Below are positions 1 through 64,000 of a stretch of DNA of 64,000 nt, one piece after another. Both the position numbers and the translations under genes were made by a program. The notes under the pieces are model-generated. The model was not told the origin of the DNA. It saw nothing but the letters and a program-made list of their open reading frames with translations, and searched no databases. Source of the stretch: Alphaproteobacteria bacterium MarineAlpha5_Bin12. GTDB taxonomy: Bacteria > Pseudomonadota > Alphaproteobacteria > HIMB59 > GCA-002718135. The stretch covers positions 64,230 through 128,229 of the forward strand of contig PTKS01000005.1 of the NCBI GenBank assembly GCA_002937855.1, given 5' to 3'. Numbering within the stretch: the stretch's first letter is position 1; every line of letters begins with the position of its first letter.

Positions 1-114
1 TTTTTCTACATCTTTAATTAATGGCATTAAGGTTTCGGCAACATATCTTCCACCAAAATTTCCAAAAAAACCAGATTCATCTGGCCAGTTTTTAAAGCTA
101 TTTTTAATATTCAT
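1..114 (-). CDS. trpB: Tryptophan synthase beta subunit, N-terminal fragment (gene continues beyond the window start)
   Basis: Own translation of the minus strand from ATG at 114-112: [38 protein letters not shown]. The PDE.G.FG.FGG.YV.ETLM pattern is the typical TrpB N-terminus. It lies directly downstream of trpF. Confidence 0.8.
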
Positions 115-115
115 T

Positions 116-766
116 TTATTTTCTTATTATCTCAATTATTTCATTGATTTTATTTATGTTTTTTATACCCGGTTTACTTTCAACACCTGAGGATATATCT
201 AAACCATAAACAGATTTAATATTCACTGCATTTTTTATATTATATTTATTAATACCTCCAGATAAAAACCATTCTTTATTTATGGTGATTTTTTCTAAGA
301 TTTTCCAATTGAACGATTTCGCATTCCCTCCAGGCAACTCATTGCTTCTTCTTCCTTTGTAATCAAATAAATAGAAATCAGCCTCATTAAAATTATTTAA
401 ATTTATTGCGTCTTTTAAATTATTCAATTTTATAACCTTAATCACCTTAATATTCTTATTTTTCCTTTTAATTTTGTTAATGTACGAATTACTTTCTCTT
501 CCATGTAATTGGATAAACTTTAAATTAAGTTTGTCTATATGTTTTTGAAGATTATCTAATCTCATATTCACAAAAACCCCTACAGTTTTAATCTTTTTTT
601 TGTTAGCAATTTTAGATAATTTATATGCCTTAGTAATATCTACATATCTAGGACTTTTTTTGAAAAAAATTAATCCAAAATAATCAACATTTTTTTTTAT
701 TAAAAAATTTAATATTTTTGGATCCTTTATCCCACATATTTTTAATTTTTTAAATTTTTTCTTCAT
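116..766 (-). CDS. trpF: Phosphoribosylanthranilate isomerase
   Basis: 216 aa. N-terminal KICGI motif, C-terminal GLDISSGVE motif, adjacent to trpB. Confidence 0.85.
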
Positions 767-1439
767 TAATTAGATTTATTATTTTCATAGGATCTTTAGC
801 ATTTAAAATTGGTCTTCCTATGACTAAGTAATTTGCACCTAATTTTATTGCTTCTTTCGGTTGCATTATTCTTTTTTGATCATCTTTTGAAATATTATTA
901 TTTTTTAATCTAATTCCAGGAGTAATAATTTTTAATTTCTTCTTTGATATTTTTTTTACTATTTTAATTTCTTTTGGACTGCAAACTATTCCATCTATTT
1001 TAGATTTCAGTGCGACTTTAGTCATTTTACTTACAAGTTTTTTAGAATTATCTATATTATAAAATTTTTTTAAATCATTATTTTCTAAACTAGTTAAAAC
1101 TGAGACTCCTATTATTTTTGTTTTTTTTGAAACTTTTTTAGCTTCTTTTAGCATTTTTTCCCCACCAGATATGTGAACAGTTATCATATCTGGTTTAAGA
1201 TAGTTTAGAGCTTTCAAGCCTTTATTTACAGTATTTGGAATGTCGTGTAATTTTAAATCTAAAAAGATTTTTAAATTCTTTTTTTTTAAAAAATCATAAC
1301 CTTTTTTATTAAAATTGTAGAAAAATTCATATCCTACTTTTACTCCATATATTTTTTTTGATATTTTATTTAGAAGTTTTTTTATTTTGGATAAATCATT
1401 AGAATCTAAAGCTACAATAATTTTACTTTTTGTGAGCAT
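750..1439 (-). CDS. pyrF: Orotidine 5'-phosphate decarboxylase
   Basis: 229 aa. Motifs IVALD, KVG, DLKLHDIPNTV and VIGRPI are typical of PyrF. Confidence 0.9.
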   Translation of the reverse strand: MLTKSKIIVALDSNDLSKIKKLLNKISKKIYGVKVGYEFFYNFNKKGYDFLKKKNLKIFLDLKLHDIPNTVNKGLKALNYLKPDMITVHISGGEKMLKEAKKVSKKTKIIGVSVLTSLENNDLKKFYNIDNSKKLVSKMTKVALKSKIDGIVCSPKEIKIVKKISKKKLKIITPGIRLKNNNISKDDQKRIMQPKEAIKLGANYLVIGRPILNAKDPMKIINLINEEKI

Positions 1440-1450
1440 AAAAAAAATTT

Positions 1451-1738
1451 TTAATTATCATTAGAATTTATTTTTTTATTTAAAATTTTACCTGTTTTAA
1501 AGTGTACACTTTTTTTCTCTAAAACATTAATTATACTTCCTGTCTTAGGATTTCTTGCTTGTCTCGATTTATTAGTTTTTATTTTGAAAGTGCCAAAGCC
1601 TCTTATTTCTATTTTTTTATCTATATTTAGAGATTTTGTAATTTTATCGAAAAATATATTTATTATTTTTTCAACATCTGTAGGTTTTAGATTGGGGTAT
1701 TTAGAATTCAATTTAGTAATTAAATTTGATTTTTTCAT
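1451..1738 (-). CDS. ihfB: Integration host factor beta subunit (HU/IHF family DNA-binding protein)
   Basis: 95 aa. IEIRGFGTF...ARNPKTG...HFKTGK is the HU/IHF fold signature. The position immediately downstream of rpsA matches the classical rpsA-ihfB arrangement. Confidence 0.8.
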   Translation of the reverse strand: MKKSNLITKLNSKYPNLKPTDVEKIINIFFDKITKSLNIDKKIEIRGFGTFKIKTNKSRQARNPKTGSIINVLEKKSVHFKTGKILNKKINSNDN

Positions 1739-1749
1739 CTTAGATCTTA

Positions 1750-3453
1750 TTATTCTTTTGGTTTTAAAACCTTTCCTAAAATATCACCCAAAGATGCGCC
1801 TGAATCACTTGATCCGAATTGGCTCAATGCCTCTTTTTCTTCAATTATTTCTTTTTGCTTAATTGATAAATTAATTAAGTTTTTCTTAGTATCAAAAGAA
1901 ATTACAACTGAGTCAATTTTTTCACCAACTGCAAATCTTTCTACTTTTTGTTCATTTTTATCTTTCGCTAAATTAACTTTACTTATAAATCCATTATTTT
2001 GTTCATCAATTTTTACTGTTAATCCTTCTTCATTGATTGATAATATTTCACAAGTTACTTGAGAATTTTTAGGGAAATTACCCTTCATTTTTTCAAGTGG
2101 ACTTTCTTTAAGTTGTTTAATTCCTAAACTAATTCTTTCTTTTTCGATATCTATTTCTAATATTTTGACTTTTATCATTTTTCCTTTTGAGTAATTTGAT
2201 AAAACTTTTTCATAATTTTCTTCCCATGTTAAATCTGAGATGTGAACCATACCATCAATTTCATCAAGTACTTTGACAAAAATTCCAAAGTCAACGATAT
2301 TTACAATTTCCGATTCAAAGATATCTCCAATTTTAAATTTATCTTTGATTTGATCCCATGGGTTTTCTTTACATTGTTTTAATCCAAGGCTTATACGTTT
2401 TTTTTCATCATCAATTTCAAGAATTTTTGTTTTAATTTCATCATTAATATTCAAGATTTTTGAAGCATGAATATTTTTTTTAGTCCAGCTTAAATCTTGG
2501 CTATGTATTAAACCTTCAACATCTTTATCTAATTTAACAAATGCTCCATAGTCAGTTATAGCAGATACTACTCCCGAATATTCTTTTCCAACTTCATAAT
2601 TTTTACTTATTGATTCCCAAGGATCTAAGGTTAGTTGTTTTATTCCAAGGCTTAGACGTTTTTTTTCTTCATCAAATTTGAGTACAACAGTATTTATTTC
2701 TTCACCTATTTTTAAGAAGTCACTTGGATGATTAATTCTTCCCCATGTAATATCTGTAATATGTACTAATCCATCCATACCACCTAAATCAACAAATGCT
2801 CCATAGTCAGTTAGATTTTTTACTGTACCTTTTATTTGAGAGCCTTCTTTAATATTTGAAATTAATTCGTCTCTTGCTTCTTTTCTCTCTTCTTCTATGA
2901 TAGCTTTTCTTGAAACTACAATATTACCCCTTAATTTATCCATTTTAAGTATAACCAACTCTATAGATTTGTTTAATAATTCATTAAGATTTTTTATTGG
3001 TTTGTTGTCAATTTGGCTCCCAGGTAAAAATGCTGTAACTCCATTTAAATCTACAGATAAGCCACCTTTCACTTTATTAAAAGGGATTCCACTTATTTTT
3101 TTTCCACTTTTGAAACATTTTTCTAATTCATTCCATGATGCTTGTTTTACTGCTTTTTCTCTTGATAATCTTATTTCACCATTATTATCATCTAAATTAT
3201 CTAAGAAAACTTCAATTGTATCACCTATTTTAATTTCCGCCTCTTTCCCCATTCTATTAAATTCTGCAGTTGGTATTTTTCCTTCACTCTTTAGGCCCAC
3301 ATCGATTATTACATTATCTTTAGTAATTGAAACAACGTTTCCTTTTATTATTTTTTTTTCGTATTGCTGATTGTCTTTAAATGAATTGTCTATTAACTTA
3401 GAAAAATCCTCATTAGATATATTTAATTCATTTTTTTCGATATTTATTGGCAT
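1750..3453 (-). CDS. rpsA: 30S ribosomal protein S1
   Basis: 567 aa with six repeated S1 domains (recurring G..V.G.V..I..yGAFVdL motifs). cmk-rpsA synteny. Confidence 0.95.
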   Translation of the reverse strand: MPINIEKNELNISNEDFSKLIDNSFKDNQQYEKKIIKGNVVSITKDNVIIDVGLKSEGKIPTAEFNRMGKEAEIKIGDTIEVFLDNLDDNNGEIRLSREKAVKQASWNELEKCFKSGKKISGIPFNKVKGGLSVDLNGVTAFLPGSQIDNKPIKNLNELLNKSIELVILKMDKLRGNIVVSRKAIIEEERKEARDELISNIKEGSQIKGTVKNLTDYGAFVDLGGMDGLVHITDITWGRINHPSDFLKIGEEINTVVLKFDEEKKRLSLGIKQLTLDPWESISKNYEVGKEYSGVVSAITDYGAFVKLDKDVEGLIHSQDLSWTKKNIHASKILNINDEIKTKILEIDDEKKRISLGLKQCKENPWDQIKDKFKIGDIFESEIVNIVDFGIFVKVLDEIDGMVHISDLTWEENYEKVLSNYSKGKMIKVKILEIDIEKERISLGIKQLKESPLEKMKGNFPKNSQVTCEILSINEEGLTVKIDEQNNGFISKVNLAKDKNEQKVERFAVGEKIDSVVISFDTKKNLINLSIKQKEIIEEKEALSQFGSSDSGASLGDILGKVLKPKE

Positions 3454-4108
3454 TTTTTGATTTGTTAGATAATTTTTTTATTATTAGATTTTTTATTAAT
3501 TTCTTTGTATTTTGTAAGTTGCATGAATTATCTATGATTATTGCATTCTCAGGAATGATGAGTGGTGAATATTTTCTATTTTTATCTTTTTCATCTCTTA
3601 TTTTAATTTCATTTAAAACGTTGCTGTATATAATCCTTTCACCCCGATCAATCAACTCTTTATAACGTCTTTTTGCTCTAATTTTTTGATTAGTGTTAAT
3701 ATAAAGCTTAATATCAGCATTTTTGAATACAACCGAACCTATATCTCGGCCATCAATTACAAATCCAGGGTATTTTTTTAAATTAGCCTTGACCAATCTT
3801 TTTTGATTTAAGTTAATTAAGTTTCTAATTTTTTTAATTTTAGCTATTTCTGATGATTTTTTAGAAATTTTTAGAGATCTTAAAGATTTATTATTTGTAA
3901 AGTCAATCTTTTTATATTTGTCTATGAAATCTGAGATTTCTTTTTTTTTATTTAATACTATTTTTTTTTTAATAATTATCTTTGCTATTTTTCTATAGTA
4001 CATTCCAGAATCTATATGAAAAAAATTAAATTCTTTTTTTATAAATTTTGCTATAGTCCCTTTTCCCGAAGCCGCCTCACCATCAATAGTTATAATTATT
4101 GGTTTCAA
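3428..4108 (-). CDS. cmk: Cytidylate kinase
   Basis: 226 aa. P-loop ITIDGEAASGKGT, DGRDIGSVVF motif, aroA-cmk-rpsA synteny. Confidence 0.9.
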   Translation of the reverse strand: MKPIIITIDGEAASGKGTIAKFIKKEFNFFHIDSGMYYRKIAKIIIKKKIVLNKKKEISDFIDKYKKIDFTNNKSLRSLKISKKSSEIAKIKKIRNLINLNQKRLVKANLKKYPGFVIDGRDIGSVVFKNADIKLYINTNQKIRAKRRYKELIDRGERIIYSNVLNEIKIRDEKDKNRKYSPLIIPENAIIIDNSCNLQNTKKLIKNLIIKKLSNKSKNANKYRKK

Positions 4109-5421
4109 TTTAAAACTTTTACTCCTATCTTTTTAAATTCATTAATAAATTTAGGAAAACTGGTTTTAATATATTGTGCATCTTTTATAATTACTTCATT
4201 GTTACTTAACAATCCCATTATAAAAAAGGACATTGCTATTCTGTGATCTTTATTAGAATTTATTATAATTTTTTTATATTTTATATTTCTTAATTTCGGA
4301 TTTATAGTTATGCTATTATTTTTAATATTACACTTAACTCCAAATTTATCTAAATTTTTTTTTATTGATAAAAGTCTATTACTTTCCTTTATTTTTAGTT
4401 CTTCTAATCCATAAAATTTTGAAACAGTTTTTGCATTTGCAGCAGCTATTGAAAGAATTGGATATTCATCTATCATAGTTGGTGCAACATATCTATTAAG
4501 ATTGCATCCTTTAAGTTGACTATATTTTACATAAATGTCTCCAACTTTTTCTCCATTTAATTTTCTTATGTTTCTTATATCAATATTTGCATTCATTTTT
4601 TTTAAAGCTAACAACAAACCTGTTCTTGTTGGATTCAAGTTAATATTTTTTATCGATATTCTAGAATCTTTAATTAGTAGTGCTGCAACAATAAAAAATG
4701 AGGCTGAAGAAAAATCTCCCGGAACGGTTATATTAGAAGGTTTTAGTTCTTTTCGTCCTTTAATTGAAATTATTTTTAATCTATTTTTCTTTTTAATTTT
4801 TATATCACTTTTAAAGTTCTTTAACATAATTTCAGTATGATCTCTAGTTATAGATTTCTCATATATTTTAGATAATCCATTTGTGTTAAGGCATGCTAAA
4901 ACTATACCAGACTTAATCTGCGAAGATGGGTTAAGAATCTTATAATTTATATTATTTAAATAATTTTTTCCAATTATTGTGTATGGTAGTTTTTTATTTC
5001 TGTGTTCAAATTTAGCACCCATTTTTATCATAGGATTAATTATTCTATCCATAGGTCTTTTAGATAGAGATTTGTCTCCAAATATTTTTGTTTTAAAAGG
5101 TTGAGATGCTAAAAGTCCTGTTAACAGCCTTGCTGTTGTTCCAGAGTTTCCAAAATATAGATTTTTATTACTTTTTTTGAGTGAATTTAGACCTTTTCCA
5201 TAAATAATAATTTTATTATTCTTTTTTATTATTTTAACACCCAATGCTTTAAGTGAATTTATTGTGTTTTTGACATCTTCTGATTCTAGGAGGTTTGTAA
5301 TAATTGTTTTACCTTTTGATATTGAGGGGATTATAATAGCTCTGTGAGATATAGATTTATCCCCAGGTATTGTTACTTCACCCATTAGGGGTTTTGTTAT
5401 TTTCCGTACGATTATTTTCAT
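4105..5421 (-). CDS. aroA: 3-phosphoshikimate 1-carboxyvinyltransferase (EPSP synthase)
   Basis: 438 aa. Motifs PGDKSISHRA, GNSGTTARLL and DHRIAMSF. 4-nt overlap with cmk. Confidence 0.95.
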   Translation of the reverse strand: MKIIVRKITKPLMGEVTIPGDKSISHRAIIIPSISKGKTIITNLLESEDVKNTINSLKALGVKIIKKNNKIIIYGKGLNSLKKSNKNLYFGNSGTTARLLTGLLASQPFKTKIFGDKSLSKRPMDRIINPMIKMGAKFEHRNKKLPYTIIGKNYLNNINYKILNPSSQIKSGIVLACLNTNGLSKIYEKSITRDHTEIMLKNFKSDIKIKKKNRLKIISIKGRKELKPSNITVPGDFSSASFFIVAALLIKDSRISIKNINLNPTRTGLLLALKKMNANIDIRNIRKLNGEKVGDIYVKYSQLKGCNLNRYVAPTMIDEYPILSIAAANAKTVSKFYGLEELKIKESNRLLSIKKNLDKFGVKCNIKNNSITINPKLRNIKYKKIIINSNKDHRIAMSFFIMGLLSNNEVIIKDAQYIKTSFPKFINEFKKIGVKVLN

Positions 5422-5474
5422 AGCATAATTTTTTTAATATAAATTTTTTTTTATTTTATCTAGTTTTTGTTTTG

Positions 5475-6227
5475 CTACCCTAAACTAAAACCACTTCCAA
5501 GGTATGATGATTTAACTTCTTCATTTTCTATTACTTTATTAGGAAGTCCTGAGTCAATGATGCTTCCTTCGCTTGCTATATAAACAATATCAACAATATT
5601 TAAAGTTTCTCGAACATTGTGATCTGTTATAATTATTCCAATATTTTTCTTTTTTAATTCAGTAATAATTTTTTTTATATCTCCTATTGAAATAGGGTCA
5701 ATTCCTGTAAGAGGTTCATCCATCAATAGATATTCAGGATTTGCAGCTAATGTTCTAGCGATTTCTAGCCTTCTTTTTTCTCCTCCAGATAAAACAGCTG
5801 CACTAGACTTTCTTAAATGAGATATATCAAATTCATTTAATAAATTTTCTAATTTTATAAATCTTAATTTTTTATCTTTTTCGGAAATTTCTAATATTGA
5901 ATATATATTGTCTTCAACTGTCATTCCTCTAAATATAGACGATTCTTGCGGCAAATAACTAATACCCATATTTCCTCTTTGAAAAATTGGCATGTCAGTA
6001 ATTTTTTTTCCATTTAGTAAAACATCACCACTATCAGGTCTTGTAAGTCCAACTAAAATATGAAAAGCAGTTGTTTTACCTGCACCGTTTGGTCCCAACA
6101 AACCGACAACCTGACCTTTTTGAACATTTATGCTTATATTTCTAATTATAGGCTTATTTCTTATTGATTTAGATATTTTATTTAAACTTAATCCATGATT
6201 AATTATTTTAAAAACTTTATTACTCAT
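5475..6227 (-). CDS. lptB: LPS export ABC transporter ATP-binding protein
   Basis: 250 aa. Walker A GPNGAGKTT, signature LSGGEKRRLEIAR, Walker B LLMDEP. Downstream of lptC-lptA. Confidence 0.9.
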   Translation of the reverse strand: MSNKVFKIINHGLSLNKISKSIRNKPIIRNISINVQKGQVVGLLGPNGAGKTTAFHILVGLTRPDSGDVLLNGKKITDMPIFQRGNMGISYLPQESSIFRGMTVEDNIYSILEISEKDKKLRFIKLENLLNEFDISHLRKSSAAVLSGGEKRRLEIARTLAANPEYLLMDEPLTGIDPISIGDIKKIITELKKKNIGIIITDHNVRETLNIVDIVYIASEGSIIDSGLPNKVIENEEVKSSYLGSGFSLG

Positions 6228-6228
6228 T

Positions 6229-6894
6229 TTAATCTTCAGAACTTATTAAAAGTTGAACTTTATTATTGATTGATTTAATTGAGTAATTATTTGTTTCCAT
6301 ATTAATACTAGCATAATCACCAGTTGTGATTTCTTGTCCTTTAATTATTTTTACTTCATCAAAAAGTTCAAGTAAATTATTATCTTTTGAATAAATGGCT
6401 GATTTTGAATATGATTTCATATTTTGATTTTCTATATACACTTTTTTATTATCCTTAGCCTCAACTATATTAATATATTTTTCTTTATTAAATTCTTTAA
6501 TTTCCCCTTTGATTTCATCACTTTTAATAGTTAATTTTTCATTTGAAAAAAAACCATTTCCAGAAATAAAAAAATTCCCGCTTTCTATTTCATAAATTAT
6601 TTCATCACCAGTAATTATTGCGCCATCTAAAGTATCAATCTCAGCATTTTTCTTTGCAATTATTTTTACCAAATCATAAAGATCGTCTTTATAATAGGCT
6701 ATTACGTTTTCTGCTTTCAGATTAAAGTTTTGTGATTTAATTTTTACATTATCAATTAATTCATAATATTTTTCATTTTGATAAAGAGTTATACCACTAT
6801 CTGTGGTGATTTCAGTATCATAATTTAAATTTTCTTCTGCAAATAATTTTAAATTAATAAATATAATGTTTAAAATGATTAAAAATATTTTCAT
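6229..6894 (-). CDS. lptA: LPS transport periplasmic protein LptA (OstA-like)
   Basis: 221 aa. N-terminal signal-like segment and beta-rich repetitive sequence. Position between lptC and lptB. Confidence 0.6.
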   Translation of the reverse strand: MKIFLIILNIIFINLKLFAEENLNYDTEITTDSGITLYQNEKYYELIDNVKIKSQNFNLKAENVIAYYKDDLYDLVKIIAKKNAEIDTLDGAIITGDEIIYEIESGNFFISGNGFFSNEKLTIKSDEIKGEIKEFNKEKYINIVEAKDNKKVYIENQNMKSYSKSAIYSKDNNLLELFDEVKIIKGQEITTGDYASINMETNNYSIKSINNKVQLLISSED

Positions 6895-7331
6895 TGAATT
6901 AATATATTACTTTTTCCTTTGAAATTTATTATTTCACCTTTGTTTTTTACATCAAAACCGTTTGATGTTATTTGTAATTTTTTTGATTTAAAAAAAGTTT
7001 TTTCTTCACTAGAGGCATCAAAGCTTACTTGATTAAAATTTACCATATCGCTTTCAAGAATGAATTCACTTGATTTAAATTTTACATCTCCTTCTAAAAA
7101 TATTCTATTTTTAGATATAAAACTAGCCTTTTTTGCTATAACCTCTAAATTATCTTTATTTGATTTTTCTTTTGTAAATCTAGGATTAATAATATCTACA
7201 TCTGATCTAAATTCATTTATTTTTTCAATTTCTTCATCGAAAGAAAAATATAAATAAAATGATAATGATAAAATTATTAAAAATAAAAAAATTATATAAA
7301 TTTGTAAATTAATTTTAAATAAAAAATTCAC
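6891..7331 (-). CDS. lptC: LPS export system protein LptC-like (membrane-anchored)
   Basis: 146 aa with a single N-terminal TM segment. 4-nt overlap with lptA, downstream of kdsD. The call rests mainly on context. Confidence 0.5.
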   Translation of the reverse strand: MNFLFKINLQIYIIFLFLIILSLSFYLYFSFDEEIEKINEFRSDVDIINPRFTKEKSNKDNLEVIAKKASFISKNRIFLEGDVKFKSSEFILESDMVNFNQVSFDASSEEKTFFKSKKLQITSNGFDVKNKGEIINFKGKSNILIQ

Positions 7332-7334
7332 TTT

Positions 7335-8291
7335 TTAAGTTGTAATCCTCAAACAATCGTGAATATGAATAATTCCAATAGGCTTATTTTTTTTACATAT
7401 AAATAAACTTGTTATTTTTTTTCTATTCATTAAATTTAGTGCTTCTCCAATTAAAAAATTTTCATTTATTGTAAAAGGTTTCTTCTTCATAATACCCTTA
7501 ACTGATTTATTAATTAAATTTACATTCATTTTTCTTCTTAAATCACCGTCTGTAATTATACCTATCAATTTATTTTGTTTATTTAATACTCCTAAACAAC
7601 CAAAACTTTTTTTTGTCATTTCTATTAAAGCTTTATCCATCAACGAGTTTTCTTTTAAAAGTGGTAATTTTTTTCCAATATGCATTATCTCTGATACTTT
7701 TTTTAGGTCTTTTCCTATATTACCTCCCGGATGAAAAATTTTAAAATCTTCTCTATCAAATCCTTTAATTTTAAGTAAAGTTACAGCAATTGCATCTCCT
7801 AATACCAACATCATTGAGGTTGAAGTAGTAGGTGCTAGATTTAAAGGACATGCTTCCTTATTTTTTTTTAGAACAATACTAACTGTTGATTTCTTACATA
7901 AAAGACTATCAGAATTTGCTGTTATTGAAAAAAGTGGGACATTAAGTCTTTTTGCATAATTTATTATTGCATTTAGTTCAAATGATTTACCTGAATTAGA
8001 TATTGCTAATATGGAATCATTTTTTGTAATCATACCAAGATCACCATGCCCTGCTTCTGCAGGATGAACAAAAAAGGCTGGAGTGCCAGTAGATGCTAAT
8101 GTTGCTGTAATCTTATTAGCGATATGACCGCTTTTACCCATCCCTGTTACAATTATTCTTCCTTTAGTATTAGTAATACCTTCTACCAACTTAACAAAAT
8201 TTTTATTAAAATTTTTAGACAATGATTTGATGCCCACTATTTCTTCTCGAAGTACTCTATTAGCTTCTTTTATAATATATTTGTCCTTCAT
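7335..8291 (-). CDS. kdsD: Arabinose-5-phosphate isomerase (KpsF/GutQ family, SIS + tandem CBS)
   Basis: 318 aa. SIS motif VTGMGKSGHIA, C-terminal CBS pair, adjacent to lptCAB. Confidence 0.85.
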   Translation of the reverse strand: MKDKYIIKEANRVLREEIVGIKSLSKNFNKNFVKLVEGITNTKGRIIVTGMGKSGHIANKITATLASTGTPAFFVHPAEAGHGDLGMITKNDSILAISNSGKSFELNAIINYAKRLNVPLFSITANSDSLLCKKSTVSIVLKKNKEACPLNLAPTTSTSMMLVLGDAIAVTLLKIKGFDREDFKIFHPGGNIGKDLKKVSEIMHIGKKLPLLKENSLMDKALIEMTKKSFGCLGVLNKQNKLIGIITDGDLRRKMNVNLINKSVKGIMKKKPFTINENFLIGEALNLMNRKKITSLFICKKNKPIGIIHIHDCLRITT

Positions 8292-8292
8292 T

Positions 8293-8916
8293 TTAATGAC
8301 TAAAAATATCTTTCTGATCCCATCCTAATAAGTCTAATTCTGTTCTTTTATTAATAAAATTAAAACATGATTGAGATAATTTAATACGATTTTCTCTTAA
8401 TAACATTTCATCTAAAATTTTTTTTATTTTATGCAAATACATTACATCATTTGCTGCATATTTTAGTTGAGACTTAGATAATTTTTCTTTCCCCCAATCA
8501 GAAGTTTGTTGTGTTTTTGATATTTCAATATTTAGTAATTCTTTACATAAATCCTTTAAACCATGCTTATCGGTAAATGTTCTCGCTAATTTTGAAGCAA
8601 TTTTTGTACAATAAATTGGATTAACATTTATTTTGAAGTTGTAATTCAAAACACCAACATCAAATCTTGCATAATGAAAAATTTTTAATATTTTTTTGTC
8701 TTTAAGAATCTTAATTAAATTTGTTGGTTTAGCTTTTTGCTTTTTTTCAAGTTTGACTAAATGACAAATTCCATTGCCTGTTGATAATTGTATTAGACAT
8801 AGTCTATCTCTAATTGGATTAAGTCCCATTGTTTCTGTATCTATAGCAATAGACTTATTTATTTTTAATGATTTAGGAATATCTCCACTGTGTAATACAA
8901 TTTTCATTATATTCAA
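8293..8916 (-). CDS. 3'-5' exonuclease, RNase D-like (DEDDy family)
   Basis: 207 aa. IAIDTETMGL (Exo I) and YAANDVMYLHKI (Exo III, DEDDy) motifs. Confidence 0.7.
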   Translation of the reverse strand: MNIMKIVLHSGDIPKSLKINKSIAIDTETMGLNPIRDRLCLIQLSTGNGICHLVKLEKKQKAKPTNLIKILKDKKILKIFHYARFDVGVLNYNFKINVNPIYCTKIASKLARTFTDKHGLKDLCKELLNIEISKTQQTSDWGKEKLSKSQLKYAANDVMYLHKIKKILDEMLLRENRIKLSQSCFNFINKRTELDLLGWDQKDIFSH

Positions 8917-8966
8917 ATATAACCTTTTTTTCGTATATTAAAATGTTATATCACTTATAATAAAAG

Positions 8967-9881
8967 ATGGCAAAAACACTATTAATTTTTGGAGGGTCAG
9001 GATTTATTGGTAGCTATATAGTTAGAAGATTATCCAAATTAGGCTTCAGAATTATAATTCCAACTTCTAAACCCAGTAAAAGCAAGCATCTAAAACTTTC
9101 AGGTTCAGTGGGTCAAGTATTGCCAATCAAATTGAATTTTAAAAACTTCAATGAAATTAAGAAAATAATGAACAAATCAGATATTATTATAAACCTTAAA
9201 ACTGTTTGGTCAGAGTCTAAAAACAATTCTTATAAAAAAAATATATTTGATTTCAATAAATTAATAATTGATAATATCAAAGATTCTAAAATTGATAAAT
9301 ATATTTATTTTTCTGGAATAGGAACATCTATCAATTCATCTTCTAAAAGAACTATAGAAATAGCCAGGGTCGAAAATTATATAATATCTAATTTAAAAAA
9401 TTATTCAATAATTAGACCAAGTATTGTAATTGGTAGTTCAGACAAATTCATCTCAAAATTATCTGCAATAATAAAACTATCACTTTTAATTCCAATTTTT
9501 GGATCAGGAAAAAATAAGATTCAACCTACTTTTGTAGACGATGTGGCTTTAGCAGTAGAAAAATTAATTTTAAAAAAAATAAATGACAATAAAATTTATG
9601 AATTAGGTGGAAACTTAATATTATCATACAAAGAAGTATATAAATTAATTGCAAAAGAAATGAATTTAAAAAGGTTTTTTTTTCATATTAATTTTTTTTT
9701 CGCAAAAATAGGTGTTTATTTCATAGAAAAATTACCGATAGATTTATTAACAACTGAACAATTAGAATTATTTAAAGAGGATAATTTGGTGAGTGGTAAT
9801 TACTCAACATATAAGAATTTAGAAATACAACCAAAAGATACTAAACAATTAATTAAAAAAATAATAAAAAATTTAGAATAA
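8967..9881 (+). CDS. NAD(P)-dependent epimerase/dehydratase family protein (NDUFA9-like)
   Basis: 304 aa. N-terminal Rossmann motif IFGGSGFIGSYIV. Atypical SDR architecture. Confidence 0.6.
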   Translation: MAKTLLIFGGSGFIGSYIVRRLSKLGFRIIIPTSKPSKSKHLKLSGSVGQVLPIKLNFKNFNEIKKIMNKSDIIINLKTVWSESKNNSYKKNIFDFNKLIIDNIKDSKIDKYIYFSGIGTSINSSSKRTIEIARVENYIISNLKNYSIIRPSIVIGSSDKFISKLSAIIKLSLLIPIFGSGKNKIQPTFVDDVALAVEKLILKKINDNKIYELGGNLILSYKEVYKLIAKEMNLKRFFFHINFFFAKIGVYFIEKLPIDLLTTEQLELFKEDNLVSGNYSTYKNLEIQPKDTKQLIKKIIKNLE

Positions 9882-9885
9882 ATTT

Positions 9886-10617
9886 TTATTTTTTTAATAT
9901 ATATTCAATTGAATTTATAAGTTTTTTGAGATCATTTTTTTTTGATAAACTATGATCTCCATTCTTTATCAATCTTAATTCAATATTATTGTTTGGTATT
10001 ATTTTTAATATTTTTTGAGGAACATCAATTGGAACTACACTGTCCTTTAATCCATGTAATAAAATTATAGGTTTATTAAAACTAAATTTTTTGTTTAAAA
10101 TTAAATTTTTATTTCCATCATTAAAAAGTTTTTTAGTCCAAATATATGTATAATTCCACTTTCTTACTTTTATGACTTTATTTTTCTGAAGTTTAAGTTT
10201 ATTTTTTTTTGATAAACTTTTATATAAATCTTTTGTAAAATCTGGTGCAGCTGCAATTCCAATTAAACCACAAATTCTAGTTTTTCTTAATTTTGCAGCT
10301 AACATCATTAACCAGCCCCCCATACTACTTCCAATAAGTAATTGCGGTCCTTTTGTCTTATTATCAATAATATCTAATAAATCTTTCTTCCAATCTGAAA
10401 TTACAAATTCTTCAATTTTTCCATAAGATTTTCCATGCCCTCTACAATCAAATTTTACAAAAGATATTTTTTTTAATTTGGCATATTTTTCAATATATTT
10501 GGCTTTTTCACCAGACATATCTGAATTATATCCATGAATAAAAATAATTCCAGGATCACTCCCTATTGTTTTATTGAAGGCAATATATTGTTTTTGTTTA
10601 TTTATAAAATAAGACAT
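9886..10617 (-). CDS. Alpha/beta hydrolase
   Basis: 243 aa. Nucleophile elbow GSSMGG, HG oxyanion motif IFIHGY, C-terminal GDHS. Confidence 0.55.
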   Translation of the reverse strand: MSYFINKQKQYIAFNKTIGSDPGIIFIHGYNSDMSGEKAKYIEKYAKLKKISFVKFDCRGHGKSYGKIEEFVISDWKKDLLDIIDNKTKGPQLLIGSSMGGWLMMLAAKLRKTRICGLIGIAAAPDFTKDLYKSLSKKNKLKLQKNKVIKVRKWNYTYIWTKKLFNDGNKNLILNKKFSFNKPIILLHGLKDSVVPIDVPQKILKIIPNNNIELRLIKNGDHSLSKKNDLKKLINSIEYILKK

Positions 10618-10661
10618 AATGCTAATTATATTAATTAATTATAAAAAAATACATTAAATTT

Positions 10662-11789
10662 ATGAATAATAGTATACGTTTACTTCAGGTTTTACCCACC
10701 CTTAACTCTGGTGGCTTAGAAAGAGGAGCCATAGATATTGCTGAAGGTATATCAAAGCTAGGAAATATTTCTCTAGTTGCCTCTAATGGAGGAAGATTAG
10801 TAAATCAATTAGAACAAAAAGGAATTCAGCATCTTAAAATACCAGTTCATTCAAAAAATCCATTTACAATATATAAAAATATTTCAGTTTTAAAAAAAAT
10901 TATAGCTAATAAAAAAATAAATATAATTCATACAAGATCCAGAGCTCCAGCATGGTCAAGTTATTTTGCAAGTAAAAAGCTAATAAGGTCAGTATCCACT
11001 TATCATAATGCTTATAATTACAATAATAATTTTAAAAAAATATATAATTCAGGTTTAGGAAAGATGGATAAAGTAATTGCAATATCAAATTTTGTTAAAA
11101 ATAAAATTATTAAAAGTTATAACATACCAGAAAATAAAATAGATGTAATATATAGAGGTATTGATCAAAAAATATTTAATCTAGAAGAAATAAATAGAGA
11201 TATAATTCAAAGTTTTAAACAAAAATATAAGATTGTTTCTGATAAAAATATTGTTTTATTTCCAGGAAGACTAACTTCATGGAAAGGGCAAATTGAGTTT
11301 TTAGAAGTGCTCAAAAAGATAGAAAGAAATGACGTTTTTTGTTATTTTGTAGGTGATAATAAAAATACAAGTTATTCACAAAAACTTTTTAAATCAATTA
11401 AAAATTATAATTTAGAAAACAAATGTAAAATTTTGGGAAATATTGATGATATGAAAGTAATGTATAGTATTTCAAATATTGTCGTTAATGGTTCGCAGTA
11501 TCCAGAGGGTTTTGGTCGAGTTATTGCGGAAGCTATGAGTATGGGTAAACCAGTTATAGCATATAATCATGGTGCAGCCCCAGAATTGCTTGAAATTTAC
11601 AATGATAAATTCAAGATACCCTTAAATGATTGTCCAAAAATGATTGAGTCAATTAATGAAATTTTAAATATGCCTGAAGATTCAAAAAAAGAATTAGCAC
11701 TTAAATCATACGAATTTGTCAAAAAAAACTTTACTATAGAAGACATGATATCAAAAACATTTAATTTATATCAAAATTTGCTTAAATAA
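10662..11789 (+). CDS. Glycosyltransferase family 4 (GT-B, RfaB-like)
   Basis: 375 aa. N-terminal SGGLERGA and C-terminal EGFGRVIAEAMSMGKPVIA (E-x7-E region). Confidence 0.75.
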   Translation: MNNSIRLLQVLPTLNSGGLERGAIDIAEGISKLGNISLVASNGGRLVNQLEQKGIQHLKIPVHSKNPFTIYKNISVLKKIIANKKINIIHTRSRAPAWSSYFASKKLIRSVSTYHNAYNYNNNFKKIYNSGLGKMDKVIAISNFVKNKIIKSYNIPENKIDVIYRGIDQKIFNLEEINRDIIQSFKQKYKIVSDKNIVLFPGRLTSWKGQIEFLEVLKKIERNDVFCYFVGDNKNTSYSQKLFKSIKNYNLENKCKILGNIDDMKVMYSISNIVVNGSQYPEGFGRVIAEAMSMGKPVIAYNHGAAPELLEIYNDKFKIPLNDCPKMIESINEILNMPEDSKKELALKSYEFVKKNFTIEDMISKTFNLYQNLLK

Positions 11790-11794
11790 GTTTT

Positions 11795-12727
11795 ATGAAT
11801 AAAAAAATAATGATTATTAAGCATGGTTCTTTGGGCGATATAATTCTATCTCTTGGGGCTATAAAATCAATAAAAATGTATTTTAATGATTGTAAAATAT
11901 ATTTATTAACTTCTTCAAAATATTATGATTTAATGAAAAATTGTCCATATATCGATAAAATTATTATTGATGATAGAAATCCAATATATTTTTTTTTAAA
12001 AAATGTGGATTTAGCAAAAAAAATTTTTAAACACAATTTTCATTATATAATTGATCTTCAAAATTCTAAACGAACTTTTTTTTATAATATTTTATTTAGA
12101 TTATTTTCAAAAAGTATTATTTCAAGTTCTAGACCCATGGCTCATTTAAGATATACTATTCCTCCCCAAGGATATGAACATGTCACTACAGGATTAAAAA
12201 ATCAATTACATTTAATGAAAATAAAAAAATTTTATGAACCTGATATAGAGTGGCTTTCAAGTTCAAATGTTAATAATATTAAATTTGATAATTCATACGT
12301 AGTCATTATTCCTGGAACTTCAAAAAGAGGAGAAAAAAAAAGATGGCCGTCAGATAAATATGCAAAATTGACAAAATTTTTAATTGAAAAAGATTTATCT
12401 GTCGTAATAGTTGGAAATAAAAGTGATTATGAATCCGCACGACCAATTTTTGAAATGTGTCCTAAAGCATATAATTTAATTGATAAATCTCCGCCAGAAA
12501 TATTATATTCTCTAGCAAAAAATGCGAAATTTATTATTTCTAATGATACCGGACCAGCTCTTCTGGTCTCTTTATCGAGAACTCCTGTAGTATGGTTAGT
12601 AAATGAAAATGCGGTGTCTCTTTCAAATAAACCTATAGGAAAAATAATTAAAATATCTTCTAATTCAATACGAGATATAACTGTCGAAAAAGTTAAGGAA
12701 ATAGTTTTAAAAGAAAATTTAATTTAA
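11795..12727 (+). CDS. Glycosyltransferase family 9 (heptosyltransferase-like)
   Basis: 310 aa. N-terminal IIKHGSLGDIILS, K(R)WP motif RWPSDKY, C-terminal SNDTGPA. Confidence 0.7.
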   Translation: MNKKIMIIKHGSLGDIILSLGAIKSIKMYFNDCKIYLLTSSKYYDLMKNCPYIDKIIIDDRNPIYFFLKNVDLAKKIFKHNFHYIIDLQNSKRTFFYNILFRLFSKSIISSSRPMAHLRYTIPPQGYEHVTTGLKNQLHLMKIKKFYEPDIEWLSSSNVNNIKFDNSYVVIIPGTSKRGEKKRWPSDKYAKLTKFLIEKDLSVVIVGNKSDYESARPIFEMCPKAYNLIDKSPPEILYSLAKNAKFIISNDTGPALLVSLSRTPVVWLVNENAVSLSNKPIGKIIKISSNSIRDITVEKVKEIVLKENLI

Positions 12728-13771
12728 GTCTGTTAGTATTTCTTTATTAATTTCATTAATACCAAAAACGAGTTTTTGATGTTTAGTTTTCCATGGCATA
12801 TATTCCGTATAAATATATTCAGGTAAATTATCATTATCATATATTACTGTAACATATTTATTTAATCCGGCCGCTACATGTACACACCCTCCTTCAGGTG
12901 TAATTATTCTATCTGAATTATTAATAATATATAGCCAATCTTCATATTTAAAATAATCTAATACAAAAATATTTGTTTTTGAAATTTTTTTATTAAATTG
13001 TTCTAAATTTACAAAATCTAATATTTGTAACTTGTTATAGTTATTAGTTAATTTATAAAAATTTTTATCTTCATATTTTTCAGTTGTTAAAAAAATTAGA
13101 TAATCTTGATTTAAATTAATATTTTCTATTAATATTTTTAAATTTTCTAGAGTATAATATTTGTTTAACCATCTATTAGATAAGTGTAAAGTAATTATTT
13201 TTTTGGAAAGATAATTTAATTTTATTTTTGTATTTGGCAAAATTGGAATTTCTAAATTTTCATAATTAAATGACCTGTTAAATGTTTTTTCTATTAATGC
13301 ATACATCATTTTTGTTTGATGAAAATCTAAATTATTTTTAAATAATTTATTTCTATTAACTAAAATAATATGATTACAAAAAATTTTTGAGAGAAAATGA
13401 ATAAATATTTTAGAAAATTTATTTTTATACCTACTTTTAAGTATTAAAGTTGATTTATTTTTTGAATTAGAAAAAAAACATAAAAAATAACTAAGATTGG
13501 TTGGTGAAAAATTTACAAATAAATCAAATGATCTCTTCCTGATTTTTTTTAATATTTCATCATTTTTCCATAATTTATTTTTTTTATCTATAACAATCAT
13601 TTCATCAATCAATTCAGATTCTTTTAAAACCTTAGAATTTATAGGTGAAACTAATAAAGTGATTTTGCTATTAGGGAATTCCTTCCTAATTGATCTTAAA
13701 ATTGGAGTTGTCATAATTAAATCTCCAATTTTATCTATGCGACAAATACAAATTTCTTTTATTTCTCTCAT
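12719..13771 (-). CDS. Glycosyltransferase family 9-like protein
   Basis: 350 aa. N-terminal RIDKIGDLIMTTP resembles the GT9 N-terminus, and TPEGGCVHVAAG is the C-terminal motif region. Divergent. Confidence 0.55.
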   Translation of the reverse strand: MREIKEICICRIDKIGDLIMTTPILRSIRKEFPNSKITLLVSPINSKVLKESELIDEMIVIDKKNKLWKNDEILKKIRKRSFDLFVNFSPTNLSYFLCFFSNSKNKSTLILKSRYKNKFSKIFIHFLSKIFCNHIILVNRNKLFKNNLDFHQTKMMYALIEKTFNRSFNYENLEIPILPNTKIKLNYLSKKIITLHLSNRWLNKYYTLENLKILIENINLNQDYLIFLTTEKYEDKNFYKLTNNYNKLQILDFVNLEQFNKKISKTNIFVLDYFKYEDWLYIINNSDRIITPEGGCVHVAAGLNKYVTVIYDNDNLPEYIYTEYMPWKTKHQKLVFGINEINKEILTDLN

Positions 13772-13826
13772 TTTTTACTTTAATAATGTTATTACTACAT
13801 ATAAATAATCTCAGTAGAAACAAATA

Positions 13827-15737
13827 ATGATTAATATCACTTTACCAGATGGATCAATAAAGAAATATAGCGAAGTTGTTAGTGGGCTCAAAATAGCTGA
13901 GTCTATTAGCCAAAGTTTAGCAAAAAATTCTTTGGTCATAAAAATCAATAATAAACTTCAAGATCTGTCAATTAATATTGATTATGATTGTAGTGTAGAA
14001 ATAATAACTAAAAAATCACCCGAAGCCCTAGATATTATTAGACATGATGCAGCGCATGTAATGGCTGAAGCTGTCCAAGAGATTTTTCCAAAAACTAAAG
14101 TTGCAATTGGACCCACTATAAAAGATGGTTTTTATTATGATTTTGATAGTGATGTATCTTTTTCTCCTGATGATTTCAAAAAAATAGAGAAAAAGATGAG
14201 TCAAATTATAAAGAGAAATAATAAATTTGTAAGAGAGATATGGGACAGAAAAAAAGCTTTGAAGTTTTTTGAAGATAAAAATGAAATATATAAAGTTGAA
14301 ATTATTAAATCTTTAAATGAAGATGAAGACTTAACAATATACAAACAAGGTGAATGGGTTGATTTATGTAGAGGTCCTCACTCGATATCAACAGGTTTTA
14401 TAAATTATTCCTTCAAAATTATGAAAATAGCAGGCGCATATTGGAGAGGAAATTCAAAAAATAAAATGCTGCAAAGAATATATGCAACTGCATGGATTAA
14501 AGAAAATGATTTAATTGACTACATAAACCGAATAACTGAAGCAGAAAAAAGAGATCATCGTAAACTTGGCAATGAGTTAGAACTTTTTCATATCCAAGAA
14601 GAATCTATAGGAAATATTTTTTGGCATCCCAAAGGGTGGACATTGTATAGAATTTGCCAAGAGTATATGAGAAAAAAACTCAATCAGTCAAATTATAAAG
14701 AAGTTAGGACTCCATCACTAATTGATAAAAGATTGTGGGAAGAGTCAGGTCATTGGGAAAAATTTAGAGAAAATATGTTTATTACTCAAGGTGAGGATGA
14801 AAAACCCATGGCTTTAAAGCCAATGAATTGTCCTGCCCATGTACAAATCTTTAAACAAGGAATAAAAAGCTATCGAGATCTTCCTTATAGAATGTCAGAA
14901 TTTGGAAGCTGTCATAGAAATGAACCCTCAGGATCATTGCACGGGTTAATGAGGGTTAGAGGATTTACGCAGGATGACGCACATATTTTTTGTACTAAAG
15001 ATCAAATTAATTCAGAAACAGAAAGTTTTTGTAAACTTCTTACAGAAATTTATAATGATTTTGGATTTACAAAAATAAATATTAGATTTGCTGATAGACC
15101 AGAAAAACGAGCAGGGGATGACAGTACTTGGGACCAAGCAGAAAATGCGCTTGAGAATGCTATAAAAGCAATAGACCTTCCTTATCAGAAAGACCCCGGT
15201 GGTGGGGCTTTTTATGGTCCTAAGCTTGATTTTGTATTAACTGATACTTTAGGTCGAGAATGGCAATGTGGGACATTACAAGTTGATTTTGTTTTGCCAG
15301 AACGTTTAGATGCCTCTTATATTGATGAAAGAGGTTCAAAAGTAAGACCAGTAATGCTTCATAGAGCTATTTTAGGTTCTATGGAAAGATTTATTGGAGT
15401 TTTAATGGAAAGCACAGGTGGAAAGTTTCCTTTGTGGCTGGCACCTATACAGATAATGATAACAAATATTTCTGAAGAATCTATAGAATATGCCAAAAAA
15501 ATACATGAAATCTGTATTAATAGAAATTTAAGAGCTGAAATAGATATACGAAATGAACAACTAAATTATAAGATTAGGGAGCATAGTAATAAAAAAATAC
15601 CAATAATACTGGTAGTTGGAAGAAATGAAATGAAAGATCAGAATGTTTCAATTAGAAGGTTGGGTTCTGAAAAGCAAGAGATTGTAACATTAAAAAAAGC
15701 TATTGATGAAATTGAAAATGCATCGTATATGCCTTAA
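13827..15737 (+). CDS. thrS: Threonine--tRNA ligase
   Basis: 636 aa with TGS N-terminus. Class II motifs including CRGPH, FHIQEE, HRNEPSG and RGFTQDDAHIF. thrS-infC-rpmI-rplT synteny. Confidence 0.97.
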   Translation: MINITLPDGSIKKYSEVVSGLKIAESISQSLAKNSLVIKINNKLQDLSINIDYDCSVEIITKKSPEALDIIRHDAAHVMAEAVQEIFPKTKVAIGPTIKDGFYYDFDSDVSFSPDDFKKIEKKMSQIIKRNNKFVREIWDRKKALKFFEDKNEIYKVEIIKSLNEDEDLTIYKQGEWVDLCRGPHSISTGFINYSFKIMKIAGAYWRGNSKNKMLQRIYATAWIKENDLIDYINRITEAEKRDHRKLGNELELFHIQEESIGNIFWHPKGWTLYRICQEYMRKKLNQSNYKEVRTPSLIDKRLWEESGHWEKFRENMFITQGEDEKPMALKPMNCPAHVQIFKQGIKSYRDLPYRMSEFGSCHRNEPSGSLHGLMRVRGFTQDDAHIFCTKDQINSETESFCKLLTEIYNDFGFTKINIRFADRPEKRAGDDSTWDQAENALENAIKAIDLPYQKDPGGGAFYGPKLDFVLTDTLGREWQCGTLQVDFVLPERLDASYIDERGSKVRPVMLHRAILGSMERFIGVLMESTGGKFPLWLAPIQIMITNISEESIEYAKKIHEICINRNLRAEIDIRNEQLNYKIREHSNKKIPIILVVGRNEMKDQNVSIRRLGSEKQEIVTLKKAIDEIENASYMP

Positions 15738-15802
15738 TTACTAGACAATTATAATTTTTTCTGGTGAATTAGTCTAAATTTAATGAAAGAGATAAAAAAA
15801 AT

Positions 15803-16336
15803 TTGAATTTTCATTTTAAGTCAAAAAAAAATTCTGGACCAAGAATAAATGAAAGAATTGCGTCTCCTGAAGTAAGAGTTATTGGCGCAGATGGCAAACA
15901 GTTAGGTGTCTTATCAATCAGACAAGCTTTGAATGAGGCTGAACAAGCAGGTTTTGACTTAGTTGAAATTTCCCCTGAAGCTAAACCACCAGTATGTAAA
16001 ATCATTGATTATGGTAAATTAAAATACAAAGAGCAGAAGAAAAAAAATCAAGCGAAAAAGAAGCAAAAAACTATTGAAGTAAAAGAAATTAAAATAAGAC
16101 CAGGAATAGAAAAACATGACTATGATGTTAAAATGCGTGCATTATCAAAATTTATTGATGGGGGAAATAAGGTCAAAGTAACAATGCGATTTAGAGGAAG
16201 AGAGATGGAACATCAACATCTTGGCTTTGAGCTCCTTAAAAAACTAGAAGATGATGTTGTTGATATTGCAAAAATTGAGGTACCGCCTAAAACGTACGGC
16301 AAGCAAATTATGATGGTATTAGTACCAAATAAATAG
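15803..16336 (+). CDS. infC: Translation initiation factor IF-3
   Basis: 177 aa. INERI..PEVRVIG.DG.QLGV and DLVEISP..KPPVCKI motifs. The track start is TTG, and the exact non-ATG start is uncertain. Confidence 0.9.
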   Translation: MNFHFKSKKNSGPRINERIASPEVRVIGADGKQLGVLSIRQALNEAEQAGFDLVEISPEAKPPVCKIIDYGKLKYKEQKKKNQAKKKQKTIEVKEIKIRPGIEKHDYDVKMRALSKFIDGGNKVKVTMRFRGREMEHQHLGFELLKKLEDDVVDIAKIEVPPKTYGKQIMMVLVPNK

Positions 16337-16402
16337 TTTTATCACTATTGTGTTTTAAAAATTATTTGTTATAAACCTTAAAAATTTAAAATTATAAAAA
16401 TC

Positions 16403-16603
16403 ATGCCAAAATTAAAAACAAAAAGTAGTTTAAAAAAAAGATTTTCTAGAACAGGTAGTGGCAAATTAAAGATGTCATCTTCTGGTAAAAGGCATGGAAT
16501 GAGCAAAAGAAGTAAAAAATTTATTAGGAATACACGTGGTATGAAAATAATGTCTTCGCGTGATATGGCACGTATAGATCATATGTTACCGTACGATAAA
16601 TAA
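16403..16603 (+). CDS. rpmI: 50S ribosomal protein L35
   Basis: 66 aa. [12 protein letters not shown] start, basic composition, synteny. Confidence 0.9.
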
Positions 16604-16614
16604 AAGAGATTAAC

Positions 16615-16968
16615 ATGGCAAGAGTTTCAAGAGGAGTTACAGCAAAAGCAAAACATAAAAAGGTTTTTAAAAAAGCCAAAGGTCACTATGGAAGAAGAAA
16701 AAATGTTTTTCGTGTAGCAGTTCAAAGTGTTGAGCGATCTATGCAATATGCATATAGAGATAGAAGAAATAAAAAAAGAGACTTTAGAGGGCTTTGGATA
16801 CAAAGAATTAATGCTGGCGCACGCCTATATGGTATTACCTATTCTAAATTAATAAATGGTTTAAAAAAATCTCAAATTGATATTGATAGAAAGATTTTAG
16901 CTAATATTGCGGTAAATTACCCTGATACCTTTAAAGCTTTAGTGGAAAAAGCTCAATCTACTCGATAA
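16615..16968 (+). CDS. rplT: 50S ribosomal protein L20
   Basis: 117 aa. MARV(S/K)RGV..K..HKK start and YAYRDRR motif. Confidence 0.95.
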
Positions 16969-17003
16969 ATCTTATAATTTAATTTATAACTATTTTTGTA
17001 GAA

Positions 17004-18068
17004 ATGGATTTTTCAAAAATTGAAAAAGATACTTTAGAGCAAATTAATTCAATCAAAAATTTAGATGAATTGGAAAAAATTCGCTTGTCTTATTTAGGTA
17101 AAAAAGGGTTAATTTCACAGGAAATGAAAAATCTTGTTAATTTAGAAATTGACGAAAAAAAAGAATTGGGCAAAAAACTCAACACATTAAAAAATTTAAT
17201 CCAAAATAAAATTGAATCAAAAAGAATTGAAATACAAAATATAGATTTAAATAAAAAGATGTTAGATGAAAAACTTGATTTAACATTGCCTCCAAGAAAT
17301 TATTCAAATGGAAAAATTCATCCAATTAGTCAGACAATTAATAGTGTAATTAATATATTTTCAGGAATGGGATTCAGCGTGGCAGATGGACCAGATATTG
17401 AAACTGATTTTCATAATTTTACTGCTCTGAACATACCACCTAACCATCCTGCAAGAGAAATGCAAGATACTTTCTATATTACTAATGAAAAAAATAAGGA
17501 AAAATTAGTTTTAAGAACTCATACAAGTCCAGTTCAAATTAGAACAATGATGAACAAAGAACCTCCTATTAAAATCATTGTACCTGGAAGAACTTATAGA
17601 TGTGATTCTGACTCAACACATTCCCCAATGTTTCATCAATGTGAAGGTCTCTTGATTGATAAAGATTCTAATATGGCACATCTAAAAGGATGTTTAATAG
17701 ATTTTTTAAAGAACTTTTTTGAATTGGATGAATTAAAATTTCGCTTTAGACCAAGTTATTTTCCTTTTACAGAGCCTAGTGCCGAAATGGATATAGCATA
17801 TCGGAAAGAAAAAAATACCTTTAAATTTGGTGAAGGTGAGGATTGGTTAGAAATATTAGGATGTGGAATGGTTAATCCTATAGTTTTGGAAAATTGTGGA
17901 ATTGATTCCAAAAACTATAAAGGATTCGCTTTTGGACTTGGTATAGAAAGAATTGCAATGCTAAAATATGGTATAGCTGATTTAAGAAGCTTTTTTGAAA
18001 CAGATCTTAGATGGATAAAACATTATGGCTTTAATCCTTTGAACTTAACTTCAAAAAGTGGGCTATAA
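17004..18068 (+). CDS. pheS: Phenylalanine--tRNA ligase alpha subunit
   Basis: 354 aa. HPARE(M)QDTFY, LRTHTSPVQIR, FRPSYFPFTEPS and GLGIERIAML motifs. Confidence 0.95.
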   Translation: MDFSKIEKDTLEQINSIKNLDELEKIRLSYLGKKGLISQEMKNLVNLEIDEKKELGKKLNTLKNLIQNKIESKRIEIQNIDLNKKMLDEKLDLTLPPRNYSNGKIHPISQTINSVINIFSGMGFSVADGPDIETDFHNFTALNIPPNHPAREMQDTFYITNEKNKEKLVLRTHTSPVQIRTMMNKEPPIKIIVPGRTYRCDSDSTHSPMFHQCEGLLIDKDSNMAHLKGCLIDFLKNFFELDELKFRFRPSYFPFTEPSAEMDIAYRKEKNTFKFGEGEDWLEILGCGMVNPIVLENCGIDSKNYKGFAFGLGIERIAMLKYGIADLRSFFETDLRWIKHYGFNPLNLTSKSGL

Positions 18069-20473
18069 TGAAATTCACTTTATCTTGGTTAAAAGATTAC
18101 TTGAATACAAATTCAGAGATTGCTAAAATCTCTGACACACTTACAAATATTGGTTTGGAAGTTGAAAATATTTCAGATAGAACTGAGGAACTTCATCCTT
18201 TTACTGTTGCATACGTTAAAAATGCTAAGAAACATCCTAATGCAGATCGTTTAAAAGTATGCCAAGTTGAAACAAAAATAGGAACAGTTCAAGTTGTCTG
18301 TGGAGCTCCAAATGCACGAACTGGCATGAAGGGTATTTTTGCTCCTGAAGGAAGTTTTATTCCTGGAACTGGAATTACATTAAAAAAATCAAAAATTAGA
18401 GATGTTGAGTCTTCAGGTATGTTAGTTTCTGAAAAAGAAATGGGTATATCAGAAGAGCATGATGGTATTATTGAGGTTGATAATTCTCATAAAATTGGAG
18501 AACCTTTTTCAAAAATATATTCACTTGATGATCCAATTTTCGAAATAGCTATAACACCAAATAGAGGTGATTGTTTATCTGTAAGAGGAATTAGTCGTGA
18601 TCTTGCAGCTGCAGGTATAGGAAAATTAAAAAATATCAAAAAATATTTTCATAATGGAAAATTTGAAAGTCCTATTAAATGGAAAAGAGATTTTAATAAA
18701 AAAAATTCTTTTCTTTGTCCTGCTGTTGCTGGAGTATATTTTAAAGATATAAAGAATGGCCCCAGTCCTGACTGGCTAAAAAATAGACTATTAGCTATTG
18801 GATTAAGACCTATTTCTAAACTTGTAGATATAACAAATTATATTACATATGATCTCGGAAGACCTTTACATGTTTTCGATGCTGATAAAATAAATGGAAA
18901 CCTTAATATGAGATTAGCAAAAAATAATGAGTCAATTAAAGCCTTAGATGGAAAAAATTATAATTTAACAAATGATATGGTGGTAATCTCTGATGATCTA
19001 AAAATACAAGCAATAGGAGGCATTATGGGAGGTGAGGAAAGTAGTTGCACGGAAAGTACAAACAATGTTTTTCTTGAAGTAGCACTATTTGATCCTGAAT
19101 CGGTTGCAAAAACAGGTCGAAAACTTGATATAAAAAGTGATGCTAGATACAGATTTGAGAGAGGTGTTGATCCATATTCTATTGAATGGGGAGTTGAATT
19201 TGCGATAAAAATGATTTTAGAATTATGTGGAGGTGAAGTTAGTAAAATTACTAAAGCTGGAAATCATCAAATTTCAAAAAATAAAATAAAATATGCTTTT
19301 AACAAAGTTCACTTAATTGGAGGAATAGAAATTAATCAACAAAAACAAGTTAAAATTCTCAAAGATTTAGGTTTTGAAATTCAGAAAAAAAATAAAGATA
19401 CTTGTGTCATTTCTGTACCTTATCATAGACCTGATATTAAAGGAGAGGCAGACATAGTTGAAGAAATTTTAAGGATTTATGGGTATGATAAAATTAAACC
19501 CCTATCTGTTCAAAAAGAAAAAAATGATACATCTAATCCATTAAATTCTAATCAAGAAATATATTACAAATCAAGAAGATTAATTTCTTCCAGAGATTAT
19601 TTTGAGGTAGTTACTTGGTCTTTTATGTCAAATAAGTTTGCAAAATATTTTGATCAATATGAAAATATTTTAAAACTAGACAATCCTATAAGTAGTGATT
19701 TAGATGTAATGAGACCTTCAATTCTTCCAAATTTAATCCAGTCAATTATTAAAAATCAGTCTAGAAATTATAAGAGTGCTGGAATATTTGAGGTTGGCCC
19801 TCAATATGAAAATTGTTCTATTGAGGGGCAGCATCTTATGGCTTCAGGGATAAAATATGGAGAGAAATATAAAGAAAATTGGATTGATGAAAAAAGGAAA
19901 GTTGATGTATTCGATATTAAATCAGACATCTATTTTTTCTTATCTTCTCTTAATTTTCCAATTAATAGTTTACAGTTAGAAAATAATGCCCCTAAATGGT
20001 ACCACCCTGGTAAATCCTGTACTATAAAATTAGGCAAAACTCCGCTTGGTTTTTTTGGAGAAATTAGTCCAGTAATTAAAAATTTGTATGATATTAAAAC
20101 AAATGTTTGTGGTTTTGAAATTATGTTAGATAATCTAAGTAACTTTTATTCAAAAAAAATGTTAAAACCTTCAGAATTTATAAATAATCCATACCAAATA
20201 GTTGAAAGAGATTTTGCATTTATTGTTGATAAAAAGATAAAAAGTAATGAAATAGTAGATACGATTAAGAAAACTGTAAAAGATATAGTAATAGATGTGA
20301 TGGTTTTTGATGTATTTGAAGGTAAAAATATAACTGAAGATAAAAAAAGTATAGCTACAAAAGTTGTTTTACAACCAATAAAAGAAACCTTTAAAGAAAA
20401 AGATATTGAAGAAATTTGTATCAATATTGTAAATCAAGTAAAAAAACAAACCGGCGCTTTTATAAGAGAATAA
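18068..20473 (+). CDS. pheT: Phenylalanine--tRNA ligase beta subunit
   Basis: 801 aa. MKF(T)LSWLK start, tRNA-binding domain, B3/4 and B5 domains. TAATG overlap with pheS. Confidence 0.95.
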   Translation: MKFTLSWLKDYLNTNSEIAKISDTLTNIGLEVENISDRTEELHPFTVAYVKNAKKHPNADRLKVCQVETKIGTVQVVCGAPNARTGMKGIFAPEGSFIPGTGITLKKSKIRDVESSGMLVSEKEMGISEEHDGIIEVDNSHKIGEPFSKIYSLDDPIFEIAITPNRGDCLSVRGISRDLAAAGIGKLKNIKKYFHNGKFESPIKWKRDFNKKNSFLCPAVAGVYFKDIKNGPSPDWLKNRLLAIGLRPISKLVDITNYITYDLGRPLHVFDADKINGNLNMRLAKNNESIKALDGKNYNLTNDMVVISDDLKIQAIGGIMGGEESSCTESTNNVFLEVALFDPESVAKTGRKLDIKSDARYRFERGVDPYSIEWGVEFAIKMILELCGGEVSKITKAGNHQISKNKIKYAFNKVHLIGGIEINQQKQVKILKDLGFEIQKKNKDTCVISVPYHRPDIKGEADIVEEILRIYGYDKIKPLSVQKEKNDTSNPLNSNQEIYYKSRRLISSRDYFEVVTWSFMSNKFAKYFDQYENILKLDNPISSDLDVMRPSILPNLIQSIIKNQSRNYKSAGIFEVGPQYENCSIEGQHLMASGIKYGEKYKENWIDEKRKVDVFDIKSDIYFFLSSLNFPINSLQLENNAPKWYHPGKSCTIKLGKTPLGFFGEISPVIKNLYDIKTNVCGFEIMLDNLSNFYSKKMLKPSEFINNPYQIVERDFAFIVDKKIKSNEIVDTIKKTVKDIVIDVMVFDVFEGKNITEDKKSIATKVVLQPIKETFKEKDIEEICINIVNQVKKQTGAFIRE

Positions 20474-20476
20474 TAT

Positions 20477-22279
20477 ATGAAAGATCTTAGTAAGATCAGA
20501 AATTTTTCTATAATAGCTCATATTGATCATGGAAAATCAACATTGGCTGATAGGTTAATTCAATTATGTGGTGGTTTAACTGACAGAGAAATGAAAGAAC
20601 AAGTCTTAGACTCCATGGAAATTGAAAGAGAAAGAGGCATAACAATTAAAGCACAAACAGTTCGATTAGAATATCAATCTAAAGAAGGAAATAAATATAT
20701 ATTAAATTTAATGGATACGCCAGGTCATGTAGATTTTTCCTACGAAGTGTCTAGATCTTTAACAGCATGTGAGGGTTCTTTACTCATAGTAGACTCAACT
20801 CAAGGAGTTCAAGCTCAAACTCTTGCAAATGCCTATCAAGCTATAAATAATGATCATGAAATAATACCTGTACTTAATAAAAAAGATTTACCTGCTTCTG
20901 AACCAGAAAAAGTCAAAAATCAAATTGAAGATATTTTAGGAATAGACTCATCAGAAAGTTGTTTAATCTCTGCTAAAACAGGAGAAGGAGTAAAAGAACT
21001 TTTAGAACAAATAGTTTTAAAAATGCCACCACCCAAAGGAGACTCAAACAAACCTCTAAAAAGTTTGTTAGTTGATTCATGGTTTGACAGTTATCTTGGA
21101 GTGATAGTTCTAGTAAGGGTTATTGATGGAAAGTTATTTAAAGGTCAAAAAATAAGATTTCTAGCAACTGGTGCTACATACACTATAGATAGGGTCGGAA
21201 TTTTTAAACCAAAAACTGATGAGATTGATTTTTTAGGTCCAGGTGAAATTGGTTTTATTAATGCTAATATAAAAAGTGTTTCAGATTGCAGAGTTGGAGA
21301 CACAATTACAGATGAAAAAAAACCAGTAAAAGAGCCACTTGCAGGATTTAAACCATCTCAACCAGTAGTATTTTGTGGAATGTTCCCAGTAGATGCAGGT
21401 GATTTTGATCGATTAAGAGATAGTATGCAAAAACTTTCTTTAAATGATTCAAGTTTTGTTTATGAGGCTGAAGTGAGCCCAGCTTTAGGGCATGGTTTTC
21501 GTTGCGGTTTTTTAGGTTTGTTACACTTAGAAATTATTCAAGAAAGATTAGATAGAGAGTTTGATTTGAATTTAGTTACAACAGCTCCATCAGTAGTTTA
21601 TGAAATTTTATTAAGGGATAATAAAAAAATATCTCTCCATAATCCTACAGATATGCCCAATCCAATGAGTATAGATCATATTAAGGAACCATGGATTAAA
21701 GCTACTATAATAGTTCCTGATGAATATCTTGGACCAATCCTAGAATTGTGTAATGATAGAAGAGGTCAACAAGAAAATCTTACATATGTGAATTCTAGAG
21801 CTATGCTTTCTTATAAATTGCCTTTAAATGAAGTCGTGTTTGATTTTTATGATAGATTAAAATCAATCTCTAAAGGATATGCCAGTTTCGATTATGAAAT
21901 TGTGGGGTTTGAAAAAAATGATTTGGTAAAAGTAAGTATTCTAGTAAATAGTGAAGAAGTTGATGCGTTATCCCTTATAGTTCATAGAGATAGAGCTGAA
22001 AAGCGTGGAAGAGCACTTTGTGTGAGATTAAAAGAATTAATTCCTAGACAACAATTTAAAATTGCAGTTCAAGCTGCAATTGGAGGAAAAATTATTGCAA
22101 GAGAGACTGTTGCGTCTTACAGAAAGGATGTGACTCAAAAACTTTATGGAGGAGATGTTACTAGAAAAATGAAATTGCTTGAAAAACAAAAAAAAGGAAA
22201 AAAAAGAATGAGGCAATTTGGTAAAGTTGATATACCCCAGTCTGCATTTTTAAATGCTTTAAAAACAAGTGAAAATTAA
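20477..22279 (+). CDS. lepA: Elongation factor 4 (LepA)
   Basis: 600 aa. [20 protein letters not shown] and DTPGHVDF GTPase motifs, with the LepA-specific C-terminus. Confidence 0.97.
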
Positions 22280-22285
22280 TTTTAA

Positions 22286-23620
22286 ATGGAAAATCTAAAA
22301 AATAATATACCAGAATACAGCGTAAGTGAGTTTAATTCATTGATTAAAGAAACCATAAGTTCGGCATTTGATATGATTAAGATTCGTGGAGAAATTTCTA
22401 ATTTAAAAAAACCTAGTTCGGGTCATATATACTTTACTTTAAAGGATGAAGATTCTGTAATAAATGCTGTATTTTTTAAAAATAATGTTATCAACTCAAA
22501 TTTTAAAATTGAAGAAGGAATGGAGGTAGCCGCAATTGGGAAGATTAGTACATTTGCAAAATCCATTTCAACTTATCAAATTATTATTTCAAATATTGAA
22601 ATTGCAGGAGAGGGAGCATTATTAAAAATCGTAGAAAATTTAAAAAAAAAATTAATGAAAAATGGTTATTTTGATGAAACAAAAAAATTACCCATTCCCC
22701 TAATACCTGAAAGTATAGGGATCATTACATCTCCTACTGGGTCTGTAATAAAAGATATAATTCATAGAATTAATGACAGATTTCCTTTAGAAATTCAACT
22801 TTGGCCTGTACCTGTGCAGGGTATAGAATGCTCTCAAAAGATAATTGAAGCAATTAATGGATTTAATGATCAAAGTTTTATTGATAAACCTGATATAATT
22901 ATTATAGCAAGGGGTGGTGGTAGTATTGAAGATCTCATGCCATTTAATGATGAAGAATTAGCTAAAACTATATTTCACTCAAAAATTCCAATTATTTCTG
23001 CTATAGGTCATGAAACTGACAATCCTATTATTGATTATGTAAGTGATTTAAGGGCACCAACACCTTCAGCTGCTGCTGAAATGTCAGTTCCTGAGAGAAA
23101 AAAACTTAAAAAAAATCTTTCAATAATTATTAATAATATTGAAAAATCTAAAGATCAGATTATTGAAAGCAATAAAGAACATTTAAGTGGCTTAATTCGT
23201 TTAATACAAGATCCTTCAAAAGTACTTAATATTTTTTTTTCTGAACTAGATAAATTATTAGCTAGAAAAGAATTTGGAATAAAAAATTTAATTTTGAAGC
23301 AAAAAAGTAGAATAATTGAATTGAGTTCAAAAATACCACAACCATATGATAAGTTTGATAAGAAGAAGTCTAATTTTGATAGTTTATTTTATAAAATGAA
23401 TTCACTTTTTAATTTAAATATAAAAAATAACAAAGTTAAATTTGAAAATTTGTCTAGAATTTTAAAAATGTCATCATTGAATGAAAATTTAAATCGAGGT
23501 TATTCTATTATTATGAAAGGTAAAAATATTATTTCATCTGCTAAAGATCTTAAAACTAAAGATATTATTGATATAAAGCTTAAGGATGGCTTGGTTACTG
23601 CAAAAATTAAAAAAAATTAA
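22286..23620 (+). CDS. xseA: Exodeoxyribonuclease VII large subunit
   Basis: 444 aa. N-terminal OB fold (GEISN...SGHIYFTLKD), catalytic region IIIARGGGSIEDL and GHETD. Confidence 0.9.
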   Translation: MENLKNNIPEYSVSEFNSLIKETISSAFDMIKIRGEISNLKKPSSGHIYFTLKDEDSVINAVFFKNNVINSNFKIEEGMEVAAIGKISTFAKSISTYQIIISNIEIAGEGALLKIVENLKKKLMKNGYFDETKKLPIPLIPESIGIITSPTGSVIKDIIHRINDRFPLEIQLWPVPVQGIECSQKIIEAINGFNDQSFIDKPDIIIIARGGGSIEDLMPFNDEELAKTIFHSKIPIISAIGHETDNPIIDYVSDLRAPTPSAAAEMSVPERKKLKKNLSIIINNIEKSKDQIIESNKEHLSGLIRLIQDPSKVLNIFFSELDKLLARKEFGIKNLILKQKSRIIELSSKIPQPYDKFDKKKSNFDSLFYKMNSLFNLNIKNNKVKFENLSRILKMSSLNENLNRGYSIIMKGKNIISSAKDLKTKDIIDIKLKDGLVTAKIKKN

Positions 23621-24486
23621 CCCCATCTTTTATGATGCCATAACCAATTTCCAGGTTCTTTAATTATCCAGCTCTCTATTAATTTATGAATTTTTATCAT
23701 GGAACTTTTTTGATTTTTTAAATTAGATTTATTCAAATTTATTGGATCGTGTATAATCATTTTAAATTTTGCATTTTTTAATCTAATATTTTCTATTGGG
23801 TAAATTTTAAGTTTAAATTTTATTGCTAATTTAATGAATCCTATTTGTGTTTTAGCTAATTTACCAAATAATGGAATATTTTCTCCCGAAGAATCTTTTT
23901 GGTCAATTAGAAGTGCAATAGAATAACCATTTTTTATAGATTTTATCATATCTTGCGCACTCTTTTTTCCTTTTGGTGAAAGTAAAGACTTTTTGGAGTT
24001 GTAAGCTTTTTTTCTAATTTTTAAAATAAATTTATCAATAAATGGGTTATTAATATGTCTATATACAGAATTTAATTTAATACCAAATTTTATTAAAGTT
24101 GGGGCTAGAATTTCCCAGTTAGATTGATGTATTGCAATAAAGATAGCTTGTTCACTTTTTCCAATAATATTTTTTAAATTTTTTTTACCTTTGACTGAAA
24201 CCAAATTATTTTTATTTATTGAATTTAAATGGGCCATTTCAGCAACTGTACATCCTAAATTTTTCCAACTCATTTTAGAAATTTCATTAACATTCTTATT
24301 AAATTTATTAATTTTTTTTAGATTCTTTAAAATTGTAAAGTTAGTTTTTGTTAAAGGACCAAAAGATTTGAATATCATCCCATTTAAATTCGAAGCAACA
24401 TTAACTGGTAACATTTTGAAAAAATAATAAATAATAATAAAAATTATAAATTCTAAAGTATAAAAAATTTTTCTTTTTAGTTTCAT
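23617..24486 (-). CDS. Lipid A biosynthesis (Kdo2-lipid IVA) late acyltransferase, LpxL/HtrB family
   Basis: 289 aa. N-terminal TM segment and HQSNWE (H-x4-D/E acyltransferase motif). Adjacent to lpxK-waaA. Confidence 0.7.
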   Translation of the reverse strand: MKLKRKIFYTLEFIIFIIIYYFFKMLPVNVASNLNGMIFKSFGPLTKTNFTILKNLKKINKFNKNVNEISKMSWKNLGCTVAEMAHLNSINKNNLVSVKGKKNLKNIIGKSEQAIFIAIHQSNWEILAPTLIKFGIKLNSVYRHINNPFIDKFILKIRKKAYNSKKSLLSPKGKKSAQDMIKSIKNGYSIALLIDQKDSSGENIPLFGKLAKTQIGFIKLAIKFKLKIYPIENIRLKNAKFKMIIHDPINLNKSNLKNQKSSMIKIHKLIESWIIKEPGNWLWHHKRWG

Positions 24487-24497
24487 ATATTAAAAGT

Positions 24498-25487
24498 TTA
24501 ATTTAAAATTAAAGTTTCTAAAATATTATTCAAGATTTTTTTAAGATTTTCTTCTTCATCTAAAATTATTTCACCATCTAGTTTATGAACTATTTTTTTA
24601 TAATTTTTTGGAATTCTAACATAATCCTTTTTGGTTGTAACTAGTATAGACTGATTGTTATTTGCTATTTCTACAAGTTTTAAAAGATCATTTTCAGTAT
24701 AAATATAATGATCTGGAAAGTTAATCTTTTTTAATATTTTTGCACCTTGTTCATTGAGAGTATCAAAAAATTTTGTAGGATATGCTATTCCCGCAAATGC
24801 TGTAACGTTTTTGCCCTTAAAAATTTCTTCATTTTTTGAAACATCAAAAGTTGCATTAAAAAAAGGTATAGATACTGATAAAAATTTCTTAATATCAAGC
24901 TTATCTTCTCCAACTAATATAATTGCATCAGCTCTTTTAAGACCTCTCCTTATACTTTCCCTAAGTGGCCCACTTGGAAGAACTCTTTTATTTCCAAAAC
25001 CTTGTTTTCCATCTATTACGATAATCGAAAAATCTTTTTTAATAGTAGGATTCTGGAATCCGTCATCCATTATTATGCAATCAGCATTATTTTTTTTTGC
25101 TAATTTTGATGATCTAATTCTATTTGATCCAATCCATGTTGGTGCAACTTCTGAAAGAATTAAAGACTCATCCCCAACTTGCTCTGCAGAATGACCATCA
25201 TGAACTTTAATATTGTCTTTTATTTTACCTGCATATCCTCTTGTTAAAAAATGAGGATTGTATCCAGATAATTTAAGCATTTCACTTATTTTTAATGCCA
25301 CAGGAGTTTTTCCCGCACCACCGACAACTAAATTTCCTATGCAAATAACAGGGATATCTGATTGATTAGGTTTATTTAAAGCAATATAAATTTTACCTAC
25401 AAATCTATATATTAATGAGGCTGGATACAAGATAGCCGATAAAAAACTATCATTCTTACTATACCAAAATTTTGGAGCTTTAAGCAT
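24498..25487 (-). CDS. lpxK: Tetraacyldisaccharide 4'-kinase
   Basis: 329 aa. P-loop GNLVVGGAGKTP and SRGY-like TRGYAG motif. Confidence 0.85.
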   Translation of the reverse strand: MLKAPKFWYSKNDSFLSAILYPASLIYRFVGKIYIALNKPNQSDIPVICIGNLVVGGAGKTPVALKISEMLKLSGYNPHFLTRGYAGKIKDNIKVHDGHSAEQVGDESLILSEVAPTWIGSNRIRSSKLAKKNNADCIIMDDGFQNPTIKKDFSIIVIDGKQGFGNKRVLPSGPLRESIRRGLKRADAIILVGEDKLDIKKFLSVSIPFFNATFDVSKNEEIFKGKNVTAFAGIAYPTKFFDTLNEQGAKILKKINFPDHYIYTENDLLKLVEIANNNQSILVTTKKDYVRIPKNYKKIVHKLDGEIILDEEENLKKILNNILETLILN

Positions 25488-26739
25488 TGTTTTTAACTAA
25501 AAATGGTTTTAATTCTCTAATAAAATTATTAATTAAAATTTGATTTCTATTACTGTAATTTAAGGCATTATTCATTAATTTTTTTTCAGAATTTATATTT
25601 TTTAAAAGAATATTCAGATTTTTTATTATTTCAGAAGTTGATTTACAAATTATGCATGCTTTTTTTGATTTCATTTCTTCGAATATATCTCTCCAATTAT
25701 ATATTGATGAACCTGACAATATAGCACACTTTGATTTTGCTGGTTCAATTGGATTATGTCCTCCCATATCAATAAAAGATCCACCTAATATAACAATATC
25801 ACTTATATTATAATATATCTTCATTTCTCCTAAAGAATTTAATACAAAACATTTAAACTTAGAAAAAGATAGATTATTTAATTTAGTTGAACAATTAGGT
25901 ATATTTTTTTTTGCTATATTTAAAACATCAATAGCTCTTTCAGGATGTCTTGGGACAATAATAATTTTTATTCCAGAATTCTTATTAATTATAGGAGCAA
26001 TTTTTTCTAAAATTAACTCCTCTTCATTTTGATGCGTACTAGCTAGTAATATAATTTTTTTTGAACCCAGCTCTTTTTTTATTTTAATTAATTTATTTCT
26101 ATTAATTTTTTTTGCAAAGGCTGTTAATTTTAAATTTCCTATATAATTTAATTTTCTATTTGTAATTTTTTTTATTAATTTTAAATCATTTTTACTTTGA
26201 ACAAAAATTTTATCAAAATCATTAATTATTTGAGAAAAACTTTTTTTAATTATTTTCCATTTATCTAAAGATTTTGGTGATATTCTTAAATTTAATAATA
26301 CTTGTTTAATCTGCTTTTCTTTAATTGACTTGATAGTGTTTGGCCATATATCTGATTCTATCCATATTACAAAATTTGGCGACCAATGATTTAAAAATCT
26401 TACTACCCATGGTTTATGATCAATAGGTGCAAATTGATGTATAACTTTATTTCCAAACATTTGTTTGCAATATTTGTAAGCTGTTAAAGTAGAAGTTGTT
26501 ACTAAAACATTATTTTTTTTTAATAAATATTTAATTAATCCAGTTGCGGAGTTAAATTCTCCTACACTAGCAGCATGAATCCATATTAAGTTACCCTTTG
26601 GTCTTTTTAATTTTGATATTCCGTATCTCTCTCTATATCTTTTTGGATCCTCTTTATTTCTTCTAATTCTAAATATTAAATTAATTTTTACTAAAGGCAA
26701 TAAAATGTAAAATATATATTTATAACTTGATAAAATCAT
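25480..26739 (-). CDS. waaA: 3-deoxy-D-manno-octulosonic acid (Kdo) transferase
   Basis: 419 aa. WIHAASVGE motif, PRHPER motif, GGSF..GGHNPIEPA C-terminal motif. Confidence 0.85.
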   Translation of the reverse strand: MILSSYKYIFYILLPLVKINLIFRIRRNKEDPKRYRERYGISKLKRPKGNLIWIHAASVGEFNSATGLIKYLLKKNNVLVTTSTLTAYKYCKQMFGNKVIHQFAPIDHKPWVVRFLNHWSPNFVIWIESDIWPNTIKSIKEKQIKQVLLNLRISPKSLDKWKIIKKSFSQIINDFDKIFVQSKNDLKLIKKITNRKLNYIGNLKLTAFAKKINRNKLIKIKKELGSKKIILLASTHQNEEELILEKIAPIINKNSGIKIIIVPRHPERAIDVLNIAKKNIPNCSTKLNNLSFSKFKCFVLNSLGEMKIYYNISDIVILGGSFIDMGGHNPIEPAKSKCAILSGSSIYNWRDIFEEMKSKKACIICKSTSEIIKNLNILLKNINSEKKLMNNALNYSNRNQILINNFIRELKPFLVKNNA

Positions 26740-27407
26740 TTATTAACTAATTTTTTGGCTTCGCCAATATTTTTATTTAATTGTTTTTCCAACTCATATT
26801 GAAATTTTTTTTGCATATTTTTTGATATTTTTTTGTCTACATACATTGGTTTTGACCAAACAAAATAGCATTTAGAAAAGGGTAATGTAATTAAAAATTT
26901 GTCCCATGATTTTAGTTGCAAGTTTTTAGAAGACCAAAATCCACATGGAATAATTGGTATTTGCAAAGAACTAGCTATTTTTATTACTCCTTCAGAAACT
27001 TTTTGATTTGGGCCTCTTGGACCATCTGGAGTTATACCTATATATTCATTTTTCTTAACTAATTTAAAAATATTTTTAAGAGCCATATTAGATTTTTTTG
27101 ATGGCCTTTCAATGTTACGAAGTTTAAAATAACTTCCAATAATTGCACCAAATCTTCCGTCACTATGATCTGATGCTAGAATATTAATTTTTTTATTTTT
27201 AACCCAAGAATAAGAAATCATCATTAATTGGCTATGCCAAAAAACTAAAATAAATGGTTGATTTTTTTTCCAGAATTTTTTAGGAAATTTTTCATTCACT
27301 ATATTTATTTTTGATGTGTATCTGACTATAAAAATGAATATAACTGCTAGATAAGCTAAGAAATACTGAATAAGTTTATTTTTTTTAAAATTCTTCAACA
27401 TTATCAA
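26736..27407 (-). CDS. DUF374-type lysophospholipid acyltransferase-like protein
   Basis: 223 aa. FWHSQLMM, SDHSDGR and ITPDGPRGP motifs. The position between waaA and msbA is typical in alphaproteobacteria. Confidence 0.65.
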   Translation of the reverse strand: MIMLKNFKKNKLIQYFLAYLAVIFIFIVRYTSKINIVNEKFPKKFWKKNQPFILVFWHSQLMMISYSWVKNKKINILASDHSDGRFGAIIGSYFKLRNIERPSKKSNMALKNIFKLVKKNEYIGITPDGPRGPNQKVSEGVIKIASSLQIPIIPCGFWSSKNLQLKSWDKFLITLPFSKCYFVWSKPMYVDKKISKNMQKKFQYELEKQLNKNIGEAKKLVNK

Positions 27408-27408
27408 A

Positions 27409-29163
27409 CTATAAAACTTGGGTGTATAATTTTTTATAAAGTCCGTTATTGTTTAATAATTGTTTATGATTTCCCTGTTCAATAATTTTTCCTTTATCTA
27501 AAACATAAATTAAATCTGCATTTTCTATCGTTGTTAATCTATGTGCAACAATTAAAGAAGTTTTGTTTTTCATTAATAAATTTATAGCTTTTTGAACTTC
27601 CATTTCTGTTAAATTATCTAGGGAAGAAGTAGCTTCATCTAAAAGTAATATTTTAGAATTTTTTATTAATGCTCGCGCTATTGCTACTCTTTGCTTTTGC
27701 CCGCTAGAGAGTTTTATTCCATTTTCTCCTACTAATGAGTTATAGCCTTGAGGTAGTTCTTCTATAAATTCATTAGCTCCAGCATTACCTGAAGCAATTT
27801 TGATTTCTTCAAAATCAGAGTTTAATTTTCCAAATTGTATATTATTTTTAATTGTATCATTAAAAAGATTGGTATCTTGACTAACAAGTGAAATTGATCC
27901 TCTTAAAGAATCAATATTTATATTTCTGATATTTTGACCATCAATTAGTATTTCGCCTGTGTCAGGATCAAAAAATCTTAAAATTAAATTTACTATAGTA
28001 GACTTACCTGACCCCGTAGGACCAACAATAGCTACTTTTTTCCCAGCTGGAATATTTAATGAAAAATTTTCAAATAAATTATTTTGTCCAGGATAACTAA
28101 AACTAATATTCTTAATCAAAATTTCTCCATTCATTATTTCTAATTTTTTAGAATTATTTTCTGTTTCAATTTTGCTCTTTTTTAAATCTAATAGATTAAA
28201 AATTCTCTCAGCACCTGAAAGTCCTTCTTGTAAATTTGCATTTAAGTTGCCTATAGATTTTACTGGTTTATAAGCTAATAATAAACTTACTAAAAAACTC
28301 ATAAATTGGCCAGTCGACATATTGTCGTTTATTATTAAAATTCCTCCAATTAAAATTGCAACTGCAATTGCTAGACTTCCTATAAATTCCATAAGAGGAC
28401 TTATTCTTGAGGTTATTTTTGTAGATTTTAAATAATAGGATTTTGTTTTATTTATTGTATCCGAAGCTTTTTCAATAGCAAACATCTGTCTGCAATAAGC
28501 TTTAATTAATCTAATTCCTCTTATACTTTCTGCTAAAATATTTGAAAAAACCCCAACTTCTTTTTGTGTATCAAATGATACTTTCCGAATTTTTCTTCCT
28601 ATTTTAACTATTGGCCATATAGTTAGTGGAAAAGCAAAAAAAGAAAATAATGCAAGTTGCCAATTTTGATAAAACATATTTGTTATCAAAAAAATAATAA
28701 TTAAACTATCTTTAATTATCCCCGTTGTTGTTTTAACAATAGCCATTCTAACATAGTTAGTATCATTTATTAACCTAGATATTAATGCTCCCGAACTTGC
28801 ATCACCATAGTATGAAAGATCTATAAACATCAATTTATTAAATAATTGTTTTTGAAGCTTTGAGATGATTTCATGAGCAATTAATCCTACTTTTACTGTA
28901 TGAATATATGTTGCAATACCTTTAATTAAAGTAGAAAAAATAATTAATAGAGGAATTATTATTAACATGCTTCCATTTGAATTTATTAAAATGTCATCAA
29001 GCGCTGGTTGAACTAGCCATGCATGAAACCCTGTAGCTGCAGATGCAATAATCATCATAAATAATGCATAAAATAAAGTTGTCTTGTGTGAAGTAATATA
29101 ATCTTTTATTATCCTCTTTATTAAGATTGAGCTTCTTGAATTATTAATTGTATTTTCAGACAT
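27409..29163 (-). CDS. msbA: Lipid A export ABC transporter permease/ATPase
   Basis: 584 aa with six-TM N-domain. Walker A GPTGSGKST, signature LSSGQKQRVAIARA, Walker B LLLDEATS. Lipid A gene context. Confidence 0.8.
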   Translation of the reverse strand: MSENTINNSRSSILIKRIIKDYITSHKTTLFYALFMMIIASAATGFHAWLVQPALDDILINSNGSMLIIIPLLIIFSTLIKGIATYIHTVKVGLIAHEIISKLQKQLFNKLMFIDLSYYGDASSGALISRLINDTNYVRMAIVKTTTGIIKDSLIIIFLITNMFYQNWQLALFSFFAFPLTIWPIVKIGRKIRKVSFDTQKEVGVFSNILAESIRGIRLIKAYCRQMFAIEKASDTINKTKSYYLKSTKITSRISPLMEFIGSLAIAVAILIGGILIINDNMSTGQFMSFLVSLLLAYKPVKSIGNLNANLQEGLSGAERIFNLLDLKKSKIETENNSKKLEIMNGEILIKNISFSYPGQNNLFENFSLNIPAGKKVAIVGPTGSGKSTIVNLILRFFDPDTGEILIDGQNIRNINIDSLRGSISLVSQDTNLFNDTIKNNIQFGKLNSDFEEIKIASGNAGANEFIEELPQGYNSLVGENGIKLSSGQKQRVAIARALIKNSKILLLDEATSSLDNLTEMEVQKAINLLMKNKTSLIVAHRLTTIENADLIYVLDKGKIIEQGNHKQLLNNNGLYKKLYTQVL

Positions 29164-30049
29164 TTGATGAAGTTATTAAATATAAAAATATTATTAAGCC
29201 TAAATAATTATTGTATTTAAAATAATTTTCACAACTTTTTTTTGAACTCATATTCCATTTACTTAAAAAAAATAGAAGACTTATTAGAATCATAATTAAA
29301 ATAATAGAACTGATAAAAGACAAAGACATCATTAGATTTAAAATTAATATTGATAAAATAAATAAAGAATAAAATATCATTACTAAATACTTACCGTTAT
29401 TTCCAAATAAAATAGCTGTAGATTTTAAGTTAATCTTAATATCATCTATTCTATCTTGATAAGCATATATAGTATCATAACCCAAAGTCCAAAATATACA
29501 ACCTAAGTATAAAATCAATGTTTCTAAGGAATATATATGCTGAAATTGAGCTGCAGATATAAATATGCCCCAACTAAAGGTTACGCCTAAAATAAGTTGA
29601 GGCCAATTAGTAAATCTTTTCATTAGTGGGTAAATTAATATTAAAGGTAAAGAAGCTAATGATACTATAATCGCCATTATATTAAAATTTATTAAAATTA
29701 ATAATGAAAAAAATAAAAGCAATACCATAAATAAAAATGCTTCTAATGAATTAATTGCGCCACTAGTAATGGGCCTTTTTGAAGTTCTTTCGATTTTAAT
29801 ATCTATAAATCTATCAAAATAATCATTTATTATACATCCTGCGCTTCTCATAAAAAAAGACCCAAAAAAAAATAAAATATACCATTTGATTTCTTTAACA
29901 GAAAATACAGCTAGAGCGAACCAACATGGCCACATTAGAAGAAAAAAACCAATTGGTTTTTCAAATCTAATTAACTGTAATAAGCCTGATATTTTTTCTG
30001 GCAAAATATTATAAAGCCAAAAATGTGAAATTTGCTTTTTTTGTCTCAT
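29156..30049 (-). CDS. ubiA: 4-hydroxybenzoate polyprenyltransferase
   Basis: 297 aa polytopic membrane protein. NDYFDRFIDIKIERT (NDxxDxxxD) and YAYQDRIDD motifs. Confidence 0.85.
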   Translation of the reverse strand: MRQKKQISHFWLYNILPEKISGLLQLIRFEKPIGFFLLMWPCWFALAVFSVKEIKWYILFFFGSFFMRSAGCIINDYFDRFIDIKIERTSKRPITSGAINSLEAFLFMVLLLFFSLLILINFNIMAIIVSLASLPLILIYPLMKRFTNWPQLILGVTFSWGIFISAAQFQHIYSLETLILYLGCIFWTLGYDTIYAYQDRIDDIKINLKSTAILFGNNGKYLVMIFYSLFILSILILNLMMSLSFISSIILIMILISLLFFLSKWNMSSKKSCENYFKYNNYLGLIIFLYLITSSNV

Positions 30050-30086
30050 GTAATGTATATAAATAACTTTTTAAAAGAGAAAACAA

Positions 30087-30821
30087 ATGTATTCAAATAT
30101 TAAAAGAATTTATACTCAACATTCATTAAACTCTGATAATCATATAACTCTAACTTCTAGTCAGATCCACTATTTAAAGAATGTTTTGAGGGTTAAAATA
30201 AATGATTATATACGAATTTTTAATGGCTTAGATGGTGAATGGTTAGCAAAAGTACAAACAATTAAAAAAAAAGAAATTGATTTGATTTTAGAAAAAAAAA
30301 TTAAAGATCAAAATAATTTCTCAAGAATTGACATTTTTTTTTCTCCAATTAAAAAAGATAGAATAAATATACTAGTTCAAAAATGTACTGAATTAGGAAT
30401 AAAAAATTTTTTTCCAATTAAATCTGAAAGAACTAATATAAAAAATCTAAATATTAAAAATTTGCAGCAAAATGCAATTGAAGCTTCACAACAATCTGAA
30501 CGAATGGATATTCCCAAAATTAAAGAATTGAAAAGTTTGGAAGAGTGCATAAATTCATTGGATAAAGATTATTGTCTAATCTTCTGTGATGAGACAAAAA
30601 ATGAAAAAAACAACATCATTGATATAATGAAAAAAATCCATGATAAATTTAGTAAATGGGTTTTGATAATTGGTCCCGAAGGAGGATTCTCAGACAATGA
30701 TAGAAATAAAATTTTAAATTTTCAAAATACATACCCTGTTTCTCTAGGAAAAAGAATATTAAGATCAGATACTGCAGCTGCAGCAGCATTATTTTGTATG
30801 GAGAAATATATTAATTATTAG
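30087..30821 (+). CDS. rsmE: 16S rRNA (uracil1498-N3)-methyltransferase
   Basis: 244 aa. HYLKNVLR, QKCTELG, IIGPEGGFS and LGKRILRSDTAA motifs. Confidence 0.8.
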   Translation: MYSNIKRIYTQHSLNSDNHITLTSSQIHYLKNVLRVKINDYIRIFNGLDGEWLAKVQTIKKKEIDLILEKKIKDQNNFSRIDIFFSPIKKDRINILVQKCTELGIKNFFPIKSERTNIKNLNIKNLQQNAIEASQQSERMDIPKIKELKSLEECINSLDKDYCLIFCDETKNEKNNIIDIMKKIHDKFSKWVLIIGPEGGFSDNDRNKILNFQNTYPVSLGKRILRSDTAAAAALFCMEKYINY

Positions 30822-31008
30822 CTTTTTCTAAATATTTTTTTAAAGCCCAATTAGCAAAAAATAAAAACATAAATGCAGATAGTATGACAAGAACCGCAAT
30901 GCTTGCTCCAGACATTCCTTGTACAACGCAAACAGCGCATCTTGCACTTAATGGAATTGAAATTAAATAAAATAAAATTGATGAAATTGTTAAAAATAAT
31001 AGCTTCAT
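30811..31008 (-). CDS. Small membrane protein (two predicted TM segments, CxxC motif), function unknown
   Basis: 65 aa. 4-nt ATGA overlap with the upstream ctaB-like gene. Contains CAVC between hydrophobic stretches. No family recognised. Confidence 0.4.
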   Translation of the reverse strand: MKLLFLTISSILFYLISIPLSARCAVCVVQGMSGASIAVLVILSAFMFLFFANWALKKYLEKANN

Positions 31009-31913
31009 GTCATAATTCCATCCATTAGGATAATTATAAAAATTGCAAAAAGATGTAATATTGAGAATTTAAATATTTTTTTTGAAATTTTAAGTTCCTG
31101 ATGGGTGTTTTCTTCTTTTAATAAATTGTAACACAAATAAATATAATAAAGGCTTAAGATAGTTGATACAATAAAATATGATAAACCATAAAAACCAAAA
31201 ATATATGGTGAAGCAACAGTTAAGGCATAAATAATTGAATAAATAAAGATGTTAATTTTTGTTACCCTAACTCCAGATATAACCGGAAGCATAGGTATCT
31301 TGGCTTTTTCATAATCATCAGATCTATATAAACTTAATGACCAAAAATGAGATGGTGTCCAAAAAAAGATAATTAAAAATAAAATAATTGGTTCTAAACT
31401 TATTCCTCCAGTTGCTATAGCCCAACCAATCACTGGAGGCAGTGCGCCTGCCGCACCTCCAATTACTATATTTTGTGGAGTTTTTCTTTTAAGCCATATT
31501 GTATAAATTAAAACGTAAAACAATATTGTAGATGTTAATATCAAAGCAGCAATAAAATTTGAAAAAATGAATAAAGCTATAATTGAAATTATTGACGTGA
31601 TAAGACCAAAAATCAGTGCTTGCTTTTTTGTTATTATCCCTGAAGGAATTGGCCTCAAACAGGTTCTTTCCATTAGAGCATCTAAATCTGATTCATACCA
31701 CATATTAAGAGTTCCTGCTGCACCAGCTCCCAATGCTACTGCTAAGAGTGAAATTATTGAACTAACTAAATTAATTTGTGTGGGAGCAATTAAAAGACCT
31801 ACAACACAAGTAAAAATAACTAGAGACATAACTCTAGGTTTCATTAATTGAAACAGACCTTTTATGATTTGATAGGGTAAAGGTTTTTTAGAAATAATTT
31901 CAGATAGTTGCAT
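31005..31913 (-). CDS. ctaB: Protoheme IX farnesyltransferase (heme O synthase)
   Basis: 302 aa UbiA-superfamily membrane protein. MWYESDLDALMERT and TPSHFW.L motifs. Last large gene of the oxidase cluster. Confidence 0.9.
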   Translation of the reverse strand: MQLSEIISKKPLPYQIIKGLFQLMKPRVMSLVIFTCVVGLLIAPTQINLVSSIISLLAVALGAGAAGTLNMWYESDLDALMERTCLRPIPSGIITKKQALIFGLITSIISIIALFIFSNFIAALILTSTILFYVLIYTIWLKRKTPQNIVIGGAAGALPPVIGWAIATGGISLEPIILFLIIFFWTPSHFWSLSLYRSDDYEKAKIPMLPVISGVRVTKINIFIYSIIYALTVASPYIFGFYGLSYFIVSTILSLYYIYLCYNLLKEENTHQELKISKKIFKFSILHLFAIFIIILMDGIMT

Positions 31914-32237
31914 TTACATACCAACCATAAAATATACCATTCTAGTCCATAAAGTGTACCCAGACTCAGATATCATAAAAACCATTAGGAATAGTATTGC
32001 AATACAAGGGAGAAGAATTGCATAAATAAGTGCCAATCTTTCCCAAACCATATGCATAAATATGGCACATATAAAACCTGCTTTTAGCATCATAAATATT
32101 AATATTAAGGACCATCTAAGCATTCCTTGAAGTTGATACCAATCTACCGCATATGAAAATGCACTCAATACAAACAATAAACCCCATATCCAAAGATAAA
32201 TTCCTATAGGATGTTGCTGTCCTTCTTTTGAAGCCAT
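31914..32237 (-). CDS. Cytochrome c oxidase subunit IV family protein (prokaryotic type)
   Basis: 107 aa with three TM segments. Pattern and position after subunit III match bacterial subunit IV (CoxQ/CtaF-like). Confidence 0.6.
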   Translation of the reverse strand: MASKEGQQHPIGIYLWIWGLLFVLSAFSYAVDWYQLQGMLRWSLILIFMMLKAGFICAIFMHMVWERLALIYAILLPCIAILFLMVFMISESGYTLWTRMVYFMVGM

Positions 32238-32250
32238 TAATTAATCTCCT

Positions 32251-32973
32251 TTACCATAAATAAAAAAATGCAAAAATAAATACCCAAACTAAATCTACAA
32301 AGTGCCAATATAATCCCATTATTTCTATTGCTTCGTAGTCTGATTTTTGGGAAGTGAAAAATCCTCTTCTACCTGTATCAAAATCTCCTCGCCACACTTT
32401 TCTTGCCATTATAAATAAGAAAATTACCCCAATAGTAACGTGAGTTCCATGAAAACCAGTAACCATAAAAAATACAGCTCCAAATTGAGGAGCACCAAAT
32501 GGGTTGTCCCAAGGCCTTACACCCTCTTGTATTAACTTTGTCCATTCGAAGGCTTGCATACCAACAAAACTTGCTCCAAATATTGCTGTAATCAAAATCA
32601 GTATAGCACAAGGGATTCGTTTTTTTTCATAACCATATTTAACTGCCATTGCCATAGTTCCACTGCTCGTGATCAATATAAAAGTCATAATAGCAATTAA
32701 TAATAATGGGACGCTTACATGACCGACATGAAGAGCAAAAACTTCACTGGCATTAGGCCATTCAACTTTTGTCGATTTTCTAACTGTCATATAAGAAATT
32801 AAAAAGATACTAAATACAAATGTATCACTGACTAAAAAAATCCACATCATAGCTTTACCCCAGGGAACCCCTTTAAATGCTTTTTGATCAGATGACCAAT
32901 CAGCGGCAACACCTTTGTTACCTTTGATGTGAGGTGGTATTGTTATTGGTTCTGTAGATGATGATTCTTCCAT
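32251..32973 (-). CDS. Cytochrome c oxidase subunit III (CoxP-like)
   Basis: 240 aa. FFMVTGFHGTHVTIG and YWHFVDLVWVFIF motifs. Confidence 0.85.
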   Translation of the reverse strand: MEESSSTEPITIPPHIKGNKGVAADWSSDQKAFKGVPWGKAMMWIFLVSDTFVFSIFLISYMTVRKSTKVEWPNASEVFALHVGHVSVPLLLIAIMTFILITSSGTMAMAVKYGYEKKRIPCAILILITAIFGASFVGMQAFEWTKLIQEGVRPWDNPFGAPQFGAVFFMVTGFHGTHVTIGVIFLFIMARKVWRGDFDTGRRGFFTSQKSDYEAIEIMGLYWHFVDLVWVFIFAFFYLW

Positions 32974-32983
32974 AACTTTTCCT

Positions 32984-33619
32984 TTACGATAATAACATTA
33001 ATAAAAATAAAACTACCCAAACTACTAGTAAAAAATGCCAATAGATCGCACATAATTCAACAGAATGTTGAACTTTTTTTATTACGACTTCTTGAGGTAC
33101 CCATACTTTTTTTATTGTCATATTTAAATATATTAACCCGCCCAGTAGATGCAATCCGTGCAAAGTAGTAAATAAATAAAAATATGCATTTGCCGGATTT
33201 GTTGATACAAAATATCCTAAATCAATCATCTGTTTCCAAACTAATAATTGTCCAAATAAAAAAATAAAAGATAATATACCAATTAACAAAAATCTTTTTT
33301 TAACTAATTCAAAATTTTTCTTCTTTGACTCAAATTGTGCACTGATAAAAACAATACTGGTGATAATTAGAGTAAGAGTATTAAACCATAGCAAAAAGGG
33401 TTCATGCATTCTTTGCCAATCCGGATAAACCATTCTATCAGCATAAGTAACAATGAATAAACAAAAGAATATTGTACTTACAGTCATAATAAACCTTAGA
33501 CCTAACTTACCTTTAGACAAATTCAAAGTTTGACCCTCATGTAGATCATCTAATTTTGCCTGATCTGGATCCCAAGGCTTTTGAGTTAAAAGTTTAAATA
33601 TACTTTCTTTTTTTTTCAC
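32984..33619 (-). CDS. Cytochrome c oxidase subunit III-like protein (second copy, CoxO-like)
   Basis: 211 aa. TLHGLHLLGG and YWHFLLVVWV motifs. 4-nt overlap with subunit I. Confidence 0.7.
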   Translation of the reverse strand: MKKKESIFKLLTQKPWDPDQAKLDDLHEGQTLNLSKGKLGLRFIMTVSTIFFCLFIVTYADRMVYPDWQRMHEPFLLWFNTLTLIITSIVFISAQFESKKKNFELVKKRFLLIGILSFIFLFGQLLVWKQMIDLGYFVSTNPANAYFYLFTTLHGLHLLGGLIYLNMTIKKVWVPQEVVIKKVQHSVELCAIYWHFLLVVWVVLFLLMLLS

Positions 33620-35406
33620 GTTTGCTCAGCCTTTGCCTCTGGCACTTCATTAGGAGCTACATTCTGAGGAATAAAATCTTCTTTAGCTCCTGGTACACTA
33701 AAGTCATAGGCCCATCTATAAACTACTGGTAGCTCTTTACCAAAATTACCATGACCAGGAGGAACATCTGGTGTTTGCCATTCCAAAGAGCAGGCTTGCC
33801 AAGGATTTTTTCCTGCGAGCTTTCCAAATTTGGAACTAACTATAATATTATATAAAAATACTATTTGAGCAAAACCGACAGTTAAAGCAGCAATAGTAAT
33901 AAATTGATTTAAACCTTCAGCTGAAGTTGGAATAAATTCACTATTGTACATCTCATAATATCTTCTAGGAACTCCGATAAATCCAAGATAGTGCATTGGA
34001 AAATAAATTGCATAGGATCCTAAAAAACTTACCCAAAAATGAAACTGTCCCATACCTTCATGTAAGTAACGTCCTGTTATTAGAGGGAACCAGTGATATA
34101 TTGCTCCAAAAACTACCAATACAGGCGCTATTCCCATTACCATATGAAAATGTGCTACAACAAAGTATGTATCAGAAAGAGGAACATCTACGATTACATT
34201 CCCTAAGAATAGACCTGTAATTCCACCATTAACAAAAGTAACTATAAATGCCAATGCAAACAACATAGGTAAAGTAAGTCTAATATTACCTCTCCATAAT
34301 GTTAAAACCCAATTGTAAACTTTTATAGCAGTTGGAACAGCAATGATAAGTGTAGTAGTTGCAAAAAAGAATCCAAACCAAGGATTCATTCCACTGACGT
34401 ACATATGATGGGCCCAAACAATAAAACTAAGAGCTCCAATGAAAACAATCGCCCATACCATCATTCGATAACCAAAAATATTTTTTCTTGCGTGAACAGA
34501 AATTAGGTCCGATACAATTCCAAAAGCTGGTAGTGCAACAATATAAACTTCAGGATGTCCAAAAAACCAAAAAAGATGTTGAAATAAAATAGGGCTACCT
34601 CCTCCGTATTCTAATTTTTCTCCTAATTCTACCATAGTAGGCATAAAAAAACTTGTTCCAAGCAAGCTATCAAGAGTCATCATTATGCATGATACAATTA
34701 AAGCAGGAAATGCAAAAAGCGCTAGAACTGTCGCAGTGAAAATTCCCCAGACAGTTAAAGGCATTCTCATTAGAGTCATTCCTCTTGTTCTTGCTTGTAA
34801 AATTGTGATCACATAATTTAATCCGCCCATAGTAAAGCCTACTACGAAAACTGAAAGAGATATCAGCATTAAAACTATACCCCAGCCGCTTCCAGGTGTT
34901 CCTTGGGTTATTGCTTGTGGGGGATAAAGAGTCCATCCAGCGCCCGTTGGACCTCCAGGGACAAAAAAACTAGCAACTAATATTAATACCGCTAGAAAAT
35001 AAATCCAGAAACTAATCATATTTACATAAGGAAATACCATATCCCTTGCACCGACCATCAGAGGAATTAAAAAATTTCCAAAACCTCCAAGAAACAATGC
35101 TGTTAAAAGATATATAACCATAATCATACCATGCATTGTGACAAACTGATAATATTCAGCGGGCCCTAAGAAAGAAAAAGTTTCTGGGAATCCAAGTTGT
35201 AATCTCATCATCCAGGATAAAACCATTGCTACTAATCCGATTGCAATCGCTGTTAAAGAATACTGAATGCCTATGACTTTTGCATCTTGGCAAAAGATCC
35301 ATCTAGTTATAAAACTATTTGCGTGATATAAATCTTGAGGCTTAACCTCTAAATCAGGGACGGAATTACTTTTATTTACTGCTTCATCTAAATTATCAGG
35401 AACCAT
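33616..35406 (-). CDS. Cytochrome c oxidase subunit I (heme-copper oxidase catalytic subunit)
   Basis: 596 aa. Motifs WFFGHPEVYI, HHMY and VAHFHMV with 12+ TM helices. Confidence 0.97.
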   Translation of the reverse strand: MVPDNLDEAVNKSNSVPDLEVKPQDLYHANSFITRWIFCQDAKVIGIQYSLTAIAIGLVAMVLSWMMRLQLGFPETFSFLGPAEYYQFVTMHGMIMVIYLLTALFLGGFGNFLIPLMVGARDMVFPYVNMISFWIYFLAVLILVASFFVPGGPTGAGWTLYPPQAITQGTPGSGWGIVLMLISLSVFVVGFTMGGLNYVITILQARTRGMTLMRMPLTVWGIFTATVLALFAFPALIVSCIMMTLDSLLGTSFFMPTMVELGEKLEYGGGSPILFQHLFWFFGHPEVYIVALPAFGIVSDLISVHARKNIFGYRMMVWAIVFIGALSFIVWAHHMYVSGMNPWFGFFFATTTLIIAVPTAIKVYNWVLTLWRGNIRLTLPMLFALAFIVTFVNGGITGLFLGNVIVDVPLSDTYFVVAHFHMVMGIAPVLVVFGAIYHWFPLITGRYLHEGMGQFHFWVSFLGSYAIYFPMHYLGFIGVPRRYYEMYNSEFIPTSAEGLNQFITIAALTVGFAQIVFLYNIIVSSKFGKLAGKNPWQACSLEWQTPDVPPGHGNFGKELPVVYRWAYDFSVPGAKEDFIPQNVAPNEVPEAKAEQT

Positions 35407-35480
35407 TAATTAATCTCCTCGTTATTAATATAGTTAATTTTATCTAGGATTAAAATAATATTTGCAAAGTTTTTAATCAT

Positions 35481-36311
35481 TTATTTAGCTACTATTTCAA
35501 TTTCTTTATTATCATTATTTCTTGCCATCATTTCTTCAAATGTTTCTTGTTCCTGAAGCCATGCTTGATAATCCTCTTGTTCATCTACTGATACCCAACC
35601 TCTCATAGCATAGTGGCCTGTACCACAATACTCTGCACATAAAATTTCAAAATATCCTGTACGAGTTGGTGTGAACCAATAATATGTAACTGAGCCTGGG
35701 ACCATATCCATTTTTGCTCTAAATTGAGGTACATAAAAATTATGAAGAACATCTATTGATCTTAGAAGTACTTTTGTTGGCCTATCAATTAATAAGTGAA
35801 TGTCATCACCATCAATCAAAACATCATCTTGACCATTTGGGTCGTTTGGATTTATACCGAAAGGATTATCATCAGTAATATTCATAATATCAGATGTTCC
35901 TAGCTTATTGTCTTCTCCTGGCAAACGATAACTGAAGTACCATTGCTGAGCCATAACTTCGATTTCATAAGCATCTTTAGGAACAGTTACATATTGATTC
36001 CATACAACTAGACCAGGTGCTAACAAAGCCGCTACACCTAAAGCTGTTAATATAGTCAACCACCATTCCAATTTCGGGTTTTCAGGTTCATAGTCTGCTC
36101 TTCTATTTTTTTGATAACGAAATTTCCATACACAGTATGCACTAAATAAACATATTGCTACAAAAACTGATCCAGTAACCCAAAATGTTAAAATAATAGT
36201 ATCATCAATATTACCCCAATTTGATGCAACTTCCGTCCACCACCATGGACTAAAAAAATGAAAAAGTATTGAGCCAACCGTAACCAAAGTAAGCATTATT
36301 GCTACAAACAT
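35481..36311 (-). CDS. Cytochrome c oxidase subunit II (CuA domain, no fused cytochrome c)
   Basis: 276 aa with two N-terminal TM segments. DVLHNFYVP and CAEYCGTGHYAM form a complete CuA site. Confidence 0.9.
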   Translation of the reverse strand: MFVAIMLTLVTVGSILFHFFSPWWWTEVASNWGNIDDTIILTFWVTGSVFVAICLFSAYCVWKFRYQKNRRADYEPENPKLEWWLTILTALGVAALLAPGLVVWNQYVTVPKDAYEIEVMAQQWYFSYRLPGEDNKLGTSDIMNITDDNPFGINPNDPNGQDDVLIDGDDIHLLIDRPTKVLLRSIDVLHNFYVPQFRAKMDMVPGSVTYYWFTPTRTGYFEILCAEYCGTGHYAMRGWVSVDEQEDYQAWLQEQETFEEMMARNNDNKEIEIVAK

Positions 36312-36495
36312 CTTTTTTTCCTATCGAAATGAAAATTTATATTCTTCTACATTTTTTGTTAATCTAACACAATTAATTTATTATACATAAGAGGCTTTTT
36401 TTTGTAGATATTTTTAAATTGACTTATTGAAAAAAATTACTATTTTTACCGTATACTTACATAAAAATTATTAAAAAAAATTAGGACTAATTTAA

Positions 36496-36921
36496 ATGAA
36501 AATAATACTTATCTTTTTTACCCTTATTTTACCAACTTCTTTGTTGGCAGAAGATGTAACTATAGAAATGCTCAACAAATTAGATGGTGAAAATATGGTA
36601 TTTTCGAAAAAAATTGTAAAAATCGATGTTGGGGATACTGTTTTTTGGAAATCTACAGACCCAGGACATAATGTAGAGTTTATCAAAAAAGGAGTTCCTG
36701 AAGGTGTGGAAAAATTTAAATCTAAGGTCGGAAAAGATACAGAGTATAATTTTACCATTCCTGGAATTTATGCATATTGGTGCACACCGCACAAAAGTAT
36801 GGGCATGATAGGTTTTGTGATAGTAGGCAATGATTTGTCAAATATTGAATCAATAAATAAGTTAAAATATATTGGCGCTTCAAAAAAAGTAGCGCAAAAA
36901 TTATTACCTGAACTAAAATAA
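36496..36921 (+). CDS. Pseudoazurin-like blue (type 1) copper protein
   Basis: 141 aa with signal peptide. GHNVE and YWCTPHKSMGM supply the His, Cys, His and Met type 1 copper ligands. Divergent from the oxidase operon. Confidence 0.8.
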   Translation: MKIILIFFTLILPTSLLAEDVTIEMLNKLDGENMVFSKKIVKIDVGDTVFWKSTDPGHNVEFIKKGVPEGVEKFKSKVGKDTEYNFTIPGIYAYWCTPHKSMGMIGFVIVGNDLSNIESINKLKYIGASKKVAQKLLPELK

Positions 36922-36961
36922 TTTTTAACATTTTTCATTACATTAGTTTATTATTTAATAA

Positions 36962-37531
36962 ATGAAAAATTTTAGTTTTAGAAATAAAACCACAACTTAT
37001 TTTATTTTTAATATTTTATTAATTTTGCTATTATTATTAATCTCATATCCTTTGTATAGAGCAATTTCCTTTTTTAGTAACTATACTGGAATGAATAAAT
37101 TGGGTGATAATGAATTTGTAAAAAATAGTATCATCCTTGAAACAAAAAATAACGATCCAATAATTTTAGACAGGACTCTTAATATAGTTTTTAAAGCTGA
37201 GGTTGATGAAAATTTAAATTGGAATTTTGAAGCTTTGGAAAAGAATGCAGAAATTAAGATTGGAGAAAATAAAATTGTAAAGTATAAAGGTACAAATATT
37301 TCAAATAATACTATTACATCAACAGCTGATTTTAAAACAAATCCAGAAAATGCTTTTCCTTATTTAATTAAAACTGAATGCTTTTGTTTTCAAGAACAAA
37401 CTTTAGACCCAGGCGAAAGTGAAATTTTTACAATGATTTTTTATATTGATCCTTCATTAGATAATGACTCTAAATTTGATGAACTAAAAGAAGTGGTATT
37501 TACATATAAGTTTTCAGAAATAAAGAGTTAA
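36962..37531 (+). CDS. ctaG: Cytochrome c oxidase assembly protein CtaG/Cox11
   Basis: 189 aa with N-terminal TM anchor. The KTECFCFQEQTL motif is the Cox11 CFCF copper site. Confidence 0.85.
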   Translation: MKNFSFRNKTTTYFIFNILLILLLLLISYPLYRAISFFSNYTGMNKLGDNEFVKNSIILETKNNDPIILDRTLNIVFKAEVDENLNWNFEALEKNAEIKIGENKIVKYKGTNISNNTITSTADFKTNPENAFPYLIKTECFCFQEQTLDPGESEIFTMIFYIDPSLDNDSKFDELKEVVFTYKFSEIKS

Positions 37532-37589
37532 TTAGATTTTTTTTATATTTGTTTTTTATTAAGGGCATCTAATATATAATCCTTGGTAT

Positions 37590-38966
37590 ATGGAATATTT
37601 CAGTACAAGAAACTCAAATCTCAATAAAAATTTTAGAGATATCGTTATGGAAGGTCTTTCAATTGATGGGGGGCTTTATATGCCAAGGGAGTGGCCCAAA
37701 GTTACCTTACATTCTTTGAAAAACTTACAATATGATGAGGTGGCTTTTGAAGTTATTCATCCTTATTGTAATGAAAGTATTAGCGAAGAGTCTCTTAGAT
37801 CAATAATTAAAAACACATATAAATCATTTCACCATCTGAAAACTGCTCCACTGACATCTCTTGAAGGCAATAAATTAATATTGGAGCTTTTTTATGGTCC
37901 AACCTTTGCTTTTAAAGATTATGCGCTTCAATTTTTAGGAAATCTTTTTGAGCATTTTTTAAAAAATGAAAAAAAACAAATATCTATAATTGGTGCTACT
38001 TCAGGAGATACTGGCTCAGCAGCGATAGATGCATGTAAATTTAAAAAAAATATAAATCTATTTATGTTATTTCCTCATAATAAAATATCAGAAGTTCAAA
38101 GAAAACAAATGACAACAGTTATTGATAAAAATATACATTGCATAGCTGTAGAGGGTAATTTTGATGATTGTCAAAAAATAATAAAAAATTTGTTTGCTGA
38201 TAAGGATTTAAGAAAACAAACAAATCTTGCAGCTGTAAATTCAATTAATTGGGCCAGAATAATTGCTCAAACAGTTTATTATTATTGGGCAGCTTTACAA
38301 CTCACAAAAGATTTTTCAAAATTGAATTTTATAGTACCTTCTGGAAATTTTGGAAATATTTATGCCGCAAATGTAGCAAAAAAAATGGGCTTAAATATTG
38401 ATAAATTGTTCATTGCTACAAATTCCAATGACATATTACATAGAACAATATCAAAGGGAGATATGAGTATTCAAAAAGTTAAAAAAACTTATAGCCCAAG
38501 TATGGACATCCAAATATCAAGTAATTTTGAAAGACAGCTCTTTGAGTCAATGGATTATGATAGTGAAAAACTGAGCAATCTCATGGATGAATTTTTAAAT
38601 AAAGGAAGTTATGGTCTCAGTCGGGAAATTATAAAGAAATTAAAAAATTTATATATTTCCAATGTTGTGAGCGATCAAGATATCCTCAAAAATATAAAGT
38701 ACTATTATAATAAATACAAATATTTAGCAGATCCACACACTGCAACTGGATTAAGCTTATTAAAAAAAATCAAAGATACTTCAGTTCCACATATTAGTTT
38801 AGCCTGTGCCCATCCATCAAAGTTTTCCAGTGCTATTAAAAAAGCAATCGGAAAGGAGCCTCAATATCCTGATTCTCTGAAGAATATTTTTGAAAAAAAA
38901 GAAAAATTCACTATATTAAAAAATGATATAAAAAAAATTAAAAGCTATATTTTAAAATCAATTTAA
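37590..38966 (+). CDS. thrC: Threonine synthase (long form)
   Basis: 458 aa. MEYFSTR start, PTFAFKD (PLP lysine), ATSGDTGSAA and SGNFGN motifs. Confidence 0.9.
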   Translation: MEYFSTRNSNLNKNFRDIVMEGLSIDGGLYMPREWPKVTLHSLKNLQYDEVAFEVIHPYCNESISEESLRSIIKNTYKSFHHLKTAPLTSLEGNKLILELFYGPTFAFKDYALQFLGNLFEHFLKNEKKQISIIGATSGDTGSAAIDACKFKKNINLFMLFPHNKISEVQRKQMTTVIDKNIHCIAVEGNFDDCQKIIKNLFADKDLRKQTNLAAVNSINWARIIAQTVYYYWAALQLTKDFSKLNFIVPSGNFGNIYAANVAKKMGLNIDKLFIATNSNDILHRTISKGDMSIQKVKKTYSPSMDIQISSNFERQLFESMDYDSEKLSNLMDEFLNKGSYGLSREIIKKLKNLYISNVVSDQDILKNIKYYYNKYKYLADPHTATGLSLLKKIKDTSVPHISLACAHPSKFSSAIKKAIGKEPQYPDSLKNIFEKKEKFTILKNDIKKIKSYILKSI

Positions 38967-38968
38967 CT

Positions 38969-40222
38969 ATGCGAAAATTTTCAAAATTAGATAATGGTCT
39001 AAGAATCTTCACTCACTTCATGCCTGCAGTAGAATCAGTTACTTTTGGGGTTTTTAATGATGTGGGTAGCAGAGATGAAGATGAGAGTATTAATGGCACT
39101 GCACACTTTTTGGAGCACATGGCTTTTAAGGGAACTAAAACAAAGTCTGCTTTTCAGATTATGCAAACTATTGAAAAAGTGGGCGGATATATAAATGCAT
39201 ACACTTCAGAAGAAATAACAGCTTATTGGGTAAAATTATTAGCTGAAGATTTAAATACTGGAATAGAAATAATTTCTGATATTTTACAAAACTCAATATT
39301 TGAAGAAAAAGAATTAGAAAGGGAGAGAGGAGTCATCCTCCAAGAAATAGGGATGTACTTAGATGATCCTGGTCAAATGGTTGGAGATTACTGGCAAAGA
39401 ACAGCTTTTCCAAATCAACCAATAGGTAGATTAATATTAGGAAAAAAAGAAATAATTCAGTCAATTGAAAGAGAAAAAATAGTAAATTTTATGAAAAATA
39501 ATTACAATCCATCTAAAATGGTTGTTAGTGCTGCTGGAAAGATAGATCATGATAAATTTGTTGAAAAAATATCTAACTCTATGAAAAATCTTCCTAACGG
39601 GAAATCTCAGGATAGAATAAGTGCATCATATGTAGGAGGCGAGTACAGAGAAGATAAAAAATTAGAACAAGTTCATCTTGTTTTAGGATTTAAAGGATTA
39701 GATTATCATAGTGATGATTTTCACGCACTTGGAATTTATTCAGCAATTATGGGAGCAGGAGGATCATCTAGATTATTTCAAGAAATCAGAGAAAAAAGAG
39801 GGCTTGTATATAGTATATATGCAGGGATGGATTCTTTTTCTGACGGTGGAACCTTTCAAGTTGTTGCAGGCACTGGAAAAAATGAAATTAAAGAACTGCT
39901 ACCTGTTTTGTGTGATGAATTAATCAATTCACCAAAAAATTTATCTACTGAAGAAATAGAAAAAAGTAAAGCACAATTAAAAGCTAGCACACTTATGAGT
40001 ATAGAATCTACAAGAACAAATGCTGTGGTTGGTGCGTATCAATTAATACGATATGGAAAATTAATTGATATCAAAGAAAGAATAGAAAAAATAAATAATG
40101 TAACAAAAGAATCAATTGAAAAAGTAGCTAAAAAAATATTAACATCTAATCCCACAGTTGCATCCATAGGACCAGTAACTAATTTAGAGAGTATAGATAA
40201 GATAAAGTCTAGATTTAATTAA
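38969..40222 (+). CDS. M16 family zinc peptidase (pitrilysin/MPP-like)
   Basis: 417 aa. Inverted zinc motif HFLEHMAFKGT and downstream ERGVILQE. Confidence 0.85.
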   Translation: MRKFSKLDNGLRIFTHFMPAVESVTFGVFNDVGSRDEDESINGTAHFLEHMAFKGTKTKSAFQIMQTIEKVGGYINAYTSEEITAYWVKLLAEDLNTGIEIISDILQNSIFEEKELERERGVILQEIGMYLDDPGQMVGDYWQRTAFPNQPIGRLILGKKEIIQSIEREKIVNFMKNNYNPSKMVVSAAGKIDHDKFVEKISNSMKNLPNGKSQDRISASYVGGEYREDKKLEQVHLVLGFKGLDYHSDDFHALGIYSAIMGAGGSSRLFQEIREKRGLVYSIYAGMDSFSDGGTFQVVAGTGKNEIKELLPVLCDELINSPKNLSTEEIEKSKAQLKASTLMSIESTRTNAVVGAYQLIRYGKLIDIKERIEKINNVTKESIEKVAKKILTSNPTVASIGPVTNLESIDKIKSRFN

Positions 40223-40770
40223 GCGTTTCCAGATTTATTACTGATTGAATATGGGTTAACACCAATAATATTATAGGCCTTTTCCCATTTTCTAGAATTG
40301 TTTTCATCGAAAATAAAATGACTGTTAACAGCTGCTGTCATCCAACCATTTCGTGAAATTTCTTTTTCTAGTTGTCCTGGACCCCATCCAGTATAACCTA
40401 AGGCCAACATACTTATTTTTGGACCTTGACCTTTTGATAAGTCATCAAAAAAATCAGCTGTGCTTGTTAGTGCGACTCCACTGTCTATTACTAGTGATTC
40501 ATCTTTTACAAAATCGTCTGTGTGAAGAATAAATCCTCTGCTTGTTTCAACGGGTCCTCCATAATGAAAATATATTTTTTTATTTTTTACAGACTTATCT
40601 ATACCAAGTTGACTCAACAGATTGGGGTACATATCTATTTCTAAAGTCTTATTTATTATGATTCCCATAGACCCTTCTTTTGAATGAGCACATAGATATA
40701 TTACAGACTTGTAGAAACGTTCATCTTGCATATTTGGCAAGGATACTAGAATTTGACCAGTTAAGTTCAT
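40219..40770 (-). CDS. YqgE/AlgH family protein (UPF0301)
   Basis: 183 aa. P.M.D..F..SVIYLC.H...G.MG.IINK N-terminus and GY.GWGPGQLE motif. Confidence 0.8.
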   Translation of the reverse strand: MNLTGQILVSLPNMQDERFYKSVIYLCAHSKEGSMGIIINKTLEIDMYPNLLSQLGIDKSVKNKKIYFHYGGPVETSRGFILHTDDFVKDESLVIDSGVALTSTADFFDDLSKGQGPKISMLALGYTGWGPGQLEKEISRNGWMTAAVNSHFIFDENNSRKWEKAYNIIGVNPYSISNKSGNA

Positions 40771-40850
40771 AGATTATATTAGTTCATAAAGTAATTAATG
40801 CCAAATAAAATTTGATTAAAGTTATATTAAACTAATATATAATAATAAAT

Positions 40851-42914
40851 ATGATTAAAAAAATCTTAATTACTTTTTTGCTTTTGCCGTTTTTCTTCTC
40901 TATTTCTGCTAATTCCTTAGAGTCAGAATGGCAATTTACTGAAAAAGCAAAGTTGAGAATTATATCTCCTTATTTAAATACTGGAGAAAATCATGAGATA
41001 ACTCTGGGTTTAGAATATAAATTAGAAGATGGCTGGAAGACCTATTGGAAATCTCCAGGTGCAGGAGGTTTTCCACAAACTATTGATTATTCTGAATCAA
41101 CAAATGTTAATAATTTGAAAATACTATGGCCAACACCACAATCTTTTTCTATTCTTGGATTACATTCATTGGGTTATGAAAATAATATAATTTTTCCAAT
41201 AACAATAAACATAGCAGATCTTTATCAACCGACCCTTTTAAAATTGAAAATTCACTTTTTAGTTTGCAAGGATATTTGTATACCTGGGGATGCAAACTTA
41301 AGTCTTTTTATACCTAATGGAAAAGAACAACTTTTCAGCAAGCATATAAACTCAATTGAAAAATACATTTCTTTATCTCCAATACAAGATGCAAAATCAT
41401 TAAATATTAGTGTTCAAAATCCCATCCTTTACAATGAAGAAAAAAAATCAATTTTTGAATTTGATGTGATACAAAAAAATCAATTTATTAACCCCCAAAT
41501 TCATCTTGATAGCTCTATGGGGCTCCCAGTGGAAAAACCAAAAATTAAATTTGATGAAAATCTCAAAAAATTAACTGCAACTTTTTTTTACGAAGATACA
41601 TTTATAGACTTGGATAAAAATGATATTGTTATTCATATCGCCGATACCCCTTTAGTATATGAAGAAAAAGTTAAATTTCAAACTAAAGATTTTAATGAAT
41701 ATTCAAATTCAAAAGACCATTTAGTCCAAATCATATTCATCGCTATTTTAGGTGGGTTAATTTTAAATATTATGCCTTGTGTTTTACCAGTTTTGTCTAT
41801 CAAGTTAATATCTGTTACACGTTATTCAGGCAAGGAAAACACAATGATTCGCCGAGGATTTTTAAGCACTGCATTGGGAATTATTGTATCATTTATTTTG
41901 CTTGGAGTTTTTTTACTTTTACTAAAAATCTCTGGCCAACAAATAGGATGGGGTATACAGTTTCAAGAGCCATTATTTTTAATGGCTATCGCATTAATTC
42001 TTTTATTATTTTCTTTTAATTTAATTGATTTGTTTGAAATACCCACTCCAAATTTAAAAATATTAGGATCATCAAACAACACATTATTTTCTGATTTTAT
42101 AACTGGCTTTTTTGCTACATTAATGGCCACACCCTGTTCGGCACCCTTTGTTGGGACAGCTGTAGCTTTCGCTTTTACCCAAAATTCATTTTTATTGATG
42201 CTTACATTCTTCTTTATGAGTCTAGGTATGTCATTACCATATTTGGTAATTGCAGCGTTCCCTGACTTAGTAAAATTTTTACCCAGTTCTGGAAACTGGA
42301 TGATTTGGGTTAGAAGAGCGATGTCTATTTTACTTTTTTTAACGTTTATATGGATATTATCCATTTTAAACAATCATTTTAATGATCTATTCATTGGATG
42401 GACAGTCTTATTAAGTTCTTTAATTTTATTGTTTTTAATTTTGAATAAAAAAAATATATTAAAAAATGGTCCCTCACTTATAACAATTTTATTTATTATA
42501 TTTATTTATTTTTTATCATCGTTTAACAATTTTTTTAACAAGAATTTTGAATCATCAAAAACTGATTGGAACAATTTTAACCAAACATTATTAGAAAATT
42601 TGATAAAAGAAGAAAAAATTGTTTTTATAGATATTACTGCTGATTGGTGTATTACTTGTCAGTATAACAAACAAAAAGTCATAAATACTAAGGAAATAAA
42701 AGATTTATTTGAAAAATTTGAGGTTGTTAAAATCAAGGGTGATTGGACCCTCCCGAATAAAGAAATAGAAGACTTCTTAAATAGTTATAACAAGTTTGGG
42801 ATACCATTTAACATAATATATGGTAAAAATTCAAAGGAGGGCATTATTTTTTCTGAATTATTAACAAAAAAAGAAATAAAAAATGCTCTAAATGAATTAA
42901 GGAATGATGAATGA
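40851..42914 (+). CDS. Thiol:disulfide interchange protein DsbD/ScsB-like
   Basis: 687 aa. Signal peptide, periplasmic N-domain, central TM domain with MPCVLPVLS and ATPCSAPF, C-terminal thioredoxin fold with WCITCQ. Confidence 0.8.
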   Translation: MIKKILITFLLLPFFFSISANSLESEWQFTEKAKLRIISPYLNTGENHEITLGLEYKLEDGWKTYWKSPGAGGFPQTIDYSESTNVNNLKILWPTPQSFSILGLHSLGYENNIIFPITINIADLYQPTLLKLKIHFLVCKDICIPGDANLSLFIPNGKEQLFSKHINSIEKYISLSPIQDAKSLNISVQNPILYNEEKKSIFEFDVIQKNQFINPQIHLDSSMGLPVEKPKIKFDENLKKLTATFFYEDTFIDLDKNDIVIHIADTPLVYEEKVKFQTKDFNEYSNSKDHLVQIIFIAILGGLILNIMPCVLPVLSIKLISVTRYSGKENTMIRRGFLSTALGIIVSFILLGVFLLLLKISGQQIGWGIQFQEPLFLMAIALILLLFSFNLIDLFEIPTPNLKILGSSNNTLFSDFITGFFATLMATPCSAPFVGTAVAFAFTQNSFLLMLTFFFMSLGMSLPYLVIAAFPDLVKFLPSSGNWMIWVRRAMSILLFLTFIWILSILNNHFNDLFIGWTVLLSSLILLFLILNKKNILKNGPSLITILFIIFIYFLSSFNNFFNKNFESSKTDWNNFNQTLLENLIKEEKIVFIDITADWCITCQYNKQKVINTKEIKDLFEKFEVVKIKGDWTLPNKEIEDFLNSYNKFGIPFNIIYGKNSKEGIIFSELLTKKEIKNALNELRNDE

Positions 42915-43390
42915 TTGATGTTATAAAAAATATGCCTGAAATAAAAATAAAGATTGTTGAAGATGGTAAAATTTCTGACTCATCTTCCACTGAGATTGGA
43001 AAAAACAAACGGATAATTATTTTTGGAGTTCCTGGCGCTTTCACATCTACTTGCTCAGAAAAACATTTACCTGGTTATATTGATATGGCGATTACTTTAA
43101 AATCAAAAGGAATAGAATCCATTTATTGTTTAGCTGTTAATGATCCATATGTGATGCAAGCTTGGCAGTCCCAGTACAAAGAGGGAAATAAAGTAAACAT
43201 GATTGCTGATGGAAATTCTGATCTAACAAAATCTTTAGAATTAGATAAAGATTATTCATCTTCTTTTATGGGTATTAGAAGTAAGCGTTTTTCATTGTTA
43301 GCTGATAATAATAAGATAAATGTCCTTAACATTGAAAAACCTGGTGAATTTAAAATCAGTTCTGCTGAATATATTATTAATCAAATTTAA
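42911..43390 (+). CDS. Peroxiredoxin (Prx5-like)
   Basis: 159 aa. The GVPGAFTSTCS peroxidatic Cys motif is typical of Prx5-type peroxiredoxins. 4-nt overlap with the dsbD-like gene. Confidence 0.85.
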   Translation: MIDVIKNMPEIKIKIVEDGKISDSSSTEIGKNKRIIIFGVPGAFTSTCSEKHLPGYIDMAITLKSKGIESIYCLAVNDPYVMQAWQSQYKEGNKVNMIADGNSDLTKSLELDKDYSSSFMGIRSKRFSLLADNNKINVLNIEKPGEFKISSAEYIINQI

Positions 43391-43397
43391 AAGGTAG

Positions 43398-44405
43398 GTG
43401 GGGATGAAAGAAAAATTATTATCACTTGAAGAGATTTACAATTTGGCAAAAAAGGTTTTAATAGATAATGGGTGTAATGAGATAAATGCACATGCTGTTG
43501 CTGAAACAGTGACGAACGCAGAAAAAGATGGATCAGTTTCACATGGATTGTTTAGAATACCAGGCTACGTAGCTTCTTTAAAAAGTAAAAAGGTTAATGG
43601 TAATGCTGAGCCAAAAATAGAAAAAATTTCACCATGTGTTATTAGAATTGATGGAGATAATGGTTTTGCACCAACATCGATTAAAGTGGGAATACCTCTT
43701 GTTGCAGAAATAACAAAAAAGATTGGTGTGGGAATTTTGACTTTAAAAAATATTCATCATTTTGCAGCTCTTTGGCATGAAACTGAATCTCTTGCGGAAG
43801 AAGGTTTGGTTGGAATGGCATGCACTGCTTATAAGCCTAGTGTTGCCCCTGCTGGAGCAAAACTTCCTTTATTTGGAACTAACCCAATTTCCTTTGCTTG
43901 GCCTAGACCCGGAAAAACACCTGCAGTTTTCGATATGGCGACATCAACTATGGCACTTGGAGAAGTGCAAATTGCTGCTAGGGAAGGTCAAAAAGTTCCA
44001 CTTGGCACAGGCTTAAATGCTAAAGGAGAACAAACAACAAACCCAGATGAAATAGCAAATGGTGGAGTTTTGTTAACTTTTGGAGGTTATAAGGGATCAG
44101 CTATAGCTATGATGGTTGAGCTACTTTCGGCGGGGTTGGTTGGAGATCTATTTAGTTTTGAGGCTAAGGAGGTAGATAACAATGATGGTGGCCCAGCACG
44201 TGGAGGAGAATTTATTCTAGCAATGTCACCAGAATTAATTGCTGGAAAAAACTGGGCAGATCATTCAGAAGGTTTTTTTGAAAAGATGCTTTCACTTGAG
44301 GGTGTAAGACTTCCAGGACAAAGAAGACATAAAAACAGATTGTCAAACGAACCAAGAAATATCAACGCTGAACTTATTGCAAAAATTAAGAGCTTAATAC
44401 TATGA
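43398..44405 (+). CDS. Ldh2 family (malate/L-lactate/ketimine reductase type 2) oxidoreductase
   Basis: 335 aa. SHGL.R, HFGA-like HHFAALW, NP(I)SFA.P and GYKGSAIAMMVELL motifs. The ATG at 43404 may be the true start instead of the GTG at 43398. Confidence 0.75.
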   Translation: MGMKEKLLSLEEIYNLAKKVLIDNGCNEINAHAVAETVTNAEKDGSVSHGLFRIPGYVASLKSKKVNGNAEPKIEKISPCVIRIDGDNGFAPTSIKVGIPLVAEITKKIGVGILTLKNIHHFAALWHETESLAEEGLVGMACTAYKPSVAPAGAKLPLFGTNPISFAWPRPGKTPAVFDMATSTMALGEVQIAAREGQKVPLGTGLNAKGEQTTNPDEIANGGVLLTFGGYKGSAIAMMVELLSAGLVGDLFSFEAKEVDNNDGGPARGGEFILAMSPELIAGKNWADHSEGFFEKMLSLEGVRLPGQRRHKNRLSNEPRNINAELIAKIKSLIL

Positions 44406-45187
44406 AAAATTTTTCTAATATTATTTTAACTCAAACTAAGGACGGTATTGCGAGATTAACTTTAAATGAACCCAAAACTTATAACGCTCTTTCATTTGAC
44501 ATGATTAGATCATTATTACAAATTTTAAAAAAATTAAATAAGGATAAAAAAGTAAAAGTGATAATTATAGAAGGATCTGGAAAAGGATTTAGCGCTGGAC
44601 ATAATTTAAAGGAATTGAGGTCTTTAAAAGGAAAACCACAATATAAAAAAATATTTACCTTATGTTCTGATTTAATGATGGAAATAACTTTTAATAATAA
44701 ACCTGTGATAGCAAAGGTACACGGTGCCGCATTTGCTGCAGGCTGTCAATTGGTAGCGAGTTGTGATCTTGCTTTCAGCACGAAAGAGGCAATATTTTCT
44801 ACACCTGGTGTTAATATCGGGTTATTTTGCAGCACGCCAATGGTGGCATTAAGTAGAAAAGTAAACAGAAAGATATCTATGAAAATGCTATTAACTGGTG
44901 AACACATTTCTGCTGATTACGCTAAGGAAATTGGACTTATTAATGACTGTTATAAATCAACAAATTTAGAGGATGAAGTAATTAAAATTGCTAAAAAAAT
45001 CACTTCAAAATCAAGCCTAGTTTTAAAAATTGGAAAAAAAGCATTTTATAACCAGTTGGAAATGCCCATCAAAACAGCATATAAATATACTAGTAAAATT
45101 ATGACAGAAAATATGATGACATTGGATGCCAAGGAAGGTATCAACTCTTTTTTAGAAAAAAGATCTCCAAATTGGAAAAACAAATAA
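44402..45187 (+). CDS. Enoyl-CoA hydratase/isomerase family protein
   Basis: 261 aa. FSAGHNLKE and GAAFAAGCQLVASCDL crotonase-fold motifs. Confidence 0.85.
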   Translation: MKNFSNIILTQTKDGIARLTLNEPKTYNALSFDMIRSLLQILKKLNKDKKVKVIIIEGSGKGFSAGHNLKELRSLKGKPQYKKIFTLCSDLMMEITFNNKPVIAKVHGAAFAAGCQLVASCDLAFSTKEAIFSTPGVNIGLFCSTPMVALSRKVNRKISMKMLLTGEHISADYAKEIGLINDCYKSTNLEDEVIKIAKKITSKSSLVLKIGKKAFYNQLEMPIKTAYKYTSKIMTENMMTLDAKEGINSFLEKRSPNWKNK

Positions 45188-45579
45188 AGGAAATACTAAC
45201 CTCAACGAAGACAATAGCTCTTGTAGGCGCTAGCTCAAGAGAAGATAAAGATTCGTTTAAGGTTATGCAATACCTTCAAAATAATGGTTATAAAGTAATT
45301 CCCATAAACCCCTTTAATTTAGGAAAAAAAATTTTGGGAGAAAATGTTTACAGTAGTTTAGAAGAAGTTGAAATTAATATCGATTTAGTTGATATATTTC
45401 GCCCATCTGATGAAACACCCAATCTAGCGCATCAAACAGTTAAAATTGGGGCTAAAACACTTTGGTTGCAATTAGGTATTTTTAATACCGAAGCCAAAAA
45501 AATTGTTGAAACTGCAAAAATTAATTTTATTGAAAACAAATGTACAAAGAAAGAATTTGAAAAGATAATCAATAAATAA
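45172..45579 (+). CDS. CoA-binding domain protein (YccU-like)
   Basis: 135 aa. IALVGAS....K.S..V...L...GY.VIPINP pattern. Confidence 0.7.
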   Translation: MEKQIKEILTSTKTIALVGASSREDKDSFKVMQYLQNNGYKVIPINPFNLGKKILGENVYSSLEEVEINIDLVDIFRPSDETPNLAHQTVKIGAKTLWLQLGIFNTEAKKIVETAKINFIENKCTKKEFEKIINK

Positions 45580-45626
45580 TTAAATTAATTTATTGTAATA
45601 TAATATTTTTCGATTAAATTTAAAAA

Positions 45627-46661
45627 ATGAATTTTAATCATTTCTTAACAAGTTATATGCCAGATCCATCTATTGGATCAAAAAAGCATTTTCAGGATAT
45701 GATTGCTCAATCTGTTCTCGCAGAAGAGTTAAATTATCAAACTGTATCAGTTCCAGAACATCATTTAGTTAACCTTCTGATGATGCCATCACCATTGCAA
45801 ATGGCAGTGAAAATTGCAAGCGTGACAAAAAAAATTAATATTGCGACTAGTGTCGTGGTACTTCCTTTGCATGATATGCGCATATATGCAGGAGAAGTTG
45901 CTACTGCGGATATATTAACCGAAGGTAGACTCACGCTTGGTGTTGGTAGGGGAGCTTTTAGTTGGGAGATGGATAGACTTGGATCACCCATCAATAAGTC
46001 AAAAGAAAAATTTCAAGAGTCTTTAGAAGTCTTAAGACATCTTCTTGATGAAGAAGAAGTGAGTTGGAATGGTAAATATTATAAATTTGAACCAATAACT
46101 ATTATGCCGAGACCAATAAGCAAACCCATTCCAATTATGATCGCTGCCATGGATCCTGTAAGTATAATGGATGCTGCAGCAAGAGGATTTCATGTCCAAT
46201 CGACAGTTTTGTCAGGAAGTAAGGAAATACTTTTAGAGAGAACAACAGCATTTAAAGAAGGGGCAAAATTATTAGGAGAAAAAGGTAAAATGTTAAAGCT
46301 TTCTATGCAAAGGGTAGCATACGCTGCCAGAGATGAGAAAGATGCGGAAGAAAAAAATTTAATGGCATACGAATATTACAAAAGATTTGATAATATGTTT
46401 ACCGGACCCGGTTTGGTGAACAGGGGATTAATAAAACCTATAGAGCGCAATCAAACATTGGAAGAAATGAAAGAAAATTTAATAATTTGTCCAGTTAATC
46501 AAATGATTGATAAATTAAGTGTTTATGCTGAAGCAGGGGTTGATGATTTTATTGTAAGCTCAAGCTTTGGTCAAAATCAAGAAGATATAATTGAGTCAAT
46601 GCACAGAATAAGTGAAAATGTAATGCCTAGCCTTAAAAACGTAAAGTCTCGCGTCGCTTAG
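45627..46661 (+). CDS. LLM-class (luciferase-like) flavin-dependent oxidoreductase
   Basis: 344 aa TIM-barrel LLM pattern: vPEHH, LGVGRGA, W.G.yY.f....i.PrP. Confidence 0.75.
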   Translation: MNFNHFLTSYMPDPSIGSKKHFQDMIAQSVLAEELNYQTVSVPEHHLVNLLMMPSPLQMAVKIASVTKKINIATSVVVLPLHDMRIYAGEVATADILTEGRLTLGVGRGAFSWEMDRLGSPINKSKEKFQESLEVLRHLLDEEEVSWNGKYYKFEPITIMPRPISKPIPIMIAAMDPVSIMDAAARGFHVQSTVLSGSKEILLERTTAFKEGAKLLGEKGKMLKLSMQRVAYAARDEKDAEEKNLMAYEYYKRFDNMFTGPGLVNRGLIKPIERNQTLEEMKENLIICPVNQMIDKLSVYAEAGVDDFIVSSSFGQNQEDIIESMHRISENVMPSLKNVKSRVA

Positions 46662-46662
46662 A

Positions 46663-47439
46663 ATGTTTATATCCCATGATGTTTCCGGTCGTGGAGATCC
46701 AATAATTTTTATACATGGTGTTGGATCAAGAAAATCCTCGTGGAACTCAATAAAAGAAAAATTAAACGACCAATATCGATGTGTAAGTTATGATTTGAGA
46801 GGTCACGGAGAATCTCCATTACCAAAAGACAATATTTTTTTTTTAAATGATTTGGTAGATGATCTCGAGCAACTTCGTTTGCAATTAGATTTAAATAAAA
46901 TTCACTTAGTTGGACACTCTCTTGGGGGTCAAATTGGACCAGCTTACGCAAAGAAGTATCCTAAAAATGTTCTAACTCTTACTATGCTGTCTACAGCTGC
47001 ATTTAGAACAGACTCTGAAAAACAGAAAATTTATGATTTAATTCACATCATGAAAACAAAAGGACTTGATGAAGTACTTCCTACACTGATTAGCAGGTGG
47101 TATACCGATAACTTTGCAAAAGAAAACCCTCAATTTGTTGCCAATAGAATTAAAATGATACAAGAGATGGAGCTTGAAACCTTCTGCCAAGTTTTTTGGA
47201 TTTATGCAGATTGCATGATGGAGAATTGGATTCACGAAATAAAAATTCCAACTTTAGTGATGACCGGAGAGAATGATCTCTCATGTAATCCGCGTATAAA
47301 TAAAATGATTGTGGAGGCAATGCCAAATGCTCGCTTGGAAATTTTACGGGATTTGCGACATAGTATTACCGGAGAGAAGCCTGATTTAGTTGCAATAAAA
47401 ATAAGAAACTTTTATGAAGAAGTAGAAAATGCAAAATAA
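46663..47439 (+). CDS. Alpha/beta hydrolase
   Basis: 258 aa. IFIHGVG, nucleophile elbow GHSLGG, C-terminal LRHS. Confidence 0.75.
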   Translation: MFISHDVSGRGDPIIFIHGVGSRKSSWNSIKEKLNDQYRCVSYDLRGHGESPLPKDNIFFLNDLVDDLEQLRLQLDLNKIHLVGHSLGGQIGPAYAKKYPKNVLTLTMLSTAAFRTDSEKQKIYDLIHIMKTKGLDEVLPTLISRWYTDNFAKENPQFVANRIKMIQEMELETFCQVFWIYADCMMENWIHEIKIPTLVMTGENDLSCNPRINKMIVEAMPNARLEILRDLRHSITGEKPDLVAIKIRNFYEEVENAK

Positions 47440-47899
47440 TAACCAACAAGATTTAAAACAAAAATTATCATTAATGATTCAAAATCTTAATGAAGGTAAG
47501 CTAGAGGAAGTTAAGAACATGGGAAAAGAACTCTTAAAGAATCACAAAAATGCCGCTATTTATAACATTCTCGGGATAACCGCTTATAATGAAAAAAATA
47601 TCAAAGAAGCCATTCAGAATTTTAAAACCGCTCTTCAAATAAGTGAGAATAATTTTGACGCTCATAATAATCTTGGAAAAATCTACAAAGAGGAAGGTAA
47701 TTTAAAAGAGTCTATTGATTCCTATAAAAAAGCAATTGCAATAAAACCTGATTTTAATCAAGGTCATATTAATCTTGGTCTGGCATTATTAGAAAGGGGA
47801 GATTTGAGAGAGGGACTTGAATCTATCTATGGGATTGAGGGATTGGTTAAATTTAACAGCAAAAATTACAAGGTGATAGATAAGTTATGCAAAGAATAG
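47429..47899 (+). CDS. Tetratricopeptide (TPR) repeat protein
   Basis: 156 aa with three consecutive 34-aa TPR-like units (A.YN.LG..Y...G....AI..Y.KAL.I.P). Confidence 0.75.
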   Translation: MQNNNQQDLKQKLSLMIQNLNEGKLEEVKNMGKELLKNHKNAAIYNILGITAYNEKNIKEAIQNFKTALQISENNFDAHNNLGKIYKEEGNLKESIDSYKKAIAIKPDFNQGHINLGLALLERGDLREGLESIYGIEGLVKFNSKNYKVIDKLCKE

Positions 47900-48480
47900 A
47901 AATTGATAATTCTAAAAAACCAAATTTCATAGGCGCATGGAATATAAATGATAATGTTTTATGTAAAAATTTGATAGATTATTTTGAAAGCAATACAGCA
48001 AGTCATAAAAAAGGATTAACAGGTGCAGGAGCCGATGAAAAAATTAAAAAATCAATTGATTTGAGAATTACGGCTAAAACAGTTAATGAAAATAATACCT
48101 TAAAAGAATACATGAATAAAATTCATGGTTGTTATCTTGATTACTTGGAACAGTGGTCTTTTTTAAAAACCTTTGTTAAAGAAGTAGAGATAGGGGCTTT
48201 TAACATTCAAAAATATGAAACAGGCGGACATTTTGGTAGTGTTCACTCAGAAAGGACATCTCTGAAATCAGCCCACCGAATATTCGTCTTTATGACTTAT
48301 TTAAATGATGTTGAGGATGGGGGTTGCACCACATTTGATTATTTTGGAATAAAGGTCAAACCAGAACTCGGAAAAACAATCATTTGGCCAGCGGAATGGA
48401 CGCATGCTCATGCGGGTGAAACAGTTAAATCTGGGAACAAATATATTATCACGGGGTGGATGCATTTTCCTGTTTCTTAA
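47887..48480 (+). CDS. 2OG-Fe(II) oxygenase-like protein (prolyl 4-hydroxylase-like)
   Basis: 197 aa. GGHFGSVHSE (H-x-E), FMTYLNDVEDGGCTTF and distal THAHAG resemble the P4H-type double-stranded beta-helix. Overlaps the TPR gene. Confidence 0.6.
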   Translation: MQRIEIDNSKKPNFIGAWNINDNVLCKNLIDYFESNTASHKKGLTGAGADEKIKKSIDLRITAKTVNENNTLKEYMNKIHGCYLDYLEQWSFLKTFVKEVEIGAFNIQKYETGGHFGSVHSERTSLKSAHRIFVFMTYLNDVEDGGCTTFDYFGIKVKPELGKTIIWPAEWTHAHAGETVKSGNKYIITGWMHFPVS

Positions 48481-48585
48481 ACTTCTATTTCATTTCAACA
48501 TTACTCTTGGTTGGCGGTAGGATAATCTTGATGCAATACTTAGTAGTTTAAAAATTCTTTTTCAAATTCAAGTGTAAATCTGAAT

Positions 48586-48897
48586 TTATACTCCTGCGTT
48601 AAATTTAATTATTGTCATAATGTAAGTTATTAAAGTAACAAGAAAAATTAGAGGCATTATATTTTGTCGTTGTATCATCAATTCAAAGGTTTTAAGAATT
48701 GATATTCTAGTCATAATAATGTGTAGAATTATTCTAGCCACAAGAAGATAAAAATAACATTCAAGTAATAGACTTGGTTTAAGGGGATTAAATTTTCTCC
48801 ATCTTCTATAAGCAAGTATAACATAAAATTTGTATACTTTTTCAATCCATGGTAAATTTTTTTTATCTTGTTTTATTCTTTTTAATTTTGTTGTCAT
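48586..48897 (-). CDS. Hypothetical membrane protein, last gene of the minus-strand island operon
   Basis: 103 aa. Basic N-terminus followed by two to three hydrophobic segments. 4-nt overlap with the upstream DUF2130-type gene. No family recognised. Confidence 0.4.
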   Translation of the reverse strand: MTTKLKRIKQDKKNLPWIEKVYKFYVILAYRRWRKFNPLKPSLLLECYFYLLVARIILHIIMTRISILKTFELMIQRQNIMPLIFLVTLITYIMTIIKFNAGV

Positions 48898-50009
48898 TTT
48901 TTTTGGGGACTTGGTAATTCCAGTTTCTCGACATTTTTTATAGAATTCCCAGCAATACCTTTTAAAGACCCATAAATATTTGACGTACTTTTTATGATCG
49001 TTGTGTGTAGTTTCTCTCTTTTAGACCATTGTGTATTAAAGGATCTTTTTTCAGATTCTAGATCTTCTTGAAGCTTAATGAAGCTATTTACTATTGTCTC
49101 GACTTCATTACGAAATTCATGACTGATTATGTAATTATACATAAGAGAAGTTTTATTGGTTCTGTTTTTTTGAGATCCTATGATATTAGATACCTCGCAC
49201 GTCATAATGCGCAATGAATGAATAAGAAATTTAAATTGTGTAATGTTACATACCCATACGTTTTTTAATTGTTGTCCTGCAAGCAAATTTTTTGGAAGAA
49301 CATCAGTAACTATAACAGCAATCTGACATCCGCTGTTTTTTGCATCTTCCTTAACTTTTTCAATCCAAGAATTTTGAAATTCCTTAGCTCTTTTACTTTC
49401 TATACATATTTTACCAGCTATTTCTCCATTTATCATGACTTCATGCACAACATCAGCACCTCTTGCCCCTTTCTTTATTTCCGTTATGTTATCTTCTGGA
49501 AATTCTTTTCGCATCCATTCTTCAATTTGAATTTCCTGAGCTTCACCCTGAAGTTGCACAGAGCCTTGGCCAGCACGTTTTTGCATTTTTTCTAAATCGG
49601 AGCGTAATTGTTCTATTTTTATAGTTTTCTCTTGTATTAGCGTATCCTTCTTATCGAGCTCTAGTCCCAGTTTATCTTCATATTGCAGAGCAATCTCACT
49701 TTCCATTTCTTTATTTTTTCTCTCCAAAGACTGCATCTTTGTTTTCATTTTATTAAATTCTACTACTTTCTCAGAATAAGTTTTTAATTCTAAGTCCTTT
49801 TGTTTCATTTCTTCTTCATATTCATTAACAATTTTATTTTTCAATTTTTTTTCTGTTTCTTTTCGAGCCTTCTCTCTTTCCTGGTCAATCTTTTTGTCAA
49901 AAGTATGTTGCATTTCCTCTTGATAGGCAGAGGCTATAGCTTTTTTTATATCGACTTTCTCATGACAATGAGGACAGCGAATATGTTGAGTATCTTTATT
50001 TTGTGTCAT
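48894..50009 (-). CDS. DUF2130-type protein: N-terminal Zn-ribbon-like CPHC, long coiled coil, C-terminal PD-(D/E)XK-like domain
   Basis: 371 aa. IRCPHCHEKV, about 130 aa of K/E/Q-rich heptad-like sequence, then SVQLQGEAQE..FPED.ITEIKKGARGADVVHEV....GKICIESKRAKEF. I recognise this as the DUF2130 pattern with a D...E-S-K nuclease-fold motif. Confidence 0.7.
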   Translation of the reverse strand: MTQNKDTQHIRCPHCHEKVDIKKAIASAYQEEMQHTFDKKIDQEREKARKETEKKLKNKIVNEYEEEMKQKDLELKTYSEKVVEFNKMKTKMQSLERKNKEMESEIALQYEDKLGLELDKKDTLIQEKTIKIEQLRSDLEKMQKRAGQGSVQLQGEAQEIQIEEWMRKEFPEDNITEIKKGARGADVVHEVMINGEIAGKICIESKRAKEFQNSWIEKVKEDAKNSGCQIAVIVTDVLPKNLLAGQQLKNVWVCNITQFKFLIHSLRIMTCEVSNIIGSQKNRTNKTSLMYNYIISHEFRNEVETIVNSFIKLQEDLESEKRSFNTQWSKREKLHTTIIKSTSNIYGSLKGIAGNSIKNVEKLELPSPQKK

Positions 50010-50010
50010 T

Positions 50011-50115
50011 TTAAAAGAACCATTTCATTAAGAAGTAAATTAAAACAACAAAACCAATGATAGAAATTATAAACGACAATGCACTACCAAAAAGACCAAA
50101 TATGAAGTTTAACAT
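50011..50115 (-). CDS. Unlisted 34-aa single-pass TM peptide (MLNFIFGLFGSALSFIISIIGFVVLIYFLMKWFF)
   Basis: Own translation. Its ATG overlaps the upstream stop as TAATG (50117-50113 on the minus strand). Its TAA stop (50013-50011) sits 1 nt before the DUF2130 ATG (50009). The ORF exactly fills the apparent 105-nt gap. Confidence 0.5.
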   Translation of the reverse strand: MLNFIFGLFGSALSFIISIIGFVVLIYFLMKWFF

Positions 50116-51068
50116 TATAATTCCTCTTGCATTTTTTTAGAGAAACAACTGAAATGAATAATAGTTTCATCTAACATAAGTATTGTGGCACAAATATCTT
50201 TATTATTAATTGTAAATAATTGACCCAGGCCAGAATTTTTACACTGTTTGGCAATAGAATTATTTGCATTAAAAATAATATTATTTGCATCTTTTATTGT
50301 TGGTATTAAATTATCTCTTTTTCTATTTTCCATTTCATCTAATGCATAACTTTTAAGTATTTGTGGATATAGTGATTGGAAAATATTTTTATTTGAAAAT
50401 AATTCAAAACCTAGAATATTTTTACCTATTGCAAAAATAACACCTATTGCATCTTCAGGCATTGTAAGATGCTTAAGATAATTTTCCATTAATAGTTCAT
50501 TATTTTTATAGAGATCTTGCATACTTTCACTTGAAGAGTAAGTATCAAAAGAATTAAATTTTTTATTTATTTGTTCCCATGTTTGTTCCTGATCTGCTGC
50601 TTCATTATAGTTTGAAGAAATATCTTCATCTATATTTTTTTGCATTTTTTCCATTTTTGCAAATCTACCTTTTGCAAACATAGAAGAATTTCGTGAAGCA
50701 AATTGTCTAGATGTTCTACTCCATCTACCTTTTTCACTGCAAAGAACATTTAGTTTCATTTTTGTTATTCCAGGAATAATAGAAGATACTGTTGCAATTC
50801 TATTTTGCTTTAATTCAAAACCAGCTATTGTTTGACCATCAATGATAAAAATTGGAGTAGTATGAAAATTTTCAACCTCAACTTCAGGTACATATCCTTC
50901 ATCACTAATTTCAGTAATTTTTAAATTATTTTCATTTAAAGCTTTTGTAAAATGAGTAATATTTTGTTTAATATTTTCACCTATAATGGGGAAAACACTC
51001 AAGTTTTTATAGGTTTTTAAAGTACCTATTGAAATTTTTTCAAGTGTATTGTTATTTTTTTTCATCAT
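50115..51068 (-). CDS. DUF6569/ARPP-1-like protein, first gene of the minus-strand island operon
   Basis: 317 aa. The N-terminal pattern NLSVFPI...F(T)KALNENNLKITEISDEGYVPEVEVEN....PIFIIDGQTIAGFELKQNR......IP....KLNVLCSEKGRWS matches my memory of this family's conserved core (L.VFPL, V.E.v.N, ll.dGE.l.GakQnR, v.C.E.gRW). Confidence 0.6.
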   Translation of the reverse strand: MMKKNNNTLEKISIGTLKTYKNLSVFPIIGENIKQNITHFTKALNENNLKITEISDEGYVPEVEVENFHTTPIFIIDGQTIAGFELKQNRIATVSSIIPGITKMKLNVLCSEKGRWSRTSRQFASRNSSMFAKGRFAKMEKMQKNIDEDISSNYNEAADQEQTWEQINKKFNSFDTYSSSESMQDLYKNNELLMENYLKHLTMPEDAIGVIFAIGKNILGFELFSNKNIFQSLYPQILKSYALDEMENRKRDNLIPTIKDANNIIFNANNSIAKQCKNSGLGQLFTINNKDICATILMLDETIIHFSCFSKKMQEEL

Positions 51069-51140
51069 TAAGTATTTTCTGTTAATCTTAACAATAAAAA
51101 TTTTTTTTTGATATTCTAGTGGTAGAAAGAAATTTTTTAT

Positions 51141-51165
51141 TTATTATTATTATTATTATTATTAT
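51141..51165. repeat. Perfect trinucleotide microsatellite (TTA/ATT), about 8 units
   Basis: Direct reading: ttattattattattattattattat, ending at the ATG (51164) of the ATPase gene. It lies inside the 95-nt divergent intergenic region. Confidence 0.9.
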
Positions 51166-53416
51166 GATTGAGAAATTTCAAATAAGTAATTTTAAAGGAT
51201 TTAATGAACCTTTATCTTTAGATATTGCACCTATTACACTTATTTTTGGACCTAATAGCGTTGGAAAATCTTCAATTATTGAAGGTTTGCAAATGATAAA
51301 ACACAGTGGTCCAAATGATCTACAAACATATCTAGAAAATAGACTTGATCTTGGAAGACCAGATGAAATTCTCTCCAGGCAAAATAAAAGCATTAATCCA
51401 AACATTACGTATTCATTTTCTTTTAATTATGCAGGTTTGAATAAACCAAAAGGACCACTTCTTAATAATCTTGAAAGTATTGGAATTAAGAAAAATTTTA
51501 ATCTTACAAAAGATAATATTTATGTGAATAATAAAATTTCTATATTATTTAATAAAAGATTATTTTTTTCACTTAAACTGGGATTCAAAACTAACAAACC
51601 TGAGGAGGTTGAAAAATTAAATCAATTAGAGGGTAAAATAGATTTAATTGATTTAGTACAAATTACTGACAGAATTCCAGAAAACGATCCTTTTTGGAGT
51701 ACATCGCAGCAAGCAGTTTTCACTATAGACACAATTAGTGATAATGATGAGTACTGGGATGATATTTTAAATTTTTTAACTAGAAAAAACATAAGTACAG
51801 AAATATCTAATAAAATTGACTTTGTTATTAATGAAAGAAATCAGAATTCAAGATCTAAGGAGATTACAAAAAGTGAATTAGAGACTTTAATCAAACAATA
51901 TAATGAAAATATAAATTTATTAAAAAAAGGAAATAAAGAAATAATAAATTTTATAAATAAAGTGATTATTGAAAAAGAGTTTAAAGATTTACCTTATAAA
52001 AAATATTTATTAAATTATTTAATCAATAATAAAAAATATGTAAAAAGTGATAAAATTATTTCTCTATTAAAAGAAAATGAAGATACAGTTCCTAATTTAA
52101 ATAAAAAAAGTAATCTTTGGGAGATGGTGACAAATGATTATATTGATAATCTAAATTTAATTAATCAAAAGGAAAAAAATGAGAAAGAAATATTAAAATA
52201 TCTAATCGAAGATATTAACAACAAACTTATCGCAGATGTTGGACTTTCATTAATAAGAGGCGTGACAATAAAAGGTGATAAGGAATATAAATTTGACATT
52301 AATGACGAGTTAATCAACGCTCAATTACAAGCTTCTTTAGATGAAGTAAAAAAAAATGTTGAGAAAATAGATGATATTAATTATTCTATTTCAACTGAAA
52401 ATAGTGATACTTTTAAAGATTTTTCTATAAAAAAACTTAGAGACATTAATATTTTAATTAGTGCATGGTCAAGAACATTACAATTAAGTCAAGAATTAGG
52501 TCCTACGGGTAGAAAAGAAATTAAATCTTCAATCATAAAAGATATTAAACGTAATCTTATTATTGAAGTGGAAGTCAAAGGTTCGGAAAAACAGAGAATT
52601 TTTTATTATAGAAAAAAAAATACACTAATTGATCTATTTACATTAGCAATTGAATCAAATAATCGTAAAGTTGATAATCTATTTCCCAATCTAGAAGAAA
52701 TTATTGATCATTGTGATTCTTTGATAGAAGAAAATCTTGGCAATTTTACTTTTGTCCCATGTTTTCGAAGTTATGAGAGAGTTTATAGATCTACAAGAAA
52801 ATCAATATCAGCAAATCTTGACATAAGTACTTCTACTGCAGATCTTGTCGAAACGTTATCAAGAGATAAGGAATTACTAAAAAAACTTAATGATTGGTTA
52901 AAACAATCAACGCTTAATTCTGAAATTGTTATAGAAGAAGGATCAGATTCAAGAATCATGTATGTCATAGAAGGAGAGAATAAAGTTAAAATAAATATTG
53001 CAGATGCTGGCTCAGGTATTCGAAATTTAATTCCTATCATTGCTGTTATCATTAACGCTAACAGAAAAATTCATCCCTATAGACGAAAAGGAATGGAGAC
53101 AAAGCCTATAATTGCCTTAGAAGAACCAGAGGTTAATTTACATCCCAGACTTCAAATTGATTTAGCAAGCTTTGTTGCAAATTTTAGTAATAAAAGAGAT
53201 TTTATTATTGAAACACATAGTGAGCTGATGATGAGAAAAATTCAACAACTTATAAGAGATAAGGAATCAAATCTTACCTATGAAGATGTTAAGGTTTATT
53301 GTGTTAGAAAAAACCAGGAAGGACATTATGTTGATGAAATAAGAATTGATAGCAATGGAAAGTTTCTTGATGAATGGCCTCATGGTTATTTTAATGAAAG
53401 AATTGAACTTCTGTAA
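51164..53416 (+). CDS. ABC/SMC-like (AAA_15/AAA_21-type) ATPase with very long inter-motif insert and DUF3696-like C-terminus
   Basis: The N-terminus FQISNFKGF...LIFGPNSVGKSS (Walker A at about 51248) is typical when translation starts at ATG 51164. Walker B/D-loop IALEEPEVNLHP lies at about 53111, with H-loop ETHS. The tail G.FLDEWPHGYFNER is DUF3696-like. About 610 aa of K/E/N-rich sequence separate Walker A from Walker B. The track start GTG 51119 is probably upstream of the real start. Confidence 0.8.
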   Translation: MIEKFQISNFKGFNEPLSLDIAPITLIFGPNSVGKSSIIEGLQMIKHSGPNDLQTYLENRLDLGRPDEILSRQNKSINPNITYSFSFNYAGLNKPKGPLLNNLESIGIKKNFNLTKDNIYVNNKISILFNKRLFFSLKLGFKTNKPEEVEKLNQLEGKIDLIDLVQITDRIPENDPFWSTSQQAVFTIDTISDNDEYWDDILNFLTRKNISTEISNKIDFVINERNQNSRSKEITKSELETLIKQYNENINLLKKGNKEIINFINKVIIEKEFKDLPYKKYLLNYLINNKKYVKSDKIISLLKENEDTVPNLNKKSNLWEMVTNDYIDNLNLINQKEKNEKEILKYLIEDINNKLIADVGLSLIRGVTIKGDKEYKFDINDELINAQLQASLDEVKKNVEKIDDINYSISTENSDTFKDFSIKKLRDINILISAWSRTLQLSQELGPTGRKEIKSSIIKDIKRNLIIEVEVKGSEKQRIFYYRKKNTLIDLFTLAIESNNRKVDNLFPNLEEIIDHCDSLIEENLGNFTFVPCFRSYERVYRSTRKSISANLDISTSTADLVETLSRDKELLKKLNDWLKQSTLNSEIVIEEGSDSRIMYVIEGENKVKINIADAGSGIRNLIPIIAVIINANRKIHPYRRKGMETKPIIALEEPEVNLHPRLQIDLASFVANFSNKRDFIIETHSELMMRKIQQLIRDKESNLTYEDVKVYCVRKNQEGHYVDEIRIDSNGKFLDEWPHGYFNERIELL

Positions 53417-53418
53417 AG

Positions 53419-54579
53419 ATGATTTATAATTATGCACTTACACATTATTGTTGTGAATCAGCAGTATTTGAGGAAAAAACATTTCAAAACTTAGTTAATC
53501 TTTTCCAAAAAACAAGGGATGAAAATATAATTTTAATTATAGATAAAAACAAATATTTAATTGATTGTTTGTTAAAAGGTTTAAAAAGTTATTATAAAAC
53601 TAGTTCTGATGAATATTCATATTTTACTGAAATTTTATTGACTTTAGATGATAAGAATAAAATTTATAGACATGATTTTATTTATGATGAAAATAATGTA
53701 AAAGAATTTATTGAATCAATTAAGAGTTCAGGAATTATTATAGATGCGATAATTGTAGACAAAGAAGAAGAAAATACATTTAAAAACGCAATACCTATTG
53801 AAAAGTTTTCTCTAGAACATCAAAATGATAAAGAAAGAATTACAGTAAATAAAAATGGTATCAACCTTATAGATCATGAAATCAATTCACTTGATACAAT
53901 TTATCAAAGAATTGTCTGGGATTCTGTTGTTTTTAAGTATTATGATTATAATTTAGGTAATGGAACATTTAAAACTGAAGAAATTCGAAATCTTGATTTA
54001 ATAAAAAACAACTCAGAGAATGAATCTTCCAAATGGAAAATTTTTAATAATGATATTACATCGCACAAATTAAGACAAATTAATAAATTTAAATTAGGAT
54101 TTCAAAATCTTATAAAAGCTATAAAATCCATAAGTAAAAAAATTAAAAAAGAAAAAAATGTCTTAATTGAGGTATTCACACCTCAACCTTTAAAAAATTT
54201 AAAATCACTAAATGCTGAAGATAAAATTAAAAATATGCAACAAAATCTTTTAATGCTTCAGCTTTTAGACGAAAAGATATGTAGCGAGATTCAAGAGGAA
54301 AATATTAGTTTAAAAATTTATTTTTATGACTCTTTATTAGATGGAAAAAGTAAATATGGTAGCGCCGAACATAATCGTCTGTTTTTTTCCTTGTCTTCCA
54401 ATCAAATTGATGTTGCAAAAGGCCTTGATATATATGACTTAAAAACAAAAGAAATTCAGCAAGGAAAATGGCGTTTTTTAGGTTCTAAGGAAGATACACA
54501 ACAGGACATAAGCAACAGAAACCCATTAGATATAAAGAAATACAAAGAAAATATTGAACATTATTTGGGAAATTTATAA
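53419..54579 (+). CDS. Hypothetical protein, tightly coupled partner of the ATPase (no recognisable domain)
   Basis: 386 aa ORF starting 2 nt after the ATPase stop. I found no nuclease, Toprim, HNH, TIR, Sir2 or TM motif. Coding status is supported by length and coupling only. Confidence 0.5.
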   Translation: MIYNYALTHYCCESAVFEEKTFQNLVNLFQKTRDENIILIIDKNKYLIDCLLKGLKSYYKTSSDEYSYFTEILLTLDDKNKIYRHDFIYDENNVKEFIESIKSSGIIIDAIIVDKEEENTFKNAIPIEKFSLEHQNDKERITVNKNGINLIDHEINSLDTIYQRIVWDSVVFKYYDYNLGNGTFKTEEIRNLDLIKNNSENESSKWKIFNNDITSHKLRQINKFKLGFQNLIKAIKSISKKIKKEKNVLIEVFTPQPLKNLKSLNAEDKIKNMQQNLLMLQLLDEKICSEIQEENISLKIYFYDSLLDGKSKYGSAEHNRLFFSLSSNQIDVAKGLDIYDLKTKEIQQGKWRFLGSKEDTQQDISNRNPLDIKKYKENIEHYLGNL

Positions 54580-54585
54580 ATTACA

Positions 54586-54615
54586 CTTGAATCTTAATTA
54601 GTATTTGCTATATTT
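54586..54615 (+). promoter_or_regulatory. Candidate promoter upstream of the sigma gene: CTTGAAT - N16 - TGCTATATT
   Basis: Direct reading. CTTGAA lies at 54586-54591 and TG-C-TATATT at 54606-54614, about 25 nt upstream of ATG 54639. It fits either an extended -10 sigma-70 promoter or a sigma-32-type CTTGAA/CTAT element. Confidence 0.35.
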
Positions 54616-54638
54616 AATTATAGGCAAAGCAGCCTGAA

Positions 54639-55457
54639 ATGTATAATTCAATAGCGGGCCAGCTGCGGGTCCCAGAGCCTCTTAAAGATGAACTTGGAAA
54701 GAAATCCAAGGAACCTCTATTATCATATCAAGAAGAGATCGATTTATTCAATAAATATAGATCTTATAATGATAAAAAAAGTTACGAGAGAATATTTTTT
54801 TCTCATATAAGGCTAGTCAATAAATTTGCTAAATTATTTGCAAAATCTAATCCTGAGCTATTTTATGAATTACAAAGTGAAGGTTTTAAGGGGTTAGCAA
54901 TAGCTATAAAAAAATTTGATATTTCAAAATCTAGACTCTGTACATATGCTTCTTATTGGATCCTTCATTCTATTGATACATTTTTTGTCCAAAATAACTT
55001 TGGTAATATTCATCTAGGAAAAAGCTTTACAGAAAAAAAAGTTTTTTATTTGTTAAAAAAATCTTTTATTGAACCAGATAAAATCAAAGAAGAAGATTTA
55101 ATAAAAATTGCTAAAGAAAATAAATTAAGTGTGGCAAAAATTAAAGATATAGTCGCACTAATTTCATACAATCATTTAAATGCAGAAGATGTATCGGTGA
55201 TTGATGATAGACCTAATCAACTTGATAATATAATTACAAAAGAATCATTTAACATTAATTTAAAAATTTTTAAAAAAAGAGTATCTGAGTTAAACAAGAG
55301 AGATAAAAGAATATTTGAGAAAAAACACTTTTTAAATAAAACATATAAAGAAATAGCCAAAGAAGAGGGTATTTCTTTTCAGCGAGTTAGTCAGATAGAT
55401 AATAGAAGTATTGATAACCTTAAATCACAACTCAAAAACTGTTATGAGGCTGCTTAA
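54639..55457 (+). CDS. Sigma-70 family RNA polymerase sigma factor, divergent RpoH (sigma-32)-like
   Basis: 272 aa, collinear with RpoH. Region 2 is IRLVNKFAK...ELQSEGFKGLAIAIKKFD...YASYWILHSI. An RpoH-box-like segment is GKSFTEKKVFYLLKK. Region 4.2 HTH is TYKEIAKEEGISFQRVSQIDNRSIDNLK. Confidence 0.75.
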   Translation: MYNSIAGQLRVPEPLKDELGKKSKEPLLSYQEEIDLFNKYRSYNDKKSYERIFFSHIRLVNKFAKLFAKSNPELFYELQSEGFKGLAIAIKKFDISKSRLCTYASYWILHSIDTFFVQNNFGNIHLGKSFTEKKVFYLLKKSFIEPDKIKEEDLIKIAKENKLSVAKIKDIVALISYNHLNAEDVSVIDDRPNQLDNIITKESFNINLKIFKKRVSELNKRDKRIFEKKHFLNKTYKEIAKEEGISFQRVSQIDNRSIDNLKSQLKNCYEAA

Positions 55458-55459
55458 TA

Positions 55460-55470
55460 TGCTATATAAT
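55460..55470 (+). promoter_or_regulatory. Candidate -10 element upstream of the TerB-GHKL operon: TGCTATATAAT
   Basis: It shares the 8-mer TGCTATAT with the sigma-gene upstream region at nearly identical distance from the ATG (34 vs 33 nt). It contains a perfect TATAAT at 55465-55470. The AT-rich background makes chance -10 matches common. Confidence 0.3.
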
Positions 55471-55493
55471 TCTATTAAAAAAACGGAAAAAAA

Positions 55494-55865
55494 ATGGATA
55501 ATCAAAACACTACAAATGAATTCAAAATACGAATTCTTATTTTACTTGCCATTGCTGATAAAGACTTTCATAAAGATGAGGATAAGATGATTAAGTCTTT
55601 ACTAAAGAAACGTAATGTTGATATGCAAAATTATGAAACAATTAAAAATGAAATTTTCAATTCAGAAGATAATTTTGATAATTTATGTAGAGATTCTTTA
55701 AAAAAAATTAATAATGAAGATGATCAACAAGATTTATTAAAAATTCTTTTTTTATTATCAATGGCTGATCTAATTCTTCATGAAGATGAACTTCGCTTCA
55801 TTGAGCTTTGTGCTGTTGAATGGGGTATATATGGAAACAATTTAAAAGAAATGATTAATAATTAG
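55494..55865 (+). CDS. TerB-like small helical protein
   Basis: 123 aa. Two repeats of the hydrophobic-ADxxxHxDE pattern (LLAIADKDFHKDEDKMI and LLSMADLILHEDELRFI), as in TerB/DjlA-N type domains. Its stop lies 2 nt before the GHKL gene. Confidence 0.5.
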   Translation: MDNQNTTNEFKIRILILLAIADKDFHKDEDKMIKSLLKKRNVDMQNYETIKNEIFNSEDNFDNLCRDSLKKINNEDDQQDLLKILFLLSMADLILHEDELRFIELCAVEWGIYGNNLKEMINN

Positions 55866-55867
55866 TT

Positions 55868-57178
55868 ATGAATATAGAATTAATTCCTAGACCAAGTAGC
55901 ATGATCATTGCATTGAGATCATTTGGATATACACCTGAATCAGCTATTGCTGATATTATTGATAATTCAATTGCAGCAAATGCAAAAAATATTGATGTTA
56001 CAACATATGATGGCGGGGATAATAAAAATAACAATTATGTTTCAATATGTGATGACGGAAAAGGATTAAATGAAAAAGAATTAATTGAAAAAGCAATGCC
56101 TTGGGGGGCAAAGGATGAGCCAAGAGAATATTGCGATCTTGGAAAATTTGGATTTGGATTGAAATCTGCATCATTATCTCAATGTAAAAAATTAACTGTT
56201 ATTTCAAAAGGAAGTGAAGGAAAAATCAATTTAAAAAAATGGGATGTAGATCATGTTCAAAAAACAGATAAATGGGAAATAACTGATGAAATTACAGATG
56301 ATTTAAAACCACACATAAAAAAAATTGACCATAAACAAACAGGAACTTTAGTCTTGTGGCAAAATTTAGATAAACTTTATGAAGCCGATACTTACAATAA
56401 AAAATTTCAACACAGAATAATGAAGCGTGTCCAAAGGTTAGCTGAAAAACATATATCAATGATTTTTCATAACTTCGCTGATAATATAAATTTTACTTTA
56501 CAAGATGGCAAATTTCCCGTTGTAGCTTGGGACCCTTTTCACACTAATAATATTCAAACAATTGCAACGCCTTTAGAAACATTAGAATACAAAGATAGTA
56601 CAATTTCCATTATGTCTTTTATTCTTCCAGAAGAAAAATTCTTTGAAGATGAACAATATCATGGACCAACAGGTGATTGGAATGACAGACAAGGAATATA
56701 TATTTATAGAAAGGAAAGATTAATTGTGCCAGGAGGATGGCATAACATAGAATTAAGAAATAGACCTATATTAAGAAGAGAAAAATATAACCGTTTAAGA
56801 ATATTAGTTAATTATGATGGCAAAAATGATAATGATTGGAGACTAGATGTTAGAAAAAATAGTGTAATTATTCCTGGAGCTATAAAATACAAACTTAGTC
56901 AAATTGTTGAAGAACAATTAGAAAAATTACAAAAAAAGAATTTTAAATCAACACCCGTTATTAAATCTGGTGAAATTACTCCTTGGCTTATTCGAAATAA
57001 TTATGGAAAATTAAGTGCTAAAATAGACAGGAGCAATTTATTAGTTAAAAAGATTATGGATACTAATAAATTCAATAAAGATGAATTTGAAAATCTTTTA
57101 AAAATTTTAGAAAAAACTATCCCATTAGAAAATATTGATTTTAATAATTCTAGTGAGAAACTAATCCAAGAAAATTAA
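55868..57178 (+). CDS. GHKL (HATPase_c_3, MORC/paraMORC-like) ATPase
   Basis: 436 aa. N-box AIADIIDNSIAANA, G1 box ICDDGKGLNEKEL, G2 box GKFGFGLKSAS. Confidence 0.8.
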   Translation: MNIELIPRPSSMIIALRSFGYTPESAIADIIDNSIAANAKNIDVTTYDGGDNKNNNYVSICDDGKGLNEKELIEKAMPWGAKDEPREYCDLGKFGFGLKSASLSQCKKLTVISKGSEGKINLKKWDVDHVQKTDKWEITDEITDDLKPHIKKIDHKQTGTLVLWQNLDKLYEADTYNKKFQHRIMKRVQRLAEKHISMIFHNFADNINFTLQDGKFPVVAWDPFHTNNIQTIATPLETLEYKDSTISIMSFILPEEKFFEDEQYHGPTGDWNDRQGIYIYRKERLIVPGGWHNIELRNRPILRREKYNRLRILVNYDGKNDNDWRLDVRKNSVIIPGAIKYKLSQIVEEQLEKLQKKNFKSTPVIKSGEITPWLIRNNYGKLSAKIDRSNLLVKKIMDTNKFNKDEFENLLKILEKTIPLENIDFNNSSEKLIQEN

Positions 57179-57195
57179 GATATGGTAAAAATATA

Positions 57196-60141
57196 ATGAG
57201 TGCAGATGATTATAGATCAGCAAGACAGGCTATAATAAATATTATTAAACCAGATAATATAGAGGAAAATAAAGTTCCTACTGAGCAAGAAGCTGAAAAA
57301 CTAATTGATCAAACAATTGATAATATTTTCAATTTACAACCTCGATGGAAAGAAACTGTCGATAGAAAAATACTCCTAAAAGATTTGTTGCAACAAATGA
57401 CCGTTTTATTTCCTGATAAAGAAGTTATTTTTAAAAAAAGTGAAGGTAGTGATCATAAAGAATGGTTTGAAGATAAATGGAAAGAAGGTAAAATTAAATG
57501 GAATTATTATAAGAGATACCAAGAATATCTTGAATATTATTCAGACATGCCACCTTTAACAATTTCGAAATTGGATAGATTAACTACTAAAATTATTGAA
57601 CAAATTGAAGATCCAGAAAGAGACGATACATCATGGGATATAAGAGGATCGGTTATAGGTCAGGTTCAATCTGGTAAAACAGCAAACTATATAGGTTTAA
57701 TTAATAAGGCTCTAGATGCTGGCTATAAAAGAATTATTATTTTATGTGGACTTAACAATGACTTGAGATCGCAAACTCAACAAAGAATAGAAGAGGGGGT
57801 TACAGGACGAGCTTATTCTCAATCTGCTGGTTTACAGAACTTTAAAGTAGGGGTTGGTAACATTAATAATTTTTCTGATATTGATGGAAAAGTTCAACTT
57901 TGTACCACAAGGGACGATAACGGTGATTTCAATACAACAAGAGCAAGATCATTTCAACCTTCAGATGACACCCCTGTTATTCTAATAATTAAAAAAAATG
58001 TATCTGTTCTTGAAAACGTTCTTTTGTGGATTCTCAAATATGAAAGCCAAAATACTTGGCATGAAGAAAAAGATCCTTGGGAGTGGAGACAAAGACTAAA
58101 AAAAGATATTGAATCAATTGAAATTGACAATCGCAAAACAAAAGTCCCTCGTGTCAAAAACAGACCTGTTCTTTTGATAGATGATGAATGTGATCAAGCA
58201 TCTATTGATACAAATCTTGATACTGACATGTTACAAGGTGAACCAGATCCTGAACATGACCCAACATTAACGAATAAGTTAATAAGAAGAATTCTTGATG
58301 CTTACGATAAATCTGTTTATGTTGGTTATACAGCTACGCCATATGCCAATGTTTTTATTGATCCAAGACTAAAATCAAAACAAGCTGGAAAGGATATCTT
58401 TCCAGAAGATTTTATAATTAACCTTCCTGCACCAAGTAGTTATATTGGTCCTGCGCAAATTTTTTCAGATATAGAAAAAAAATCTAACGTGATTAATAGT
58501 ATTTCAGATTATTTAGATGAAGGTGAAGATCCAAATGATAGAGCTGCATCAGGATGGATGCCTCCAAGGCATGATATTAATCATATACCACAATATAAAA
58601 ACCAAAATGAATTGCCAACTTCTCTCAAAGAAGCAATAATATCTTTTCTCATATCTTGTGCAGTAAGAAAATTAAGGGGTTATGATAAGGGAAATAGTAT
58701 GCTTGTTCATGTTTCAAGATTTGTATCTGTTTCAGAAAGAGCTGGAAACCAAATTCAAGAATTTATTAATGATCTAGAGTCTATTAATGTAGGAAATTTC
58801 TCTTATGAAAGTTTAATTAAAGAAATTTGGGATTCTAAATTTACTAATCATATAAATGATAATTTTAATTTTGATAAAAACAAAATTAAATTTGATGATG
58901 TTTATTTAATTATTCAGCAATCATTACAAACTAATAAAACTGTAGTAGAACTTGTTAATGGATCTGCTTTAAGCAAAAGTGAATACGACAAATCATTAAA
59001 AGCAAATAAAAATATTATTGCTGTAGGTGGACAAAGATTATCAAGAGGTCTTACGTTGAAGAGCCTTATGATTAGTTATTTTCTAAGAACAGCCAGAAGA
59101 CCACTTACTGATACAATGACACAAATGGGTCGATGGTTTGGATATAGACCTAACTATAGTGATTTGTGTAAACTTTACATAACTGATGAATTAGAGCAAA
59201 ACTTCAGAGACTTTGCGATTGCAGACTATGAGTTTAGAAATAAAATTGAAGAAATGAATGAGCAAGAGAGAACTCCTAAGAATTATCAATTAATGGTGCA
59301 AAGAGATCCAAACTATGCTTTATCTTCAAGAAACAAGCTTCACTATACAAGTGTGGTAAGACTGGATTTTAGTGATTATCATGGACAAACAATTGTTCTC
59401 CATAAGGATAATTCTTCGGAAGCTAAAAATAATAGAGATAGTGTAAGAGATTTAGTTCTCTCTTTAAATAAACCAGATCAAAATAGAGAAAATAAAAATA
59501 ATTGTTATTTATGGAAAAAAACTGAAAGTAAAAAAATTATTAAATTTTTACAGAAATATAAAACACACGAAAATAATACAAAAATTCATACTGAAAGTTT
59601 TATTGATTATATTCAAAGGATGAATAATTATGGTGAGTTAAAATTTTGGTCCGTTGGTATAATTTCCAAGACATCAACTGAAGATAAAGTAAGATTAATA
59701 CATAATGATTTAGTTAACTTTCCTGTTAATTGTATGGAAAGATCACCAAATAAAAAAAATAAAAAAACTGATGATAAAAATACACATACTATAGGAATTT
59801 TGGATCAAGAAATTGATGAATCCTTTGATTTAAATAATGCAGAATATAATGCTGCTATAGAAAAATGGGAATTGGAAGATGGTAGAAGATTAAATAAATC
59901 AAAAAGATTTTATTACAGATGGGCAAGAGGACGTGCATATTTAGATAACTATTATCAAGATATAGAAAACGATAATTATCATAGAGGTCAATTATTAATT
60001 TATCCTATTATAAATCCAAAAGAACCAAAAAAAGATCAATTACCTATGATAGGAATAACTATAACTTTTCCTGGATTAAGTACTAATGATAGCAGAGAAG
60101 TTATTATGTCAAACTTTCAAGCAGAAAGAATACATGAATAA
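57196..60141 (+). CDS. Z1 domain protein (SF2 helicase-like NTPase)
   Basis: 981 aa. Walker A GQVQSGKTANY and Walker B LLIDDECDQAS. The Z1 signature is VGGQRLSRGLTLKSLMISYFLR....DTMTQMGRWFGYRPNYSDLCKLY. Confidence 0.85.
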   Translation: MSADDYRSARQAIINIIKPDNIEENKVPTEQEAEKLIDQTIDNIFNLQPRWKETVDRKILLKDLLQQMTVLFPDKEVIFKKSEGSDHKEWFEDKWKEGKIKWNYYKRYQEYLEYYSDMPPLTISKLDRLTTKIIEQIEDPERDDTSWDIRGSVIGQVQSGKTANYIGLINKALDAGYKRIIILCGLNNDLRSQTQQRIEEGVTGRAYSQSAGLQNFKVGVGNINNFSDIDGKVQLCTTRDDNGDFNTTRARSFQPSDDTPVILIIKKNVSVLENVLLWILKYESQNTWHEEKDPWEWRQRLKKDIESIEIDNRKTKVPRVKNRPVLLIDDECDQASIDTNLDTDMLQGEPDPEHDPTLTNKLIRRILDAYDKSVYVGYTATPYANVFIDPRLKSKQAGKDIFPEDFIINLPAPSSYIGPAQIFSDIEKKSNVINSISDYLDEGEDPNDRAASGWMPPRHDINHIPQYKNQNELPTSLKEAIISFLISCAVRKLRGYDKGNSMLVHVSRFVSVSERAGNQIQEFINDLESINVGNFSYESLIKEIWDSKFTNHINDNFNFDKNKIKFDDVYLIIQQSLQTNKTVVELVNGSALSKSEYDKSLKANKNIIAVGGQRLSRGLTLKSLMISYFLRTARRPLTDTMTQMGRWFGYRPNYSDLCKLYITDELEQNFRDFAIADYEFRNKIEEMNEQERTPKNYQLMVQRDPNYALSSRNKLHYTSVVRLDFSDYHGQTIVLHKDNSSEAKNNRDSVRDLVLSLNKPDQNRENKNNCYLWKKTESKKIIKFLQKYKTHENNTKIHTESFIDYIQRMNNYGELKFWSVGIISKTSTEDKVRLIHNDLVNFPVNCMERSPNKKNKKTDDKNTHTIGILDQEIDESFDLNNAEYNAAIEKWELEDGRRLNKSKRFYYRWARGRAYLDNYYQDIENDNYHRGQLLIYPIINPKEPKKDQLPMIGITITFPGLSTNDSREVIMSNFQAERIHE

Positions 60142-61147
60142 TGAAAGTACTGATATTTTTAAAGATACTTTAGATTCAGTTAAAACTTCTATTAAACAAT
60201 CAGGATTGATAGCTAAACTACTTCCTTTAGAAAATAACAATAGGATATTTGCAGCTTATAAATTACCAGAAAAACAAATTAGCCTTATTGCAGAAGTTCC
60301 AACTAAATTTGTTAAATTTGAAAAGCAATTTGAATCAAAAGGATTCAGCGTTACAAATAAAAAAAAAGATACCAATAATGATGTTACGCAAGTTATTATT
60401 TCTTTGATTGATAATAATTATAAGGATGTTTTTTTTGAAATTACTGAGCTTTTTATTAAAAAAATTAAAAATATAAAAGATGACAGAGATTTTTATAATA
60501 TCCTTATTGAAAGAATAGAAATATATTCAAATTTTTTTGATAAACATTCAAAACAAGGATTACTTATTAATGCACAACAAGGCCTTTATGCTGAATTAGA
60601 TATTATGGAAAATTTTTTCATCAAATATTTTAACATACCTCTTACTCTTGAAATGTGGCAAGCCCCTCAAAGTGGGTTACATGATTTTACTTATAAGGGT
60701 GTTTCTATGGAAGTAAAATCAACTCATAAATTTCCAGCTCAAGACGTAAGTATTTCAAGCGAATTTCAACTAAATGACAAAAGAGTTTCTAATTTATATC
60801 TTGCTGTACTAGAGGTTAAGCGAGGATCAATTGGAGGAGAAAGTATAAGAGAAAAAATTGAAAAAATTAGAGAATTAATTGCGTCTCAAAACTCAGAATT
60901 AAATACTAAATTCAATGATCTTCTTAATAAATATGGTTATTATGATGCTCATTCACACAACTATTATGTAAGTTTTAAAACTAATTTAGTTCATTATTAC
61001 AAAGTTGTGGAAAATTTTCCACGAATACTACCTGACAGAATTTTAGATGGTGTTAAAAGTATTAGATATAAAATAGATTTAAATAAATGTGTAAATTTTA
61101 TCACTGAAGGAAGTTCTATTAAACAAAATTTTAAAGATGTCGTATAA
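60134..61147 (+). CDS. PD-(D/E)XK motif protein (restriction-endonuclease fold)
   Basis: GLHDF...VSMEVKST gives the D...E-x-K motif. The ATG at 60134 overlaps the Z1 stop (ATGAATAA), and the track ORF start at 60086 is an alternative. The position between Z1 and AIPR is as in the known neighbourhood. Confidence 0.7.
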   Translation: MNNESTDIFKDTLDSVKTSIKQSGLIAKLLPLENNNRIFAAYKLPEKQISLIAEVPTKFVKFEKQFESKGFSVTNKKKDTNNDVTQVIISLIDNNYKDVFFEITELFIKKIKNIKDDRDFYNILIERIEIYSNFFDKHSKQGLLINAQQGLYAELDIMENFFIKYFNIPLTLEMWQAPQSGLHDFTYKGVSMEVKSTHKFPAQDVSISSEFQLNDKRVSNLYLAVLEVKRGSIGGESIREKIEKIRELIASQNSELNTKFNDLLNKYGYYDAHSHNYYVSFKTNLVHYYKVVENFPRILPDRILDGVKSIRYKIDLNKCVNFITEGSSIKQNFKDVV

Positions 61148-63167
61148 TCAAGAACTTAAAAATTTTTCTTATAAAATTCATAGTAGTTCAATTGAACTTG
61201 ATACTTTTAAAGAAAATGGATTTTCACATGCTTGTTGTCAAATACTTTCTGATTCAGGAGTTATAGAAAACTATGAAATTTTACATTTTGAAAAAAAAAT
61301 TTACAACACTGAAATTAAAATTAATGGATATGGACTTGATGATGAAAAAGAAAATTTAGATTTATTTGTATGTCATTTTGAAGGATCAATTAATCCAAAA
61401 AAAATTGAATCATCTAAATTAAAAACTGCAGGAAAAAAAATATCCAATTTTTTTAAAGAATCTCTTAAAGGATTATCTAATAATCTTCCAAAGAATTCTG
61501 ATCCTTATTCTGTAGCAAGATTAATTAAAGATATAGAAAAAAAACTTAACAGAGTAAGGATATTTATTTTTACAGATGGAACTAGTGATATTAAAACCAT
61601 TATCACTGATAAAGTTTCGGGTATTGATGTTACTATTGAATTTTTTGATCTTGGAAAATTATATGAATTGTCGGTTCTTGGAAGTGTAACTGATAATATA
61701 AAAGTAAAATTTGATACAAATATAGACAAGATTGAATGTATTAAGTCTTCTACTACACCAAAAGACTTAGAAAGTTATCTTGCTATTATCCCTGGAGAAA
61801 CTTTATATAGACTTTATGAAGCTTGGGGATCTCAATTAATGGAACTAAATGTAAGATCATTTCTTCAATCAACAGGAAAAGTAAATAAAGGTATTAGAAC
61901 AACACTTCTAGAAGAACCAAACATGTTTTTTTCTTACAATAATGGAATAGCTGCAACCGCAGAAAAAATTAAATTTTCAATAGGGGAAGATGGCAGGCAA
62001 TATATAAATGAAATAATTGGATTTCAGATAGTAAATGGAGGGCAAACAACAGCAAGTATTCATAGATCAAAAAAAGTAGATGGTATTGATTTGAGTGAAA
62101 TTTCAGTACCAACAAAAATTTCTGTTATAAAAAAAGAAGATATACGTAAGGTGGTTCCTTTAATTTCTCGTTATTCAAATAGTCAGAATGCTGTTAAACA
62201 ATCTGATTTTCATTCTGATAATGTTTATCACAAAAAAATTGATGAAATAAGTAAAAAAATTTTTATCCCTGGGGAAAGTGGTAGATGGTTTTTTGAAAGA
62301 AAATCTGGTGAATATCAAAATGAAAAATTTCGACATAGTGCTAATTCAGATAGTAAAAATAGATTTAATAAACTCATTCCAACATTTAGAAAAATTTCAA
62401 AGGAAGATTTGGCTAAATACATTAATTGTTGGGAAGGATTGCCTTATGTTGTCTGTACCGGAGTGCAGAAAAATTTTATTCATTTTATGAATAACCATGC
62501 TGTTGAAGCAGTTAAAGAAAAGATAATTGATAATGATTATTTCAAAGATATCATTTCTCAATCAATAATTTTTAGAAGTGTTGAAAAAATAATTAAGTCA
62601 TCTGATGTACCAGCATATAGATCTCAAGTTTGTACTTATACAGTTTCATTACTTTCTAATTTATCTAGAAAAAATTTTAATCTTGCAGCAGTTTGGCAGG
62701 ATCAACAAATTTCTAATGAATTAAATGAAATGTTAATTTTATGGGTTAATAAAGTATATGATAAACTTCGAAAAAGTGCAGACTCTAAAAATAAAAATCC
62801 CTCTGAATGGTTTAAAAAAATGGAATGTTGGAAAGAATTAAAAAATCAAAATTTTTCAATCTCAGGTAATAATGTTCCTATTGAACTAAAAGGTTCAAAA
62901 AAAGTTATTAAAACGAAAAAATTTATTGTTGATGATGATTATAAAGAAAATATGAGAAAATGTAAAAGTGTCTCTCCTAATGGGTGGCTTAAAATAGCTG
63001 AATTCATTCAAGATGATCCTGACTTAAGCAAAGAATTTCATGGCATGTGTTTAACTCTTAAAGATATGGCTAATGATGATTGGTATGAAGACCCAACTCC
63101 TCATATTGCTGAAGAAGCTTCTGCTATAATTGATTTAGCAGTTGATCAAGGTATAATTAGAATTTAA
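61137..63167 (+). CDS. AIPR (abortive infection phage resistance) family protein
   Basis: 676 aa. The core VRSFLQ.TGKVNKGIRTTL...P..FFSYNNGIAATA...IVNGGQTTASI is the AIPR signature. 11-nt overlap with the preceding gene. Confidence 0.85.
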   Translation: MSYNQELKNFSYKIHSSSIELDTFKENGFSHACCQILSDSGVIENYEILHFEKKIYNTEIKINGYGLDDEKENLDLFVCHFEGSINPKKIESSKLKTAGKKISNFFKESLKGLSNNLPKNSDPYSVARLIKDIEKKLNRVRIFIFTDGTSDIKTIITDKVSGIDVTIEFFDLGKLYELSVLGSVTDNIKVKFDTNIDKIECIKSSTTPKDLESYLAIIPGETLYRLYEAWGSQLMELNVRSFLQSTGKVNKGIRTTLLEEPNMFFSYNNGIAATAEKIKFSIGEDGRQYINEIIGFQIVNGGQTTASIHRSKKVDGIDLSEISVPTKISVIKKEDIRKVVPLISRYSNSQNAVKQSDFHSDNVYHKKIDEISKKIFIPGESGRWFFERKSGEYQNEKFRHSANSDSKNRFNKLIPTFRKISKEDLAKYINCWEGLPYVVCTGVQKNFIHFMNNHAVEAVKEKIIDNDYFKDIISQSIIFRSVEKIIKSSDVPAYRSQVCTYTVSLLSNLSRKNFNLAAVWQDQQISNELNEMLILWVNKVYDKLRKSADSKNKNPSEWFKKMECWKELKNQNFSISGNNVPIELKGSKKVIKTKKFIVDDDYKENMRKCKSVSPNGWLKIAEFIQDDPDLSKEFHGMCLTLKDMANDDWYEDPTPHIAEEASAIIDLAVDQGIIRI

Positions 63168-63199
63168 TAATTTAAACAAAAAGAAAATTATAATTTCAT

Positions 63200-64000
63200 A
63201 TGTATATTAAAATCGTAGATCTATTTGCTGGAATAGGGGGTATAAGATTAGGAGTCGAAAATGCTGCAAAAAAACTTAAGATAAAAACAGAAACAGTTTT
63301 TGCATGTGATATCAATGAAAAAGCAAGATCAGTCTATAGAGAAAATTTTATAAAACCCGATATTCAGGGCGACATAAGATCAATTGATAATTATAAAAAA
63401 ACTATTGGCAAACATGATCTTTTGCTAGCAGGTTTTCCTTGCCCGCCTTTTTCTCTTGCCGGTGTTGTTAAGAGAAAATTTTTAAACAAAAAACATGGAT
63501 TTGCAGATCGTAAAGGAAACTTATTTCCAGATATTATTAAAGTTTTGGAACAAACAAAACCAAAAGCATTTCTTTTAGAAAATGTTAGTCATCTTAAGAG
63601 TCATAATAAGGGTAAAACTTTTGCTAGAATATTAAAAGCTCTCGAAGATGTAAAGTATAAAACCATTAAAACAGAAATTTTAAACGCTAAAGATTTTGGT
63701 TTACCTCAATCAAGAAAACGTGTTTTTATTATAGGATTTAGAAAAAAAACTCTATTTAATTTTCCTTCATCAATAAATTCAAAAACCTCTGTAAATGATA
63801 TTTTACAAAAGAAAGTGGATGACAAGTATTTTATAACAAAAAAATTATGGAAGAGTCACAAAGAAAGAAAAGAAAGAAACAAAAGAAGAGGGGTAGGATT
63901 TGGCTATAGTCTTGTGAAAAATACTGACAGTTATACTCGCACATTAAGTGCTAGATATTACAAGGATGGCAGCGAGATACTTCTTAAAGTAAAAGGAAGT
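63200..64000 (+). CDS. dcm: DNA (cytosine-5)-methyltransferase, 3'-truncated by the window edge
   Basis: Own translation from ATG 63200, open to the window end (267 codons). Motif I is IVDLFAGIGGIRLG, motif IV GFPCPPFSLAG, motif VI LLENV, motif VIII QSRKRVFIIG, then TLSARYYKDGSE. Confidence 0.9.
   Translation, partial: MYIKIVDLFAGIGGIRLGVENAAKKLKIKTETVFACDINEKARSVYRENFIKPDIQGDIRSIDNYKKTIGKHDLLLAGFPCPPFSLAGVVKRKFLNKKHGFADRKGNLFPDIIKVLEQTKPKAFLLENVSHLKSHNKGKTFARILKALEDVKYKTIKTEILNAKDFGLPQSRKRVFIIGFRKKTLFNFPSSINSKTSVNDILQKKVDDKYFITKKLWKSHKERKERNKRRGVGFGYSLVKNTDSYTRTLSARYYKDGSEILLKVKGS

What the first reader, a model, noticed from the sequence alone, without database searches (positions are those of the whole stretch)
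48481..64000. Abrupt core-to-accessory transition: a defence-island-like region of at least 15.5 kb with no visible mobility genes
Up to 48480 every gene is a recognisable housekeeping or metabolic function. From 48586 to the window edge all 13 ORFs are hypothetical, nuclease-fold, NTPase, abortive-infection or methyltransferase genes. These comprise DUF2130, a DUF6569-like protein, an ABC-like ATPase, GHKL, Z1, PD-(D/E)XK, AIPR and Dcm. I see no integrase, transposase, tRNA or direct repeat at the 48.5 kb junction. That pattern resembles the hypervariable regions of streamlined marine genomes more than a classical integrative element. The right boundary lies outside the window.
Basis: partly seen in the sequence, partly recalled or inferred. 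Interest (0 to 1): 0.55.

Follow-up and report, generated by a model that had tools for sequence, protein, structure and literature searches.

The report
Strain-variable phage-defence island, three population states
A 19-kb block of predicted anti-phage genes lies between two ordinary genes in a small-genome marine bacterium; in wild populations the site is empty, holds this block, or holds a very divergent copy with the same gene order, apparently swapped by ordinary recombination rather than by a mobile element.

Summary
The window comes from the Tara Oceans MAG 'Alphaproteobacteria bacterium MarineAlpha5_Bin12'.

- **Core side.** Every gene I checked left of 48480 is housekeeping or metabolic.
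- **Accessory status.** At least 14 contigs from 12 samples of conspecific strains join the 2OG oxygenase stop codon directly to the CIA30 gene.
- **Extent.** The accessory segment runs from 48481 to about 67600 (19.1 kb, 15 genes). It ends 3.6 kb beyond the window and also includes a bactofilin, VIT/VWA and sortase module.
- **Mobility.** There is no integrase, tRNA, direct repeat or compositional shift.
- **Second haplotype.** Conspecific strains carry the same gene order at the same site with only 28–54% amino-acid identity in the centre, rising to 92–100% at the edges.
- **Third version.** The same 12-gene order occurs in an unrelated genomic context.

This is a flexible genomic island that is present in some strains and replaced in others. 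It carries a sigma–TerB–MzaBCDE–Dcm variant of the known Mza system plus linked modules.

The parts
47887..48480 (+). 2OG-Fe(II) oxygenase (prolyl 4-hydroxylase-like). Last core gene; the island begins immediately after its stop codon.
   Evidence: Pfam 2OG-FeII_Oxy_3, 5e-11. More than 5000 marine homologues. Homology to the empty-site contigs L149 and L150 ends exactly at 48480.
48481..48585 (.). Left junction spacer
   Evidence: No tRNA, no Rfam match, no repeat shared with the right junction, no significant fold. Contig L109 ends at 48509.
48586..48897 (-). 103-aa protein with a hydrophobic C-terminal half (read by eye as membrane-spanning). Overlaps the DUF2130 stop by 4 nt.
   Evidence: No family hit. 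A homologous 101-aa ORF sits at the same position, with the same 4-nt overlap, in version C (L181 5297-5602; 30% identity, E 2e-15).
48894..50009 (-). DUF2130 protein. Shared by haplotypes A and B and contains the left recombination boundary.
   Evidence: PF09903, 1.5e-50. Haplotype B diverges from 49197 on, with 49 nucleotide changes but only 10 of 279 residues changed. A and B are 92.5% identical in amino acids.
49197..49752 (.). Left breakpoint zone, where population haplotypes start to diverge and assemblies break
   Evidence: Contigs end at 49733 (L011, L015, L107), 49751 (L009, L010) and 49899 (L016). L011, L015 and L107 join the haplotype-B contig L173 over 449 nt (L011 and L015 at 100%, L107 with one mismatch).
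50115..51068 (-). ARPP-1 family protein (PF20208)
   Evidence: Pfam, 2.5e-66. Identity 54% to version B and 61.5% to version C at the same position.
51164..53416 (+). ABC/OLD-type ATPase (AAA_15/AAA_21). The mechanical ORF starts at GTG 51119; the likely start is ATG 51164.
   Evidence: Pfam AAA_15, 1.4e-20. PADLOC PDC-M55A 1e-37, NsnB 3e-33, AriA 6e-25. Weak PtuA matches in the PDB. Walker A, signature, Walker B and H-loop are invariant in versions A, B and C.
53419..54579 (+). Orphan 386-aa partner of the ATPase; candidate effector of unknown fold
   Evidence: No Pfam, PADLOC, NCBIfam or PDB hit. Only 15 hits among 1.84 billion representative proteins. AlphaFold pLDDT 58 and no Foldseek match. 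Always directly downstream of the ATPase in versions A, B and C.
54639..55457 (+). Compact sigma-70-family protein; MzaA-like (sigma domain only)
   Evidence: Sigma70_r2 and r4. TIGR02937 scores 68.6 bits against a cut-off of 42.9. Its haplotype-B homologue (33% identity, E 4e-25) hits PADLOC MzaA at 2e-12. It occupies the position of the Ank-sigma MzaA in plasmid Mza loci.
55494..55865 (+). TerB-domain protein. Its stop lies 2 nt before the mzaB start.
   Evidence: PF05099, 8e-7, above the Pfam cut-off. Conserved between sigma and MzaB in versions B (37% identity) and C (61%). Absent from the four plasmid Mza loci inspected.
55868..57178 (+). MzaB-like GHKL (MutL/MORC-type) ATPase
   Evidence: PADLOC MzaB 1.4e-50. 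NCBIfam MzaB 1.3e-71, but 241 bits against an equivalog cut-off of 850. GHKL N, G1 and G2 boxes are invariant.
57196..60141 (+). MzaC-like Z1-domain SF2 helicase-like protein
   Evidence: PADLOC MzaC 1.7e-145. NCBIfam MzaC 9.5e-181. Walker A GxGKT, the DDE motif and QxxGR are invariant.
60086..61147 (+). MzaD-like PD-(D/E)XK protein (DUF4420)
   Evidence: Pfam, 7e-56. PADLOC MzaD 5e-16. NCBIfam MzaD 4e-36. D200...E209-x-K211 is invariant.
61137..63167 (+). MzaE-like AIPR protein. DNA homology between haplotypes A and B resumes inside it, at 61285.
   Evidence: AIPR 1e-82 and AIPR_N 3e-37. PADLOC MzaE 2.4e-94. Identity profile.
63200..64000 (+). C5 cytosine DNA methyltransferase (Dcm), cut by the window end. 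The full gene is 322 aa and ends at 64168.
   Evidence: PF00145, 2.4e-66. The full gene is present in L001 and L110. PADLOC DrmMII and type II MTase models. 85% identical to the haplotype-B Dcm. Six assemblies break at 63970-64149.

Best explanation
**What it is**
- This is a flexible genomic island of about 19.1 kb. It runs from window 48481 to about 67600, that is 3.6 kb beyond the window end.
- It sits between the 2OG-Fe(II) oxygenase gene and a CIA30-family gene of a low-GC marine alphaproteobacterium (the MarineAlpha5_Bin12 population).
- In the wild population the site exists in at least three states:
  1. Empty (2OG|CIA30).
  2. Haplotype A, which is this window.
  3. Haplotype B, a cassette with identical gene order but only 28-54% protein identity in its centre.

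**What is shown**
- The three states, the boundaries, the absence of integrase, tRNA and repeats, and the gradient of divergence towards the centre.

**How it is exchanged (inferred)**
- Versions are gained, lost and swapped by homologous recombination in the conserved edges. These are the core flank and DUF2130 on the left, and Dcm and the sortase module on the right. Site-specific integration is not involved.
- The versions persist because different cassettes give different phage-resistance spectra (frequency-dependent selection).

**Cargo (domains shown, functions inferred)**
1. A seven-gene variant of the Mza anti-phage system.
   - A compact sigma-70-family MzaA-like regulator plus a TerB protein would control expression. 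TerB could act as a sensor or anti-sigma-like partner.
   - The MzaB GHKL ATPase, the MzaC Z1 helicase-like protein and the MzaD PD-(D/E)XK nuclease would act on invading DNA.
   - MzaE (AIPR) would be an abortive-infection-type component.
   - The adjacent Dcm methylase would mark self DNA, as in GHKL-helicase restriction-modification systems.
2. A two-gene module of an ABC/OLD-type ATPase plus an orphan 386-aa partner. It probably works like PARIS, Septu or Gabija, with an ATPase sensor and an associated effector.
3. ARPP-1, DUF2130 and a small membrane protein on the opposite strand. Their role is unknown, but they travel with the rest.
4. A bactofilin, VIT/VWA and sortase surface-protein module at the right end.
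For: **Empty site**
- L149 and L150 and 10 further contigs carrying 2OG allele P0126 show 2OG-CIA30-Fur-ABC-3.
- Left-flank homology ends at 48480 (96.4-97.2% nucleotide identity). Right-flank homology resumes at 67667 (98.3-98.6%).

**Junctions are real**
- The left junction is seen in 10 or more independent assemblies.
- The Dcm|bactofilin junction is seen in L001, L110 and L165-L168.

**Population signal**
- Coverage proxy in ERZ6778577: 21.4x, 10.8x and 22.5x for left flank, island A and right flank.
- Island A has 0-1 mismatch over 12.8 kb in six assemblies, while the core flank carries SNP patches.

**Haplotype B**
- L173-L180, from at least 7 samples, have the same order.
- Per-gene identities A versus B: DUF2130 92.5, ARPP-1 54, ATPase 33-47, partner 28, sigma 33, TerB 37, MzaB 42, MzaC 34, MzaD 34, MzaE 52, Dcm 85, bactofilin 100.
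- Boundary substitutions are mostly synonymous.
- Haplotypes A and B co-occur in the same samples: ERZ909145, ERZ2782928, ERZ27286485 and ERZ842402.

**Version C**
- It has the same 12-gene order in another genome and context.

**Mza assignment**
- PADLOC MzaB, C, D and E and NCBIfam MzaB, C and D.
- The haplotype-B sigma hits MzaA.
- Plasmid loci have the order sigma-GHKL-Z1-PDEXK-AIPR with Dcm nearby.
- Catalytic motifs are intact.

**Literature**
- mzaABCDE is described as a validated defence system in which mzaA is a sigma factor (PMC9523054, citing Gao et al. 2020).
- GHKL proteins with SF2 helicases, methylases, Vsr and RE-fold nucleases are described as restriction-modification systems (PMC2292703).
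- Replacement islands exchanged by homologous recombination show boundary peaks of synonymous substitutions (PMC4033161).
Against: - No function was tested. Defence is inferred from family membership and gene neighbourhood only.
- NCBIfam MzaB, C and D scores are far below the equivalog cut-offs (241/850, 603/1500, 125/420). These are distant relatives of the validated system.
- The window's own sigma protein does not reach PADLOC MzaA at E 0.01 or better.
- No restriction endonuclease accompanies Dcm in haplotypes A and B, although version C has EcoRII-C and Vsr. The self/non-self role of Dcm is therefore unproven.
- Polarity cannot be decided, that is, whether the island lineage gained it or the empty lineage lost it. 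The nearest other lineage (77% nucleotide identity) has different synteny.
- The empty-site strains are slightly more divergent in the flanks (96-98%) than haplotypes A and B are from each other. Presence or absence may therefore be sub-clade-specific rather than strain-by-strain.
- True read recruitment was not run. Coverage comes from contig names in a single assembly.
Confidence: 0.85

Rival explanations
1. The twelve genes from the small membrane protein to Dcm form one integrated multi-component defence system, an 'extended Mza'. The ABC ATPase and its partner, ARPP-1, DUF2130 and TerB would be obligate parts, not separate systems stacked side by side.
For: - The same order and orientation occur in three versions that share only 26-66% protein identity. 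One of them lies in a different genomic context.
- Relative identities are congruent across genes: A-C exceeds A-B and B-C from ARPP-1 to MzaE.
- The partner family is tiny, with 15 hits in 1.84 billion representatives. All three contexts examined are this cassette.
- Spacing is tight between ATPase and partner, and between TerB and MzaB.
Against: - The four plasmid Mza or Mza-like loci inspected lack the ATPase, its partner, TerB, ARPP-1 and DUF2130.
- Inheritance as a block from one ancestor, followed by diversification, would give the same pattern without any functional coupling.
- Only three versions were examined.
Confidence: 0.3
2. The region is ancestral to the species and was deleted in the 'empty-site' sub-lineage. 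The polymorphism would then reflect loss, not acquisition.
For: - Island GC equals core GC (0.280 against 0.277).
- There are no insertion scars or repeats.
- The empty-site strains form a slightly more divergent flank group, at 96-98% identity.
- Another relative, L139 (94% nucleotide identity), has VIT/VWA-sortase next to CIA30.
Against: - In empty strains the junction is a clean 6-nt spacer between intact genes.
- The nearest outgroup (L147) has neither arrangement, so polarity cannot be settled.
- Either way the region is accessory, and the coexistence of A and B is not explained by deletion.
Confidence: 0.25
3. It is a classical integrative mobile element (prophage remnant, ICE or integrase-borne island) whose integrase and att site lie beyond the window.
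For: Before extension the right end was unseen. Defence islands often ride on such elements.
Against: - The whole segment is now seen up to CIA30 and has no integrase, transposase, relaxase or phage genes.
- There is no tRNA and no flanking direct repeat.
- No relative of the AIPR protein was found in 2.9 million viral contigs.
- The breakpoints lie at a stop codon on the left and at the 5' end of the CIA30 gene on the right.
Confidence: 0.03
4. The junction is an assembly or binning chimera joining an alphaproteobacterial contig to foreign DNA.
For: The same island sequence on a 17-kb contig was binned into a Marinimicrobia MAG, GCA_002719835.1.
Against: - That 17-kb contig itself carries the alphaproteobacterial 2OG, TPR and hydrolase genes.
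- Both junctions recur in many independent assemblies made with different assemblers.
- The Marinimicrobia assignment is therefore the more likely error.
Confidence: 0.02
5. The cassette is not anti-phage. It would be a stress-response or DNA-repair regulon, with an alternative sigma factor, TerB, a MutL-like ATPase, a helicase and a nuclease.
For: - The top sigma hits are RpoH-like.
- TerB is named for tellurite resistance.
- The GHKL protein has weak MutL similarity.
Against: - Presence or absence varies between strains, and allelic diversification is extreme. Both are typical of conflict systems, not of repair genes.
- There are specific HMM matches to MzaB-E and to AIPR.
- The cassette is linked with Dcm, Vsr and EcoRII in relatives.
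Confidence: 0.07

Closest known systems
Mza anti-phage system (mzaABCDE; Gao et al. 2020, as cited in PMC9523054; PADLOC MzaA-E, NCBIfam MzaB-E)
   Same: - The order is sigma-family protein, GHKL ATPase, Z1 protein, PD-(D/E)XK DUF4420 protein, AIPR protein.
- There are HMM matches to MzaB, C, D and E.
- The haplotype-B sigma matches MzaA.
- Catalytic motifs are conserved.
   Different: - The sigma protein is 272 aa. It has the sigma domain only, without the roughly 400-residue N-terminal region and ankyrin repeats seen in plasmid MzaA.
- A TerB gene is inserted between sigma and MzaB.
- A Dcm methylase closes the operon.
- Scores are far below the NCBIfam equivalog cut-offs.
- Identity to plasmid MzaC is about 30-34%.
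GHKL (MORC/paraMORC) plus SF2 helicase restriction-modification systems (Iyer, Abhiman and Aravind 2008, PMC2292703)
   Same: - A GHKL ATPase, a helicase-like protein and an RE-fold nuclease are linked to a cytosine methylase.
- Version C and the plasmid loci also carry Vsr and a restriction endonuclease.
   Different: - Haplotypes A and B have Dcm but no separate restriction endonuclease or Vsr.
- The AIPR, sigma and TerB components are additional.
Replacement and additive flexible genomic islands of marine bacteria (Lopez-Perez et al. 2014, PMC4033161; metagenomic islands of SAR11 and HIMB59, PMC10734472)
   Same: - The chromosomal site is fixed and different versions occur in conspecific strains.
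- There are no mobility genes.
- The boundaries show peaks of mostly synonymous substitutions.
- The island is under-covered in metagenomes.
   Different: - Classical replacement islands encode exposed surface structures. Here the replaced cargo is an intracellular defence cassette, with a surface sortase module attached.
- The site can also be completely empty.
- The two versions are homologous in gene order but extremely divergent.
ABC/OLD-type ATPase two-gene defence systems (PARIS AriA/AriB, Septu PtuA/PtuB, Gabija GajA/GajB; PADLOC candidates PDC-M55 and Nsn)
   Same: - The ATPase has AAA_15/AAA_21 domains and intact Walker A, signature, Walker B and H-loop motifs.
- It is followed immediately by a second gene.
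- PADLOC hits: PDC-M55A 1e-37, NsnB 3e-33, AriA 6e-25, GajA and PtuA weaker.
   Different: - The partner has no detectable Toprim, HNH, helicase or any other known domain.
- It belongs to a family with about 15 detectable members.
Defence islands on integrative elements (integrase- or tRNA-associated islands, prophage and satellite hotspots)
   Same: Several defence-type modules are clustered, and presence varies between strains.
   Different: There is no integrase, tRNA, att repeat, phage gene or compositional shift.

Membership tests
Mza system (mzaABCDE) | MzaB: GHKL/MutL-type ATPase | tested here: met
   PADLOC MzaB 1.4e-50 over 420 of 500 profile positions. NCBIfam MzaB 1.3e-71, but below the equivalog cut-off. 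GHKL boxes are conserved.
Mza system (mzaABCDE) | MzaC: Z1-domain helicase-like protein | tested here: met
   PADLOC MzaC 1.7e-145. NCBIfam MzaC 9.5e-181. Pfam Z1 1.5e-59.
Mza system (mzaABCDE) | MzaD: PD-(D/E)XK motif protein (DUF4420) | tested here: met
   PADLOC MzaD 4.9e-16, NCBIfam MzaD 3.8e-36, Pfam DUF4420 7e-56. The D...ExK motif is invariant.
Mza system (mzaABCDE) | MzaE: AIPR family protein | tested here: met
   PADLOC MzaE 2.4e-94. Pfam AIPR and AIPR_N.
Mza system (mzaABCDE) | MzaA: sigma-factor protein at the head of the operon | tested here: inconclusive
   - A sigma-70-family gene is at the right position.
- It has no PADLOC MzaA hit at E 0.01 or better.
- Its haplotype-B homologue (33% identity, E 4e-25) hits MzaA at 2e-12, over the C-terminal sigma part of the profile only.
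- Positive controls from plasmids hit MzaA at 1e-72 and 6e-58.
- It lacks the N-terminal Ank region.
Mza system (mzaABCDE) | Protects against phage | not testable with these tools
   Only the literature statement that mzaABCDE is validated (PMC9523054, citing Gao et al. 2020). Nothing was tested for this variant.
Replacement/additive flexible genomic island | Same chromosomal site holds different gene content in conspecific strains | tested here: met
   Empty site, haplotype A and haplotype B, all between the same flanks.
Replacement/additive flexible genomic island | Boundaries show raised, mostly synonymous substitution (homologous-recombination signature) | tested here: met
   There are 49 nucleotide differences but only 10 of 279 amino-acid changes in DUF2130 from 49197 on. 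The identity gradient runs 92% to 64% on the left and 63% to 100% on the right.
Replacement/additive flexible genomic island | Under-recruitment in metagenomes relative to the flanks | tested here: inconclusive
   Only contig-name coverage in one SPAdes assembly (21.4x, 10.8x, 22.5x) and recurrent assembly breaks. Reads were not mapped.
Integrase-borne genomic island / prophage / ICE | Integrase or recombinase, an att direct repeat, often a tRNA target | tested here: not met
   None among the 15 island genes. No tRNA. No shared repeat of 12 nt or more.
Type II restriction-modification system (Dcm plus REase) | Cognate restriction endonuclease next to the methylase | tested here: not met
   In haplotypes A and B, Dcm is flanked by MzaE and bactofilin. 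Version C does have Vsr and EcoRII-C.
PARIS / Septu / Gabija | ABC/OLD-type ATPase with the family's specific partner or fusion (AriB Toprim/DUF4435; PtuB HNH; GajA Toprim plus GajB helicase) | tested here: not met
   The ATPase matches AriA, PtuA and GajA models only weakly to moderately. The partner matches no AriB, PtuB or GajB model and no domain at all.

The most novel reading that the evidence does not exclude
The whole 12-gene block would be a single, previously undescribed composite immune system. Its order is: small membrane protein, DUF2130, ARPP-1, ABC ATPase, orphan partner, compact sigma, TerB, MzaB-E, Dcm. It would be an extended Mza type confined to low-GC marine bacteria. Natural populations would maintain it as an ancient balanced polymorphism: two alleles with 28-54% identity plus a null allele at one locus. 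Alleles would be exchanged only by homologous recombination, which would make it an intracellular analogue of O-antigen replacement islands.
Probability: 0.3. Interest if true: 0.75.

Novelty: new variant of a known kind. Interest (0 to 1): 0.6.

Why it matters
- **Streamlined genomes.** SAR11-like marine bacteria are thought to carry few defence systems and to escape phages mainly through surface variation.
- **What this locus shows.** A compact chromosome can host a large intracellular defence cassette that behaves like a replacement island: null, version A and version B coexist in the same water samples.
- **A testable case.** It gives a concrete locus for testing constant-diversity or frequency-dependent models of phage-host coexistence in the ocean.
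- **A new Mza architecture.** The system here has a compact sigma, TerB and Dcm, and is linked to an ABC ATPase whose partner belongs to a near-orphan family. These are candidates for new defence components.
- **Practical point.** Assemblers and binners fail here. Contigs break at both edges, and one copy was binned into another phylum.

Tried and rejected
- **Genome-collection scan, luciferase-like monooxygenase as anchor.** It returned only Pelagibacteraceae single-cell genomes at 70-74% identity. They share just the luciferase-hydrolase pair, so they gave no synteny and no empty site.
- **Metagenome scan, VIT/VWA protein as anchor.** It returned one identical contig. The rest were 60-68% relatives that share only the bactofilin-VIT/VWA-sortase module.
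- **Structure of the 386-aa partner.** The four-sequence alignment gave mean pLDDT 58.5. Foldseek against the PDB gave nothing at E below 0.4, and the PDB sequence search gave nothing.
- **Promoter and terminator scan.** It was uninformative in this AT-rich DNA: 104 promoter-like sites against 100.6 expected.
- **Repeat search.** Only low-complexity AT-rich chance matches, and no junction repeats.
- **Rfam at both junctions.** Nothing.
- **Viral-contig scan with the AIPR protein.** No relatives.
- **Literature.** Searches for ARPP-1 and DUF2130 returned only unrelated eukaryotic ARPP papers. Gao et al. 2020 is not held, so its content is cited second-hand through PMC9523054.
- **Ideas considered and dropped.**
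  - Low GC as an island marker: core LPS regions have lower GC than the island.
  - TerB as a split-off domain of long MzaA: plasmid MzaA has ankyrin repeats, not TerB.

Full report
**1. Source and observation**

The window's proteins are identical to those of the MAG 'Alphaproteobacteria bacterium MarineAlpha5_Bin12' (PPR412xx). The same sequence occurs in many Tara Oceans assemblies. GC is 23-34% throughout.

Left of 48480 the genes I checked are housekeeping or metabolic.
- Positions 116-36311 hold PRA isomerase, OMP decarboxylase, ribosomal protein S1, cytidylate kinase, EPSP synthase, Lpt proteins, glycosyltransferases, ThrRS, IF3, L20, PheRS, LepA, exonuclease VII, lipid A enzymes, UbiA and cytochrome oxidase.
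- Positions 37590-48480 hold threonine synthase, M16 peptidase, DsbD, a redoxin, Ldh_2, enoyl-CoA hydratase, a CoA-binding protein, a luciferase-like monooxygenase, an alpha/beta hydrolase, a TPR protein and a 2OG-Fe(II) oxygenase.

From 48586 the content switches to 12 ORFs:
- a 103-aa protein with a hydrophobic C-terminal half and no family hit
- DUF2130
- ARPP-1 (PF20208)
- an AAA_15/AAA_21 ATPase
- a 386-aa protein with no hit
- a sigma-70 r2/r4 protein
- TerB
- a GHKL ATPase
- a Z1 protein
- DUF4420
- AIPR
- a C5 methyltransferase cut by the window end

It counts 13 ORFs where there are 12. It omits the sigma and TerB genes. Its 'DUF6569-like' protein is the family Pfam now calls ARPP-1 (that PF20208 was formerly DUF6569 is my recollection, not a tool result).

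There is no tRNA or tmRNA. There is no Rfam match at the junctions and no meaningful repeat.

**2. The right end**

Contig L001 is 100% identical to window 51137-64000 and continues past it. In window-extended coordinates it reads:
- Dcm ends at 64168.
- Bactofilin is at 64330-64806.
- A VIT/VWA protein is at 64806-66956.
- A sortase is at 67064-67528.
- CIA30 (from 67601), Fur and an ABC-3/ABC_tran metal transporter follow.

One search shows NCBI naming the sortase 'class GN sortase'. The Dcm|bactofilin junction recurs in L110 and in L165-L168.

**3. Is it accessory?**

No closely related reference genome was available.
- The genome scan found only Pelagibacteraceae single-cell genomes at 70-74% identity, sharing just two genes.
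- The metagenome scan found only distant sortase modules.
- The 2OG protein has one 83% relative and then drops to 60%.

Population variants settled the question.
- Close 2OG alleles (4-6 substitutions) lie on contigs in which the 2OG stop codon is followed, after TTTATT, by CIA30, Fur and ABC-3. These are L149 and L150 and 10 of the 12 contigs read for allele P0126.
- Those 12 displayed contigs come from 12 different sample accessions.
- Their flanks are 96.4-97.2% (left) and 98.3-98.6% (right) identical to the window lineage.
- Left homology stops exactly at 48480 and right homology resumes at 67667, just inside CIA30.

The accessory segment is therefore 48481 to about 67600. That is 19.1 kb and 15 genes, including the sortase module.

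Supporting signals:
- In SPAdes assembly ERZ6778577 the left-flank contig has coverage 21.4, the island-A contig 10.8 and the right-flank contig 22.5.
- Independent assemblies break at 48509, 49733, 49751 and 49899, and at 63970-64149.
- Island A has 0-1 mismatch over 12.8 kb in six assemblies, whereas the core flank has SNP patches.
- Island GC (0.280) equals core GC (0.277).

**4. A second, deeply divergent version at the same site**

Left-flank contigs L011, L015 and L107 diverge from the window from 49197 on, at 9% of nucleotides, mostly synonymous (269 of 279 residues identical). They join contig L173 over 449 nt: L011 and L015 at 100%, L107 with one mismatch.

L173-L180, from at least 7 samples, carry DUF2130, ARPP-1 (318 aa), ATPase (658), partner (348), sigma (286), TerB (124), GHKL (486), Z1 (1004), DUF4420 (345), AIPR (676), Dcm (322), bactofilin and VIT/VWA.

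Amino-acid identity to the window version:

| Gene | A vs B identity (%) |
|---|---|
| DUF2130 | 92.5 |
| ARPP-1 | 54 |
| ATPase | 33-47 (ends only) |
| Partner | 28 |
| Sigma | 33 |
| TerB | 37 |
| MzaB | 42 |
| MzaC | 34 |
| MzaD | 34 |
| MzaE | 52 |
| Dcm | 85 |
| Bactofilin | 100 |

Nucleotide identity falls from 89-92% at 49.25-49.75 kb to 64% at 50.75 kb. On the other side it climbs from 63-75% in mzaE through 83-87% in dcm to 98-100% from 64.0 kb.

Haplotypes A and B co-occur in the same samples: ERZ909145, ERZ2782928, ERZ27286485 and ERZ842402. L016 indicates at least one further recombinant allele.

This matches the published signature of replacement flexible genomic islands exchanged by homologous recombination (PMC4033161).

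**5. A third version elsewhere**

The 386-aa partner has only three full-length homologues by word-index search. It has 15 hits, mostly fragments, in an exhaustive profile search of 1.84 billion representative proteins.

One homologue, P0341 (45% identity), lies on a 149-kb single-cell-genome contig, CACJRM010000002.1 (L181). That contig has different flanking genes but the same block:
- an unannotated 101-aa ORF, 30% identical to the 103-aa protein (E 2e-15), with the same 4-nt overlap
- DUF2130 and ARPP-1
- ATPase and partner
- sigma and TerB
- GHKL, Z1, DUF4420 and AIPR
- then Vsr, EcoRII-C and Dcm

A-C identities are 43-66% and B-C identities are 26-53%. These are congruent across genes. 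The 12-gene order is therefore conserved across deep divergence and across genomic contexts.

**6. What the cargo is**

*Mza part*
- PADLOC matches MzaB (1e-50), MzaC (2e-145), MzaD (5e-16) and MzaE (2e-94).
- NCBIfam matches MzaB, C and D, but far below the equivalog cut-offs.
- mzaABCDE is described as a validated defence system in which mzaA is a sigma factor (PMC9523054, citing Gao et al. 2020).
- The closest plasmid loci (Thalassospira, Neorhizobium) show an Ank-sigma70 protein of 627-750 aa, then GHKL, Z1, PD-(D/E)XK and AIPR, with a Dcm and restriction endonuclease nearby.
- Agrobacterium and Hymenobacter loci have Vsr, Dcm, GHKL, Z1, PD-(D/E)XK and AIPR without a sigma gene.
- The window's 272-aa sigma protein passes the sigma-70 superfamily model and sits at the MzaA position, but misses the PADLOC MzaA model. 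Its haplotype-B homologue hits MzaA at 2e-12 over the sigma part only.
- TerB is absent from the four plasmid loci but conserved in versions A, B and C.
- GHKL, helicase and PD-(D/E)XK motifs are invariant across five sequences.
- The GHKL, SF2 helicase, methylase, Vsr and RE-fold-nuclease neighbourhood was described as a restriction-modification type by Iyer et al. (PMC2292703).

*ATPase module*
- Walker A, signature, Walker B and H-loop are conserved.
- The best PADLOC models are PDC-M55A, NsnB and AriA. PtuA matches in the PDB are weak.
- The partner has no detectable domain or fold. It does have invariant acidic and His/Arg positions.

*Other genes*
- Functions of ARPP-1, DUF2130 and the small membrane protein remain unassigned.

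**7. Mechanism**

Shown:
- the three-state polymorphism
- the exact boundaries
- the absence of mobility features
- the divergence gradient
- the conserved gene order
- the intact motifs

Inferred:
- exchange by homologous recombination in the conserved edges
- maintenance by phage-driven frequency-dependent selection
- Mza acting as a methylation-aware, GHKL/helicase/nuclease-based system with an AIPR abortive component under sigma/TerB control
- the ATPase-partner pair acting as a sensor-effector pair

Not decided:
- gain versus loss polarity
- whether the 12 genes form one system or several that are co-inherited

**8. Verdict**

The kind of feature is known: a flexible or defence island and an Mza system. 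Four things are new:
- the architecture (compact sigma, TerB, MzaB-E and Dcm, with a linked ABC ATPase and near-orphan partner, ARPP-1, DUF2130 and the small membrane protein)
- its conservation in three deeply divergent versions
- its null/A/B polymorphism within one species
- its occurrence in a streamlined marine lineage

Noticed in passing
window 48481-64000 (contig PBEW01000049.1 of GCA_002719835.1; L100): The same island sequence, together with the alphaproteobacterial 2OG, TPR and hydrolase genes, sits on a 17-kb contig binned as 'Candidatus Neomarinimicrobiota/Marinimicrobia'. This is almost certainly a binning error. In the MarineAlpha5_Bin12 MAG itself the contig breaks inside dcm, and the remainder is on a separate 6.6-kb contig.
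   Followed up: partly
window 46737-47298 (alpha/beta hydrolase gene): A dense patch of about 20 SNPs recurs in different combinations among otherwise near-identical assemblies (L008-L015). The surrounding 9 kb has almost none. It looks like a mosaic of small recombination tracts in a core gene about 1.5 kb from the island.
   Followed up: no
window 51119-51163: Several assemblies have a 3-nt insertion at 51141, in an AT-rich run upstream of the probable true ATPase start (ATG 51164). This explains the 765, 766 and 750-aa gene calls for the same gene. It lies in the 95-bp divergent intergenic region between ARPP-1 and the ATPase.
   Followed up: partly
extended coordinates about 64175-64212 (L001 about 13039-13076), just after the dcm stop: A GC-rich hairpin, unusual in this 28% GC DNA. 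MFE is -16.7 kcal/mol and z is -3.1 against shuffles. It is probably the terminator of the mza-dcm operon. It has no Rfam match.
   Followed up: partly
extended coordinates 64330-67528 (L001 13194-16392): A bactofilin, VIT/VWA and sortase module is part of the accessory segment. It is absent from empty-site strains and 100% identical between haplotypes A and B. Modules 60-68% identical occur in many marine metagenome contigs without flank synteny.
   Followed up: partly
L181 5297-5602 (- strand): An unannotated 101-aa ORF (TTG start) in a public single-cell genome is homologous to the window's 103-aa protein and overlaps the DUF2130 stop by 4 nt. The gene is missed in that record's gene calls.
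   Followed up: yes
L098 (ERZ25070185 ctg134181, 36 kb): A DUF2130 homologue (63% identity) is followed by two small hydrophobic ORFs (93 and 56 aa). It is preceded by a fragment I read by eye as HerA/DUF87-like, with no ARPP-1 or Mza genes. The pairing of DUF2130 with a small membrane protein may therefore be a unit of its own.
   Followed up: partly
window 45627-47439 versus L018-L097: The luciferase-like monooxygenase plus alpha/beta hydrolase pair is the only synteny shared with 80 Pelagibacteraceae and HIMB59 genomes, at 70-74% and about 40% amino-acid identity. This organism is not close to any GTDB species representative reached by that scan, even though some MAGs of the species are labelled Pelagibacteraceae.
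   Followed up: no
window 1-14000 and 23000-31000: The lowest-GC stretches of the window (0.23-0.25) are core genes: shikimate and nucleotide metabolism, Lpt, glycosyltransferases, lipid A synthesis, MsbA-like ABC transporter and UbiA. GC content is therefore not a usable island marker in this genome.
   Followed up: yes

What the first reader, a model, noticed from the sequence alone, without database searches (positions are those of the whole stretch)
48586..51068. Candidate undescribed four-gene membrane-linked nuclease operon (DUF6569/ARPP-1-like, 34-aa TM peptide, DUF2130, 103-aa membrane protein)
Four minus-strand ORFs are packed with a TAATG overlap (50115), a 1-nt spacer (50010) and a 4-nt overlap (48894-48897), which implies co-translation. 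The first protein carries the L.VFP / GxxxxQNR / C.E.GRW core I associate with the uncharacterised DUF6569/ARPP-1 family. The third is a DUF2130-type protein with a CPHC Zn-ribbon-like start, a long coiled coil and a GAD...ESK PD-(D/E)XK-like C-terminus. Two small hydrophobic proteins accompany them. To my knowledge none of these families has an experimentally assigned function. The combination of a nuclease-fold protein, a sensor-like protein and membrane peptides next to R-M/Abi modules is the architecture expected of an abortive-infection or conflict system. It also shares a 95-nt divergent control region with the ATPase module.
Basis: partly seen in the sequence, partly recalled or inferred. 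Interest (0 to 1): 0.75.

Follow-up and report, generated by a model that had tools for sequence, protein, structure and literature searches.

The report
ARPP-1 plus DUF2130 nuclease operon
A tightly packed four-gene operon in a marine alphaproteobacterium pairs two protein families of unknown function, a putative enzyme (ARPP-1) and a coiled-coil nuclease (DUF2130), with two tiny membrane proteins inside a phage-defence island; the same pairing turns up independently in soil bacteria, which makes it a credible but untested candidate defence module.

Summary
Four minus-strand ORFs are joined by TAATG, a 1-nt spacer and ATGA. They encode a full-length ARPP-1/DUF6569 protein (Pfam 2.5e-66), a 34-aa all-hydrophobic peptide, a DUF2130 protein (1.5e-50) and a 103-aa membrane protein. 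DUF2130 has an invariant CPxC, a 125-residue helix and an intact D186/E204-S-K206 PD-(D/E)XK core. All four genes are kept, in order and under purifying selection, in seven or more relatives at about 60% identity.

Most DUF2130 genes elsewhere are solo: 77 of 80 species loci lack ARPP-1. The pair does recur independently in a soil lineage, as WYL regulator, DUF2130, sometimes a Cys-phosphatase, then ARPP-1. Neither protein of that pair is a close relative of the marine one. The two small membrane proteins are confined to the marine clade.

The module sits in a defence island, beside an AAA_15/DUF3696 ATPase and MzaB-E. No defence-system model matches it.

My best reading is a stripped-down variant of the ARPP-centred conflict systems predicted by Iyer et al. 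(2022), with DUF2130 as the nuclease effector. A DNA-damage-response role is the main rival. Nothing here has been tested experimentally. Novelty: new variant of a known, computationally predicted kind. Interest is moderate.

The parts
50115..51068 (-). Gene 1: ARPP-1 / DUF6569 family protein, 317 aa, cytoplasmic, with the conserved Gln88-Asn-Arg and Cys110-x-Glu-x-Gly-Arg-Trp motifs
   Evidence: Pfam PF20208 at E 2.5e-66, full length. Invariant residues. No hydrophobic segment. AlphaFold2 model with pLDDT 87 and pTM 0.89, with no PDB or BFVD fold match.
50011..50115 (-). Gene 2: 34-aa single-span hydrophobic peptide (MLNFIFGLFGSALSFIISIIGFVVLIYFLMKWFF). Its start shares one base with the ARPP-1 stop (TAATG).
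   Evidence: Conserved at 76% identity in relatives whose ARPP-1 is about 60% identical, with dN/dS 0.07-0.19. Kyte-Doolittle maximum 2.69. Found only in the marine clade.
48894..50009 (-). Gene 3: DUF2130 protein, 371 aa. It has an N-terminal CPxC knuckle, one helix of about 125 residues (21-146), a PD-(D/E)XK core (152-254; D186, E204, K206) and two long C-terminal helices.
   Evidence: Pfam PF09903 at E 1.5e-50. Invariant columns. AlphaFold2 model with pLDDT 80. Foldseek PDB hits to BstEII, Hjc, HindIII, Holliday-junction resolvases, Bax1 and the SPARDA nuclease. dN/dS about 0.09.
48586..48897 (-). Gene 4: 103-aa basic protein with two predicted membrane segments. Its ATGA start overlaps the DUF2130 stop. 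It is the last gene of the island on this side.
   Evidence: Orthologous 101-105-aa ORFs occupy the same position with the same overlap in L008, L012-L014 and L092, at 26-47% identity. Hydropathy. No Pfam, NCBIfam or PADLOC match.
51069..51163 (.). 95-nt divergent intergenic region between ARPP-1 and the AAA_15 ATPase. It contains a 21-nt element (51115-51135, TCTAGTGGTAGAAAGAAATTT) conserved in relative L013, and an (ATT)n run directly before the ATPase ATG.
   Evidence: Promoter-like matches are no more frequent than in shuffled sequence, so the regulatory role is inferred only.
51164..53416 (+). Divergent neighbour, possibly linked: an AAA_15/AAA_21/DUF3696 ABC-type ATPase, followed by a 386-aa protein of unknown family at 53419-54579
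   Evidence: Pfam. PADLOC PDC-M55A at 1e-37, NsnB at 3e-33 and AriA at 6e-25. It is the divergent neighbour of the four-gene operon in every marine relative whose contig reaches that far.

Best explanation
This is a clade-specific, translationally coupled conflict module (anti-phage or anti-mobile-element) built around two families that are functionally linked.

DUF2130 is the effector. It is a cytoplasmic PD-(D/E)XK nuclease carried on a long coiled coil. It probably dimerises through that helix and the N-terminal CPxC knuckle.

ARPP-1 is its partner. It is a putative Cys/Gln-dependent enzyme or ligand-binding protein that acts on a ribose- or ADP-ribose-type moiety. I propose that it detects or processes an infection-associated modification and thereby licenses or restrains the nuclease.

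The 34-aa peptide and the 103-aa protein are lineage-specific accessories. They most plausibly hold the complex at the inner membrane, where incoming DNA appears, or act as a second, membrane-directed effector.

The module reads as a reduced version of the ARG/phosphatase/WYL/REase/ARPP systems predicted by Iyer et al. 2022. It has lost the glycohydrolase, the phosphatase and the WYL regulator.

What is shown: the gene structure, family membership, intact catalytic residues, purifying selection, recurrence of the pair in two unrelated lineages, and the island context.

What is inferred: nuclease activity, the ARPP-1 ligand, the direction of regulation, the membrane tethering, and the anti-phage role itself.
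For: 1. Operon: start/stop overlaps join all four genes. Order and overlaps are kept in L007-L009, L012-L014 and L092 at 57-63% protein identity with saturated dS. dN/dS is 0.14-0.31 for ARPP-1, 0.07-0.19 for the peptide, about 0.09 for DUF2130 and 0.4-0.6 for the 103-aa protein.

2. Effector: D186/E204/K206 are invariant, and the predicted core matches restriction enzymes and Holliday-junction resolvases. DUF2130 is listed as a PD-(D/E)XK family (PMC3424549).

3. Independent recurrence: in a soil, Betaproteobacteria-type DUF2130 subfamily, ARPP-1 lies on the same strand within 1-4 kb in 4 of 8 loci. L115 has WYL, DUF2130, Cys-phosphatase, ARPP-1. L184 and L186 have WYL, DUF2130, toxin-antitoxin inserts, ARPP-1. 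L173 has an ARPP-1 remnant directly upstream of DUF2130. The marine DUF2130 is only 26-28% identical to the soil one, but 34-43% identical to solo Bacteroidota and Gammaproteobacteria versions. The marine ARPP-1 is 25-28% identical to the soil one, against 29-31% to other ARPP-1 proteins. The two pairings are therefore not sister groups in either family, so they were probably assembled separately.

4. Analogous pairing: on a Fervidibacter plasmid, ARPP-1 is followed by an SNF2/NOV_C helicase and RmuC, another coiled-coil PD-(D/E)XK nuclease.

5. ARPP-1 neighbours in 80 metagenome loci are WYL/WCX (10), ADP-ribosylglycohydrolase (4) and rhodanese-type phosphatases (4-6). This reproduces the conflict-system context of PMC9503650.

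6. Island context: an AAA_15/DUF3696 ATPase and MzaB-E lie next door. Elsewhere DUF2130 sits beside Gabija-like GajA/GajB, type I R-M, AbiE and many toxin-antitoxin pairs.
Against: - No PADLOC or NCBIfam defence model matches any of the four proteins.
- In 77 of 80 species-representative loci, DUF2130 is a solo gene with unrelated, largely housekeeping neighbours. It is conserved at 33-43% identity across phyla, which is more typical of a housekeeping repair gene than of a fast-evolving effector.
- In the soil loci, the pair is separated by inserted toxin-antitoxin genes rather than being a tight operon. Both genes could simply be frequent residents of the same kind of island.
- The recurrent regulator is an HTH-WYL-WCX protein of the DriD/PafBC type, which senses ssDNA in DNA-damage responses.
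- The whole island is syntenic in the marine clade, so conservation of adjacency there is partly vertical inheritance.
- ARPP-1 has no structural relative that would indicate its chemistry.
- No experimental data exist for any component.
Confidence: 0.5

Rival explanations
1. This is a DNA-damage or stress-response module, not an immune system. DUF2130 is a repair or recombination nuclease comparable to RmuC. ARPP-1 processes a damaged or modified sugar or nucleotide adduct, in the SRAP-like cross-linking role suggested by Iyer et al. The genes are induced by DNA damage.
For: - DUF2130 is present in at least 589 species genomes, mostly as a solo gene among ordinary genes, and is strongly conserved across phyla.
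- In 7 of 8 soil loci it lies just downstream of an HTH_11-WYL-WCX regulator. A WYL-type regulator also recurs near it in about 7 Bacteroidota loci.
- Regulators of that architecture (DriD, PafBC) sense ssDNA and switch on DNA-damage regulons.
- ARPP-1 is also often next to WYL regulators. A HIRAN (DNA 3'-end binding) partner is reported for it in PMC9503650.
Against: - In the window there is no WYL regulator, and the operon is embedded in a defence island.
- The soil loci are packed with toxin-antitoxin, R-M, AbiE and DndB genes.
- WYL regulators also control bona fide defence systems, so the WYL link does not discriminate between the two readings.
- DUF2130 occurs on 44 plasmids, many of them conjugative or mobilizable.
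- The two small membrane proteins have no obvious role in repair.
Confidence: 0.25
2. The adjacency carries no shared function. ARPP-1 plus the peptide, and DUF2130 plus the 103-aa protein, are two separate small modules that happen to lie side by side in an island inherited vertically by one marine clade. The recurrence in soil bacteria reflects a shared preference for the same insertion hot spots.
For: - Only the marine clade has the tight four-gene form.
- The whole island, including the ATPase, sigma-like, TerB and Mza genes, is syntenic in that clade.
- In soil loci, the two genes are 1-4 kb apart with unrelated toxin-antitoxin pairs between them, and half of those loci lack ARPP-1.
Against: - Start/stop overlaps across all three junctions argue for coupled translation of one transcript.
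- The two pairings involve non-sister members of both families.
- In all four soil cases the genes are on the same strand, under the same upstream WYL regulator.
- As a rough estimate of my own, chance placement of a family this sparse within a few kb of a given gene is of the order of 1e-4 per locus.
Confidence: 0.12
3. This is a toxin-antitoxin-like or abortive-infection cassette in which the small hydrophobic proteins are the killing agents (membrane depolarisation). The two large proteins would be regulators or immunity factors rather than effectors.
For: - The 34-aa peptide is a pure transmembrane helix, like type I toxins or holin-like peptides, and is the most strongly constrained small ORF.
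- The module lies among Abi-type genes, including AIPR/MzaE.
Against: - The nuclease catalytic triad is invariant, so DUF2130 is unlikely to be a mere regulator.
- The membrane proteins are absent wherever else the ARPP-1/DUF2130 pair occurs.
- No family match links them to known toxins.
Confidence: 0.08

Closest known systems
ARG-centred ARPP conflict systems predicted by Iyer, Burroughs, Anantharaman and Aravind, Viruses 2022 (PMC9503650, section 3.8)
   Same: It contains a bona fide ARPP-1 protein with the conserved Cys and Gln, coupled to a restriction-endonuclease-fold protein and located in a conflict-gene island. The soil counterpart L115 carries the predicted WYL regulator and rhodanese-type phosphatase as well.
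   Different: The window has no ADP-ribosylglycohydrolase, no phosphatase and no WYL or Nudix regulator in the genes scanned, 44.4-63.2 kb. The nuclease is DUF2130, which the text of that paper does not name. Two small membrane proteins are added. The published systems are themselves untested predictions.
Shield (ShdA), a membrane-bound RmuC-domain nuclease defence system of Pseudomonas (PMC10270631)
   Same: The working analogy is a coiled-coil PD-(D/E)XK nuclease acting at the membrane with small accessory proteins that modulate it. ShdA degrades DNA in vitro and protects against phage.
   Different: DUF2130 is not an RmuC protein. It has no Pfam RmuC hit, no PADLOC hit, and hhalign against an RmuC gives probability 1%. 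DUF2130 has no transmembrane helix of its own, so any membrane link would have to come from the separate 34-aa and 103-aa proteins.
WYL-regulated DNA-damage response genes (DriD of Caulobacter, PafBC of mycobacteria)
   Same: In soil bacteria, DUF2130, and often ARPP-1, lies directly downstream of an HTH-WYL-WCX regulator of the same architecture.
   Different: No WYL gene is present in the window or its marine relatives. In the literature I searched, DUF2130 is not mentioned in any DriD or PafBC paper.
Gabija, PARIS and other OLD/AAA_15 ATPase defence systems
   Same: An AAA_15-type ATPase is the conserved divergent neighbour here. On an Aliarcobacter plasmid, DUF2130 lies 2 nt upstream of a GajA-like AAA_15-TOPRIM gene and a GajB-like UvrD helicase.
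   Different: The window's ATPase lacks a TOPRIM domain, and its 386-aa partner has no family. Nothing shows that it works with the four-gene operon. The soil and Fervidibacter versions of the pair lack such an ATPase.

Membership tests
ARPP-1 (Pfam PF20208; annotated by NCBI as DUF6569) | Profile match above the curated cut-off over the whole domain | tested here: met
   224.4 bits against a cut-off of 27, residues 12-309 on profile positions 2-297 of 297. A homologue is annotated 'DUF6569 family protein'.
ARPP-1 (Pfam PF20208; annotated by NCBI as DUF6569) | Absolutely conserved cysteine and glutamine (Iyer et al. 2022) | tested here: met
   Q88 and C110 are invariant in 27 sequences at 27-60% identity, together with N89, R90, E112, R115 and W116.
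ARPP-1 (Pfam PF20208; annotated by NCBI as DUF6569) | [quoted passage not shown] | tested here: inconclusive
   A confident AlphaFold2 model (pLDDT 87, pTM 0.89) has beta-rich N- and C-terminal parts with a helical middle. I could not compare it with the published RoseTTAFold model, and no PDB or BFVD structure matches.
DUF2130 (Pfam PF09903, COG4487), a PD-(D/E)XK superfamily member | Profile match above the curated cut-off | tested here: met
   172.3 bits against a cut-off of 26.7, residues 123-366 on profile positions 3-253 of 255.
DUF2130 (Pfam PF09903, COG4487), a PD-(D/E)XK superfamily member | Catalytic D...(D/E)xK residues present | tested here: met
   D186, E204 and K206 are invariant in alignment A1.
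DUF2130 (Pfam PF09903, COG4487), a PD-(D/E)XK superfamily member | Restriction-endonuclease-like alpha/beta core | tested here: met
   Foldseek against the PDB gives BstEII 1.1e-3, Hjc 5e-3, HindIII, ST1444 resolvase, Bax1 and EcoT38I. All are nuclease folds, though the E-values are weak.
DUF2130 (Pfam PF09903, COG4487), a PD-(D/E)XK superfamily member | Nuclease activity | not testable with these tools
   I found no biochemical study of any DUF2130 protein.
ARG-centred ARPP conflict system (Iyer et al. 2022) | ADP-ribosylglycohydrolase (ARG) core gene | tested here: not met
   No ADP_ribosyl_GH hit in any gene scanned between 44.4 and 63.2 kb of the window. None appears in the marine relatives' loci.
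ARG-centred ARPP conflict system (Iyer et al. 2022) | Coupled phosphatase (rhodanese-phosphatase or equivalent) | tested here: not met
   None in the window. One is present in the soil counterpart L115 (PTP-SAK and Tc-R-P hits).
ARG-centred ARPP conflict system (Iyer et al. 2022) | WYL- or Nudix-HTH regulator | tested here: not met
   None in the window. A WYL-WCX regulator is present in 7 of 8 soil DUF2130 loci.
ARG-centred ARPP conflict system (Iyer et al. 2022) | ARPP together with a restriction-endonuclease-fold effector | tested here: met
   ARPP-1 and DUF2130 lie in one operon.
Shield (ShdA) | RmuC domain | tested here: not met
   No RmuC hit even at E up to 10. No PADLOC hit. hhalign against a genuine RmuC (Pfam 6e-84) gives probability 1%.
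Shield (ShdA) | Transmembrane anchor on the nuclease itself | tested here: not met
   The maximum 19-residue hydropathy of the DUF2130 protein is 1.14, with no segment above threshold.
Any catalogued anti-phage system (PADLOC-DB v2, NCBIfam) | A match of any of the four proteins to a defence-system model | tested here: not met
   Zero families for all four proteins in PADLOC at E up to 0.01 and in NCBIfam at E up to 0.001.

The most novel reading that the evidence does not exclude
ARPP-1 and DUF2130 together form a previously unrecognised, widely scattered immune module. In this reading, a cysteine-dependent ARPP-1 enzyme recognises or covalently captures an ADP-ribose- or sugar-modified nucleic acid or protein made during infection. 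It thereby switches on a coiled-coil, zinc-hook-like dimeric nuclease. In the marine lineage, the nuclease is stationed at the inner membrane by two dedicated micro-proteins. That would give both DUFs their first function and would be the first tested example of the host 'anti-ADP-ribosylation' immunity predicted in 2022.
Probability: 0.25. Interest if true: 0.75.

Novelty: new variant of a known kind. Interest (0 to 1): 0.55.

Why it matters
ARPP-1 has about 4,900 sequence clusters at 50% identity. DUF2130 is found in at least 589 species genomes. Both are large families with no experimentally assigned function.

This locus offers a compact 2.5-kb, four-gene form in which the two are translationally coupled. 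Comparative data show that the same two families came together separately in a distant lineage. Together these give a concrete and cheap experiment: clone the operon, challenge it with phage and plasmid, and mutate D186/E204/K206 and C110/Q88.

A positive result would test the prediction that bacteria carry dedicated systems centred on ADP-ribose or sugar chemistry with nuclease effectors. It would also assign a role to two DUFs. The locus is further an example of defence-island content in streamlined, AT-rich marine Alphaproteobacteria, where few systems have been characterised. A negative result would point towards a WYL-controlled DNA-damage function for DUF2130.

Tried and rejected
- PADLOC and NCBIfam scans of the four proteins found nothing.
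- A sequence search of the PDB with the DUF2130 profile gave only coiled-coil noise such as adhesin A and ATP synthase b.
- hhalign of the DUF2130 profile against a genuine RmuC gave no similarity. I therefore dropped the idea that DUF2130 is a divergent RmuC and keep RmuC/Shield only as an architectural analogy.
- Promoter and terminator scans of 48.3-51.4 kb did not exceed shuffled controls in this AT-rich DNA, so I make no regulatory claim from them.
- No tRNA or Rfam element marks an integration site in the window.
- HMMs of the 34-aa and 103-aa proteins found no relatives in any of the roughly 180 fetched loci outside the marine clade. Pfam at E up to 10 gave nothing usable.
- A search for a small hydrophobic ORF directly after ARPP-1 in 80 other ARPP-1 loci found only the marine-clade case.
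- I considered a phage origin and rejected it. ARPP-1 is absent from 50,697 phage records and has one partial hit in IMG/VR. DUF2130 occurs in 7 Helicobacter prophage-like records and 4 IMG/VR contigs.
- The supplement of Iyer et al. is not held, so I could not check whether DUF2130 is among their unnamed 'REase' partners.

Full report
**1. What is in the sequence**

One search lists four minus-strand ORFs at exactly the stated coordinates: 50115-51068 (317 aa), 50011-50115 (34 aa), 48894-50009 (371 aa) and 48586-48897 (103 aa). Reading the junctions directly confirms the packing. The first is 'TAATG' with one shared base at 50115. The second is 'TAA a ATG' with a 1-nt spacer at 50010. The third is 'ATGA' with a 4-nt overlap at 48894-48897.

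The window is very AT-rich, with GC of 22-35%. It has no tRNA or Rfam element. It derives from the Tara Oceans MAG 'Alphaproteobacteria bacterium MarineAlpha5_Bin12' (GCA_002719835.1). The same DNA is on a 128.7-kb marine metagenome contig.

**2. Family assignments**

The 317-aa protein is a full-length ARPP-1 protein (PF20208, E 2.5e-66). The 371-aa protein is a DUF2130 protein (PF09903, E 1.5e-50). The two small proteins match nothing in Pfam, NCBIfam or PADLOC. The two large ones match no defence-system model.

- In ARPP-1, Q88-N89-R90, C110, E112, R115 and W116 are invariant in 27 sequences down to 27% identity.
- In DUF2130, C12-P13-x-C15, the QGSxQxQGE stretch, D186 and E204-S205-K206 are invariant in 20 sequences at 35-62% identity.

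**3. Structure**

The DUF2130 model (pLDDT 80) has the following parts:
- a small N-terminal beta-hairpin carrying CPxC;
- one uninterrupted helix from residue 21 to 146;
- an alpha/beta core at 152-254;
- two long C-terminal helices.

Foldseek against the PDB returns only restriction-endonuclease-fold proteins at the top: BstEII, Hjc, HindIII, archaeal and bacterial Holliday-junction resolvases, Bax1 and the SPARDA nuclease. The E-values are weak, from 1e-3 to 0.1. Together with the invariant D/E-x-K and the published classification (PMC3424549), the PD-(D/E)XK assignment is sound.

Only two cysteines are conserved in the N-terminal knuckle. It cannot be a classical four-ligand zinc ribbon in a monomer. 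A Rad50-hook-like intermolecular zinc site is my speculation.

The ARPP-1 model is confident (pLDDT 87, pTM 0.89). It has no significant match in the PDB (best E 0.12) or in BFVD. This agrees with the published statement that it is unrelated to characterised domains.

Neither large protein has a hydrophobic segment. The 34-aa peptide is one transmembrane helix from end to end. The 103-aa protein has a basic N-terminus (18 K+R) and two hydrophobic stretches.

**4. Are the small ORFs genes, and is the operon conserved?**

Relatives with ARPP-1 at 57-63% identity keep the same four genes in the same order with the same overlaps. These relatives are marine metagenome contigs and three single-cell genomes of uncultured Alphaproteobacteria: L007-L009, L012-L014 and L092.

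| Gene | Identity to relatives | dN/dS |
|---|---|---|
| ARPP-1 | 57-63% | 0.14-0.31 |
| 34-aa peptide | 76% | 0.07-0.19 |
| DUF2130 | about 60% | about 0.09 |
| 103-aa protein | 26-47% | 0.4-0.6 (saturated) |

The 103-aa protein keeps its length, position, overlap and a conserved R..W..F.P...LL..Y pattern. All four are therefore real genes.

**5. Does the pairing recur? From the DUF2130 side**

A pattern scan of one genome per species found at least 589 DUF2130 genes. Of the 80 best loci, only the three from the same marine clade have ARPP-1 within 8 kb. This held with a clade-biased HMM and with a broad one.

In the other 77 loci, DUF2130 is a solo gene. These come from Bacteroidota, Gammaproteobacteria, Campylobacterota and other phyla, at 33-40% identity. 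Clustering of 409 neighbours gives no conserved partner. Pfam and PADLOC summaries of 139 neighbours show ordinary genes and generic helicase or AAA hits. A WYL regulator appears in a few.

**6. Does the pairing recur? From the ARPP-1 side**

ARPP-1 is a large family, with 4,896 clusters at E up to 1e-3. The window's clade is an isolated branch, and its next relative is about 30% identical.

In 80 metagenome loci, the neighbours reproduce the published picture: WYL/WCX (10), ADP-ribosylglycohydrolase (4), rhodanese-type phosphatases (4-6), DUF2779 and helicases. The Sphingomonas homologue sits next to a WYL regulator, a phosphatase-ARG fusion and McrBC. DUF2130 appeared in two of the 80 loci: L092 (marine clade) and L115.

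**7. The second lineage**

L115 is a high-GC soil contig. It encodes an HTH_11-WYL-WCX regulator, DUF2130, a Cys-phosphatase (HCxxGxxR; PTP-SAK and Tc-R-P hits), a further ORF that I read as a probable HTH gene (not scanned), and ARPP-1, all on one strand.

I followed its DUF2130 subfamily, which is 65-82% identical to L115's and is named Betaproteobacteria/Burkholderiales where a name is given, into seven more contigs.

| Feature | Loci |
|---|---|
| WYL-WCX regulator just upstream of DUF2130 | L172, L173, L174, L175, L184, L186; with L115, 7 of 8 loci |
| No WYL regulator | L185 |
| Intact ARPP-1 downstream on the same strand | L184 (1.2 kb away), L186 (3.7 kb away) |
| Truncated ARPP-1 remnant directly upstream of DUF2130 (E 6e-18) | L173 |

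The space between the genes is filled with toxin-antitoxin pairs: HigB/A-like, PIN/Phd, HepT/MNT and ParE. The surroundings hold type I R-M, AbiE, HipA, Mrr and DndB.

The marine and soil pairings are not sister groups. The window's DUF2130 is 26-28% identical to the soil subfamily but 34-43% identical to solo versions. The window's ARPP-1 is 25-28% identical to the soil ARPP-1 but 29-31% identical to many others. The two families have therefore been brought together at least twice. This is the strongest argument for a functional link.

An architectural echo is a Fervidibacter plasmid on which ARPP-1 is followed by an SNF2/NOV_C helicase and RmuC, another coiled-coil PD-(D/E)XK nuclease.

**8. 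Context in the window**

The genes next to the operon are as follows.

| Coordinates | Strand | Gene | Evidence |
|---|---|---|---|
| 51164-53416 | + | AAA_15/AAA_21/DUF3696 ATPase (PADLOC PDC-M55A 1e-37, NsnB, AriA) | |
| 53419-54579 | + | 386-aa protein of unknown family | |
| 54639-55457 | + | sigma-70-like protein | |
| 55494-55865 | + | TerB | |
| 55868-63167 | + | MzaB, MzaC, MzaD, MzaE homologues | |
| up to 48480 | + | metabolic genes: luciferase-like, alpha/beta hydrolase, TPR, 2OG-Fe(II) oxygenase | |

Relative L013 supports that start, because a stop codon precedes the same methionine there.

**9. Interpretation**

I read the locus as a reduced, lineage-specific variant of the ARPP-centred conflict systems predicted in 2022. 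DUF2130 is the nuclease effector. ARPP-1 is the partner that senses or processes a ribose- or ADP-ribose-type moiety. The two micro-proteins probably place the complex at the membrane or add a membrane-directed activity.

The closest experimentally studied analogy is Shield, whose membrane-bound RmuC nuclease ShdA protects Pseudomonas and is modulated by small accessory proteins. DUF2130 is not an RmuC protein by any test I could run.

The main rival is a DNA-damage-response role. It is favoured by the solo, well-conserved distribution of DUF2130 and by its WYL-WCX neighbours, since DriD and PafBC sense ssDNA. WYL regulators also control defence systems, so that evidence cuts both ways.

I put about 0.5 on a conflict or defence module with DUF2130 as effector, 0.25 on a damage-response role, and the rest on coincidental adjacency or a membrane-toxin cassette.

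**10. Novelty and value**

In the searchable literature, DUF2130 appears only in a superfamily catalogue and in incidental lists. ARPP appears in one computational paper. I found no experimental work on either. I did not find the ARPP-1/DUF2130 association or the two micro-proteins described anywhere. I could not inspect the figures or supplement of Iyer et al..

I rate this a new variant of a known, computationally predicted kind. Interest is moderate. It is not a surprise to a defence-systems specialist. It is a compact, testable entry point to two large families of unknown function.

Noticed in passing
[not shown]
   Followed up: partly
window 51164-54579 (+): An AAA_15/AAA_21/DUF3696 ATPase hits PADLOC PDC-M55A, NsnB and AriA models. 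It is followed by a 386-aa protein with no family. This pair is the divergent neighbour of the four-gene operon in every marine relative whose contig reaches that far, so the two modules could be one larger system.
   Followed up: partly
window about 51141-51163: A run of about eight ATT/TTA repeats lies immediately before the ATPase ATG. It would encode an isoleucine run if the upstream GTG at 51119 were used. It is absent from the relatives' intergenic regions, so it may be a strain-specific simple-sequence tract at a ribosome-binding region.
   Followed up: partly
window 51115-51135; L013 just upstream of 6947: A 21-nt element (TCTAGTGGTAGAAAGAAATTT) in the divergent intergenic region is 20/21 identical in relative L013, although the flanking proteins are only about 58% identical. 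It may be an operator or promoter element. It is not present in the L008/L012 type.
   Followed up: no
L184 4807-8105; L186 6001-11678; L173 2028-7128; L172 2225-7173: In soil bacteria, the interval between the WYL regulator, DUF2130 and ARPP-1 acts as an insertion hot spot for different toxin-antitoxin pairs: Gp49/HTH_37, PIN/PhdYeFM, HepT/NTP_transf_2, ParE and DUF433/DUF5615.
   Followed up: partly
L174 11068-12693: A second, longer DUF2130 paralogue (541 aa) sits directly upstream of a type I restriction-modification specificity (Methylase_S) gene, 4 kb from the first DUF2130 copy.
   Followed up: no
L177 (Aliarcobacter butzleri plasmid NZ_CP104379.1) 5662-10868: DUF2130 ends 2 nt before a Gabija-like pair: an AAA_15 plus OLD-TOPRIM endonuclease, then a UvrD helicase. 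A DNA methyltransferase and RhuM follow.
   Followed up: partly
L178 (Candidatus Fervidibacter sacchari plasmid NZ_CP130455.1) 3621-12762: DUF4258, ARPP-1 (DUF6569), an SNF2/NOV_C helicase, RmuC and DUF1156 lie in a row, divergent from two sigma-70 family genes. This is a second case of a sigma factor next to an ARPP-1 module.
   Followed up: partly
L176 (Bradyrhizobium japonicum plasmid CP126019.1) 3174-6948: A metallophosphoesterase, an AAA ATPase and DUF2130 lie in a row between IS elements and next to DNA methylases. 30 of the 44 plasmids carrying DUF2130 are from Bradyrhizobium.
   Followed up: no
L007 5600-10200: In this relative, DUF2130 is split into three ORFs and the ATPase region has only small ORFs. 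The contig is a polished long-read assembly, so these may be assembly frameshifts rather than real decay.
   Followed up: no
window 1-14000 and 24000-30000: These stretches have GC of 22-26%, against 29-35% in other parts of the window, and GC skew switches sign. I did not examine them.
   Followed up: no

Follow-up and report, generated by a model that had tools for sequence, protein, structure and literature searches.

Menshen reportedly goes back to Millman 2022. In one type of this system, the ATPase NsnB is paired with an NsnC protein composed of an inPIN N-terminal domain and a PB-PLD1 C-terminal domain (Li et al. 2025, PMC12065111). A GxG variant of the signature motif and an EN variant of Walker B were reported for NsnB (PMC12065111). 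DUF262 served as the seed of the published survey of Menshen. HEC-03 is a pair of an ABC ATPase and a VapC-like PIN protein, which was experimentally demonstrated to defend, with both genes being needed (10.1101/2024.01.29.577857). PDC-M55 is an untested PADLOC candidate with the cassette FAM_00005>>FAM_02935>>FAM_00004 (Payne et al. 2024, 10.1101/2024.01.29.577857).

The gene pair analysed here precedes an Mza system in a defence island that is conserved among AT-rich marine Alphaproteobacteria. The window, i.e., the whole stretch of DNA that was analysed, is 64,000 nucleotides long and contains the following features.

51069–51163, no strand, divergent intergenic region between the ARPP-1 and ATPase genes, read from the sequence
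51164–53416, plus strand, ABC (OLD-ABC/AAA_15-type) ATPase of 750 aa, from the ATG at 51164 to the stop at 53416
51248–51274, plus strand, Walker A/P-loop GPNSVGKSS, ATPase residues 29–37, from the translation
51461–52723, plus strand, hypervariable insert, about ATPase residues 100–520, from the alignment
53009–53017, plus strand, signature-motif equivalent G-S-G, ATPase residues 616–618, in the DAGSG invariant in the orthologue alignment
53111–53146, plus strand, Walker B/D-loop IALEEPEVNLHP, ATPase residues 650–661, LEEPE..LHP invariant
53210–53221, plus strand, H-loop ETHS, ATPase residues 683–686, IETHSE invariant in the alignment
53276–53413, plus strand, DUF3696-like helical C-terminal tail WPHGYFNERIELL, ATPase residues 705–750, from Pfam
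53419–54579, plus strand, partner of 386 aa, ATG at 53419, ORF directly after the ATPase
53419–53868, plus strand, N-terminal alpha/beta domain, about partner residues 1–150, from the AF2 model
53872–54576, plus strand, C-terminal MIT_C-type phospholipase-D-like (PLD-like) domain, about partner residues 152–386, from the superfamily profile
53944–53946, plus strand, D176 following PLD strand 1 (FKYYD-YNL), position occupied by D in 71 of 72 superfamily sequences
54370–54378, plus strand, H318-N319-R320, HxR equivalent of HDR in MIT_C/PB-PLD1, H in 67 and R in 70 of 72
54421–54429, plus strand, G335-L336-D337, equivalent of MIT_C GRGLD, G in 65 and D in 46 of 72
54639–55457, plus strand, sigma-70-family protein, RpoH-like, 272 aa, from Pfam Sigma70_r2 and r4

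The pair rather probably forms a two-gene anti-phage module of an ABC ATPase and a docked effector, an NsnA-less relative of Menshen NsnB–NsnC. Rather than a new kind of effector, it represents a marine variant, if an unusual one, of a known module type, because the partner is a very divergent member of the PLD-like family encoded almost always right behind such ATPases. The two ORFs, presented as a two-gene module with a 2-nt gap in the preliminary description of the locus, were found as given there, with a spacer of exactly 2 nt (taa-ag-atg). The ORF list contained an alternative upstream GTG start for the ATPase at 51119. Since every orthologue in the alignment started with MIEKFQISNFKGF, the ATG at 51164 was taken as the start of the gene.

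Walker A, the GSG signature, the H-loop and a Walker B of the EE variant were all intact in the ATPase. All the motifs quoted in the preliminary description, among them FQISNFKGF (residues 5–13) and WPHGYFNER (residues 738–746), were present in the translation. The Walker A residues G29, N31, S32, G34, K35 and S36 were invariant in six orthologues. In the Pfam search, AAA_15 (2.1e-20 over residues 1–689) and AAA_21 were matched, and DUF3696 scored 20.7 bits, slightly under its 22-bit cut-off. The tail W-P-x-G-F-F-x-E-R was common to most of the 80 metagenomic ATPase relatives, in agreement with the DUF3696-like tail proposed earlier. The best PADLOC model was PDC-M55A (1.5e-37, 127.6 bits, two stretches), followed by NsnB (3.7e-33), AriA (7e-25) and 'HEC-03B' (2e-21), with GajA and PtuA at 1e-8 to 1e-13, and the closest solved structure was PtuA at only E 1.3e-4. 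The kinship with the ATPases of PARIS, Septu and Gabija seen before was thus confirmed by PADLOC, which added Menshen to the list. The ATPase is predicted to be the sensor/regulator subunit, and its tail, by analogy with the AlphaFold3 models of NsnB4–NsnC2 (PMC12065111), is a predicted docking site for the N-terminal domain of the partner.

The insert of the ATPase varied widely in length and was barely alignable among orthologues of 578–777 aa, and ATPase relatives of 490–630 aa showed a low column occupancy in this region. An arm of about 610 aa had originally been placed between Walker A and Walker B. The separation is real, but not all of it is arm: because the conserved C-lobe (Q-loop-like FVPCFRS, GSG signature) begins near residue 520, the variable insert comprises only about 420 aa. 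It is proposed to be the trigger-recognition region.

The AF2 model of the partner had a pLDDT of 80.3 and a pTM of 0.80, with a beta-alpha-beta-alpha-alpha-beta-alpha-beta topology in the N-terminal domain. The highest-probability Foldseek match of this domain was the PIN protein PAE2754 (1v8o; probability 0.85, TM 0.50 on target, E 0.09), and 1v8o is also the PDB entry cited for NsnC-N (PMC12065111). Structure prediction, one of the checks named in the preliminary description, gave a PIN-like fold by probability but with an E of 0.09, and the model weakly suggests a PIN-like N-terminal half. The first PIN acidic position was T8 in the partner and D/E in 30 of 72 relatives; the PIN-like domain is probably catalytically inactive.

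For the C-terminal domain, the hhalign comparison of the 72-sequence superfamily profile with the MITD1 C-domain family gave a probability of 95.2%, E 2.8e-8, over 125 columns, with shuffled and reversed controls at P 0.04–0.6. The window partner's own family by itself reached P of only 0.004–0.007; sequence identity to MIT_C was about 13%. D176 aligned with the D of MITD1 EVWIEDPYI and is the predicted active-site Asp, and the HxR register was identical in three independent hhalign runs. The MITD1 MIT_C domain (PDB 2YMB), the BrxL C-terminus and the partner have in common a PLD-like fold in which a D follows the first strand, together with the HDR/HNR and GxGLD motifs. For MITD1, a eukaryotic protein of cytokinesis, no catalysis is known. 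The partner is predicted to be the effector subunit, with a PIN-like N-terminal and an MIT_C/PLD-like C-terminal domain; it has diverged strongly from the other members of this PLD-like effector family, which is widespread.

Scans seeded on the ATPase recovered about 100 related loci from many phyla (Bacteroidota, Alphaproteobacteria, many metagenomes), most of which had a gene for a 290–455-aa protein 0–15 nt after the ATPase gene. The co-occurrence of partner homologues with DUF3696-type ATPases, raised in the preliminary description, was seen as direct adjacency. It held from 64% down to 22% partner identity, and the partner was ATPase-linked in all recovered loci except one 1.9-kb contig. 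The partner-family HMM directly matched downstream partners of GC-rich organisms (1.5e-13 for L046, 2.3e-11 for L037 and 1.4e-9 for L051), and the iterated profile search from the partner took in 63 of 80 downstream partners. The only recruits among 611 decoys were genuine partner genes missed by the ORF caller, nine of them just 3' of an ATPase match and one (L034) inside the ATPase-match range. Direct matches to Pfam MIT_C (PF16565) were obtained for 4 of 53 related partners (best 3.5e-6). The PADLOC models of NsnC (best 8e-6; the window partner itself unmatched), BrxL (one relative) and DrmC were also matched, as was PDC-M55B, by 6 of 53. A distinct partner cluster of six members, followed by a DGxQR (DUF262-like) gene, was not recruited by the profile of the window partner; from the equal count, these are probably the PDC-M55B matches. 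Its ATPase neighbour and transitive profiles thus made it possible to classify a protein unseen by all standard annotation libraries.

The window pair shares with Menshen an NsnB-type ATPase of the AAA_15/OLD-ABC kind, in which the signature is GxG and the C-terminus a DUF3696-type helix, a predicted effector gene directly 3' of it for a protein with an MIT_C-like PLD C-domain (D + H(D/N)R) and a putative PIN-like N-domain, NsnC matches among related partners, and high polymorphism of the partner and insert regions. It differs in the absence of an NsnA (ParB-DUF262 + ParBDB) gene, in Walker B, which is EE (LEEPE) and not the EN reported for NsnB, in the length of the ATPase (750 aa against a 345-position profile, about twofold, the insert accounting for about 420 aa) and in the sigma-like gene after the partner. 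No DUF262 was detected by Pfam in 10 neighbouring genes or among 17 same-strand upstream genes of related loci, and a crude test found no DGxQR in ORFs of at least 100 aa across the whole window. The preliminary description would have been refuted by a profile hit that assigns the pair to a named system, and this came about by half: the two components map to NsnB and NsnC, but the NsnA gene that defines Menshen is missing. ATPase + PIN/PLD pairs without a ParB/DUF262 sensor were common in the roughly 100 loci, and none of the defence models searched covers them as a system. With such NsnA-less pairs it would be possible to test cleanly if sensing is done by the ATPase insert itself.

HEC-03 is likewise a two-gene set with an ABC ATPase, and its PIN-fold partner resembles the window partner, for which a PIN-like fold is suggested. 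Unlike the HEC-03 partner, described as an active VapC-like PIN RNase, the putative PIN-like domain of the window partner has no conserved acidic residues and the conserved site lies in the added PLD-like domain; no HEC-03 model matched the window partner. With PDC-M55, only the ATPase is in common, since the window partner had no PADLOC match and hence none to PDC-M55B. PARIS, Septu and Gabija have ATPases of the same superfamily and follow the same logic of a nuclease held or controlled by oligomers of the ATPase, but their tails and partners differ from those of the window pair. Neither Toprim nor DUF4435 (AriB of PARIS) was found by Pfam and PADLOC in the partner and neighbours, and the locus had no HNH (PtuB of Septu) and no UvrD-type/GajB helicase partner. 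The window ATPase ends in a helical tail and not, as in Gabija, in a fused Toprim.

A mechanism may be carried over, by analogy, from the published NsnB4–NsnC2 models (PMC12065111) and from the PARIS and Septu complexes of solved structure. Dimers of the ATPase would keep the effector inactive by means of two C-terminal tails that grip the PIN-like domain at its N-terminus, and the fast-evolving insert would sense a phage-derived trigger. ATP binding or hydrolysis would then release or activate the effector, and its predicted PLD-like site could cut phosphodiester bonds, most likely in nucleic acid. Infection would be stopped, probably at the cell's cost. The downstream sigma-like gene may regulate or join the module.

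This sigma-like protein scored 83–92 bits with the NCBIfam RpoH models, against cut-offs of 241–323, and, as it falls well short of the cut-offs for RpoH/RpoS, is not a housekeeping sigma factor. Its role may be that of a third component or a regulator. A functional unit of the ATPase, the PIN/PLD effector and the sigma-70-like protein, the last in the place of NsnA, is a tentative alternative to the two-gene module. The sigma-like protein would act either as a sensor/decoy, e.g., by baiting phage proteins of the anti-sigma or RNAP-hijacking type, or as an output arm, a dedicated sigma factor redirecting transcription, e.g., to the downstream TerB–Mza genes. Its gene was found 36–120 nt 3' of the partner in every island copy. 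Its identities across these copies (56/45/42/33/30%) fell in step with those of the ATPase (55/43/42/41/34%) and the partner (64/45/42/31/26%), unlike the divergently transcribed ARPP-1 and DUF2130 genes, which held at about 60%. The partner-then-sigma order recurred in L064, where RmuC lies upstream and Mza was not seen, and in L072, which lacks Mza; the ATPases of these two loci belong to a different clade in a crude NJ tree, and the link was kept in L009, where the ATPase tail was not seen. However, the arrangement was confined to AT-rich marine loci, the two independent extra cases lend modest statistical support, and the 59-nt spacer in the window is looser than the ATPase–partner junction. 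About 70 other ATPase–partner loci had no sigma-like gene, so the pair is evidently able to stand alone.

To our knowledge, a sigma-like component of such a unit has no precedent, and the recurring gene, if functional in the system, would be an unusual immune component. There is some chance that the locus represents an undescribed three-component system. In this system the fast-evolving sigma-like protein would replace NsnA as a bait monitored by the ATPase, i.e., a decoy for phage proteins attacking the host sigma factor or RNA polymerase, or would be a dedicated alternative sigma factor controlled by the ATPase and effector. On a wider view, the NsnA-less ATPase + PIN/PLD pairs would form a large, unnamed, phylum-spanning defence family.

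It is unlikely that the pair, the sigma-like gene and the TerB gene belong to the downstream Mza (MzaB–E plus C5-methyltransferase) system as an accessory or embedded element and do not act independently. The island holds a complete Mza system and a C5 methyltransferase (Pfam, PADLOC). In all marine alphaproteobacterial copies the gene order on one strand is ATPase-partner-sigma-TerB-MzaB-C-D-E-(Vsr)-(EcoRII-C)-Dcm. This plus-strand block diverges as a unit, and no terminator-like site separates its genes. ABC-ATPase pairs are, moreover, typically embedded in other defence systems (10.1101/2024.01.29.577857), but such embedding is generally taken as independent systems sharing a site. The order is known from one chromosomal locus in one lineage and can thus be explained by shared ancestry, and in other phyla, related pairs have no Mza, TerB or ARPP-1 beside them. 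The two-gene anti-phage module is favoured by this defence-island setting, by the fall of GC at the locus to 24–26% and by the faster evolution of the ATPase and partner relative to the genes around them. The island is conserved and fast-evolving in very AT-rich, small-genome marine Alphaproteobacteria, the defence repertoires of which have been little studied.

In the preliminary description, the locus was read as a familiar ATPase chassis combined with an effector or specificity subunit that is truly novel and of unfamiliar fold, which is now very improbable. It was right that the partner has no Toprim or HNH motifs and no transmembrane segment (maximum Kyte-Doolittle 19-residue mean 1.06). 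The partner matched nothing above noise in Pfam, PADLOC, NCBIfam and PHROGs, only about 15 cluster representatives of it were found among 1.84 billion, and Foldseek of its model against the PDB gave nothing at E<0.001. Nevertheless, the profile chain leads to a large partner superfamily and on to MIT_C/PLD, the D...HxR triad is near-invariant and the predicted architecture matches that of the published PLD-type NsnC. The claim of a new effector fold falls because the partner is placed in the PLD-type effector class proposed for Menshen.

The coiled-coil, SMC-like long arm suggested earlier was not supported, as in a crude heptad scan of the insert no window exceeded the 95th percentile of composition-matched shuffles. 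An SMC/Rad50-like DNA-handling ATPase (Lamassu/Wadjet-like) or a housekeeping DNA-repair pair, for which a weak Pfam SMC_N match at residues 1–42 and the distance between the head halves could speak, is hardly credible given the hypervariable insert length, best matches to OLD-ABC-type defence ATPases and not to SMC, and the absence of kleisin/KITE or Mre11-like partners.

In the divergent intergenic region, the motif tctagtggtagaaagaa was identified at 51115–51131 and was kept also in loci L001–L003. An (ATT)7 run at 51143–51163, abutting the ATPase start codon, was specific to the window.

ORF reading bore out the positions at which the preliminary description had placed an ABC ATPase gene and its partner, and confirmed that the partner starts 2 nt past the ATPase stop codon. 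Every quoted motif was found in the translations, and the partner was confirmed to be free of transmembrane segments. The genes of the region are as follows.

48894–51068, minus strand: ARPP-1 and DUF2130 genes, upstream of the pair and divergent from the ATPase gene
51164 (ATG) to the stop at 53416, plus strand: ABC ATPase ORF, 750 aa
53419–54579, plus strand: partner ORF, 386 aa
54639–55457, plus strand: fast-evolving sigma-70-family gene, directly 3' of the partner gene

The ORF list offered a GTG at 51119 as an alternative ATPase start, yet the orthologues all start with MIEKFQISNFKGF. An intergenic motif (tctagtggtagaaagaa) located 5' of the ATPase gene, within 51115–51163, was common to the window and the related loci L001–L003. 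The ATPase ATG is abutted by an (ATT)7 microsatellite (51143–51163), the run being shorter in L003 and absent from the other loci. Promoter and terminator scans were uninformative in this AT-rich DNA (50 sites versus 44.8 expected).

The ATPase matched Pfam AAA_15 over residues 1–689 (2.1e-20) and also AAA_21, and its DUF3696 tail scored 20.7 bits, just below the 22-bit threshold. The top PADLOC models were PDC-M55A (1.5e-37), NsnB of Menshen (3.7e-33), AriA of PARIS (7e-25) and the model of HEC-03 (2e-21), a validated ATPase+PIN pair (10.1101/2024.01.29.577857), with lower scores for GajA, PtuA and HEC-01. The subunit letters apparently differ, as the ATPase was matched by PADLOC HEC-01B and HEC-03B and the ATPases of the paper are HEC-01A and HEC-03A. 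The closest solved structure was PtuA, a marginal match only. The stretch of about 610 aa that separates the two Walker motifs had been taken as an arm throughout; the conserved C-lobe was found to begin near residue 520, leaving a variable insert at about residues 100–520. This middle part differed in length and was barely alignable, the orthologous proteins being 578–777 aa long. Its proposed coiled-coil character was not supported by a crude heptad scan, which gave nothing above composition-matched shuffles.

In agreement with the initial failure to recognise a domain in the partner, direct searches gave no credible match in Pfam, PADLOC, NCBIfam, PHROGs or PDB sequences. Only noise (e.g., FRD2, 0.0039) came out of these libraries, also on querying at E up to 10 with A2, an alignment of 15 partner sequences. 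The motifs conserved in A2 (FKYYD-YNL, a TPxP strand, [FY]xD, H[ND]R and G[LA]D[IL]) resemble EVWIEDPYI, IHLLTS, IHDR and GRGLDYF of MITD1, for which a sequence exactly matching PDB 2YMB was used. The search with the MITD1 C-domain recovered vertebrate orthologues only, which made the MIT_C profile shallow (Neff 1.6). The hhalign comparison of A2 with MITD1 gave the expected register with P of only 0.004–0.007, and for the window family alone, comparison with MIT_C or with partners from Bacteroidota was no more than suggestive (P 0.003–0.007). The first AF2 model of the partner, based on four sequences, was too poor for use (pLDDT 58); the model from A2 (pLDDT 80.3, pTM 0.80) had a Rossmann-like N-half and a beta-alpha-beta-alpha-beta-rich C-half. 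Foldseek detected no PDB structure at E < 0.001; of the non-significant PDB matches, those with the highest probability were 1v8o (0.85), a PIN protein that PMC12065111 cites for the NsnC N-domain, and phospholipase D 7wu1 (0.38). Only generic Rossmann-like matches were obtained among the BFVD viral structures.

The MIT_C link became convincing only once the partners encoded downstream of related ATPases were pooled. Scanning of species-representative genomes with the ATPase alignment revealed marine relatives first, followed by Bacteroidota. Of the loci examined, the 12 with the longest matches all had a 303–353-aa protein encoded 0–12 nt after the ATPase. Those of the Bacteroidota loci carried DNY, TII, HDRxIxTNY and GFxLF motifs; two of these downstream proteins matched Pfam MIT_C (E 0.002–0.003) and two matched PADLOC NsnC weakly. 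A metagenome scan added 80 loci, most with the ATPase tail WPxGFFxER..EL, and in 62 of the 80 a first pass found a gene for a protein of ≥200 aa (typically 290–455 aa) 0–15 nt downstream. Many metagenomic partners begin like that of the window, e.g., with MIxEYALxP. Among 53 partners, Pfam MIT_C was matched by four (best E 3.5e-6), and the PADLOC models NsnC by six (8e-6), PDC-M55B by six (1.1e-16), BrxL by one (3.5e-4) and DrmC by one (8.9e-3).

The HMM of the window family directly matched partners from unrelated GC-rich organisms along nearly their whole length; the loci detected were L046 (1.5e-13), L037 (2.3e-11), L051 (1.4e-9) and also L042, L064 and L077. Iteration at E ≤ 1e-4 converged on 63 of the 80 partners, all Bacteroidota ones included. 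Of 611 added decoys, comprising other ORFs of the loci and reversed sequences, the profile took up neither reversed nor unrelated ones; the extra recruits were exclusively genuine partner genes missed by ORF calling, nine directly downstream of the ATPase match and one (L034) inside the ATPase-match range. The resulting 72-sequence partner superfamily profile aligned with the MITD1 C-domain family across 125 columns and in the register that had been predicted (95.2% probability, E 2.8e-8), with P of 0.04–0.6 for 12 reversed or shuffled controls. In these 72 sequences, D176 was conserved in 71, H318 in 67, R320 in 70 and G335 in 65, and the acidic positions of the N-domain showed partial conservation only. 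The partner is thus predicted to consist of a PIN-like domain and an MIT_C-type PLD-like domain. The two-gene ATPase/partner module of the preliminary description proved real, and its interpretation as carrying a novel effector was unsupported, since the superfamily profile ties the partner to MIT_C/PLD-like effectors.

This architecture resembles that of Menshen, in which NsnB comprises AAA_15 and a DUF3696 helix (Li et al. 2025, PMC12065111) and NsnC an inactive PIN-like N-domain with a polymorphic C-terminal effector (PMC12065111). Among the effectors, the PB-PLD1 type resembles MIT_C and carries a D/E and an HDR motif, and in AlphaFold3 models the NsnC N-domain is clamped by two DUF3696 tails (PMC12065111). 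The Pfam search revealed no DUF262/ParB gene among the neighbours of the pair, no window ORF of at least 100 aa contained a DGxQR motif in a crude test, and the 17 genes examined upstream of relatives all lacked DUF262. Because no DUF262/ParB gene was found, the pair differs from Menshen, in which NsnA is present. Judged from sequence, the pair belongs to the Menshen-type ATPase/effector family as a divergent variant that lacks NsnA and has an enlarged predicted sensor insert. PARIS, Septu and Gabija were ruled out due to the absence of a Toprim, HNH or helicase partner.

PDC-M55, a candidate three-family cassette (10.1101/2024.01.29.577857), has only the ATPase in common with the window pair. 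The PDC-M55B matches were considered as members of the window partner's superfamily and dropped after clustering as probably a DUF262-linked clade. They most likely correspond to a separate six-member partner cluster that has a DGxQR ORF on its downstream side and was not recruited by the profile of the window partner. In loci L069, L073, L079, L089, L090 and L100, the ATPase was followed by a ~300–350-aa partner and then a ~530-aa DGxQR (DUF262-like) protein; this clade is probably PADLOC PDC-M55, and its DUF262 gene is downstream, whereas that of canonical Menshen is upstream. RAMP-superfamily proteins accounted for 3 of the 17 upstream genes of relatives. Such proteins (CRISPR-type, ~650 aa, best 6e-18) were encoded directly 5' of related metagenomic ATPase–partner pairs at L035:1635–3581, L036:30–2015 and L047:532–2490.

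The ATPase motifs were intact, the insert hypervariable and the tail conserved, and the effector had a conserved D...HxR site. By analogy with the NsnB4–NsnC2 models, the PARIS and Septu structures and HEC-03, ATPase dimers or tetramers would hold the effector N-domain between two tails and a phage product would be sensed by the insert. The PLD-like domain, released or activated upon ATP binding or hydrolysis, would then cut phosphodiester bonds. As MIT_C-type domains are not known to be catalytic, membrane or lipid binding by this domain is a possible alternative to cleavage.

The window is very AT-rich, with GC down to 24–26% over 50–56 kb, and the annotation of neighbouring genes makes the pair the start of a defence island. 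Full-length partner homologues numbered three among 5.8 billion proteins (64, 45 and 43% identity). When 1.84 billion representatives were searched exhaustively with a profile, 15 homologues emerged, several fragmentary, and a second large search with A2 added one more and no new distant family. The 392-aa protein P0004 (mgnify), in which a 98-aa partner fragment (95% identical) is joined to sequence of a glycosyl hydrolase and an ABC permease, is almost certainly an assembly chimera from metagenome data. No relatives were found on viral contigs or plasmids.

In every locus long enough to judge, the gene order was constant: DUF2130(-), ARPP-1(-), ATPase, partner, sigma-like, TerB, [RE_AspBHI_N], MzaB-E, [Vsr], [EcoRII-C], Dcm. 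The source genomes, assembled from single cells or metagenomes, carried the label of uncultured marine Alphaproteobacteria. The ATPase/partner/sigma-like identities dropped jointly (55/64/56, 43/45/45, 41/31/33 and 33/26/30%). DUF2130 and ARPP-1 stayed at ~57–63% across copies, except DUF2130 of the closest copy, L003 (76%), and held this level in most island versions while plus-strand genes fell to 26–35%, which suggests that they form a separate, more slowly evolving unit. ARPP-1 is the ARG and rhodanese-phosphatase-associated protein (Iyer et al. 2022), and the ARPP contexts listed in PMC9503650 do not include its pairing with DUF2130. A 123-aa TerB-domain protein (55494–55865, plus strand), encoded between the sigma-like gene and MzaB, was kept in all island copies and not found beside relatives elsewhere.

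The sigma-like protein was RpoH-like but below the model cut-offs (83–92 bits versus 241–323) and showed only generic 24–27% similarity to phage sigma factors. Its gene, located 3' of the partner in all island copies, varied in step with the pair, and its HMM also matched the gene right after the partner in L064 (4676–5566) and L072 (3524–4468), two unrelated AT-rich loci without ARPP-1, TerB and Mza, the ATPases of which fell in a different clade of a crude tree. A further match followed the partner in L009 (1281–1886), and the gene was absent from the remaining ~70 loci according to the HMM. The main rival to a two-gene system, one of three components including the sigma-like protein, is given a minor chance, the sigma-like gene being a possible third gene. 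An accessory role of the pair in Mza is less likely than that; a literature search on Mza yielded nothing usable.

An ATPase-like gene was located 5' of the partner in all loci but one. In the exception, the 1.9-kb metagenomic contig L009, the preceding gene (3–194) overlaps the partner homologue P0011 by 4 nt at its 5' side and encodes a C-terminus (...KYGFLIKHGKKLKLPK) that does not resemble the ATPase tail, which makes L009 a true exception to the ATPase linkage or else an assembly chimera. In Cytophagales L021 and L024–L027, the pair was preceded by a ~450-aa helicase-like gene (ending ...YTGVTRAR...) and a divergently oriented ~320-aa regulator, and one upstream gene of the metagenome set matched WYL/WCX. 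Carboxylicivirga fragile carried two tandem ATPase–partner pairs of 711+330 and 689+348 aa (L020:2625–8902).
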